Assembly (NCBI GenBank): GCA_024277355.1
Contig: JAJRVL010000001.1
Location: 90,001-122,000, forward strand
Direction of reading: 5' to 3'
Source: an archaeon
Lineage (GTDB): Archaea > Iainarchaeota > Iainarchaeia > Iainarchaeales > 1-14-0-10-31-34
DNA length: 32,000 nt
In this document: positions 1 to 32,000 of the stretch, piece after piece
Layout: each line of letters opens with the position of its first letter
Numbering within the stretch: position 1 is the stretch's first letter
Notes under the pieces: model-generated
Told to the model about the DNA's origin: nothing
Databases searched by the model: none
The model's input: the letters and a program-made list of their open reading frames with translations, nothing else
Position numbers and translations under genes: made by a program

Positions 1-489
1 TAAATAAAGCAAAGTTTTAACAAATTCTTTTGAACAAGAAGCATATTTTTCATTCTGCATTTTTTCTTTTTCTTTTCTTATTTCTGAAAGCAAAGTAATG
101 TAAGCTAAAATTGGATCAAAAGCAATTAATTCATGAGAAATTTTAACTAATAAGTCATGCCTTAAACCAAAAAATTTTTCACAGTCGCTTCCTGTTTTGC
201 CTAAATTGTCCACTCCCCATAAATTTTCTAATTCAAATTTTGGAACCAACTCTGAAATTTCTTTTAATAATTTAGTTTGCTTTTCATTGTAAACTCTTTC
301 ATAAACTTCAGCCAACACAATCAAATCTGCTTCAACCTGAGACAAAATTGAAATTACATGATAACGGCATGCTTTATCATCAGTTAAAGAAGAAGAATAA
401 ACACAATTCCTGCAGTCAAAAATTAAATGTCTTTTTCCGCCTGATTCTTTAACTGCATAGTCGCCTACTTCAAAGTTCCCTATCTTCAT
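1..489 (-). CDS. Hypothetical protein, partial (start codon at 489-487, runs off the left window edge). Cys-containing N-terminal domain, possibly the N-domain of an archaeal-type VirB11/PilB-family secretion ATPase (unverified).
   Basis: Manual reverse-strand translation gives ATG at 489-487 followed by 163 sense codons with no stop down to position 1 (MKIGNFEVGDYAVKESGGKRHLIFDCRNCVYSSSLTDDKACRYHVISILSQVEADLIVLAEVYERVYNEKQTKLLKEISEL...). It is missing from the ORF track because it has no stop inside the window. AGGT lies 5 nt upstream, and a TTTAATATAA box (complement of 515-524) lies about 26-35 nt upstream. The functional guess rests only on my recollection of similar CxxC-containing N-domains in archaeal secretion ATPases. 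No ATPase motif is visible in the window. Confidence 0.55.
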   Translation of the reverse strand, partial: MKIGNFEVGDYAVKESGGKRHLIFDCRNCVYSSSLTDDKACRYHVISILSQVEADLIVLAEVYERVYNEKQTKLLKEISELVPKFELENLWGVDNLGKTGSDCEKFFGLRHDLLVKISHELIAFDPILAYITLLSEIRKEKEKMQNEKYASCSKEFVKTLLYL

Positions 490-549
490 TTAAACCTAAA
501 AAAATAGGTGAAACTTATATTAAAGTCTTTCTTAAAAGCAGAACAAATA

Positions 550-650
550 ACAAAATTAATAAACAAACAAAAACATAATTAGAATGAAATGACACCAAAA
601 AGAAAAATATCTAAACCTGTAAAAATAAAAAAATTCTTGTCAGGAGGAAC
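550..650 (+). repeat. Copy 1 of a 101-bp perfect direct repeat, covering the promoter region plus the first 62 nt of the HTH-protein gene
   Basis: Manual alignment shows 550-650 identical to 2453-2553 (offset 1903): acaaaattaataaacaaacaaaaacataattagaatgaaATGacaccaaaaagaaaaatatctaaacctgtaaaaataaaaaaattcttgtcaggaggaac. The flanks mismatch (a549 vs g2452; a651 vs t2554). Confidence 0.9.
556..563 (+). promoter_or_regulatory. TATA-like box (TTAATAAA) about 26-33 nt upstream of the ATG at 589; possible promoter of a leaderless transcript
   Basis: The box sits inside the 101-bp repeat, so it is identical upstream of both HTH genes. No Shine-Dalgarno-like purine motif lies between it and the ATG. 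AT-rich DNA produces such boxes by chance, so confidence is low. Confidence 0.25.
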
Positions 651-1344
651 ACCAGCACAACAAATAGCAAAACAAACAGGATTTTCAGAAAGCAGATTAA
701 ACCAAATAAAAACAAAACTAAAAAAACAAGGAGTTCACTTGCCAAAATATTCTTCAACAAAATGGAAAAGCAACAAAGGAAAGATGTTTCAAACAGCAAA
801 AATAAGAAAAGCACTAATAACCAGTCCAACAAAAAAAACAATCAAAGAATTTTCAACACAACTAAAAACTAGCAAAACTCTAATCTCCGAAGTAATTAAA
901 CAAATTAAAAAAGAGAATGAAATGTTAATAAAAAAAAGTTTAATTCCATTTGAAATTCAAGTGAAAAAACAAAATAAATTAAAATCAAAAAAAATACAAC
1001 TAATAAAAAAATTTTTGTTAGGGGAAACTCCTGTTTCACAAATAATAAAACAAACAGGGTTATCACAAGCCAGAGTAAGTCAAATAAAAATAGAATTAAA
1101 AAAGCAGGGAATTGAAATTCCTAAATATTCTTCAACACAATGGAAGAATTCAAAAGGAGACATTTACAAAATAAATCAAGTAAGAAAAGCATTAATTACT
1201 AATCCAACAAAACAAACACAAAAACAATACTCAAAACAATTAAAAGTTACTGGCGCCACAATTATTAATGCAATTAAACAAATCAAAAAAGAAAACAGAG
1301 AATTAATAAAAAAAAGAATAAAACCTTTTGAAATTCAAATAAAA
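589..1344 (+). repeat. Intragenic tandem duplication (2 x 378 nt) of the double-HTH module
   Basis: At protein level aa 1-126 and aa 127-252 are co-linear with an offset of exactly 126 aa. The paralog at 2492-3442 has only one copy. Confidence 0.8.
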
Positions 1345-1944
1345 TCAGGACGCACAAAACCTATTCCTAAATTAACTAAAAAACAACAAGTATTACTAAA
1401 AGAAGCACAATCTTTTATTGATTACACAATAAACAAGTTTTCCTTCAAACACAAATTCAATACAGAAACAAAACAAGATTTTCAAGCAGAAGTTCAAAGA
1501 CAATTACCAAATATAATTAAAAAATTTAATTCAAAAGAATCATCATTAAAAACATGGGTAACACAAAAAATATATAGAATAAACCAAGATTTTAACATAC
1601 AAAGAGAAACACAAAAAACAGGACTATCAAGAATTGAAACAAAAATTGGAAGAAAAATAGAAGCATTTATTGCAGAGCAAACAAATCAAATACAACAACA
1701 AAAACAAAGACCAACAACATACCAAGAAACACAAAAAATACTTAAAAACGCAATCAAAGAAGTAAACAACACAAAACACTATGCAAAACAAATGCAAGCA
1801 AACCCAAAAAAATTCCCTAAAGGAAAACTCACATTAAAACAAGCAAAACAAATAATAAACGCAAGACAAACACAAAACACACAACAAAACATAGAAAATA
1901 TATACAAAAAAACAAACAAAAAAAATACAGCAAACTACAACTGA
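589..1944 (+). CDS. Lys/Gln/Thr-rich putative DNA-binding protein with a duplicated N-terminal double-HTH module and a sigma-70 region-2-like C-terminal domain
   Basis: 451-aa ATG ORF ending in TGA. Residues 1-126 and 127-252 are tandem copies; IKKFLSGG at aa 13 corresponds to IKKFLLGE at aa 139. Each copy carries an HTH-like segment (GGTPAQQIAKQTGFSESRLNQIKTKLKKQG / GETPVSQIIKQTGLSQARVSQIKIELKKQG) and a second one (TIKEFSTQLKTSKTLISEVIKQIKKEN). The C-terminal segment TETKQDFQAEVQRQLPNIIKKFNSKESSLKTWVTQKIYRINQDFNIQR fits the sigma-70 region 2 pattern (D..QE....L......F......f..WL...I.R). Paralog of 2492-3442. Confidence 0.75.
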   Translation: MTPKRKISKPVKIKKFLSGGTPAQQIAKQTGFSESRLNQIKTKLKKQGVHLPKYSSTKWKSNKGKMFQTAKIRKALITSPTKKTIKEFSTQLKTSKTLISEVIKQIKKENEMLIKKSLIPFEIQVKKQNKLKSKKIQLIKKFLLGETPVSQIIKQTGLSQARVSQIKIELKKQGIEIPKYSSTQWKNSKGDIYKINQVRKALITNPTKQTQKQYSKQLKVTGATIINAIKQIKKENRELIKKRIKPFEIQIKSGRTKPIPKLTKKQQVLLKEAQSFIDYTINKFSFKHKFNTETKQDFQAEVQRQLPNIIKKFNSKESSLKTWVTQKIYRINQDFNIQRETQKTGLSRIETKIGRKIEAFIAEQTNQIQQQKQRPTTYQETQKILKNAIKEVNNTKHYAKQMQANPKKFPKGKLTLKQAKQIINARQTQNTQQNIENIYKKTNKKNTANYN

Positions 1945-1973
1945 CAAAAATAACTCTTAAAAAATTGATTTAA

Positions 1974-2462
1974 ATGAACAAAAACGATGCAGTAAAAGGA
2001 GGAAAATTTTTACTTGAATTAGTTTTAGCTTATGTAATTATTTCCTTATTTTTTTTATTTATTCCATTAGAATTAATTGAATTAATTATAGCAAAAACTG
2101 TTATGATTTTCACAGGCGGAAAAATTGTTTTTCAGGAACCAGTTTTAATTTTATTTGAAAATTTTTCAGTTCAAATAAGTTATTTATGCACAGGCTTAAT
2201 GGAATTTATTTTATTGGCTTCAGCAATAATTGCAACAGCAGGAATCAAAAAAGAAAAAAAAGTTTTGGGAATTGTTGGAGCAGGAATTGCAACTTTTGTT
2301 TTTAATGTAATTAGAATTGTGATAACAATTTCTTTAATTGAAAACACTTCAATAGAAATAATTGAATTAACTCATGATGTTTTATTCAGAATTTCATTAT
2401 TTGTTTTAATTGCAGGATATTATTTTATCTGGTATTACTTTTCAGTGAAAAGACAAAATTAA
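1974..2462 (+). CDS. Exosortase/archaeosortase-family protein, short (162 aa) form
   Basis: Polytopic membrane protein with about 4-5 hydrophobic helices. It carries the family signature residues in the usual order: Cys in VQISYLCTGLMEFILL (C72), Arg in TFVFNVIRIVITI (R114, 42 residues after the Cys), and His/Arg in ELTHDVLFRISLFVLIAG (H134, R139). This matches the C[ST]G ... N..R[IV] ... H pattern of EpsH/exosortase/ArtA proteins as I remember it. Confidence 0.7.
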   Translation: MNKNDAVKGGKFLLELVLAYVIISLFFLFIPLELIELIIAKTVMIFTGGKIVFQEPVLILFENFSVQISYLCTGLMEFILLASAIIATAGIKKEKKVLGIVGAGIATFVFNVIRIVITISLIENTSIEIIELTHDVLFRISLFVLIAGYYFIWYYFSVKRQN

Positions 2463-2553
2463 TAAACAAACAAAAACATAATTAGAATGAAATGACACCA
2501 AAAAGAAAAATATCTAAACCTGTAAAAATAAAAAAATTCTTGTCAGGAGGAAC
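2453..2553 (+). repeat. Copy 2 of the 101-bp perfect direct repeat; it overlaps the last 10 nt of the sortase-like gene
   Basis: Identical to 550-650 by manual alignment. Confidence 0.9.
2459..2466 (+). promoter_or_regulatory. TATA-like box (TTAATAAA) about 26-33 nt upstream of the ATG at 2492
   Basis: Same sequence and spacing as 556-563, as part of the perfect repeat. Confidence 0.25.
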
Positions 2554-3442
2554 TCCTGTTCAACAAATAATAAAACAAACAGGATTATCAGAAAGCAGAA
2601 TAAGTCAAATAAAAACAAAATTACAAAAACAAGGAATTCAAATACCCAAATATTCAAAAACTAACTGGAAAGATTCAAAAGGAAACATATACAAACAAGT
2701 TCGAGCAAGAAAAGCTTTGATTACTAATCCAACAAAACAAACAATCAAAGAATACACAAAACAACTAAACTTTAACACATCAACAATTCAAAATGCAATT
2801 AAGCAAATCAAAAAAGAAAACAGAGAATTAATAAGAAAAGGAATAATGCCTTTAGAAATACAAGTAAAATCAGGATATTTAAAACCTATTCCTAAATTAA
2901 CTAAAAAACAACAAGCAGTATTACAACAAGCACAACCTTTTGTTAGACAAGCAGTTAATAGGCTTTCATTTAAACACAAATTCAATACAGAAACAAAACA
3001 AGATTTTCAGGCTGAAGTTCAAAGACAATTACCAAACATAATAAAAAAATTTAAACCAGAAAAATCACAATTAAACTCTTGGATAACCCAAAAAATATAC
3101 CGAATAAACCAAGAATTTAACATAACAAGAGAAAAACAAAAAACAGGACTATCCACAATTGAAACAAAAATCGGAAAAAAACTAGAAACATTTATACAAA
3201 AACAAACAAACATTCTAGAACAACAACAAAAAAGGAAAATAACTTACCAACAAACACAAAAAATACTACTACAAGCAATCAAAGAATTAAACAACACAAA
3301 ACACTATGCAAAAAGAATGAAAAAAAACTACAAAAAAAGATTCCCTAAAAGAAAACTTACACTAAAAGAAGCAACAGAAATACTAAACGCAAGAAACACA
3401 AGAAACACACAACAAAACACAGAAGACAGAAGGGGCTTGTGA
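2492..3442 (+). CDS. Lys/Gln/Thr-rich putative DNA-binding protein with a single double-HTH module and a sigma-70 region-2-like C-terminal domain (paralog of 589-1944)
   Basis: 316-aa ATG ORF ending in TGA. The first 20 residues are identical to ORF 589. HTH-like segment: GGTPVQQIIKQTGLSESRISQIKTKLQKQG. C-terminal segment: QPFVRQAVNRLSFKHKFNTETKQDFQAEVQRQLPNIIKKFKPEKSQLNSWITQKIYRINQEFNITREKQKTGLSTIETKIGKKLETF, which looks like sigma regions 2 to 3.0. Confidence 0.75.
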   Translation: MTPKRKISKPVKIKKFLSGGTPVQQIIKQTGLSESRISQIKTKLQKQGIQIPKYSKTNWKDSKGNIYKQVRARKALITNPTKQTIKEYTKQLNFNTSTIQNAIKQIKKENRELIRKGIMPLEIQVKSGYLKPIPKLTKKQQAVLQQAQPFVRQAVNRLSFKHKFNTETKQDFQAEVQRQLPNIIKKFKPEKSQLNSWITQKIYRINQEFNITREKQKTGLSTIETKIGKKLETFIQKQTNILEQQQKRKITYQQTQKILLQAIKELNNTKHYAKRMKKNYKKRFPKRKLTLKEATEILNARNTRNTQQNTEDRRGL

Positions 3443-3535
3443 ACTGTTTTTCCACTAAATTTAAATACTACTAAAAACTTATAATTCTGTATATATAACT
3501 AAGTTTGTATATAATATAATTGAAAGGCGAAAAAA

Positions 3536-6500
3536 ATGATTTCAGAAAAACTTGGAGGAATTTATTCTGCATTAGAAAACAAGTTTTTTGGTTTCTTTGA
3601 TTTTTTAGAAGAAAAAGGAATTCCTGTTTATTCAGTTATTGAACCAATAGAAGATAAAGGAATTCCATTTTTTCCTTTAACTATTGCATTAATTGTTTTA
3701 CTGCTTGTAAGTGCTTTTGGTTTTGCTTCTGCTGGCCCTTTTGAAGCAAAAATTGAATTAAACTTAAAAGATTCTTACGGTAATCCTTTAACTCAAGTTA
3801 AAGTTTTAGTTAAAGATAAAACAGGACAAAATTTGTTTTCTGAAACAAAAAATCATGGAGATATGATTTCAATTAATGCTTCAGCAGGAACAGAATTATT
3901 TTTTACAGCAGAAAAACAAGGATATGAAAAAAACACTGCAAAAATAAAAGTAATAAATGAAAGCTCTGAAATTGAATTAACTTTAAAGAAATTAATTAAT
4001 ACTATTAAAGGAAAAATAAAATTTTATGACAAAGAAACAGACACTGCTGTTTCAGGCGTTGTAGTTTTAATTGACTGGAAAGAAAGAAAAGAAGAAAAAA
4101 CAGCAGACACTTCTGGTTTAGTTGAATTTTTAGATATTCCATTAGAAGAAGATATTTTAATTACAGCAAAAAGTGATTCATATTATGAGTATTCAGGAAT
4201 AATTAATTTTGAATCAGAAGAAACAAAATCAGTTTATTTAACTCCAAAAGAAATTGCTTTTGCAGGCGAAAGCAATCTAATAATAACTTTATTTGAAAAA
4301 GAAACAGGCAAATTATTAGAGAATGCAAAAATAAAAGTTTATTCAGACAATGAATTAATAGATGAAAAAATTGTTTCAGACGGAGTTTACTCAGAAAATT
4401 TCCCTAAAGGAATTGTAGTAAGATTTACTGCAGAAAAAGACGGATTTAAGTTATTTGAATCAGACGAATTTACTTTAAGAAGTGAAGAAGAAAATGCAGG
4501 AAGTATTGAATTAGAAACAGGCGGAAAAGAAGTAATAATTAAAGTTGTTTATTCAGATACAAAAAATCCAAGTGTTGGAGCAGAAGTAACTTTATTTAAT
4601 TCACAAAATGAAATCATTAATTCTTTTTTTACTTTATATGAAGGGCAAACAGAATTCAAAGGTTTAGGAGAAGAAGAATACTTTATTGGAGCAGTAAAAG
4701 AAGGTTATCTGCCTGCAATAAAAAGAATTGAAAATGGAACTGAAACACTTGAATTAATAAAAGAAAATGAAAATAATTCAAAACCATTAACTGTATTAAC
4801 AATAAATGAAAACGAAAAAGTAATTGAAAATGCTTCCTTGTTTTTTACTCAGATAATTGAAGGGATCGAAATTCCTTTAGGGTTAGGAATAAGAAAAACT
4901 GATGCTGCAGGAAAATTAAATTTAAATGTTCCGTTAAACGCAGAAATATATGTTAAAGCAGTGAAAGATTTACTGACAGGAAAAGAAAAAATTTTAATTG
5001 GAGAATACAATAATAATTTATTAATTAAAATGGAAAAAAAAGATTCAGTTAAAAGCATTAAATTTTTTGATGAAAAAGGACAAATTGTTCAGGGAAATTT
5101 AGTAATTAAAACAAAAGAAGGAGAAGTATTATTTGACGATGAAATAACTGAAGAAGAAATATTATTTGATGCAGGAAACAAAAATTTTGTTGAAATAGAA
5201 TTGACAACAACAAACAAAACTTATTCAGAAGAAATTAATTTAGAAGGAAAAAAAGACATTAAATTAAATTTTGATTCAACTGTTTACAGCAAAAATGCTC
5301 CTGAAATAGAATTTTTAGGAGTATATGATATTTCAGGAAATGAAATTGAAGGAATAACAAAAGGAAAAGAATATATTTTAAAATTTAAAACTGACTGGAG
5401 TAAAAAAACAGAAAAAGGCGGACTTCATTTTCGAACAGGAAATGATTCAATTAAATATGCAGATTCAGAAGATATTGGAATAACAGGATTTGATGCACCT
5501 GCAGTAAATTATTTTTATGGAAGAACTTATTCAATGACTCCTTCTCCAGGAAACAAAGAAATAGATTATTCAAATAAAGGACAAGGCGGAAAACTCAATA
5601 AATTTGTTGAAATTTATTTTAATAAACCTGAAGGAACAAAAATAATCAAAATAAGAATTAAAGCAAGTGAATTAATTTCAGCTGAAAAAATTAAAGTTAA
5701 ATTCAGAGGATGGACTGAAACAAAAAGCGGGTTTTCAAGAACTCCAATAGATGAAATTATAGGGACAACAAAAGATTCAGGTGAAAGACAGGGATTATAT
5801 GCTGAAACAAAAGAAATTGAATTAAAAGTTTATGATTCAGAACCGGAATGTATTGAAGAAGTCTGTGCTGAATATAATATAATTGATGAAACAGGAAAAG
5901 TTTATGACAAAAAAGACTTTTTTGCTTTAAAAAATAAAGTTTATGCATTAGAATTAAATTTAGAGGCAAGAAAAACAATTCAAGCAAACTTTAAATTAAA
6001 TACTTCAAATGAAAATCCAAGAATTGCTTTTACAGGAAAACAAGTTAATTCATTCAGCCAGTTTATTGACAACGATAACAGCGATACTTTAACTGAATTC
6101 ACTGAAACTGTTTCAAGAAAAGGAACAAAAATAAGAGTTTATTTTAAAGCAAAAGAAAAAGGAGAAAGTTTTATTGATTCACGGATTACTACTTTGAAAG
6201 ATTCAATGCAGGAAAATTTTTATTTTAAAATATTTGAAGAAAAAGAAATGCAGTTAACAATTCCTGAAACAGCAAACCAAGGAAAAGACTTTGAAATAAG
6301 AATTTTAGAAGAAGGAACCGGAATTGAAAATGCAGAAATAAGTTTTTATAATTCACAAGGAAGACTTGAAACAGTAATTATAGGAAATGAATTTAACGGA
6401 AAAAACGGAAGATATAAAATAAAAAATAATTTTAAAGCAGGAAATTATTTAGTTAAAATTACTGCAGACAAATTTAAGACAGAAGAAAAACAAATTTCAG

Positions 6501-9500
6501 TTATTTACGGAAAAGGATTAGAGTTAGAAGAAGAAGTTAAATTAAATATTCCTGCAAATGAATTGTTTGCATCAAAAAGAACAAAAATAAATAATTCTTC
6601 AGGAGAAAGAATTGAAAATTTAAGTTATGAATTAAATGGAAATTTACCAAAAGAATTCAAGTTAAGTGTAAATCTTCCTTTAACATTAAATTCAGGGGAA
6701 GAAACTGAAATAGAATTAATTGCAGAATATTCAGGAAACTCAAATGCAGTTGTTTTTGGAGAAACAGAAATAATAATTACAGGAACAATAAATGAAATTC
6801 CAATAAAAGCTATAACAAAAGCAAAAATTAATTATAATCAAAAGTTAGATGAAAAATGTTTGGAATTTGACAGAAGTGAATTAAAAGAATACTTAATTGG
6901 AGCAGGAGGAAACTCAAAACAAATTGAATTAGGATTAAAAAATAACTGTAATGTTCCATTAGAATTTGAATTAGAATTTAAATCAAAAGGAAATAAAGAT
7001 AACGAAATAGAATTTAATGCAGGAAAAATAAGAATAGAAAAAGACGAAATAAAAAACATTAAAATAGGAGTAATAAACAAAATTCAAAGAAATTATGTCA
7101 ACCAAATAGAATTAGATTATGATATTTATTTTAAGTCAAGCCAGTTAACAAAAACAATTCCAGCTAAAATAATTTTATGGCATGAAAGATATTCTTTAAG
7201 TGTCAGTCCTTCAATTGTTTTATGGTTAACTCAAAGCAAAAAAGGAGAAAAAGCAGTTTCAAGAACTCCAATTTTTATCAGGAATACAGGTTTTACTGAT
7301 ATACAAAATTTAAGTTTTTCATTTCAGTTTACTAAACCAGGAAACACTGAACTAAAAATTTTATGGGGAAACACTCCTCAAAAAAACATTGAAGTATTAG
7401 GAAAAGGAATGGGATTAATTCCTCCAATGATAGTTGAAGCACAAACAAACACAAAAGAAAACCAGATAATAATTGGAAAAATAATTGTAAACGGAGTAAT
7501 TGAAGGCAAACAATATATGTTAAGAGAAATAAACACTTTTATCAATGTAAGTTCAGGATGGAGCTGCTTAGAAGCGTGGTCAGATGACATGCAGTTTTAT
7601 TCAGATAATGCTGAATTTGGAGGTATAGACAAAATACTAAATATAACAAACAATTGTGTTGAACCAGTAATAATTAAAGGACTTGAACCAGAAAAAATCG
7701 GAGGAAATGAAATTAATTTAATTGACAGAGATTACATGCTAAGCCCTGGAGCAAGTGATGGATTTATTGTAAGATTAACAAAACAAGCTGAAGCAAACCA
7801 AAAAACAAAACTAAAAGTAATTGGAATAGGACAAAATTCAAGAAAAACAATTAATTCAATGCCGTTTGAAATAGAAATTGCAATAGGAAAAGGTTCAGGT
7901 TTATGCGGAGACGGAGAAGAACCATGCAAAGCAGAAAATGAAACAACAGTAGAATACTGTGATGAAAGCGGATATGCAACAATGTATTTTCCAAAACAAT
8001 CAAGTAATTGTTCAGAAGGCTACTGCGATGCAGAAGAATTAGGAAAATTTTTAGCAGAAAAATTTCAGGAAGAAATAAGAAAAGCACAATTAAGAATTGC
8101 AGAATTAAAAAGCGTTGAAAATTTAGGAAGCAAATGCGACTACTATAATAATTACTGTTCTTTCGGAGCAATGGGAATTACAACTTCTTCATTTGAATTT
8201 TATTTCAAAAACGACAATTTAAGTCAAGACATGCTAAAAAATGAAATCAAGAAATTGGAAGTTAAGGAATTACAGAATTATTTTATCAGACCTGGAGAAA
8301 CAGAAAATGAATTATATTCTTCAGCAGGAAATTCTTTTGGAGAACACCTATTATTAGTTCCTTCAATCAGAGGATGCGGAAGATATCAAGCAAGAATTTT
8401 AGGCGCAACAGCAACACATGGAAATGAATTCAAAGACAATTCAATTAGTTTGCTTTTAAAAATAGAACCAAGAGAAGAAACGCCGGAATGCTATAACAGA
8501 ATACAAAACTTTATGAATTTCCTTCCATTAAATGAAAGTTATTCCCCAGCAAACAATAAAGGAAGCTGGTTAGGAATAATAATAAAAGATGAAGACCCAG
8601 AAATAGAAGAATTACAACGAAATTTTTCCAGGACTTTATTTAAAGATGAAAAAGGAATAAGAATTACAACAGTAAAACAAAATAATTTCATTACATTAAG
8701 AGAAGGAAACTTTGATTCAACAAAAGGAATAGTAAAAATTGCAATAGAAAGAAAAGGAAAAAGCAATACCCCAAAAGAAATTGACATCTACATAACTGAT
8801 GATTTTTTTAATGCACCAGAAGAAGTAAGAAACGACATTGCTTCTGAAGCAGGAGCAATTATTTCATCATTAAAAAACGGAAGAATAGAAAAAGGATGCA
8901 TTTCAAAAGAATTAGATTACTTGATTTTAGGTTCAGTTACAGACATTACTGAAATTGCCAATATTCAATGGAAAGATAAAACAAAATTAATCAATTTATA
9001 TCCTGATGCATATAGTTGTGCTGACTTAAAACTGCAAAGCAAGATTGAAAGTCCGGAAACAGTTTTAAGTTGGAATTTAGTTAATGAAGAATTACAAGGA
9101 ATACAAAAAACAGAAACAGTTTTGAAATATAAAGATGGAAGAGAAATAACAAACAAAGGAGAAGAAATAATTCCTTTAAACAGAGTTGAATGGACTGAAG
9201 AAGGAAACCTTTATTCTTTTAATTCTGAATTATGCTTTAAAGGTTCAGATAACCCAAGACAAGCAATGGGTTCAAAAATTAAATTAAACGTTGAAGGACT
9301 AAAAGAAAGAACCTTACAGTTTGGAGTTTGTGCTATTACTCCAATTGAATTTATTGAAAGAAGCAGAACAAAAACAAAAATTGGAAAATGGTTTGCTACA
9401 GTTGACTGGAAAAATAAACCAGAAGAATTACCTTTTACTTCAGCTCAAGCACAATATTATTTAGATAACCCAGAACAAAGCCCTGCATTTAAAAGAGATA

Positions 9501-10750
9501 AAGAATTAGGGAAAAATAAGACAATAGGATTAATTGGTTATGGAGTTGGAGCATTAGGGGGTTGTATAGGAGCAGGAGCATTAACCGGAGGATTTGGATG
9601 GCTTGACTGTATTTTAAATGCAGGAATTCCAACAGCAATTGGTGCTTTTTCTGACAGAGGATCAGTTTATGATACAGCAAAAACTGGTTATCAAAACGCA
9701 TTAGCTTCAGTCGGAGTAGGTAAAGTAGAATTAAATCAAATAAGAGAAGAAACTTCTGATTTAACTGACCCTCAGTTTTTCGGAGAACTTGAATTAATGA
9801 CTGCAATGACCAGAGGAGCACAAGAAACAGTTAAATTAGTTCTTCCAGTAAAAGAAGAAGCAAAAGTTGCAGCCCAAGCTGCAAAAGATTTAGCTTCAAG
9901 TGGCTCAAAAGAATTACTTGATGAACTTACATCAATAAATACAGATGTAAAAAGTTTTAATAACGCAAGAAAATTATTAAGCCAGTCTGAAATAACTGAA
10001 ATAGGAACTTTTCCTCCAGGCACAAAAGTAAGAGTAACAGCTATAAGAACAGCTGATGTTGGCGGACTAAAATTTATTAGAACTACAAGTGCTACCAACC
10101 CTTTACTAGTGGAGGGAACAACCACATTCCCTGGATTCCAAGATAAATATGATGATTTAATTAAATCCTTTAAAACAGCTAAAATTGGAAATAGGACAAT
10201 CCCAGGAATAGATAGTTTAATTGATGAATCATTTAAGACCACTGGAAAAAAACCAGTGTCTGTTTTGAATGACTTAGCTTCAGACCCTGATAGAGGATTA
10301 CTAAAAAGAATTGATGATTGGGGAGCAAAAGTTGATCAAGTAGCAGTTGATACTCCTGAAGGAAAAATATTGAAAGCAGTAAAAGAAACATTTGTTGAAA
10401 ACGCAGGAGACGACATAAGTTATGGCGGAAAACCAATAAGGCAAACAGGAATAACAAAACTTAAAGGTACAACTAAAATTCCAAGCATTTTATCTGATGC
10501 AAAAGCTTTTTCAACTAAAGGAAAAATTTTATCTTTCCTTGAAAGAAATCCAAGACTAAAAGCATTAGGAAAAGGAATAGTTATTTCTGGAGGCGGAGCA
10601 ATGTTAGGAGGAATGGCTGGCTGGATGTTAGCTAATGCTTTCTTAGGAGACTTTGAAGAAATCCCAGAAGCTCAAGCAGACGTTTCAGCAATAACTTTTA
10701 GAAAAGGATTTACTTATGAAGTTAAAGTAGGAAAAAACCAGACAGGATAA
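3536..10750 (+). CDS. Giant membrane-anchored surface protein, paralog 1 (GP1, 2404 aa)
   Basis: Uninterrupted 7.2-kb ORF. GAAAGG lies 8 nt upstream of the ATG. It has the conserved N-terminal motif plus a TM helix (IYSALENKFFGFFDFLEEKGIPVY...DKGIPFFPLTIALIVLLLVSAFGF), then beta-sandwich repeats, a GGLHFRTG module, Ig-like modules carrying L.NNC / I.NNC strands, a Cys-rich YCDESG...YCDAEE region and two Gly-rich hydrophobic segments near the C-terminus. Confidence 0.95.
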   Translation: MISEKLGGIYSALENKFFGFFDFLEEKGIPVYSVIEPIEDKGIPFFPLTIALIVLLLVSAFGFASAGPFEAKIELNLKDSYGNPLTQVKVLVKDKTGQNLFSETKNHGDMISINASAGTELFFTAEKQGYEKNTAKIKVINESSEIELTLKKLINTIKGKIKFYDKETDTAVSGVVVLIDWKERKEEKTADTSGLVEFLDIPLEEDILITAKSDSYYEYSGIINFESEETKSVYLTPKEIAFAGESNLIITLFEKETGKLLENAKIKVYSDNELIDEKIVSDGVYSENFPKGIVVRFTAEKDGFKLFESDEFTLRSEEENAGSIELETGGKEVIIKVVYSDTKNPSVGAEVTLFNSQNEIINSFFTLYEGQTEFKGLGEEEYFIGAVKEGYLPAIKRIENGTETLELIKENENNSKPLTVLTINENEKVIENASLFFTQIIEGIEIPLGLGIRKTDAAGKLNLNVPLNAEIYVKAVKDLLTGKEKILIGEYNNNLLIKMEKKDSVKSIKFFDEKGQIVQGNLVIKTKEGEVLFDDEITEEEILFDAGNKNFVEIELTTTNKTYSEEINLEGKKDIKLNFDSTVYSKNAPEIEFLGVYDISGNEIEGITKGKEYILKFKTDWSKKTEKGGLHFRTGNDSIKYADSEDIGITGFDAPAVNYFYGRTYSMTPSPGNKEIDYSNKGQGGKLNKFVEIYFNKPEGTKIIKIRIKASELISAEKIKVKFRGWTETKSGFSRTPIDEIIGTTKDSGERQGLYAETKEIELKVYDSEPECIEEVCAEYNIIDETGKVYDKKDFFALKNKVYALELNLEARKTIQANFKLNTSNENPRIAFTGKQVNSFSQFIDNDNSDTLTEFTETVSRKGTKIRVYFKAKEKGESFIDSRITTLKDSMQENFYFKIFEEKEMQLTIPETANQGKDFEIRILEEGTGIENAEISFYNSQGRLETVIIGNEFNGKNGRYKIKNNFKAGNYLVKITADKFKTEEKQISVIYGKGLELEEEVKLNIPANELFASKRTKINNSSGERIENLSYELNGNLPKEFKLSVNLPLTLNSGEETEIELIAEYSGNSNAVVFGETEIIITGTINEIPIKAITKAKINYNQKLDEKCLEFDRSELKEYLIGAGGNSKQIELGLKNNCNVPLEFELEFKSKGNKDNEIEFNAGKIRIEKDEIKNIKIGVINKIQRNYVNQIELDYDIYFKSSQLTKTIPAKIILWHERYSLSVSPSIVLWLTQSKKGEKAVSRTPIFIRNTGFTDIQNLSFSFQFTKPGNTELKILWGNTPQKNIEVLGKGMGLIPPMIVEAQTNTKENQIIIGKIIVNGVIEGKQYMLREINTFINVSSGWSCLEAWSDDMQFYSDNAEFGGIDKILNITNNCVEPVIIKGLEPEKIGGNEINLIDRDYMLSPGASDGFIVRLTKQAEANQKTKLKVIGIGQNSRKTINSMPFEIEIAIGKGSGLCGDGEEPCKAENETTVEYCDESGYATMYFPKQSSNCSEGYCDAEELGKFLAEKFQEEIRKAQLRIAELKSVENLGSKCDYYNNYCSFGAMGITTSSFEFYFKNDNLSQDMLKNEIKKLEVKELQNYFIRPGETENELYSSAGNSFGEHLLLVPSIRGCGRYQARILGATATHGNEFKDNSISLLLKIEPREETPECYNRIQNFMNFLPLNESYSPANNKGSWLGIIIKDEDPEIEELQRNFSRTLFKDEKGIRITTVKQNNFITLREGNFDSTKGIVKIAIERKGKSNTPKEIDIYITDDFFNAPEEVRNDIASEAGAIISSLKNGRIEKGCISKELDYLILGSVTDITEIANIQWKDKTKLINLYPDAYSCADLKLQSKIESPETVLSWNLVNEELQGIQKTETVLKYKDGREITNKGEEIIPLNRVEWTEEGNLYSFNSELCFKGSDNPRQAMGSKIKLNVEGLKERTLQFGVCAITPIEFIERSRTKTKIGKWFATVDWKNKPEELPFTSAQAQYYLDNPEQSPAFKRDKELGKNKTIGLIGYGVGALGGCIGAGALTGGFGWLDCILNAGIPTAIGAFSDRGSVYDTAKTGYQNALASVGVGKVELNQIREETSDLTDPQFFGELELMTAMTRGAQETVKLVLPVKEEAKVAAQAAKDLASSGSKELLDELTSINTDVKSFNNARKLLSQSEITEIGTFPPGTKVRVTAIRTADVGGLKFIRTTSATNPLLVEGTTTFPGFQDKYDDLIKSFKTAKIGNRTIPGIDSLIDESFKTTGKKPVSVLNDLASDPDRGLLKRIDDWGAKVDQVAVDTPEGKILKAVKETFVENAGDDISYGGKPIRQTGITKLKGTTKIPSILSDAKAFSTKGKILSFLERNPRLKALGKGIVISGGGAMLGGMAGWMLANAFLGDFEEIPEAQADVSAITFRKGFTYEVKVGKNQTG
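3740..5280 (+). other. Array of about 5-6 beta-sandwich repeats of roughly 90 aa in GP1 (carboxypeptidase-regulatory-like / PEGA-like pattern); approximate boundaries
   Basis: The recurrent pattern is 'I.L.V.D..G.PL..A.V.L' ... 'G.Y...A.K.GY/F'. Examples: LFFTAEKQGYEKNTAKIKV, VVRFTAEKDGFKLFESDEF, YFIGAVKEGYLPAIKRI. Confidence 0.5.
9524..9649 (+). other. Glycine-zipper-like hydrophobic segment inside GP1 (42 aa)
   Basis: IGLIGYGVGALGGCIGAGALTGGFGWLDCILNAGIPTAIGAF, with small-xxx-small spacing of Gly/Ala and no charged residue except one Asp. Confidence 0.55.
10574..10648 (+). other. Second Gly-rich hydrophobic segment near the GP1 C-terminus
   Basis: GIVISGGGAMLGGMAGWMLANAFLG. Confidence 0.5.
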
Positions 10751-10960
10751 CCAACATATAAATATTCAGAAGTTTCAACAGAAGAAATTCCATTAATTAA
10801 AAACGAACAAAGATTAGACACTGATGCATGTCAAAAAGAACTGCAAAAACTTGAATTAAATATTCAGGCAGAAGAAGAACCTGAAGCCTCTTAAAGAATA
10901 CCTAAAAAATATAAACTATAACCGACTAATATAATAGAATAATTTTTTGGGGAAAAAAAA

Positions 10961-12664
10961 ATGAATAAAAAAGGTTTTACTTTATTTACTGCTTTGGTTT
11001 CTTTTGTTTTAATTTTATTAAGTGCAATGTTAGTCCAGACAATGATTAAAGCTGAAAGAGACAGAACAGAAGTAATATCAAACATTGAAGAACAAGCAGA
11101 AATGCAGGCAATGGCAGACTTAACAAGAGCTGAAGCATTACAGACATTTAATTATACTATAAGAAAAAGAATGGAAGAATACTTCAGTAACCCAACAAAC
11201 ACAATTGAAATTTACCCGCAAGAAAATAATTTTCAGGAAATACAAGAAAAGTTTGCTGAAAGATTTTTTGGAGCAGGCGGAACAGGAGACCAGTTTATCA
11301 ACGATATGGCAGTAACAATAACAGAATCAATGCCTTCAACTAAATTTATTGGCCCATATGAAATTTCAGTTAAATTTAAAGGAACAGGAGTAACAGAACA
11401 AAAAGAAATTTTATTTGCTTCATTAAAAGAATTATTTAAAAAAAGCGTTGAAGCAGGAGAATTTTTTGAGGTTGTTAACTGTGAAAACGGAAACCCCCAA
11501 GACTGTTTAGGAACATTTTACCTTAATTTAGACACATCAGATTTAAGTGAAGAAACCTATGAATCTTTTCCGCAAATTAAAGTACATAATCCAAGAACTC
11601 AAAGAATTTTACAGGAATCAATTTTTCCTAAAGGAAAAATCAAAATATATGTCCCAATCAGATTATTTAAAGCAATAGCTGAAGCAAGAAGCCTTGCATT
11701 AGAATATGAAAAAGAAACAGGAAATTCATGGAAAACAAATTATGGATTATTTTCTCCAAGAATTCATAATGAAATAGAAGAAATGAAATTAGGAATATGC
11801 GATCCTTCTTACTGCAGTTTAAGAACTAATCCTTATGTTCCTCCTGAAAACAAAAACATGCAAATTCCCTGCCCTAATACAACTGGATTCCCAGTAGCTG
11901 AAATAAATTATCCTTCAGTTAAATGCACTACTGATTTATTAGAAAGAGGATTATGTTTTGATTCTTCAGGAAATCCAGTAGCAGTGGGAAGAAAAATTTT
12001 AAGTTATAGTCCAAATACAGCACCAAATACAACTGAAGAAAACCTATTTGATCCAAATAATCAGGGAAAAAAAATATCTGAATTAGCAGGAAAAAGATTA
12101 TGCAAATTAATTCAGGAAAATATTGCTACAGGAGATTACTTGGATTTTGATTCTGCTGATGATTTTATTTTAGGACAAGATGACAGTTATGCTTTTGTAT
12201 GCAATCTTTCAGACAGAAAAAAAGTTTCAATGTCAATTATTTCAACTACAAGAAATTCAGTTAAAGTGGATTTACAGGGAGCAGGTTCAGCAAGTCTTGA
12301 TCCAGGTTTTAATAGAAGATATAATGCAAACAATAATTATGGAGGAACAGCTTCTTGCCCGCAGAATTCTGCATCTAATTCATTATTGTGGGGAACTTAT
12401 GGAATAGGAATTAATGCAGATAATAAAATAATTCAAAAAACAAAAGATTCAGCTAGCTGTTTAGGTTTTCCTTTAGGAATAACTCCAAATTATGCAACTT
12501 GTTCTGAAGTAAGCAAAATAGCAATAAGAATTCCATTCAAAGAAACAAACAAAAATTATATTATTGACAAAACAAACAAACCAGTTTATGTAATTGAATT
12601 AATTGACGATAAGTTTACTCCTGATTCTTACACTGATGCATTTCATCAGACAACAAGATTTTAA
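10961..12664 (+). CDS. Large (567 aa) Cys-rich secreted protein with a type IV pilin-like (class III) N-terminal signal
   Basis: The N-terminus MNKKG|FTLFTALVSFVLILLSAMLVQTMI has basic residues, then Gly, then about 24 hydrophobic residues. This is the prepilin-peptidase substrate pattern, but there is no Glu at +5. The mature part has many Cys pairs (VVNCENGNPQDC, GICDPSYC, IPCPNTT...VKCTT...GLCF). TGGGG lies 8 nt upstream of the ATG. Confidence 0.8.
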   Translation: MNKKGFTLFTALVSFVLILLSAMLVQTMIKAERDRTEVISNIEEQAEMQAMADLTRAEALQTFNYTIRKRMEEYFSNPTNTIEIYPQENNFQEIQEKFAERFFGAGGTGDQFINDMAVTITESMPSTKFIGPYEISVKFKGTGVTEQKEILFASLKELFKKSVEAGEFFEVVNCENGNPQDCLGTFYLNLDTSDLSEETYESFPQIKVHNPRTQRILQESIFPKGKIKIYVPIRLFKAIAEARSLALEYEKETGNSWKTNYGLFSPRIHNEIEEMKLGICDPSYCSLRTNPYVPPENKNMQIPCPNTTGFPVAEINYPSVKCTTDLLERGLCFDSSGNPVAVGRKILSYSPNTAPNTTEENLFDPNNQGKKISELAGKRLCKLIQENIATGDYLDFDSADDFILGQDDSYAFVCNLSDRKKVSMSIISTTRNSVKVDLQGAGSASLDPGFNRRYNANNNYGGTASCPQNSASNSLLWGTYGIGINADNKIIQKTKDSASCLGFPLGITPNYATCSEVSKIAIRIPFKETNKNYIIDKTNKPVYVIELIDDKFTPDSYTDAFHQTTRF

Positions 12665-12805
12665 GTTAATAATTCAACTTGTGGTTTAGGAAGCGAAACT
12701 TCAAATTCATGCGATATTGACGAATGGACTTGTGAAAGTTTAGGTCCTTCAGGGGGAATGCCAGGCGGGGGAGATGATTCAGCAGGAGGCTGTAAAGTTC
12801 CTTAA

Positions 12806-13118
12806 AAAAAACAGGAAAATAAAAATAAAAAAATAACAGAAAAAAATAATCAATAAAACAAAAATGAAAAAAATAACAAAAGAAAAAAAACAATGAAATA
12901 AAAAAAATTACGTAAAAAAAAGAAAAAATTCAAGAAAAAAACGCAAAAAAACAATAAAAAAAGAAAAGAAAAAAAAATTAAATTACAAAAAAAGTTTGGA
13001 AGTTAATTCATTAAAAAAACCAATAGAAAACAGCAAAAACGCAAAGATATATAAACAAATAAATACACAAAAAATATAGCTAAATAAAATTAAACATAAT
13101 TTATTAAAGAGGGCTTAA
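12806..13118 (+). promoter_or_regulatory. About 310-bp strand-asymmetric, A-rich spacer with helically phased A-tracts upstream of GP2; putative curved-DNA/promoter region
   Basis: The + strand is almost T-free between about 12806 and 13020. A-tracts of 6-9 nt start at 12914, 12923, 12935, 12945, 12956, 12969 and 12987, giving spacings of 9-13 nt for the first six. The TATA-like sequence gatatataaac lies near 13046. AAGAGGG at 13107-13113 lies 5 nt before the ATG at 13119. Confidence 0.4.
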
Positions 13119-16100
13119 ATGGGTTTGAAAGAAGTTTATTCTGCAATAGAAACCAAATATTATAATTTCATGGATGCGATAGACGAAAAAGGAATTCCAG
13201 TGTATAAAGCAATTGATTTTGTTGAATCAAAAAGCATTCCTTCTTTTCCTTTAGCAGTTATTTTTTTTGTATTAATTTTATCAGGATTAATTTTAACTTT
13301 AAATGGCGGAAGCTTACTGCAGAATACAACTGAATTTGAATTAATGATAACAGATGGAACAACAGCAATACAAGGAACAACAATAAGTTATTTTTTAGGA
13401 GAAAAACAAATTACAGTTACAACTAATAATCAAGGAAAAGCAGTAATTGAAGTAACTCAAGGAAAAGAATTTTCAGTTACAGCAGAAAAAAATGGATTTA
13501 AAAAAATAACTAAAACTTTTGATGCAAAAGATGAAAAAGCAACACTTGTTTTAATTGCAGATATATTAAAGCCAATTAAAATCCAGTTATTAGGAAAAGG
13601 AAACGAATTATTAGAAGAAGAAATAAAAGTTTCTTTTACTTGTTCTGAAAATGACAAATGGAATGAAATAGTTTTATTTAACACAGGAACAACAAATTTA
13701 GCTGATGTTCCGGCAAACTGCGGAAAAATTTTAGCTGAACCAATAGGGAAAAAATGTTCAGACTGTGACTTTGATGCATATGATTCATTAATTAAAATTT
13801 ATTTAGAAGAAACCACAACAGAAAAAGGAACAATTAATTTTACTGTATTAGATGACAAAGGAAATTATGCTGAAGCAATACAAGTAATGGTTATTCCCAC
13901 AGGAAATTTAAAAGAAGAAGATTCATGCTATACTTTTAATGGTTTATGTGAAACAGAAGTCCCATTTGGAACTTATTATATTAGAGCAACGGATTCAACA
14001 GGAAAATTAAGAGATTATGATTCAAGAAAAGATACAATAACTATTACATTAAATTCAAATAACCAAAACATTGATTTTGAAGAAATAATTTTAGGACAAG
14101 GAGTAATTGGACAAATAAAAATTAAAATTAAAAGTGAAACAGGAAATTTAATTGAAGATGCATTAGTCAGATTATTTAAAGATAATTCTGAAATAAACCA
14201 GCAAAGAAGCAATACAGAAGGAGAAATAATATTTAATGTTGCAGAACAAATTGATTACACTGTTTCAGTTACTCATGCAAATTATTTGAATTCAGATGTA
14301 AAAACGGTTTCTCCAAAAAATGATTTTTATTCATTTTCATTAAAAGAAGCAACTTCTTCTAATAAAAGAAAAATTGAAGTAAACGTAGTAGACGAAAAAA
14401 ATGAAGCAGTAGAAAACACTAAAGTTTTCTTAAAAGATGCATTAACCGGAAGCATTGTAGGACAAGAAAAAGTAACTGGATTAGACGGAAAAGCTTCATT
14501 TGAAAGACTTCCAACAGGAAAATATATTTTAAGAGCAGAAAAAAGAGGCTTTGAAGGAAAAGATTCAAGAGTAATTGAAGTAAAAGAAAATGAATTAAAT
14601 GAAGTAACAATAAAATTAGATTTAGGACAGGGAAACCTTGACGTAATAGTTATAGATAAAGAAAAACAGCCAATTCAGTCAGCAACAATTAAAGTAATAG
14701 ATTATTTTACAGGAAAAGAAATTTTTGTTGATTCAACTGACACTGAAGGAAAAAAAAGCTTTAATATCAGAGCAGACAAAAAAGTTTATTTAGAAGTAAA
14801 TGAAAGTTCTCACTCTAATTATATTAGTGCACCGATTCAGATGTTTAATGGAACAGAAGAAAAAACAATTTTATTAGAAGATTCAATTAATTCTTTTGCA
14901 ATTAAATTAGAAGAATTAAGTTTAGAAGGACAGGAAGTAGAAAACATTACTGTTTCAGAAGGAAGAACTTATAAAGCTAAATTCAAATTAATGATTCCAA
15001 CAAATGTTTTTTCAAATAATGCAGGAGTTCATATCAGGACTGGCGCAGACACAAAAAACCAGAATAATACAATGGAAAAAGATGATTTATACATCAAAAA
15101 AGTTATTGCTTCAAATGCAAAAATAATTAAAGGAACAGCATTTAATCCAAATACAGGTTATGCAATTGACTCAAAGCATTTAACTTCAGGAAATGCAAAA
15201 TGGACAAACATAATATTTAATTCAGTTAAAGAAGGAACCTATGAAGTTGAAATAGTAATTCAGGTAAGAGAAACCTTAAACGGCAGTCCAATGGAATTAG
15301 CTTATAGAGCTTGGATTGAAAACAATGGATATCAAAGAGATCCATATGATTCAGAATTACAGGAAGCAGAAAGTTCAGCATTAAAACAAGCATTATATGC
15401 AAAAACAAGACATGAACCATTAAAGATTGGGGCATCAAGTTTATGTGCAGAAAATTTTTGTTCAAGCTTTACAATAAAAGATTTGCAGAATGCAGTAAGA
15501 ACAAATATAATTGATTCTTTTCCAGCAGAAATTTCAAGTAATTATGAATTAGAATTTAATATAATCAGCACAAGCGAAAAAACTTATTCTAATAGCGAAC
15601 TAATAATTAAAGGAAAAGGAATTGAATTAAATTCATATGAAATTCAAGGCACACAAAAAAATGCTGAAGGAGAAATCATAGTTAAAACAGGATTAATAGA
15701 AAAAGGACAAAAAATTTCAGGGACAATAAATTTCACAACAAAAAAAGAAGGAACAAACAGAATTGACTTAAGTTTGTTTGGAGAAAGTTCAACTTTAGGA
15801 AAAGAAAAAATATTATTTAAGCCTATAAGAGCTGAAGTAAAACATGCAAAAACAATGATTGTTTCAAATTCTCCTCAGAATTTAGTTCCATTTATTAAAA
15901 ATAATTTATTAGTAAGAATAACAGATGAAGAAGAAAATGAATTAAGTGAAGTAGAAATAAAAATAGAAAAGGACTTTGAATTAATTGCTTCAGGAAAAAC
16001 TGATTCAAAAGGAATTTTTGCTTTTGGGTTTGAAGCAATGAACCCAGGAACAAAAATAATTATTACTGCAGAAAAATACGGTTTTAATTCAGTTGAAAAA

Positions 16101-25500: not shown

Positions 25501-27024
25501 GTAAATGCTTTGCCTAAAATCAAATTAGACTGGAAATGGAATTCAATAACACAAAATTCATGCGATGAAAGTAATGAAAATTACATTTACTGTGATGCAA
25601 CACAATTTTCAATTGAATTACTCAAAAAAATAAAAGAATTAACTGAAAGACTTGAAGCAGATGCATTAACTTGTGAAACAAACTGCGTTTATTCAACAAT
25701 TGAATTGCCTGCATTAATTGAAAACACAGAAAAAACAAGATCTGTTTCAGACAAAGAAAGATTACTTGAATTAGTTTCATTTAATTCTTATTTAATTAAA
25801 GACGGTTATTCAAAAGACTTCCAGGAAGACTTCCATGATTATGCAGTTAATATTGATTTCTTTAATGCTCCAACTTCTTATTACAATCCAATAGAAGAAA
25901 TAGGCCTTGGAGTTTACTTTAAAGACAATTCATTATTTGAATTCAATTACGAAGGCAGTCCTAACGCACCATTATCAGGACCAGGATTATACAACATTGA
26001 AATAGATATTACCTATAATGATTCTTCATGGAAATTATTCAATGGAAATACTCCTAATGCAAAAATAAAAATTAATTTAAGCAAACAAAGAGCAGCAAAA
26101 CCAAACTCTCCATTATATTACCTGCCATTTAACGGAGAAATTGGACTTACATCAGATAATGGAAGAATAGGTTATGGATTAGATTACGAAAATTTAACAG
26201 GAAAACCAATAAGAATAAATGACACTACAAGAAGTATTAGAACAGTTCCTCTTTCAGTTGCTGATCCAGTAGAAGAATTAAGAACAATATATGAAACAGA
26301 CTTCAAAAAATTAAATTTAGATGAAAGAGCAAAAATAATGCAGTTTGAAAGAACTTCAACCGGAACAAAATTAACTTATACTCCTTCAACTGCAACTCCA
26401 GTAATACTTGAAACAACAAGAAGTTCTGAAACACCAAAAGAAACAGCTTATGCATTTTATTTAATTACAGTTGACGGTCAGGCACAAAATGTTGGAAGCA
26501 CAGGAATAACTAATTGGTCAGGAATAGAAGCAAACTGCAAAGACTTTGAAGACAGAAGTTCATTAGATTACATGGAAACAGCAGACATGCATGGAATAAG
26601 CAGTGAAGCAAGCAATGCACAGATTACTGCAGATAAAGCAACAGCTTATGGATGGATATGGAATAATCCAATTAGAACTGGAAAATTCTGGTTAGAAACA
26701 TTAATTTTTAGTCCACTTGAATCAAAAACACAAATGCATTTAATTTCAGCAGCAAACAATGCAAAAATTTATACTCCATTAGATTCAGCAGTATTAACAG
26801 AGAATTCAAACTTAACTCCTTTTGTTGAATTAAATGGAGTAACAAGCTTGGAAATAACTTCCCTACAAAAAATACTTGATTTAGTTGAAACAAAAGATGT
26901 TTGTGTTGGAGGAATAGGAAATTCAAGTTATAGTTATTTCTTCTGGAATCCAGAAAAAGTTGATGACTCAATTAATTCAGTTAAAAACAAGTTAAACGCA
27001 GAAGAAAACTGTATTCTGAAATAA
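22579..27024 (+). CDS. Giant surface protein paralog 3 (GP3), C-terminal fragment. Homologous coding sequence actually resumes at 22546, immediately after the TAA.
   Basis: The TTG 'start' at 22579 in the ORF track is internal to the conserved module. The 11 codons 22546-22578 (GDAKWFNSVWF) align with GP2 (GNAKWTNIIFN) and GP4. There is no SD-like motif, no N-terminal motif and no TM at this 'start'. Downstream are the CSNEFC pair, Ig-like modules (ISIGIGGEVDDPNC..., IENAC...), a hydrophobic region, the KIKLDWKWNS...IYCDATQF module and the C-terminal domain shared with GP2. Confidence 0.8.
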   Translation: MPEKGVHNIEILIKVKENARLGQELKLKYRAYADTGSRTERNPTDVSVTSSEELNAAVKEKTFTVGANIFCSNEFCFSATILDLKEDIIKKVSNSYQTKILQKYELQFDILNNNKTKKHYDAKIQLKNENEMLNFLDYRISNADALTKSGTADKKELPWVELGDFDPNNHITGKTEFITQETKTGTIDIVIVSNQEIVFEKNIQIEVQAPKNFLVEFTPEKIPSTTSSLIEFTVFDEETGIEIENAQIKVIDRFGDLIAGPELTDREGKTEIIISGQAPDTKLIFRTEKQEYNISELEVFTDNSIIEITPDRIGITLNTKTQKSNEFSFKIKNILEFDLELTSLKFTGNFRDLLNKKAMNAWMNTNYGNIIIPSKTTKEVKVKGILSDYALNREERDIVELDLELELSNGEAFWTKEIPAKISIGIGGEVDDPNCLTLEQRTWKTGTEGSKVKIDFGIENACTINGNPIELKDLEAKVNWNSNHIGTYTLTFEGNPVELRSAYYRKLTEEMENRKYTATLSFEPNGGVNGTANAEIILRARNQLDGKDEFIEDKISTEIKIINLKDCIKFSNTDLKVKKGEITSFNVSTLGCGSNVSFTFDSELKLNSKSLTLGSEDSTEIKIDSRDALSGRYLIKAEAKGNSLATKTQIQNIFVTVFEDSCVALSRYEFDIYDSTENDFDGYDTAQLYNYCDEKELLIKVNMKDWSLAMRNSLLPSLIAFGTATISDKSSDKADTTDNSNGEKVWAAEKESIPTTAFIGLPFIGEISQILSGGNLLKSVFGSASPFEIFGITFVASTLYNYFSADEIGFNAIADNITVDDIVLLEGIKYTTEKIEVLDEEIGLVIDGPFSCFDSVSNKTIDCWDLTFVNENKLVQEDEFTPIMKILKTKSAEHFWKTDYDGDYFNENKGFLEKMFNGADLDLKKPLQEKTNKQNEILQYNKLQFNSFNPEDTTLGKQNAFGSCSIGELTGETGVNALPKIKLDWKWNSITQNSCDESNENYIYCDATQFSIELLKKIKELTERLEADALTCETNCVYSTIELPALIENTEKTRSVSDKERLLELVSFNSYLIKDGYSKDFQEDFHDYAVNIDFFNAPTSYYNPIEEIGLGVYFKDNSLFEFNYEGSPNAPLSGPGLYNIEIDITYNDSSWKLFNGNTPNAKIKINLSKQRAAKPNSPLYYLPFNGEIGLTSDNGRIGYGLDYENLTGKPIRINDTTRSIRTVPLSVADPVEELRTIYETDFKKLNLDERAKIMQFERTSTGTKLTYTPSTATPVILETTRSSETPKETAYAFYLITVDGQAQNVGSTGITNWSGIEANCKDFEDRSSLDYMETADMHGISSEASNAQITADKATAYGWIWNNPIRTGKFWLETLIFSPLESKTQMHLISAANNAKIYTPLDSAVLTENSNLTPFVELNGVTSLEITSLQKILDLVETKDVCVGGIGNSSYSYFFWNPEKVDDSINSVKNKLNAEENCILK
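24835..24987 (+). other. Degenerate hydrophobic/Gly-rich region inside GP3
   Basis: IPTTAFIGLPFIGEISQILSGGNLLKSVFGSASPFEIFGITFVASTLYNYF. It is preceded at about 24711-24750 by NSLLPSLIAFGTA, which aligns with RSLLEFGGLASG of GP4. Confidence 0.4.
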
Positions 27025-27107
27025 AAACTTGTTTAATTAAACAAACAATTAAATATAAATAAAAGCATAATATTTCTAATTTAAACTAAGTTAAAGAAGG
27101 GAATTTT

Positions 27108-30100
27108 TTGGGATTAAAAGACATTTATTATTCAATAGAAGACAAATATTATTCTTTAATTGAAAAAACTCCTTTAACAAAAATAACTGATAAAATTGAT
27201 TCTATTGTTCCTTCTTTTGCAGTATTAATTGCATTAATTATTTTAATTTCAGGTTTTTTAGTTTTGCCTTTTTTTGGCGGAGAAGAATATTCTTTTACTG
27301 TAACAATCAAAGATGAACAGGGAAAAAAACTTGAAGGAATAAAAGTAAATGTTTTTATCGGAGAAGAAAAACAAGTTTTAACAACAGATTCTGAAGGAAA
27401 AATTTCATTAAAAGCAAAAAAAGATTTAAAAATAAAAATAGAAATAGACAACAAAAAATATGAATTTATAGAAAAACAATTTAATTTAACTGAAAATGAA
27501 TTAAGTTTTGAAGTTGAATTAAAGAAAATTGAGGCAGAACCCGCAGAAGCTAATTTGAAGTTTACAGACAAAAGCGGAAAATATATTACAGGAAAAGAAA
27601 TAACAGTAAACTTAAGCTGCAGTAATTCTTCTATTAAACCTTCTCCTTCAACAGTAAAAGATTCAGATAAAGACGGGGAAATAAAAATTAATATTCCTAA
27701 AGGATGCGGAAAATTAGTTATTAATTCAGTTGAAGTTGAAGGATATGAAAACTGGTTTGGAACAATTAATTCAGCAGTAGAAACAATAAAATTAAATGCA
27801 ATATTTTTAGGACAGGCATTAGGAGATTTAAAAGTAATCGTGGAAAATTCAAACGGAGAATTATTAGATGACATTAAAGTAAGTTTAATGAAAGGGAACT
27901 CAAAAATAGATCAAAAGTATACAGTTGACGGAACCGCAGAATTTACCGGAATTGAAATTGGATTTTATGACTTAAAATTAGAAGACGAAAAAAATGGGTT
28001 TGAACCAAAAAGAGTTTATTCAGTTGAAATAGAAAACGAAAAAATAAATGAAAGAACAGTTGAAATGCAGCCAACAAAAAAAGGCACACTAAAAATAAAT
28101 ATATTAGATAAAGAAACTAATTCAAAAATAAAAAATTCTGAAGTAATAATAGAAAATGAATTAGGAGAAATAATAGGGGAAAGAAACACAGGAGAAACAG
28201 GAAATACAATTGAATTTGGATTATATTCCACTGAAAAACTAATTATTAAAGCAAGAGCAGAAAAATATTTGCCTGAAAAAACTGAAATTAACCCTGAAAC
28301 CCAAAAAGAAGTTGAAATTAAATTAGAAAAAATTACTGCAGAAAACAGCGGTAAATTAAAAATAATTTTAGTTGATGAAGACAAAAAAAACATTGCTAAT
28401 GCAAGAGTAATGCTAAAAGATGAAGACGGCAGTCTGCTTACTGAGTATCCTGAAAAGTTTTCTGATGCAGAAGGAATAGTTGAATACACAGGAATAAAAA
28501 AAGGAATTTATTTTGCTTATGCAGAAAAATATCCTGCTTCTGGACTTTCAGACTCATTTGAAATAAAATTAACAGAAAAAACTGAAATTGAATTAAAATT
28601 AATCATAGGAACAGCAAAAATTGAACTGCAAACAATAACAAAAGACGGAGAATTCATTCCAAATACAAGAGTTAAAGTAAAAAGCATTGATGAAGAAAAA
28701 ACTTATACTTTAAATTCAGAAGGAAAAACTACTTTAGAAATAAAAGCAGATAAAAGAGTTTTTTTTGAATTCTTTGATTCAAAAAATGTTTATTCAAAAT
28801 ACACTACAAAAGAATATCAGTTACTTCCAAAGAATTATTTTATTACTGCAACAATGCCTGAACAAAATTTAGGAGAAAATTTATGGATTGAATTAAAAGG
28901 CGTTTATTTAAATGACACAAAACAAACTATTCTGGCAGGAGGAAAAAAATACAAAGCAGTATTAGAATTATTTGTTCCAGAAAACGAATCATATGAAGAA
29001 GCAGGAATTCATTTCAGGACAGGAGAAGATGAAAACCCATTTATAGAAAATGATTTAGTTTGGATAGAAAAAATTAATGTTTCAAACGCTTCAAAAATAA
29101 AAGGAACAACATGGAACCCGAAAAAAGGGCAGCAAACTGATTTTGATTCAGATAATTCAGCTTCAAGCAATGCAAAAGCAAAATGGACAAATATTTTATG
29201 GAACAATGTTGAACCAGGAGTATATGAAGCAGAAATAGAACTAAGAATACGAGAAGGAACAGGAGATAAAGAAAAAGTAAGTTTAAGTTTTAGGGCATGG
29301 GGAAAAGGAAGAAACTATTATTACTTTCCGGCAGACAATGAATTAGGTTCAAGTTCTTCCACTACAACAAAACAAGGATTATATGCTGAAACATTCCAGA
29401 AAGAATTTAACACAGAAGAAGAAGTTCCTGTTTGCATGGAAAACAATTTATGTTTGTCAAAACAAAGATTAGAAGATAAAACAAAAGAACCATTTATCAT
29501 ACAAAAAAAACTTCCGTTTGAAGCAGGAGCAAACGGAAACTATGAATATAGTTTTAAAATAGTGAATAATTCTCAGTCAATTTATGATGAACCTGAATTA
29601 TGGATTGAATTAATTGATGCAACAGGAAATTTAACTGAAGAAGCAGAAATAAGTTATTATGAAATTAAAACTTCAGAAGGAAATTCAAAAACAAAAGAAG
29701 TTAATTCAAATGAAACACAAGGAATTTCTTTAGGTTTATATGGAAGGCAGTCAGTAATTGAAGGAATTATTGGAATAAAAACAAAAAATACAGGAAATAC
29801 TTTTGTTAACTTAAAAATATTTGAAAAAGTAAACAATGGGTCAAATAAAATTTTTGACAATGAAAAGAAAACAGAAATAAAAATTAAATCAGGAAAAGCA
29901 TTAGAAATAGAATTAATGCCTGAATTAATTCCTGCTTTTGCTGAAACTCCTGCAACAATAATAATAAAAGATTTAGATGGAATTGAAGTAGAACAAGCAA
30001 GAGTAAAATTAAATGTAATAGAAGAAGGAAACAGAAAAATAACTATTGAAGAAAAACAAACAAACAGGTTTGGTGAAACAGAATTTTTAATCCCAGTATT

Positions 30101-32000
30101 AGAACCAAACACTAAAATTGAATTTATTGCAGAAAAATTTGAATTTGAAACAGCAGTAAAACAAGTAATTTTATCAGAAAACGTTTTTGTTGTTGAACCT
30201 GAAACAATAAATGAAACTTTAAGCCAGAGAAATAACCCTGAAATAACAAAAGAAATTACAATAAAAAATTTACTTGAAACAGACTTAAAAATAGAAAAAA
30301 TAGAATTAATTAATGAAACAGGCTATTTTGAAGAGTTTATTGAAATGGGTTTAATAAATGCAGTATTTGATTCATTTAATGGTACAATAATTAATTCTTA
30401 TCCACAGGAATTTAATGGACAATTATTTAAAGTAAAATTACAGTCAGGTTTACCTGAAGGTTATACTAGTTCCGCTAAAGGAATAATGACAATAAAATTA
30501 AAGAATGAAAGATTTAATGCAAGTTATTCAAAAGACATTAAAGTAGAATTAAATTTAGGGCAAGGCCAAGCAATAAATAATGCTTCTTGTCTGGAAATAG
30601 AAAACGGAGAAGCAATTTTTTCAAGGCAGACAACTTCTAATCCTGTTCAATTATCTTATAAAATAGTAAATAATTGTATTGATGATTCCGGAGCAGGAAT
30701 TAAAGTAAGAAATTTAAAAGCAAAAATTGAATGGACAGACAAAAAAGGAACTGTTTCATTGCAGATGAAAGGAAGAACAGCAGACTTAAAGACAACTTTA
30801 TTCACTGACTTTTCTTCAGTTGTAAATGAAAGAGAAGAAATGCTTGTTTTGCTTACTTATACTCCTGATGCAGAATTAACCGGAGAAGAAGGACAAACCG
30901 AATTTAACGTAATAATTGAAGCAGAAATAAATACTTCTTCAGGAATACAAATAATTAGAACTAATCCGCCTTTAATTAAAGGAACAATTGGAAATGTTGA
31001 ATTACTTGAATGCATTGTATTTGACCCTAAACCAAAAATTGGAACAATAATTGAATCTGGAAGCGAAGAAGCAAACTTTTCAATAACAAACAACTGTGGA
31101 ATGGAAATAGAATTAAGGTTTTGTAAAGGAGACACAAGATGCACTGGGGGAACTGAAGGAGGAATAATAGTTAAACCAGATACAATAGTTTCTTCATTAA
31201 AGATTGGAACAGGAAATAATAATGCAGAACAAGTAACAGTCAAAAGAACAAGTATTCCTGGAATTTATGGAATAACAATTGAAGCAAAAAATGCAGGGGA
31301 AGCATGGAGAGAAATTTCAGTTTATGATGTTTTAGTTAAACCTAATGCAGGACATTATTTTAGTTTAGGAGATTATACAATTAAAGTCCCTGAAAAAAAT
31401 AATCCGGATATAATTGAATTATATAATAACAGATTATTCACTAATGTTGATGTTGATGCAAGTGATTGTGTATGGGAAACAGCACAAGAAAAAAGTTTTG
31501 GAAGAAGCCTGCTTGAATTTGGCGGTTTAGCTTCAGGAGGAGCAGGCACTGCATTGCTTGTCATGATGGCTTATAGCGGTCCTGCAGGATGGCTTACTGC
31601 AGGAATAGGCGCAGTAATTGGATTGGTTGTTTGTTTATTTGCCTGTTCTGACCCATGCGATGAAAGAACAACTGACACTTTACAGGATTACTTAATTAAT
31701 TTAAGCGGAACAGGCGTTATTATGTCTAAAAGAAATTCTCCAAATCTTGCCGGAATTGAATTAACAATTAATGGAATTTCTACTGGTTACAGTTCTGAAG
31801 CAGCAATATTAGATTATACAAATGGCCCTCCAGGAAAAGAAACTCTTCCATTGACTTTTACTAAAATAACAGATTCATATAATAACATTAAGCCGACTTA
31901 TGGAATTTTAACAATTAATGCAACAGAACATAATCAATTAACAGAATTAAATGTTCCAGAAAATAATGATGACAGAGCAGGAGATTTAGTGCTTTATGGT
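27108..32000 (+). CDS. Giant membrane-anchored surface protein, paralog 4 (GP4), partial: TTG start, at least 1631 codons, continues beyond the window
   Basis: I translated the whole frame (codon starts at positions divisible by 3) by hand from 27108 to 32000 and found no stop. The upstream in-frame stop is TAA at 27087-27089. The TTG at 27108 is followed by GLKDIYYSIEDKYYSLIEKTPLTKITDKIDSIVPSFAVLIALIILISGFLVL, co-linear with the GP3 and GP2 N-termini. GAAGGG lies 6 nt upstream. Later landmarks are AGIHFRTGEDENP (about 29001), NAKAKWTNILWNNVEPGVYEAEIELRIRE, VCMENNLC, IVNNCIDD, ITNNCGMEIE and the hydrophobic segment at 31509-31646. The gene is absent from the ORF track because it has no stop in the window. 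The six minus-strand ORFs listed there (27149-31564) are its antisense shadows. Confidence 0.9.
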   Translation, partial: MGLKDIYYSIEDKYYSLIEKTPLTKITDKIDSIVPSFAVLIALIILISGFLVLPFFGGEEYSFTVTIKDEQGKKLEGIKVNVFIGEEKQVLTTDSEGKISLKAKKDLKIKIEIDNKKYEFIEKQFNLTENELSFEVELKKIEAEPAEANLKFTDKSGKYITGKEITVNLSCSNSSIKPSPSTVKDSDKDGEIKINIPKGCGKLVINSVEVEGYENWFGTINSAVETIKLNAIFLGQALGDLKVIVENSNGELLDDIKVSLMKGNSKIDQKYTVDGTAEFTGIEIGFYDLKLEDEKNGFEPKRVYSVEIENEKINERTVEMQPTKKGTLKINILDKETNSKIKNSEVIIENELGEIIGERNTGETGNTIEFGLYSTEKLIIKARAEKYLPEKTEINPETQKEVEIKLEKITAENSGKLKIILVDEDKKNIANARVMLKDEDGSLLTEYPEKFSDAEGIVEYTGIKKGIYFAYAEKYPASGLSDSFEIKLTEKTEIELKLIIGTAKIELQTITKDGEFIPNTRVKVKSIDEEKTYTLNSEGKTTLEIKADKRVFFEFFDSKNVYSKYTTKEYQLLPKNYFITATMPEQNLGENLWIELKGVYLNDTKQTILAGGKKYKAVLELFVPENESYEEAGIHFRTGEDENPFIENDLVWIEKINVSNASKIKGTTWNPKKGQQTDFDSDNSASSNAKAKWTNILWNNVEPGVYEAEIELRIREGTGDKEKVSLSFRAWGKGRNYYYFPADNELGSSSSTTTKQGLYAETFQKEFNTEEEVPVCMENNLCLSKQRLEDKTKEPFIIQKKLPFEAGANGNYEYSFKIVNNSQSIYDEPELWIELIDATGNLTEEAEISYYEIKTSEGNSKTKEVNSNETQGISLGLYGRQSVIEGIIGIKTKNTGNTFVNLKIFEKVNNGSNKIFDNEKKTEIKIKSGKALEIELMPELIPAFAETPATIIIKDLDGIEVEQARVKLNVIEEGNRKITIEEKQTNRFGETEFLIPVLEPNTKIEFIAEKFEFETAVKQVILSENVFVVEPETINETLSQRNNPEITKEITIKNLLETDLKIEKIELINETGYFEEFIEMGLINAVFDSFNGTIINSYPQEFNGQLFKVKLQSGLPEGYTSSAKGIMTIKLKNERFNASYSKDIKVELNLGQGQAINNASCLEIENGEAIFSRQTTSNPVQLSYKIVNNCIDDSGAGIKVRNLKAKIEWTDKKGTVSLQMKGRTADLKTTLFTDFSSVVNEREEMLVLLTYTPDAELTGEEGQTEFNVIIEAEINTSSGIQIIRTNPPLIKGTIGNVELLECIVFDPKPKIGTIIESGSEEANFSITNNCGMEIELRFCKGDTRCTGGTEGGIIVKPDTIVSSLKIGTGNNNAEQVTVKRTSIPGIYGITIEAKNAGEAWREISVYDVLVKPNAGHYFSLGDYTIKVPEKNNPDIIELYNNRLFTNVDVDASDCVWETAQEKSFGRSLLEFGGLASGGAGTALLVMMAYSGPAGWLTAGIGAVIGLVVCLFACSDPCDERTTDTLQDYLINLSGTGVIMSKRNSPNLAGIELTINGISTGYSSEAAILDYTNGPPGKETLPLTFTKITDSYNNIKPTYGILTINATEHNQLTELNVPENNDDRAGDLVLYG
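27285..28860 (+). other. Array of about 5-6 beta-sandwich repeats in GP4 (approximate boundaries)
   Basis: Repeat ends such as LIIKARAEKYLPEKTEI, IYFAYAEKYPASGLSDSFEI, VFFEFFDSKNVYSKYTT. A further isolated copy ends in IEFIAEKFEFETAVKQVIL near 30120-30175. Confidence 0.5.
31509..31646 (+). other. Predicted transmembrane hairpin / glycine-zipper segment deep inside GP4
   Basis: LLEFGGLASGGAGTALLVMMAYSGPAGWLTAGIGAVIGLVVCLFAC consists of two hydrophobic stretches separated by YSGPAGW, followed by the acidic SDPCDERTTD. Confidence 0.6.

What the first reader, a model, noticed from the sequence alone, without database searches (positions are those of the whole stretch)
1..32000. Candidate undescribed cell-surface / attachment island: mini-sortase, pilin-like protein and four giant paralogous membrane proteins
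About 26 kb of the window is taken up by four co-oriented giant paralogs. They have short spacers (16 nt between GP2 and GP3, 83 nt between GP3 and GP4), which suggests co-transcription.

Three further elements sit in or upstream of the array:
- a 567-aa protein with a prepilin-type signal, embedded between GP1 and GP2;
- a 162-aa exosortase/archaeosortase-family protein flanked by two K/Q-rich HTH proteins, directly upstream;
- a divergent Cys-containing gene that may be the N-domain of a secretion/pilus-type ATPase.

I see no housekeeping or metabolic gene anywhere in the window. I do not recognise this combination as any named system (archaellum, Ups/Aap/Epd pili, PEP-CTERM/PGF-CTERM sorting, S-layer loci).

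Hypothesis: this is a dedicated module for building or decorating the cell surface of a small-genome, possibly episymbiotic organism, for example for host attachment.
Basis: partly seen in the sequence, partly recalled or inferred. Interest (0 to 1): 0.85.

Follow-up and report, generated by a model that had tools for sequence, protein, structure and literature searches.

The report
DPANN archaeal pilus-linked giant-adhesin island
This window from a tiny-genome DPANN archaeon (Iainarchaeota) holds a conserved but undescribed surface island: a mini-archaeosortase, four giant membrane-anchored Ig-repeat proteins and a large pilin-like protein, next to a type IV pilus motor, and it most likely builds long adhesive surface fibres.

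Summary
The four giants are true paralogs (23-28% identity over 800-1500 aa). The 162-aa protein passes the exosortase/archaeosortase signature model and keeps an invariant Cys-Arg-His. The 567-aa protein has a conserved class III (prepilin) signal. The divergent fragment is 89% identical to the N-terminus of a 760-aa FlaI/TadA-type pilus ATPase in a relative.

The organism is an Iainarchaeota (Diapherotrites) archaeon. In 44 species-level genomes the order is platform gene, ATPase, then divergently sortase, giant and pilin-like protein. The giant was found in 31/36 loci, the pilin-like protein in 14/15, and the ATPase in 25/29. The full five-gene array recurs in two other genomes.

The giants share a roughly 65-aa N-terminal motif plus TM helix. 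No Pfam or NCBIfam model covers it. It defines about 1,100 protein clusters, mostly 2,000-3,250 aa.

Nothing matches a characterised S-layer or adhesin family. The HTH pair is not conserved. GP3 and the pilin-like gene each carry one in-frame TAA. The sortase's substrate is unidentified, because no neighbour has a canonical C-terminal signal.

Verdict: this is a new variant of pilus-associated surface/adhesion loci, and its function is inferred.

The parts
1..489 (-). First 163 codons of a FlaI/TadA-type type IV pilus assembly ATPase. The gene runs off the window.
   Evidence: It is 89%, 87%, 56% and 58% identical to residues 1-163 of the 760-1273-aa T2SSE proteins of L001, L004, L007 and L006. 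The full-length relative hits PF00437 (1.6e-16) and the FlaI model NF058587 (8.5e-40, below the equivalog cutoff).
589..1944 (+). HTH1: a K/Q-rich protein with a duplicated N-terminal HTH module.
   Evidence: It gives weak hits to HTH Pfam models (HTH_7 1e-4, HTH_5, HTH_11), all below their cutoffs. Residues 1-126 and 139-437 both match HTH2. It is not conserved in related loci.
1974..2462 (+). Mini exosortase/archaeosortase-family protein (162 aa, about 4 TM helices).
   Evidence: It scores 37.5 bits on TIGR04178 (cutoff 23) and 27.8 on PF09721 (cutoff 25.7). All named subfamily models score far below their cutoffs. C72, R114 and H134 are invariant. Relatives were found in 44 Iainarchaeota species.
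2492..3442 (+). HTH2: paralog of HTH1, with an identical 5' region (2452-2511 = 549-608).
   Evidence: Sub-threshold sigma-70/ECF similarity (TIGR02937, 21 bits against a cutoff of 42.9) was not confirmed by a PDB profile search.
3536..10750 (+). GP1: a giant surface protein (2404 aa). It has the N-motif and TM helix, then Ig/transthyretin-like repeats, a Cys-rich conserved core (aa ~1450-1960), Gly-rich hydrophobic segments at aa 1997-2040 and 2348-2370, and a Cys-free roughly 300-aa stretch between those two segments.
   Evidence: Its orthologs sit directly after the sortase in relatives (64% identity in L001, 39% in L007).
3536..3745 (+). N-terminal family motif plus TM helix of GP1. The equivalent regions are 13119-13319 in GP2, 20467-20649 in GP3 and 27108-27290 in GP4.
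   Evidence: Alignment A2. An exhaustive profile search found 1107 cluster representatives at E<=1e-3 and 698 at E<=1e-10, always at the N-terminus. Position-wise conservation is shown.
10961..12805 (+). PIL: a large (modular) type IV pilin-like protein. The 567-aa ORF ends at an in-frame TAA (12662-12664), and the conserved Cys-rich tail continues in the same frame to 12805.
   Evidence: Class III signal. Weak N-terminal ComGF/ComGG pilin hits. The AF2 model has pLDDT 81.6 and pTM 0.79, with a helix at residues 4-76 followed by an alpha/beta head. It follows the giant in 14/15 loci. The TAA and the tail are shown.
13119..20450 (+). GP2: a giant surface protein (2443 aa). It has the N-motif and TM helix, CarboxypepD_reg repeats, an N/Y/G/P-rich low-complexity stretch, and a conserved C-terminal module.
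   Evidence: Full-length orthologs are 56-62% identical and all unnamed.
20467..27024 (+). GP3: a giant surface protein (2185 codons) with one in-frame TAA at 22543-22545.
   Evidence: Orthologs are uninterrupted at 2194 and 2299 aa. The TAA aligns with E or Q in the orthologs, and conservation is undiminished downstream of it.
27108..32000 (+). GP4: a giant surface protein whose first 1631 codons lie in the window (TTG start). It has a Gly-rich TM region at aa 1470-1518.
   Evidence: The ortholog in L009 is 2397 aa.

Best explanation
The window is the right-hand half of a lineage-specific cell-surface island of an Iainarchaeota (Diapherotrites, DPANN) archaeon. The island sits beside an archaeal type IV pilus-like machine.

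Shown:
- A FlaI/TadA-type ATPase lies next to the island. In relatives it is followed by a T2SSF-like platform protein and 5-7 small KGQ-type pilins.
- This ATPase is divergently transcribed from an operon-like unit of mini-archaeosortase, giant protein and large pilin-like protein.
- In this genome and a few others, the unit is extended by three more giant paralogs.

Inferred mechanism:
1. The giants enter the membrane through their single N-terminal helix, with the N-terminus inside. The conserved, acidic, roughly 45-residue N-motif with its tandem GIPVY/IPSFP elements stays at the cytoplasmic face. There it serves as a recognition or retention tag for a dedicated partner.
2. The rest of each giant projects from the cell as a long stalk. 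It consists of 5-6 transthyretin/Ig-like beta-sandwich repeats, further beta-rich domains and a Cys-rich C-terminal module. The variable distal end makes contact with a surface or another cell.
3. PIL is cleaved by a prepilin peptidase. The adjacent ATPase and platform then assemble it, together with the small pilins, as a modular or tip pilin. This couples the pilus to the giant encoded just upstream.
4. The sortase has its Cys-Arg-His site predicted at the outer membrane face. It cleaves and re-anchors (or releases) a component of this surface structure. The co-transcribed GP1-type giant is the most likely client, but the recognition signal has not been identified.

Net function: adhesion to surfaces or to partner/host cells.
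For: Identity of the components:
- Sortase signature above cutoff with an invariant catalytic triad.
- ATPase fragment.
- Pilins with KGQ signals in relatives.
- PIL class III signal and long N-terminal helix.
- Ig-like/CarboxypepD_reg domains and one strong N-terminal TM helix in every giant.

Linkage:
- Among 44 species-level loci, an N-motif giant lies downstream on the same strand in 31/36, and in 11 of these it is within 100 nt.
- PIL follows the giant in 14/15 loci.
- The ATPase lies upstream in 25/29 loci and is divergent in 23.
- The whole GP1-PIL-GP2-GP3-GP4 array recurs in L009 and L010 with the same short spacers.
- An independent entry point (P0100) recovers the same layout.

Extracellular and contact role:
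- The giants have 20-30 Cys each, and PIL has conserved Cys pairs.
- The giants evolve faster than their neighbours. Against L001, GP1 is 64% identical, the sortase 73% and the ATPase N-terminus 89%.
- Family members carry add-on extracellular modules. The sortase-adjacent giant of L017 has an SLT lytic transglycosylase domain (40.5 bits). P0071 has a CAP domain. P0100 is named as a thrombospondin type 3 repeat protein.

N-motif:
- It is always N-terminal and defines 1107 clusters, whose full-length members are mostly 2000-3250 aa.
- Conservation peaks in the pre-TM part, and there is no conserved motif on the outer side.
Against: - There is no expression, localisation or binding evidence.
- No window protein, and no giant in any locus, has a canonical C-terminal tripartite sorting signal. 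The sortase-giant relationship therefore rests on gene adjacency alone.
- In the two most distant sortase loci, other proteins carry canonical-looking signals: LPS[LV]PE + TM + basic tail, and NPxILP + TM + basic tail on a 205-aa secreted protein overlapping the sortase gene. This hints that the real clients may be other proteins.
- In AR10-type genomes the giant-PIL-giant array is not next to the sortase. In L004 the sortase has no giant nearby.
- No prepilin peptidase was seen in any locus.
- Charges around the N-terminal TM helix do not settle its orientation.
- Two in-frame TAA codons mean that GP3 and the PIL tail may not be made intact in this strain.
- The PIL head has no structural neighbour in the PDB, so a pilin fold beyond the N-terminal helix is not demonstrated.
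Confidence: 0.6

Rival explanations
1. The giants are envelope (S-layer-type) structural proteins that form the cell wall of the archaeon. On this view they are not adhesins, and the sortase lipid-anchors them as ArtA does for the Haloferax S-layer glycoprotein.
For: - Archaeosortase ArtA processes an S-layer glycoprotein (review PMC6098224).
- The giants are membrane-anchored, beta-sandwich-rich and Cys-containing.
- One Ig-like domain of the GP1 family weakly matches Sulfolobus SlaB (8qox_B, E 5.7e-4).
- DPANN Micrarchaeota do have an S-layer (bioRxiv 10.1101/2021.04.28.441871).
Against: - No hit to S-layer domain models such as PF05123, which marks the Micrarchaeum protein, at E<=1.
- There are four or more divergent paralogs of about 270 kDa each, not one or two abundant subunits of 40-200 kDa.
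- Sequence divergence is fast.
- Enzymatic and binding add-ons vary among family members.
- There is no PGF-type C-terminal signal.
Confidence: 0.12
2. The island is a contact-dependent attack or feeding apparatus. The giants deliver or position wall-degrading and membrane-inserting modules against a partner cell, and the pilus provides the reach. Adhesion would be only the first step.
For: - The sortase-adjacent giant of L017 has a C-terminal SLT lytic transglycosylase domain, and P0071 has a CAP domain.
- GP1 and GP4 contain Gly-rich (glycine-zipper-like) hydrophobic segments.
- DPANN archaea are mostly host-dependent, which is general knowledge (abstracts listed).
Against: - No enzymatic or toxin domain is detectable in any of the four window giants.
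- SLT was found in only one of the loci searched.
- Whether the Gly-rich segments insert into a target membrane or into the producer's own membrane is unknown.
- The lifestyle of Iainarchaeota is not established.
Confidence: 0.15
3. The sortase serves the pilus locus or unrelated canonical C-terminal-signal proteins, and is only a neighbour of the giants. On this view the 'island' is two or three independent surface systems that happen to cluster together.
For: - The sortase is as tightly linked to the ATPase (25/29) as to the giant (31/36).
- Canonical tripartite signals occur on non-giant proteins near the most distant sortases.
- The array is uncoupled from the sortase in AR10-type genomes.
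- The sortase occurs without a nearby giant in L004 and L023.
Against: - In 11 loci the giant starts within 100 nt of the sortase stop, on the same strand, which suggests co-transcription.
- The trio sortase-giant-PIL persists down to 29-35% sortase identity.
Confidence: 0.2
4. In this particular genome the island is decaying or phase-variable. The in-frame stops in GP3 and PIL and the rearranged HTH/sortase region would mean the system is partly non-functional.
For: - Two in-frame TAA codons.
- The polytopic membrane protein found between the ATPase and the sortase in relatives is missing here, with a duplicated HTH gene in its place.
- Giants are split in one AR10-type assembly but intact in another.
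Against: - Each lesion is a single substitution. Downstream conservation is intact, at 60-70% identity after the GP3 stop against 57-62% before it.
- GP1, GP2 and the sortase are full-length compared with their orthologs.
- The stops could be strain variants or consensus errors in a MAG.
Confidence: 0.1

Closest known systems
Archaeosortase/exosortase systems (ArtA with PGF-CTERM in Haloferax volcanii; small forms such as ArtD, XrtX, XrtM and pacearchaeosortase in NCBIfam)
   Same: - The enzyme belongs to the same superfamily, with signature models above cutoff.
- It is a polytopic membrane protein with invariant Cys, Arg and His.
- Its size of 150-190 aa is typical of the 'mini' subfamilies.
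- The gene is embedded among surface-protein genes.
   Different: - It falls below the cutoff of every named subfamily: XrtX 31.9/170, pacearchaeosortase 23.4/80, ArtD 20.4/125.
- Its conserved neighbours lack any C-terminal motif-TM-basic signal. Instead they share an N-terminal motif plus TM helix.
- Its conserved linkage to a type IV pilus ATPase is not mentioned in the two archaeal reviews checked.
Archaeal type IV pilus loci with associated large proteins (Makarova, Koonin & Albers 2016, PMC4858521; DPANN pilus islands in PMC6393860)
   Same: - FlaI-like ATPase, TadC/T2SSF-like platform and several fast-evolving class III-signal pilins.
- One or two large signal-bearing proteins proposed as adhesins or S-layer-like components.
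   Different: - Here the large proteins are a distinct family of 2000-3250 aa with its own N-terminal motif.
- The locus carries a sortase.
- The ATPase and platform proteins are unusually long, at about 760 and 780 aa.
- The 2016 survey mentions neither sortases nor DPANN.
Modular type IV pilins and minor pilins (e.g. ComGF/ComGG and GspK-type proteins; comparison from my own knowledge)
   Same: PIL has a prepilin-type leader, a long hydrophobic N-terminal helix and a large C-terminal head with disulfide-forming Cys residues.
   Different: - The helix is longer (residues 4-76).
- The head has no PDB structural neighbour (best Foldseek E 0.8) and no Pfam family.
- Position +5 is Thr, not Glu.
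Giant repeat adhesins of bacteria and giant surface proteins of other ultrasmall symbionts (RTX/Bap-type adhesins; SPEARE proteins of Nanohaloarchaeota; giant proteins near pili in CPR Vampirococcus, PMC8080830)
   Same: - The overall logic is the same: a cell-proximal anchor, a long stalk of Ig-like repeats and a distinct distal module.
- Such genes are clustered, and they take up a large share of a small genome.
   Different: - There is no sequence relationship beyond generic beta-sandwich domains.
- There is no T1SS signal.
- No protease or nuclease domains of SPEARE type were detected by Pfam.

Membership tests
Exosortase/archaeosortase superfamily | Match to the family signature models above the curated cutoffs | tested here: met
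   TIGR04178 scores 37.5 bits (cutoff 23) and PF09721 scores 27.8 bits (cutoff 25.7).
Exosortase/archaeosortase superfamily | Conserved catalytic Cys, Arg and His in a polytopic membrane protein | tested here: met
   C72, R114 and H134 are invariant in 20 homologs down to 34% identity. There are about 4 hydrophobic helices. Placement of the site at the outer face follows from the positive-inside rule and is an inference.
Exosortase/archaeosortase superfamily | [quoted passage not shown] | tested here: inconclusive
   No such signal was found in the window or on any giant. Canonical-looking signals occur only near the two or three most distant sortases. The rest of the genome could not be retrieved.
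Named small sortase subfamilies (pacearchaeosortase, ArtD, XrtX, XrtM, XrtH, XrtG, XrtK, heimdallarchaeosortase) | Score at or above the subfamily model's cutoff | tested here: not met
   Best scores against cutoffs were 31.9/170, 24.9/125, 24.7/102.75, 23.7/86, 23.4/80, 20.4/125, 16.1/130 and 13.8/55.
Archaeal type IV pilus system | FlaI/TadA-type assembly ATPase | tested here: met
   The window fragment is 89% identical to the N-terminus of a 760-aa protein that hits PF00437 (60.4 bits, cutoff 24.9) and gives FlaI and TadA hits at about 1e-39. The Walker region itself lies outside the window.
Archaeal type IV pilus system | TadC/FlaJ (T2SSF) platform protein | tested here: inconclusive
   In relatives a protein of about 780 aa follows the ATPase. 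Its PF00482 score of 22.3 bits falls below the 25.2 cutoff, and the precomputed hits are 'weak'. The gene is not in the window.
Archaeal type IV pilus system | Substrates with a class III signal ([KR]-[GA] followed by a hydrophobic helix) | tested here: met
   PIL begins MNKKG|FTLFTALVSFVLILL, and this is conserved across the family. Small pilins in relatives have KGQ signals.
Archaeal type IV pilus system | Prepilin peptidase (PibD/FlaK type) | tested here: not met
   None was seen in any 20-kb locus. The polytopic protein next to the ATPase has no Pfam or NCBIfam hit and no GxGD motif. A gene elsewhere in the genome cannot be excluded.
Characterised archaeal S-layer proteins (PF05123-type, SlaA/SlaB, PGF-CTERM glycoprotein) | Sequence match to S-layer domains or full-length similarity | tested here: not met
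   Pfam at E<=1 shows only CarboxypepD_reg, Big_1 and other Ig-like domains. PDB profile searches give a single-domain hit to SlaB at 5.7e-4.
Sigma-70/ECF family (considered for HTH1 and HTH2) | Match to sigma-70 regions 2 and 4 above cutoff | tested here: not met
   TIGR02937 scores 19.8-21 bits against a cutoff of 42.9. The PDB profile search returns only a small HTH protein (2lvs, E 0.069).

The most novel reading that the evidence does not exclude
The conserved N-terminal motif (acidic leader of about 45 aa, tandem GIPVY/IPSFP elements, TM helix) may be a new kind of sorting signal. It would be read either by the co-transcribed mini-archaeosortase or by the adjacent pilus ATPase and platform. 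In the first case, an exosortase-family enzyme would be acting on an N-terminal signal-anchor instead of a C-terminal one. In the second case, the giants would be 'giant pilin-like' cargo mounted on or beside a type IV filament together with the modular pilin PIL. Either way, this would be a previously unrecognised route for displaying adhesins of about 270 kDa in DPANN archaea.
Probability: 0.15. Interest if true: 0.85.

Novelty: new variant of a known kind. Interest (0 to 1): 0.6.

Why it matters
How DPANN archaea recognise and hold on to surfaces or partner cells is largely unknown, and Iainarchaeota have no cultured member. This island commits about 26 kb to four genes. If the genome is near the 1.24 Mb of the complete relative AR10, that is roughly 2% of the genome.

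The island is conserved across at least 44 species. It also supplies three concrete handles:
- a signature N-terminal motif that retrieves about 1,100 giant-protein clusters;
- a dedicated sortase subfamily with an intact catalytic triad but no visible canonical substrate;
- a confidently modelled pilin-like partner with no known structural relative.

Together these turn 'hypothetical giant proteins' into a testable system for surface display and cell-cell contact. They also raise a specific question about what exosortase-family enzymes can recognise.

Tried and rejected
- Extending the window. The window's own sortase, and its 100%-identical database copy P0001 (on a 134-kb NCBI contig), are not on record for retrieval. 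The rest of the ATPase operon and the genome-wide substrate search were therefore out of reach.
- tRNA and Rfam scans found nothing.
- The bacterial promoter/terminator scan is uninformative for an archaeon. It found 51 sites against 59.9 expected.
- Pfam, NCBIfam and PHROGs found nothing on the non-Ig parts of the giants, on PIL or on the HTH proteins.
- PDB sequence-profile searches for the GP1, GP2, sortase, PIL and HTH families gave only generic Ig-like or HTH hits.
- AF2 on the conserved C-terminal module of GP3 gave pLDDT 53 with a 9-sequence alignment. That is too poor for a fold search, so none was run.
- Alternative genetic code as an explanation for the in-frame TAAs: rejected, because TAA terminates the sortase, GP1, GP2 and GP3 normally.
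- HTH1/HTH2 as sigma factors: rejected as unsupported.
- An SLT-like motif I saw by eye at the C-terminus of the L007 giant was not confirmed by Pfam at 1e-3. The SLT domain in L017 was confirmed.
- Resemblance between IPSFP in the giants and LPS[LV]PE in two C-terminal signals: I judge this probably coincidental. The PE element typical of such signals is absent from the giants, and IPSFP is predicted to lie on the cytoplasmic side.

Full report
**Anatomy of the window**

The window has 26-33% G+C and is purine-rich on the + strand. It carries nine genes:
- a divergent fragment at 1-489 (-)
- HTH1 at 589-1944
- a 162-aa membrane protein at 1974-2462
- HTH2 at 2492-3442
- GP1 at 3536-10750 (2404 aa)
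- a 567-aa protein, PIL, at 10961-12664
- GP2 at 13119-20450 (2443 aa)
- GP3 at 20467-27024
- GP4 from a TTG at 27108, running past the window end

There are no tRNA genes and no Rfam matches.

BLASTP confirms that the four giants are paralogs. They share 23-28% identity over 800-1540 residues. HTH1 and HTH2 are 70% identical, and HTH1 carries an extra copy of the N-terminal module.

Two things were not in the finding:
- GP3 contains one in-frame TAA at 22543-22545.
- The PIL ORF stops at an in-frame TAA at 12662-12664. The same frame then runs on to 12805 and encodes a Cys-rich tail that homologs possess.

**What the small proteins are**

The 162-aa protein passes the exosortase/archaeosortase signature models. 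TIGR04178 scores 37.5 bits against a cutoff of 23, and PF09721 scores 27.8 against 25.7. It fails every named subfamily model by a wide margin, including pacearchaeosortase, ArtD and XrtX.

In an alignment of 20 homologs reaching down to 34% identity, C72, R114 and H134 are invariant, along with T73, G74, E77, N111 and R139. These are the catalytic residues known for this superfamily (review PMC6098224).

Basic residues lie at the N-terminus, in the IKKEKK loop and at the C-terminus. From this the positive-inside rule places all three catalytic residues near the outer membrane face. That placement is an inference.

The 1-489 fragment is 89% identical to the first 163 residues of a 760-aa protein in a related contig. 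That protein matches T2SSE (PF00437, 1.6e-16) and the FlaI and TadA ATPase models at about 1e-39.

PIL begins MNKKGFTLFTALVSFVLILL. Across the family the pattern [KR]-[GA]-F-[TN]-L-F-T-A-L is conserved, with invariant F6 L8 F9 T10 A11 L12. Its N-terminus weakly matches ComGF and ComGG minor pilins.

An AlphaFold2 model of PIL built on 31 sequences is confident, with pLDDT 81.6 and pTM 0.79. It shows one helix spanning residues 4-76, followed by an alpha/beta head. The model has no PDB neighbour by Foldseek, the best E being 0.8, and no sequence relative among solved structures.

HTH1 and HTH2 give only sub-threshold HTH hits and a weak ECF-sigma hit. A profile search of PDB sequences did not support the sigma idea.

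**What the giants are**

Each giant has exactly one strong N-terminal TM helix. GP1 and GP4 have additional Gly-rich hydrophobic segments further along.

Pfam finds only CarboxypepD_reg, Big_1 and other Ig-like beta-sandwich domains. NCBIfam finds nothing. Profile searches of the GP1 and GP2 families against PDB sequences return only single beta-sandwich domains.

GP2 has full-length orthologs at 56-62% identity. All are unnamed or called 'carboxypeptidase regulatory-like domain-containing protein'.

The most conserved part of all four giants is the first 65 or so residues. The pattern is Y..E.KYY...D.LD..GIPVYK.IDPIE...IPSFP followed by the TM helix.

An exhaustive profile search of 1.84 billion cluster representatives found 1107 proteins at E<=1e-3 and 698 at E<=1e-10. 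The match was always at the N-terminus. Full-length members are mostly 2000-3250 aa. Those that carry names come from Diapherotrites, 'Micrarchaeota' or unclassified archaeal MAGs.

Across 123 members, conservation is concentrated before the TM helix. That leader is acidic and has no flanking basic residues. After the helix there is only a linker rich in small residues.

GP2, GP3 and distant family members also share a C-terminal module. Its motifs are YCDAxQF, YLxKDGYSxDF, PFNGxxG..GRxGYG, FTPS and VC...FWWNPxK. The AF2 model of this module was too poor to use, at pLDDT 53.

**Organism and conservation**

Sortase homologs come from Diapherotrites/Iainarchaeota MAGs. A scan of one genome per species found 44 loci. 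Nearly all are titled Candidatus Iainarchaeum or Diapherotrites, and they include the complete genome AR10.

I annotated these loci with HMMs built from the window and its relatives. The results were:
- An N-motif giant lies downstream of the sortase on the same strand in 31 of 36 loci that have enough flank. In 11 of these the gap is under 100 nt.
- The giant is followed by a PIL homolog in 14 of 15 testable cases.
- A T2SSE ATPase lies upstream in 25 of 29 loci and is divergent in 23. It is followed by a T2SSF-like gene of about 780 aa.

Beyond the platform gene, relatives carry 5-7 small proteins with KGQ-type class III signals.

The complete GP1-PIL-GP2-GP3-GP4 array, with uninterrupted GP3 (2194 or 2299 aa) and the same short spacers, recurs in two other genomes. 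Starting instead from an unrelated family member (P0100) recovers the same layout.

Not everything is conserved:
- The HTH genes occur in only one other locus.
- A polytopic membrane protein that sits between the ATPase and the sortase in many relatives is absent from the window.
- In AR10-type genomes the giant-PIL-giant array lies away from the sortase.

**How it most likely works**

What is shown: the gene content, its conservation, the signal types and the intact catalytic residues. The rest is inference.

I think the giants are inserted with the N-terminus inside. The acidic N-motif would stay at the cytoplasmic face as a tag for a dedicated partner. The rest would project as a long beta-sandwich stalk ending in a Cys-rich distal module.

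PIL would be processed like a pilin. The adjacent ATPase and platform would assemble it with the small pilins as a modular or tip pilin.

The sortase, acting at the outer face, would process some component of this structure. Its co-transcribed GP1-type neighbour is the obvious candidate.

Several observations support an extracellular contact role:
- The giants are rich in Cys.
- They diverge faster than their neighbours. Against the same relative, GP1 is 64% identical, the sortase 73% and the ATPase N-terminus 89%.
- Some family members carry extracellular add-on modules. One sortase-adjacent giant has an SLT lytic transglycosylase domain, another giant has a CAP domain, and a third is named for thrombospondin type 3 repeats.

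**The weak point**

No giant and no window protein has a canonical motif-TM-basic C-terminal signal. The only canonical-looking signals are on other proteins beside the most distant sortases. They are LPS[LV]PE + TM + basic tail, and NPxILP + TM + basic tail on a 205-aa secreted protein that overlaps the sortase gene.

The sortase's client in this clade is therefore unknown. The enzyme may be only a neighbour of the giants.

GP1's Gly-rich segments flank a Cys-free, charged stretch of about 300 aa that looks cytoplasmic. This suggests a three-pass topology, but it is unresolved.

**Comparison with known systems**

The enzyme is a new subfamily of a known superfamily. The pilus genes are a known kind of locus, including in DPANN (PMC4858521; PMC6393860). 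Giant Ig-repeat surface proteins are a known kind of adhesin.

The following were not found in the literature I could search:
- the conserved combination of these components;
- the N-terminal family motif;
- a sortase whose conserved partner lacks a C-terminal signal.

The giants are not the Micrarchaeum-type S-layer protein, which is 101 kDa and carries PF05123.

**Verdict**

The caveats are that the HTH pair is incidental, two genes carry in-frame stops, and adhesion or host attachment is inferred rather than shown. I rate the finding a new variant of a known kind, with interest 0.6.

Noticed in passing
window 12662-12664 and 22543-22545: Two in-frame TAA codons sit in otherwise intact, conserved ORFs. 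After the PIL stop, the frame continues for 46 codons and encodes the conserved Cys-rich tail. The GP3 stop aligns with Glu or Gln in orthologs, and conservation downstream is undiminished. TAA is the normal stop of neighbouring genes, so a recoded genetic code is unlikely. The cause could be a recent nonsense mutation, a strain variant, an assembly error or readthrough.
   Followed up: partly
window 549-608 and 2452-2511; HTH1 589-1944, HTH2 2492-3442: The two HTH genes share an identical 60-nt 5' region, and the sortase gene sits between the two copies. HTH1 has an extra N-terminal HTH module. This family was found in only one other locus (L007 414-1268), at the far end of the pilin cluster. 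In the window, HTH1 occupies the position where relatives have a polytopic membrane protein of 290-380 aa.
   Followed up: partly
L017 10727-19438 (aa 2746-2875); P0071 (L057 10001-19141): Some family giants end in add-on domains. The sortase-adjacent giant of L017 has an SLT lytic transglycosylase domain (PF01464, 40.5 bits). P0071 has a CAP domain. A murein-cleaving domain on an archaeal surface giant hints at contact with bacterial cell walls.
   Followed up: partly
L053 3-1988 and 9256-9870; L054 13654-18012 (-); L039 80-703: Near the most distant sortase homologs, other proteins carry canonical-looking C-terminal tripartite signals. One type is LPS[LV]PE + TM + basic tail. The other is NP[SI]ILP + TM + basic tail, on a 205-aa Sec-signal protein whose gene overlaps the sortase start. 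These are candidates for the cognate sorting signal of this sortase family.
   Followed up: partly
L007 4322-8143, L008 47-3868, L015 4144-7959, L052 4452-9896: The pilus ATPase gene is expanded to 1272-1815 aa in several relatives. In L007 and L008 the extra sequence is an intein (PF14890) with a LAGLIDADG domain.
   Followed up: no
L055 vs L056 (AR10-type contigs): The same giant genes are split into two overlapping ORFs in one assembly (1187 + 1672 aa) and intact in another (2834 aa). Disruption of giant genes is therefore common in these MAGs, whether real or artefactual.
   Followed up: no
window 12806-13118: There is an unusually long (about 310 nt), extremely A-rich spacer between PIL and GP2. 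Orthologous loci have about 110-130 nt at this position.
   Followed up: no
window GP2, aa ~1265-1365 (about 16910-17215): GP2 contains an N/Y/G/P-rich low-complexity stretch (for example YNYGYGSMPNYFGYTPQNNYYYGMNPNY) in the middle of the ectodomain. It is conserved in GP2 orthologs.
   Followed up: no
window GP1 aa 1997-2040 and 2348-2370 (about 9524-9655 and 10577-10645); GP4 aa 1470-1518: GP1 and GP4 have Gly-rich, glycine-zipper-like hydrophobic segments. In GP1 the two segments flank a Cys-free, charged region of about 300 aa. These may be extra TM passes in the producer's own membrane or segments that insert into another membrane.
   Followed up: partly
L001 12967-13660, L010 42-686, L006 8369-8966: Toxin-antitoxin pairs (RHH+PIN, PemK) are inserted between the sortase or ATPase and the giant in several relatives. 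They are absent from the window.
   Followed up: no

What the first reader, a model, noticed from the sequence alone, without database searches (positions are those of the whole stretch)
589..3442. Lys/Gln-rich paralog pair that looks like a circularly permuted sigma-70: region-4-like HTH at the N-terminus, region-2/3-like at the C-terminus
Both proteins flanking the sortase-like gene begin with HTH segments whose recognition helix reads S[EQ][SA]R[LIV][NS]QIK.[KE]L[KQ]KQG. This resembles sigma region 4.2 (T.ERIRQIE.KAL.KL).

Their C-terminal halves read [QS][PS]F[VI]... KF NTETKQDFQAEVQRQLPNIIKKF.(5-6)L[NK][ST]W[IV]TQKIYRINQ[ED]FNI.RE. I can align this without gaps to the sigma-70 region 2 consensus as I remember it (AeDlvQevflkl...f.......f.aWL..Ia.N...d..R).

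This is followed by TGLS.IETKIG.K[LI]E.F, compare region 3.0 (IRIP.HM.ETINKL). The order is therefore r4-like then r2-like, the reverse of canonical sigma factors, and ORF 589 has the N-terminal module twice.

If the host is an archaeon, as other signals suggest, any sigma region 2 homologue would be unexpected. If it is a bacterium, the permutation and the extreme K/Q/T composition are still unusual.
Basis: partly seen in the sequence, partly recalled or inferred. Interest (0 to 1): 0.65.

Follow-up and report, generated by a model that had tools for sequence, protein, structure and literature searches.

The report
Sigma-like DNA-binding proteins in an archaeon
Two neighbouring genes of a tiny DPANN archaeon encode DNA-binding proteins whose C-terminal half is a highly diverged copy of the core domain (region 2) of bacterial sigma factors. 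This is a rare new architecture within the already reported "sigma genes in DPANN archaea", not a circularly permuted sigma factor.

Summary
ORF 589-1944 (451 aa) and ORF 2492-3442 (316 aa) are 71% identical paralogs flanking an exosortase-like gene, and ORF 589 carries the N-terminal unit twice.

The host is an archaeon. TBP lies on the same contig, TFB is in the genome, and relatives are labelled Iainarchaeum (DPANN).

- **C-terminal domain.** It is a real but very diverged sigma-70 region-2 homolog.
  - Pfam sees nothing in the window proteins themselves.
  - The roughly 50-member family links them to sigma factors. One member passes Pfam Sigma70_r2 at 31 bits.
  - A 4-sequence family profile finds a canonical ECF sigma at E 1.8e-6 among 1.84 billion proteins.
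  - hhalign against canonical sigmas gives 95% probability (P 8e-9); shuffled controls score far lower.
  - In the AlphaFold models this segment scores pLDDT mostly 72-94 and matches the SigE sigma-2 domain (rmsd 2.1 Å).
- **N-terminal modules.** They are generic helix-turn-helix units, present in 1-3 detected copies per protein and not specifically sigma region 4.
- **Unit after region 2.** It cannot be assigned to region 3 or to region 4.
- **Circular permutation.** It is not supported.

Sigma genes in DPANN archaea are already in print (Castelle 2021), and this scan has reported them before on other DNA. In this order 44 of 196 genomes carry Pfam-passing Sigma70_r2. I class this as a new variant of a known kind. 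What it does is unknown; I take it to be a transcription regulator.

The parts
550..650 (+). Copy 1 of a 101-nt perfect direct repeat: an AT-rich promoter region plus the first 62 nt of ORF 589
   Evidence: Base-by-base comparison with 2453-2553 gives 101/101 identical, and identity drops abruptly on both sides. The repeat was seeded as D4.
589..1944 (+). ORF 589, 451 aa (P0002): four HTH modules (a duplicated two-module unit), then a sigma-2-like domain, then a C-terminal HTH-like unit with a K/Q-rich insert
   Evidence: ORF list. BLASTP against ORF 2492. Family CTD profile matches residues 260-441 at E 5e-42 (the profile was built from an alignment that includes this protein).
610..1311 (+). 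Four N-terminal ~47-aa tri-helical HTH modules of ORF 589 (residues 8-53, 68-115, 133-179 and about 194-241)
   Evidence: The module HMM finds three of the four. The fourth is inferred from the internal duplication. Pfam gives only sub-threshold generic HTH hits.
1366..1620 (+). Sigma-70 region-2-like domain of ORF 589 (residues 260-344)
   Evidence: Family alignment and hhalign against canonical sigmas. A local ECF-sigma HMM scores 16.5 bits.
1621..1941 (+). C-terminal HTH-like unit of ORF 589 with a ~45-aa K/Q-rich insert (residues 345-451). It sits where region 3 would be; its ancestry (sigma-3 or sigma-4) is unresolved.
   Evidence: Alignments. Sub-alignment hhalign.
1974..2462 (+). 162-aa membrane protein, exosortase/archaeosortase-like. 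This is context; it is not linked to the family in other genomes.
   Evidence: Pfam PF09721 at 27.8 bits against a cut-off of 25.7. Homologs of the sigma-like genes elsewhere lie in unrelated housekeeping contexts.
2453..2553 (+). Copy 2 of the 101-nt perfect repeat. It starts inside the last codons of the exosortase-like gene.
2492..3442 (+). ORF 2492, 316 aa (P0001): two HTH modules, then a sigma-2-like domain, then a C-terminal HTH-like unit
   Evidence: AlphaFold model me8da8713ee89.
2513..2836 (+). Two N-terminal HTH modules of ORF 2492 (residues 8-53 and 68-115)
   Evidence: Module HMM. Model helices H22-30/H34-46 and H65-78/H82-92/H96-115. Pfam Sigma70_r4 reaches only 15 bits against a cut-off of 24.1.
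2891..3145 (+). Sigma-70 region-2-like domain of ORF 2492 (residues 134-218)
   Evidence: Ten-residue pLDDT block means of 78-91 for residues 131-210, with three long helices H138-161, H166-185 and H194-218. Foldseek match to 8b3z_D, the SigE N-terminal domain: TM 0.70, rmsd 2.1 Å over 72 columns. Family hhalign.
3146..3439 (+). C-terminal HTH-like unit of ORF 2492 with a K/Q-rich insert (residues 219-316)
   Evidence: Low pLDDT. Aligns to the compact 'GKTLEETAKERKIPLKEAQALWxAY' unit of other members.

Best explanation
The two genes encode members of a rare protein family that, within the one phylum searched, turned up only in this order of DPANN archaea (Iainarchaeota-type).

**Architecture of the family**
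- An N-terminal array of 1-3 detected generic tri-helical HTH modules (four in ORF 589, counting one inferred from its internal duplication), each about 50 aa. The consensus is ..AIRKAIL.NP.LS..EI...L.KKGI.VS...I..VR..MRKEGI.LP.
- A short basic linker with a conserved P-x-L-[TS]-x-x-Q motif.
- A diverged sigma-70 region-2 domain (...D[FL]..xV...LP.WI.K[FY]DP.K..L.[TS][WY][IV]..K[IV].....DF.R...).
- One more three-helix HTH unit directly behind it.

**Origin and function**
- *Shown:* the core domain descends from the bacterial-type sigma factors that are common in this archaeal order.
- *Inferred:* the protein most likely works as a sequence-specific transcription regulator.
  - The tandem HTH modules, and probably the C-terminal HTH, read duplex DNA.
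  - The sigma-2-like domain serves as the effector or contact surface, binding either a protein partner or DNA.
- *Inferred from the known geometry of the bacterial holoenzyme:* there is no long 3.2-type linker between the sigma-2-like domain and the next HTH. The protein therefore cannot span a polymerase the way a bacterial sigma does, with sigma-2 on the clamp helices and sigma-4 on the flap.
- *Inferred:* in this genome the two copies share an identical promoter and 5' end and sit at the head of a cluster of giant surface-protein genes. They may regulate that cluster or themselves.
For: **Host is an archaeon.** TBP lies on the same contig and TFB is in the genome. A relative's record is titled Candidatus Iainarchaeum archaeon.

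**The family is real and native.**
- A single-sequence search finds homologs in related genomes.
- The profile finds the family in 20 of 196 genomes of the order and in 0 of 19 other genomes of the phylum.
- Only 50 representatives reach E<=1e-3 among 1.84 billion proteins.

**Homology to sigma region 2.**
- Sigma70_r2 is the Pfam family matched by the most C-terminal domains: 4 of 18, best E 0.004.
- Family member P0048 has two N-terminal modules and the family C-terminal domain. It passes the Sigma70_r2 gathering score, 31.3 against 24 bits.
- The genome-wide PF04542 scan hits the family genes of G100 (E 0.0015) and G140 (E 0.007).
- A 4-sequence family profile hits P0046 at E 1.8e-6 across the whole library. 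P0046 is a canonical ECF sigma: Sigma70_r2 43 bits, Sigma70_r4_2 34 bits.
- hhalign of the 52-sequence family C-terminal domain:

| Target alignment | Probability | P | Aligned columns |
|---|---|---|---|
| ECF-type sigmas | 94.8% | 5e-8 | 71 |
| Group-3-type sigmas | 85.8% | 5e-6 | 105 |
| E. coli FliA/RpoS/RpoH/RpoD only | 83.8% | 8e-6 | 114 |

- Controls: real scores are 41-52. Reversed targets score about 12 and column-shuffled targets at most 13-20.
- The result is unchanged when the K/Q-rich proteins of the window's genus are left out.

**Structure.**
- In both AlphaFold models the sigma-2-like segment scores pLDDT mostly 72-94; in the window protein's model it is the only well-predicted part.
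- The Foldseek lists are rich in sigma factors: sigma-2 of Taq sigA, SigE N-terminal domain (TM 0.70, rmsd 2.1 Å), SigB (probability 0.99), SigK, SigH, BldN and WhiG.

**N-terminal modules are DNA-binding HTH units.** See the Pfam tallies and the Foldseek hits to Mos1, Pax6 and SETMAR paired-type HTH domains.
Against: - No Foldseek match reaches E<=1e-3. The models are multi-domain and only partly confident.
- A PDB sequence-profile search found no sigma factor.
- The window proteins on their own give only weak signals, so their assignment rests on family membership.
- The canonical sigma alignments used for hhalign are small (4-10 sequences), and most of the ECF-type set (8 of its 10 rows) comes from the same archaeal order.
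- Function is not shown.
- The archaeal RNA polymerase has no known sigma-binding role.
Confidence: 0.72

Rival explanations
1. True circular permutation of a sigma factor. On this view the N-terminal HTH modules are the relocated region 4, so the protein keeps both promoter-reading heads in reversed order.
For: - The best local hhalign match of the module profile on canonical sigma alignments falls on the region 4.2 HTH, at P about 0.01. Shuffled targets score lower.
- Three of 47 members have N-terminal Pfam Sigma70_r4 hits.
- P0033 passes Sigma70_r4_2 at 32.7 bits.
Against: - hhalign probability is only 2-5%.
- More members hit HTH_24, HTH_11, HTH_28 and HTH_23 than hit Sigma70_r4.
- The Sigma70_r4 model also hits all four archaeal control genomes and this genome's TFB, so weak hits to it are not specific.
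- Detected module number varies from 1 to 3 per protein.
- A further HTH unit still follows region 2 at the C-terminus, and it matches region 4.2 about as well as the N-terminal modules do.
Confidence: 0.1
2. A functional archaeal 'sigma'. The sigma-2-like domain docks on the clamp coiled-coil of the archaeal RNA polymerase, the site used by TFE and Spt5. The HTH array then directs the enzyme to particular promoters, for example those of the adjacent giant surface-protein genes.
For: - Within the sigma-2-like part, the columns shared between the family and canonical sigmas include D[FL].Q, KFDP.K and L.TW. My recollection is that these fall in regions 2.1-2.3, which in bacterial sigmas include the clamp-helix contact; this mapping was not tested here.
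- The family is kept under purifying selection, with three paralogs in a 1.1-Mb genome.
- The two copies sit at the head of the giant-gene cluster.
Against: - No evidence of any contact with RNA polymerase.
- TBP and TFB are present, so the standard initiation system is intact.
- No conserved genomic link to the giant genes in other genomes.
- No enriched motif upstream of the giant genes.
- An earlier check in this scan priced the same idea for canonical DPANN sigmas at 8 in 100.
Confidence: 0.1
3. No relation to sigma factors. On this view the resemblance is a by-eye artefact of a K/Q-rich helical sequence, and the domain is an unrelated helical bundle.
For: - Pfam finds no Sigma70_r2 or r3 in the window proteins.
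- The PDB profile search finds no sigma.
- Foldseek E-values are all above 0.1.
Against: - Family members with ordinary composition give the same or stronger signal.
- One member passes Pfam's curated threshold.
- There is a library-wide significant hit to a canonical ECF sigma.
- Reversed and shuffled controls score far lower.
Confidence: 0.06
4. A regulator carried by a virus, plasmid or other mobile element that has integrated next to the surface-protein cluster.
For: - Patchy distribution: 20 of 215 genomes.
- Tandem duplication with a perfectly repeated 5' region.
- Two homologs are interrupted by stop codons.
Against: - Homologs lie among housekeeping genes: GatD/GatE, PGI, RpiA, malic enzyme, fumarase, PolB.
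- Base composition matches the rest of the window.
- No integrase or other mobile-element gene was noticed in the parts of the window that were examined.
Confidence: 0.04

Closest known systems
Bacterial ECF (group 4) sigma factors, e.g. E. coli RpoE, M. tuberculosis SigE/SigH/SigK
   Same: - The sigma-2 domain matches best by hhalign: 95% probability, P 8e-9.
- It has the same three-helix layout and the KFDP..(G)..L.TW...DF.R signature.
- There are structural matches to the SigE N-terminal domain, SigH and SigK.
- It is followed by one HTH unit.
   Different: - There is no flexible sigma-2/sigma-4 linker.
- The unit after region 2 is not recognisable as Sigma70_r4_2.
- The N-terminal array of 1-3 detected extra HTH modules is not part of the standard sigma-2/sigma-4 ECF architecture.
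- The host has an archaeal RNA polymerase with TBP and TFB.
- The window proteins do not reach Pfam thresholds.
Sigma-70 homologs of DPANN archaea (fam00359 of Castelle et al. 2021, PMC8204110; to my recollection also noted by Rinke et al. 2013, which I could not read here)
   Same: - These are archaeal hosts of the DPANN group carrying sigma-70-derived genes of unknown role.
- In this very order, 44 of 196 genomes carry Pfam-passing Sigma70_r2 ORFs.
   Different: - The reported genes are recognisable as sigma-70 by standard models and keep region 4.
- This family is invisible to Pfam in most members and has no recognisable region 4.
- It is headed by an array of HTH modules.
- G000 itself has no Pfam-detectable Sigma70_r2.
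Group 3 sigma factors (FliA, SigB, WhiG: sigma-2, sigma-3, sigma-4)
   Same: - hhalign against group-3-type and E. coli alignments extends from region 2 through the region 3.0/3.1 position, over 105-114 columns.
- A three-helix unit follows region 2.4 directly, as sigma-3 does.
- The P-x-L-T-x-x-Q/E motif aligns with the region 1.2 'PLLTAEEE' of RpoS in a MAFFT alignment.
   Different: - Taken alone, the sigma-3-position unit is not significantly sigma-3-like (P 0.003, probability 11%).
- There is no region 3.2 and no sigma-4.
Sigma-like domains reused outside transcription initiation, e.g. PhyR
   Same: A sigma-derived fold in a protein that need not bind RNA polymerase. PhyR appears among the Foldseek hits (3t0y_C).
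   Different: PhyR keeps sigma-2 and sigma-4 and carries a receiver domain. No such signalling domain is present here.

Membership tests
Sigma-70 family (Pfam Sigma70_r2 PF04542 as the defining core) | Region 2 domain detectable by the curated model above its gathering score | tested here: not met
   - Window proteins: no hit at E<=10.
- Whole genome: no hit at E<=1.
- Family member P0048 does pass, at 31.3 against 24 bits. Four of 18 C-terminal domains give sub-threshold hits.
Sigma-70 family | Homology of the core domain to region 2 by profile-profile comparison and by fold | tested here: met
   - hhalign gives 84-96% probability and P 8e-9 to 8e-6, with reversed and shuffled controls scoring far lower.
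- The family profile hits the canonical ECF sigma P0046 at E 1.8e-6.
- Foldseek matches the SigE N-terminal domain at TM 0.70, rmsd 2.1 Å.
Sigma-70 family | C-terminal region 4 (PF04545/PF08281) that reads the -35 element and binds the beta flap | tested here: inconclusive
   - The C-terminal HTH unit matches sigma-4.2 only at P 0.01-0.02 and sigma-3.1 at P 0.003.
- Pfam Sigma70_r4 hits 1 of 18 C-terminal domains, at E 0.023.
- There is no linker long enough to reach a flap-like site (inference).
Sigma-70 family | Binding to the RNA polymerase core and promoter-specific initiation | not testable with these tools
   The host has an archaeal RNA polymerase with TBP and TFB. No interaction data exist.
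   - hhalign probability is 2-5%.
- Generic HTH families outnumber Sigma70_r4.
- The r4 model is non-specific in archaea.
- Detected copy number varies from 1 to 3 per protein.
Group 3 sigma (sigma-2, sigma-3, sigma-4) | Region 3 (PF04539) after region 2 | tested here: inconclusive
   - The position and the three-helix topology fit.
- Pfam Sigma70_r3 hits 1 of 18, at E 0.0075.
- The sub-alignment alone gives P 0.003.

The most novel reading that the evidence does not exclude
The sigma-2-like domain still docks on an RNA polymerase clamp, here the archaeal Rpo1N coiled-coil. The family would then be a working, promoter-selective 'archaeal sigma' in which an N-terminal HTH array replaces region 4. 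That would be a hybrid of bacterial and archaeal initiation logic, possibly controlling the giant surface-protein cluster.
Probability: 0.1. Interest if true: 0.9.

Novelty: new variant of a known kind. Interest (0 to 1): 0.45.

Why it matters
- **Diversification beyond what standard models detect.** Bacterial-type sigma genes in DPANN archaea are a known puzzle, because these cells have an archaeal polymerase with TBP and TFB. This family shows that the sigma-2 fold has diversified in one archaeal order well beyond what standard models detect. Among the examined Pfam-positive ORFs of the order, the forms seen were:
  - ECF-like proteins;
  - longer forms;
  - proteins with two sigma-2-like segments;
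  - the HTH-array forms described here, which keep region 2 but have no recognisable region 4.
- **A hint about function.** That pattern suggests region 2, rather than the whole sigma, is the part retained across these forms. This gives a concrete handle on what sigma domains do in archaea: test what the domain binds.
- **Annotation.** About 50 protein clusters that carry no informative functional annotation (where source names were looked up, one 'YlxM'-type label, the rest none) can be labelled as sigma-2-domain HTH regulators.

Tried and rejected
- **Word-index homolog searches** found almost nothing. The window's lineage is poorly represented and K-rich words swamp the candidate list.
- **The search for related loci.**
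  - With the full alignment it failed for lack of a conserved stretch.
  - On metagenome contigs it gave only a false positive, L040, a bacterial KAS-III-like gene.
  - On genome contigs it gave two true loci.
- **PDB sequence-profile search** gave no sigma.
- **Foldseek on whole multi-domain models** gave no E<=1e-3.
- **Shared operator motif** upstream of the genes in the window: only an 11-mer of doubtful significance.
- **Conserved gene neighbourhood:** none found.
- **Rinke et al. 2013** could not be read, so it is cited from memory only.
- **Mobile-element origin** was considered and rejected as unlikely, because homologs lie in housekeeping contexts.
- **Genome-wide TGA recoding in G006** was considered and rejected as unlikely. 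The genome is 99% complete by marker genes, which I take to argue against widespread in-frame stops.

Full report
**1. What is there**

The window has about 27% GC. It is G000:C10:90001-122000 of a 1.13-Mb genome that is 96% complete.

On the + strand lie, in order:
- ORF 589-1944 (451 aa);
- a 162-aa membrane protein at 1974-2462;
- ORF 2492-3442 (316 aa);
- a run of giant ORFs of 2404, 567, 2443, 692, 1481 and more than 1631 aa.

The membrane protein matches Pfam Exosortase_EpsH just above its cut-off.

The two flanking proteins are 71% identical over 300 residues. Residues 1-126 of ORF 589 are an extra copy of the N-terminal unit.

A 101-nt stretch, 550-650 = 2453-2553, is perfectly identical. 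It covers the promoter and the first 62 nt of both genes. The remainder of the genes is only about 80% identical. dN/dS between the copies is 0.4-0.55.

**2. Host**

- TBP lies on the same contig.
- TFB is in the genome.
- No Sigma70_r2 is detectable anywhere in the genome.
- A homolog-bearing genome of the same order is deposited as 'Candidatus Iainarchaeum archaeon'.

The host is a DPANN archaeon of the Iainarchaeota (Diapherotrites) type. The extreme K/Q/T/N composition is what a 26-27% GC genome gives.

**3. The family**

The window protein alone finds homologs in related genomes: G003 at 2e-19, G008 at 3e-15, G006 at 4e-12 and G048 at 2e-5. These have ordinary composition.

Distribution:
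- A profile finds the family in 20 of 196 genomes of the order, plus a third, distant paralog in G000 itself (C2:55650-56477).
- With the C-terminal domain alone, 20 of 215 genomes of the phylum match. All are in this order, and 0 of the 19 other genomes match.
- An exhaustive HMMER scan of 1.84 billion representative proteins with a 4-sequence C-terminal-domain profile gives only 50 proteins at E<=1e-3. Where source names were looked up, one 'YlxM' label appeared and the rest carried none.

Architecture:
- 1-3 detected N-terminal ~50-aa HTH modules per protein (four in ORF 589, counting one inferred from the duplication), with consensus GSKRAAIRKAILENPRLSNKEIAKLLAKKGIKVSLSSISQVRSRMRKEGIELPK;
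- a basic linker ending in P-x-L-[TS]-x-x-Q/E;
- a ~85-aa three-helix domain;
- a three-helix HTH unit (GKTLEETAKERKIPLKEAQELWxAY).

In the window's subgroup the last unit carries a ~45-aa K/Q-rich insert.

The gene neighbourhood is not conserved. Neighbours include malic enzyme and fumarase in G003, GatD/GatE, PGI and RpiA in G008, and PolB in G048. The link to the exosortase-like gene and the giant genes is therefore specific to this genome.

**4. Is the C-terminal domain sigma region 2?**

Pfam on the window proteins says nothing. There is no r2 or r3 hit at E<=10, only sub-threshold generic HTH hits at the N-terminus. At the family level the answer is yes, on six lines of evidence.

(a) Among 24,736 Pfam models, Sigma70_r2 is the one matched by the most C-terminal domains: 4 of 18, best E 0.004.

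(b) Family member P0048 has two N-terminal modules and the family C-terminal domain. It passes the Sigma70_r2 gathering score, 31.3 against 24 bits.

(c) A genome-wide PF04542 scan of the order hits the family genes of G100 (E 0.0015) and G140 (E 0.007).

(d) The 4-sequence family profile hits P0046 at a library-wide E of 1.8e-6. P0046 is a canonical ECF sigma: Sigma70_r2 43 bits, Sigma70_r4_2 34 bits.

(e) hhalign of the 52-sequence C-terminal-domain alignment gives the results below.

| Target alignment | Composition | Probability | P | Columns |
|---|---|---|---|---|
| ECF-type | 8 archaeal Pfam-passing sigmas, P0046, E. coli RpoE | 94.8% | 5e-8 | 71 |
| Group-3-type | 4 archaeal sigmas, E. 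coli FliA/RpoS/RpoH/RpoD core | 85.8% | 5e-6 | 105 |
| E. coli only | FliA, RpoS, RpoH, RpoD core | 83.8% | 8e-6 | 114 |

Reversed targets score about 12 and column-shuffled targets at most 13-20, against 41-52 for the real ones. Leaving out the window genus changes nothing. The region-2 part alone gives 95.8% probability and P 8e-9.

(f) AlphaFold models:
- For the window protein the mean pLDDT is 58, but ten-residue block means are 78-91 across residues 131-210.
- For P0003 the mean pLDDT is 72, and the C-terminal domain mostly scores 72-94.
- The domain has three long helices, as sigma-2 does.
- No Foldseek hit against PDB reaches E<=1e-3. The top lists are nevertheless dominated by sigma factors:
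  - Taq sigma-2 (3ugo);
  - the SigE N-terminal domain 8b3z_D (TM 0.70, rmsd 2.1 Å, 72 columns);
  - RpoS regions 1.2-2;
  - SigH, SigK, BldN and WhiG;
  - SigB (probability 0.99).

A MAFFT alignment of canonical and family sequences lines up D[LF].Q, K[FY]DP..(G), [FL].T[WY] and D[FY].R without difficulty.

The caveat is that the window proteins are at the diverged edge of the family. With only the two paralogs, hhalign gives 34% probability and P 4e-4 against ECF sigmas, and nothing against E. coli sigmas.

**5. Is it a circular permutation?**

It is not, on the evidence below.
- The N-terminal modules are generic HTH units. Among 47 members, HTH_24 (7), HTH_11 (6), HTH_28 (5) and HTH_23 (4) each match more members than Sigma70_r4 (3).
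- hhalign of the 91-module alignment against the sigma alignments does land on region 4.2, but at 2-5% probability and P about 0.01.
- The Sigma70_r4 model rings in all four archaeal control genomes. In G000 its best hit is TFB, not these genes.
- Structurally the module pair resembles paired-type or Mos1-type tandem HTH domains.
- Detected copy number varies from 1 to 3 per protein.
- A further HTH unit still sits behind region 2. By position and topology it is sigma-3-like, and the full-length hhalign alignments run through regions 3.0/3.1. Taken alone, it matches sigma-3.1 (P 0.003) and sigma-4.2 (P 0.012-0.018) about equally.

The best description is a sigma-2 core with one adjacent HTH of unresolved ancestry and an accreted N-terminal HTH array.

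**6. Context in the literature and in this scan**

- Castelle et al. 2021 (PMC8204110) reported sigma-70 genes in DPANN archaea, mainly Woesearchaeota. They found no anti-sigma factors and left the mechanism open.
- To my recollection Rinke et al. 2013 noted archaeal sigma homologs as well. That paper could not be read here.
- This scan has reported canonical sigma genes in Woesearchaeota, Micrarchaeota and Pacearchaeota several times, on other DNA.
- In this order, 44 of 196 genomes have ORFs that pass Sigma70_r2. Among them:
  - ECF-like proteins of about 200 aa;
  - longer forms;
  - proteins with N-terminal extensions before the sigma domain;
  - ORFs with two sigma-2-like segments in tandem (L064, L065, L075).

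The present family is one branch of that radiation that Pfam largely fails to detect.

**7. How it probably works**

*Shown:* HTH modules and a sigma-2-derived domain in one polypeptide; purifying selection; a native archaeal context.

*Inferred:*
- The protein is a sequence-specific DNA-binding regulator that uses the HTH array, and probably the C-terminal HTH, on duplex DNA.
- The sigma-2-like domain acts as a contact or effector surface.
- Region 2.4 runs almost directly into the next helix, 3 residues apart in the model. The protein therefore lacks the 3.2-type linker that lets bacterial sigmas bridge the clamp helices and the flap, and a bacterial-style holoenzyme geometry is excluded.
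- Whether the domain contacts the archaeal clamp coiled-coil is open. I put that at about 10%.
- The identical promoter and 5' end of the two copies suggests co-regulation or gene conversion. No convincing operator shared with the giant genes was found.

**8. Verdict**

I class this as a new variant of a known kind and score interest as moderate, at 0.45.

Noticed in passing
L006 / L020 (G006:C3:23409-24236, minus strand): The G006 homolog has an in-frame TGA exactly at the family's conserved Trp: 'LPxWIxKF' reads 'LPY*IKKF'. The G114 member also shows one TGA. This could be a point mutation, a sequencing error or local recoding. The genome is 99% complete by marker genes, which I take to argue against genome-wide recoding.
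   Followed up: no
L042:2852-3748: The G100 (Candidatus Iainarchaeum) homolog is split by a TAG between the HTH modules (142 aa) and the sigma-2-like domain. The latter was called as a separate 132-aa protein (P0004). This may be a natural split or a pseudogene.
   Followed up: no
L064, L065 (G135) and L075 (G132): ORFs of 303-384 aa in the same order carry an N-terminal HTH, a first sigma-2-like segment resembling this family, and a second segment matched by the local ECF-sigma HMM, in tandem. The PF04542 scan scored hits above the cut-off in these ORFs.
   Followed up: partly
window 550-650 and 2453-2553: A 101-nt perfect direct repeat covers the promoter and the first 62 nt of both sigma-like genes. 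The rest of the genes is about 80% identical. This points to gene conversion or strong constraint on a shared regulatory region.
   Followed up: yes
window 556-575, 2459-2478 and about 27037-27052: The 11-mer TAAACAAACAA, within TTAAT(A/T)AAACAAACAA, is shared by the upstream regions of ORF 589, ORF 2492 and the giant gene at 27108. It may be a chance match in 26% GC DNA, or part of a TATA/BRE-like element.
   Followed up: partly
window 12665-13118: A 454-nt gap with no listed ORF of 90 aa or more lies between the 567-aa gene and the 2443-aa giant gene. Its 3' two-thirds is extremely A-rich.
   Followed up: no
G000:C2:55650-56561 (L038, P0032): A third, distant paralog of the family (399 aa) lies elsewhere in the same genome. 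It has a large insertion inside the sigma-2-like domain, between the 'WI' and 'L..HIY' segments.
   Followed up: partly
L044 (G067:C74, a 2.8-kb contig): A complete group-1-like sigma (287 aa, regions 1.2-4) sits on a very short contig of a genome with 5% contamination. Bacterial contamination is not excluded for this one.
   Followed up: no
window 1-489 (minus strand): An edge-truncated divergent gene with a Cys-containing N-terminal domain. It has no Pfam hit above noise.
   Followed up: no

Follow-up and report, generated by a model that had tools for sequence, protein, structure and literature searches.

Attachment to host cells is believed to be the way of life of DPANN archaea, but the machinery behind it is known for only a minority of their lineages. 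The archaeosortase ArtA and its PGF-CTERM substrates were reportedly the subject of work by Haft, Payne and Selengut in 2012 and by Abdul Halim and colleagues from 2013 to 2018, and Haft et al. are said to have given, in 2012, PIP-CTERM as the signal of ArtD and PEFG-CTERM as that of ArtE. In Haloferax volcanii, ArtA cleaves PGF-CTERM tails in a process tied to lipid anchoring, and each of the archaeosortase subfamilies has its own motif (PMC6098224). In one of the archaeal type IV pilus systems, of Pyrobaculum type, there is a large protein that carries a transmembrane (TM) domain at its C-terminus (Makarova, Koonin & Albers 2016, PMC4858521). Do these two subjects, sorting enzymes and pili, ever meet? 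Neither the archaeal type IV pilus survey (PMC4858521) nor a survey of DPANN dark matter (PMC6393860) mentions a sortase or an archaeosortase in such loci, leader-bearing giant proteins of the kind treated below are described in neither, and in the literature we found no description of a pilus-linked archaeosortase in DPANN or of the pairing of sortase and tail proposed here.

Our subject is one gene in a window of 32,000 nucleotides (G000:C10:90001-122000; by the window we mean the whole stretch that was analysed) from a genome, G000, of 1.13 Mb and 28% G+C that is 96% complete in 11 contigs. Judged by its sequence, the 162-aa product of this gene is a genuine small archaeosortase of an unnamed subfamily with its putative catalytic residues intact, and we call it the A-type sortase. 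Its gene forms a constant part of a surface-apparatus locus that is conserved among DPANN archaea of the Iainarchaeota/Diapherotrites type. Its likely substrate (we put the probability at roughly 0.6, on the evidence of synteny and co-occurrence) is a protein of about 1,500 aa, encoded in the same locus, that carries the tail motif NLPS[LM]PE.

A small archaeosortase

The open reading frame runs from 1974 to 2462 on the plus strand, starts with ATG and encodes 162 aa. A preliminary description, made from the window alone, had recognized in it the signature of the exosortase/archaeosortase superfamily—LCTG, FNVIRIV and THDVLFR—and all three motifs are indeed present, at residues 71-74, 110-116 and 133-139. 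The profile search that it had suggested bears out the assignment to the superfamily: the protein reaches 37.5 bits with the NCBIfam signature model for exo_archaeo (TIGR04178; cut-off 23) and 27.8 with the Pfam family PF09721 (cut-off 25.7). Across 26 homologues, reaching down to 33% identity, the residues C72, T73, G74, N111, R114 and H134 are invariant, R139 is kept in at least 90%, and C72, R114 and H134 are also retained in a paralogue of the same genome (C3:12016-12513) that is only 25% identical. From the alignment, Cys72, Arg114 and His134 (plus Arg139) are candidates for the catalytic residues of the A-type sortase.

To which subfamily, then, does it belong? No named subtype model of NCBIfam reaches its curated cut-off with the 162-aa protein: XrtX (NF046081) scores 31.9 against 170, pacearchaeosortase (NF033505) 23.4 bits against 80, ArtD (TIGR04175) 20.4 against 125, XrtG 24.7 against 102.75, XrtM 24.9 against 125, XrtH 23.7 against 86 and XrtK 13.8 against 55, and the ArtA model (TIGR04125, cut-off 75 bits) gives no match. 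The protein had also been described as far shorter than enzymes of the ArtA/XrtA type. Shorter it is, but unusual it is not: its size is not novel in itself, because several curated subtypes have 150-170 residues (model lengths are 150 for ArtD and XrtM, 153 for ArtE, 158 for XrtH, 163 for XrtK, 167 for pacearchaeosortase and 168 for XrtX).

An AF2 model of the protein (pLDDT 91, pTM 0.84) has four long helices (3-27, 75-87, 93-122 and 127-159), a shorter one (32-47) and a small beta-sheet at 50-68, directly before Cys72. If, as we presume, the loop with KKEKK (91-96) faces the cytoplasm, Cys72, Arg114 and His134 would point towards the outer face of the membrane. The PDB holds no sequence relative of the sortase and no relative in fold (best Foldseek E-value 0.55), and the closest homologues bear the names Candidatus Diapherotrites or Micrarchaeota archaeon in their annotation, which places G000 among DPANN archaea of the Iainarchaeota/Diapherotrites type.

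With the A-type protein as query, 182 of the 201 genomes of the class give a match at E <= 0.01 (some of the weak ones may be the paralogue), and more than 130 do so at E < 1e-15. In the profiling of presence and absence, genomes that seemed to lack the sortase proved to be incomplete or divergent. The enzymes of families f1, f2, f3, f10 and f18, in which the gene order around the sortase is the same, are 40-51% identical to that of the window, and those of f32, a second order within the class, have a length of only 136-139 aa.

The conserved pilus and giant-protein locus

The window opens with the N-terminal 163 codons (1..489, minus strand) of a type IV pilus/T2SSE-type ATPase, the full gene of which (G000:C10:88207-90489) encodes 760 aa and matches T2SSE of Pfam with E = 9e-18; it is transcribed divergently from the sortase, and the arrangement is the same in relatives. 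The sortase itself sits between two paralogous genes for Lys/Gln-rich HTH proteins, both on the plus strand, one directly upstream (589..1944, with weak, sub-threshold HTH Pfam matches only) and the other directly downstream (2492..3442). Both are specific to G000, and the upstream one falls outside the conserved locus in relatives. The promoter and 5' regions of the two are identical over at least 45 nt (560-604 repeats as 2463-2507). In the relatives L003, L005/G074 and G009, a polytopic membrane protein of 290-350 aa instead occupies the place between ATPase and sortase.

To the right of the sortase, and all on the plus strand, come four giants that share an N-terminal leader. GP1 (3536..10750; 2,404 aa) has the leader (leader HMM 1.9e-30), one TM helix and a CarboxypepD_reg-type Ig-like ectodomain; GP2 (13119..20450; 2,443 aa) has the leader and no internal hydrophobic segment; GP3 (20467..27024) has the leader and falls into two parts, of 692 + 1,481 aa, at one in-frame TAA (22543-22545); and GP4 (27108..32000), again with the leader, continues beyond the window to C10:124214, for 2,368 aa in the genome. 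The stop in GP3, which interrupts some 2,185 codons in one frame and is followed by 11 sense codons before the next start, could be the mark of a pseudogene, an assembly error or a case of read-through. Between GP1 and GP2 lies the gene for a pilin-headed protein of 567 aa (10961..12664, plus strand) with a prepilin-like N-terminus, MNKKG/FTLFTALVS, and weak matches to the ComGF and ComGG pilins; an orthologue is found at the equivalent position in L003. The pilus ATPase of that locus (L003:3423-7202; 1,259 aa) contains an intein (Pfam Intein_splicing and LAGLIDADG_3).

The leader reads approximately Y..E[DN]K.Y...D.L...GIPVY...D..E.KGIP[SF][FL]P, followed by the TM helix, and it is carried by two to five giants per genome in 10 of the 10 genomes tested, order f32 included. 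As a rule, a leader giant comes first among the conserved genes that follow the sortase downstream. It lies on the same strand and within about 1.5 kb in G000, G007, G009, G027, G036, G046 and L003, and the gap shrinks to less than 50 bp in G022 and G010 (second order). It had been noticed that some giants contain Gly-rich hydrophobic segments with G.GW (GGFGWL, GMAGWM and GPAGWL), and these exist, two in GP1 and one in GP4. The accompanying suggestion that the giants are cut there finds no support: neither GP2 nor the orthologous giants in G007 and G036 have such segments, their positions in other giants are unrelated, and when the giants were searched for PE-type motifs with a helix behind them, the one match was an internal LPETN in GP4, which no helix follows. 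We have rejected internal cleavage at the G.GW segments on these grounds.

Left of the window, the minus strand carries the gene for a T2SSF-like platform protein (721 aa) and, left of that, genes for six small proteins, several of which start with an archaeal KGQ-type class III signal. Further left come an unrelated plus-strand gene and then, both on the minus strand, genes for a polytopic membrane protein of 178 aa (G000:C10:80776-81312, 8.7-9.2 kb left of the window start) and a protein of 1,508 aa. The gene for the smaller of the two abuts the start of the gene for the larger (80775/80776). Its product has no Pfam or PDB match, a protein of about 155-216 aa stands at the equivalent position in relatives, f32 included, and perhaps the sortase and its target have in it a third partner.

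The conserved order can thus be written as follows: a tail protein of about 1,500-1,690 aa, a membrane protein of about 180 aa, five or six pilins, T2SSF and T2SSE, and divergently from these the sortase, the giants and the pilin-headed protein. It recurs in contigs of other samples, in families f1, f2, f3, f10 and f18 and in the order f32. That is, a locus of about 42 kb in a genome of 1.13 Mb recurs across the whole class. Family f5 presents a different picture. In these genomes of about 0.8 Mb (G013, G075 and G123; loci L020-L025), the sortase homologue has an FHGFLFR motif and lies beside ribosomal-protein-like genes, not beside the pilus operon. The tail protein, whose motif is NLPLTPE or NIPLTPE, is encoded elsewhere in the genome, and so are the giants, at a distance of about 160 kb or more. 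The locus of this family has been broken up, but its parts are all kept.

Candidate substrates and a second paralogue

What does the enzyme act on? The preliminary description observed, correctly, that no complete protein of the window ends in a motif, a TM helix and a basic tail, and concluded that no substrate was nearby. Inside the 32-kb window that holds; outside it does not, for a canonical candidate lies 11.2 kb upstream of the start of the sortase, in the same conserved locus, and as its gene is 9.2 kb left of the window edge, it was not visible from the window alone. The other thought offered there, that substrates lie elsewhere in the genome, proved right. A scan of all ORFs of G000 for products that end in a hydrophobic helix and a short tail brought out two clean tail classes, one of seven LPETN proteins and the other consisting of a single 1,508-aa protein, that of the pilus locus, which ends in NLPSMPEG, helix and basic residues. 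The PGF motif is absent from all tails listed by the scan. A third tail type, in which [GA]FF[GS]L precedes the helix and the basic residues, has one representative in G000 (C2:144516-145592), and tails of this type are also found on large proteins near the sortase homologues of G046 (L026/L027) and G123 (L024/L025).

The 1,508-aa protein (G000:C10:76249-80775, minus strand) is a secreted protein with a Sec-type signal peptide, and at its other end, it has FNLPSMPEG, a membrane helix of 19 aa and KKN (in full, ...GQNLMNININDKTANNPFNLPSMPEG-IALLLFVLGLVSFMLFVQF-NFKKN). It has no Pfam or PDB relative. The same tail is carried by its orthologues in six further loci, and a tail HMM finds an ORF of about 1,500 aa with the tail in 48 of the 48 related genomes tested, which span 17 families (two of them also give a weak second match on a short ORF). 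When the matches of the tail HMM were compared with those of the sortase search, tail and sortase were on a common contig in 22 of the 48 genomes, and in 20 of these, they were 2-25 kb apart; the two exceptions belong to family f9, where the tail gene is 120-200 kb from the sortase. Tails read directly in 18 more genomes conform to [FL][ND][LI]P[SL][LMVT]P[EQTP], followed by a helix and basic residues, and in the order f32, the equivalent position of the locus is taken by a protein that ends in SLPSLGEW or SLPLLDGW, a helix and R. The curated NCBIfam models of sorting domains (CTERM) match neither the tail of the G000 protein nor the LPETN tails; the only match to any of them is a sub-threshold one, by Loki-CTERM (15.3 against 19.9), to the helix part of the homologous tail of G004.

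The genome has a second enzyme of this kind. The B-type archaeosortase (G000:C3:12016-12513; 165 aa) is the 25%-identical paralogue mentioned above; it scores 49.7 bits with TIGR04178 and 29.9 against a cut-off of 75 with the ArtA model. Its gene is translationally adjacent to that for CDP-archaeol synthase (CarS; PF01864, 1.5e-41; region C3:6420-13027), and nearby are a pair of genes for membrane proteins of about 350 and 550 aa and large housekeeping genes. From their sequences, read without a family search, we take the pair to be SecD/SecF and a large gene to be DNA polymerase D. The neighbourhood is alike in four genomes of four families (G000, G004, G036 and G007), and the pairing of B-type and CarS is found again in the order f32, so it is conserved in two orders. 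Both paralogues are carried by five of the five genomes tested and have also been seen at f32 loci. The pairing of a sortase with CarS echoes the lipid-anchoring chemistry proposed for ArtA.

The seven secreted proteins with LPETN, a helix and K/R are encoded at C1:59-1597, C2:19635-22277, C2:267370-268998, C2:298209-301004, C2:381315-383486, C3:6420-7580 and C10:132095-133525, and one LPETN gene is 4.5 kb from the B-type sortase. LPETN resembles the LPXTG of classical sortases in a genome that has no such sortase, and a classical sortase as the LPETN enzyme is ruled out by the lack of any PF04203 match in this 96%-complete genome. On the evidence of its surroundings, the B-type is probably the general enzyme for the seven LPETN proteins. 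The multi-copy tails differ from lineage to lineage: LPETN is present seven times in G000, its place is taken by AIPETS in G004 and by GIPEIH in G036, and an HMM of the LPETN tail finds nothing in G007 or G074. These multi-copy tails drift while the tail of the pilus locus stays near-constant, which argues for separate recognition. The simplest reading of gene neighbourhoods and motif behaviour, evidence of the sort by which archaeosortases and their signals are commonly matched, is a division of labour in which a CarS-linked enzyme would serve as general anchor enzyme and the enzyme of the window would be dedicated to one protein.

How might that dedicated enzyme work? By analogy with ArtA, Sec would export the protein of about 1,500 aa, and its C-terminal helix would hold it for a short while. 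The site formed by Cys72, Arg114 and His134, presumably at the outer membrane face, could then cut at or after NLPS[LM]PE, and an acceptor, for which a membrane lipid is the likeliest choice, would receive the new C-terminus. Such a transfer would anchor the protein beside the pilus and the giant-protein machinery.

Our pairing of enzyme and substrate has to be set against other ways of reading the same genes. Both tail classes share a grammar of LP..PE, helix and basic residues, so one enzyme might serve both, and the A-type sortase might act on the multi-copy [LI]PET-type tails, redundantly with the CarS-linked paralogue or instead of it, the 1,508-aa protein being one of a shared pool. One LPETN protein is encoded on the contig of the sortase, 40 kb downstream, and there is a precedent in Haloferax, where a single enzyme, ArtA, takes care of the full set of nine PGF-CTERM proteins (PMC6098224). 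We nevertheless consider a shared pool unlikely: two enzymes only 25% identical to each other are both kept, in all five genomes checked and at the f32 loci; the motif of LPETN type changes from family to family, and NLPSLPE is fixed; and the housekeeping context (CarS, the putative SecD/SecF and the LPETN gene 4.5 kb off) belongs to the B-type, not to the A-type. A more radical thought is that the 162-aa protein has no peptidase function and is a structural or assembly subunit in the membrane of a pilus-like machine. It is very small, no subtype model recognizes it, and in the loci compared, it always accompanies the ATPase and platform genes; a scaffold without catalysis would, however, not be expected to keep Cys72, Arg114 and His134 invariant across 26 sequences, and we regard this as very improbable indeed.

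The giants are a harder matter. Against our pairing, it must be said that the immediate and most conserved neighbour of the sortase is a giant and that the tail protein stands 9-25 kb off, across the divergent pilus operon. Profiles of presence and absence are of no help here, because sortase, tail protein and leader giants are all near-universal in the order. The link in gene order between sortase and giants is nevertheless real and deep. So tight a linkage keeps a functional connection between the two alive. Might the sortase process the giants, at the junction of leader and TM helix or in the internal Gly-rich segments, or couple them, a giant being the acceptor in a transpeptidation? The spacing of the genes and the presence of leader giants in every genome tested would fit, but the giants lack the tripartite signal at the C-terminus, the Gly-rich segments are not conserved, and in f5, sortase and giants have parted. 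Moreover, GIP[SF][FL]P would, by the AF2 model and the positive-inside rule, lie on the cytoplasmic side of an N-in anchor and, therefore, away from the predicted active site at the outer face. Altogether, we think it decidedly unlikely that giants are what the sortase processes or couples. In another variant, the sortase would be no simple lipid-anchoring enzyme but a transpeptidase that links the NLPSLPE protein of about 1,500 aa covalently to a leader giant, to the pilin-headed protein or to the pilus fibre; this would account for the lasting association of the sortase gene with the giant genes in two orders, but we see it as a long shot. Dedicated processing of the NLPS[LM]PE protein by the A-type sortase is the reading that we prefer.

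The locus beside described systems

With ArtA and its PGF-CTERM proteins, the pair proposed here has in common the superfamily signature, the conserved Cys and Arg and a Sec-exported substrate that ends in motif, helix and basic tail. The differences are considerable. The A-type sortase is about half the size (the ArtA model has 271 positions) and gives no match to that model; in place of PGF, its motif is NLPS[LM]PE; the enzyme would have one dedicated target per genome as opposed to up to 52; and it sits in a type IV pilus locus. In this genome, the closer functional analogue of ArtA is the B-type, with its many likely substrates and its lipid-biosynthesis neighbour. With ArtD, ArtE, pacearchaeosortase, XrtH, XrtK, XrtM and XrtX, the A-type sortase shares a minimal architecture of 150-170 residues, and it is with these that the best partial HMM alignments are obtained, but the scores stay far below cut-off, and none of them is described with an NLPSLPE tail or in a pilus locus. 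The archaeosortase system would gain a subfamily that has no name as yet and, in NLPSLPE-CTERM, a sorting signal for which there is no curated model, and the split between a CarS-linked general paralogue and a pilus-linked dedicated one would make a natural system for the study of archaeosortase specificity.

The loci for archaeal type IV pili (PMC4858521, PMC6393860) resemble this one in having a divergent operon of ATPase, platform and pilins together with large secreted proteins. What the locus offers in addition is a biochemical handle, since a sortase with one tail protein reduces to a 60-residue tail reporter and a 162-residue enzyme that could be brought together in Haloferax or E. coli. 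The sortase gene is, we believe, the most tractable entry into an undescribed surface apparatus of DPANN archaea.

The last comparison takes us furthest afield. Gram-positive bacteria that build pili with class C sortases also encode a dedicated enzyme, a cysteine transpeptidase, within the pilus cluster, their C-terminal signals also consist of motif, helix and basic residues, and LPETN is much like LPXTG. The enzymes are nonetheless unrelated in fold (there is no PF04203 here), and the pilus of our locus is a type IV pilus driven by an ATPase. Covalent polymerization of the pilus in these archaea is pure speculation, but if the sortase should prove to be a transpeptidase after all, it would be the type IV pilus analogue of the sortase-built pili of Gram-positive bacteria.
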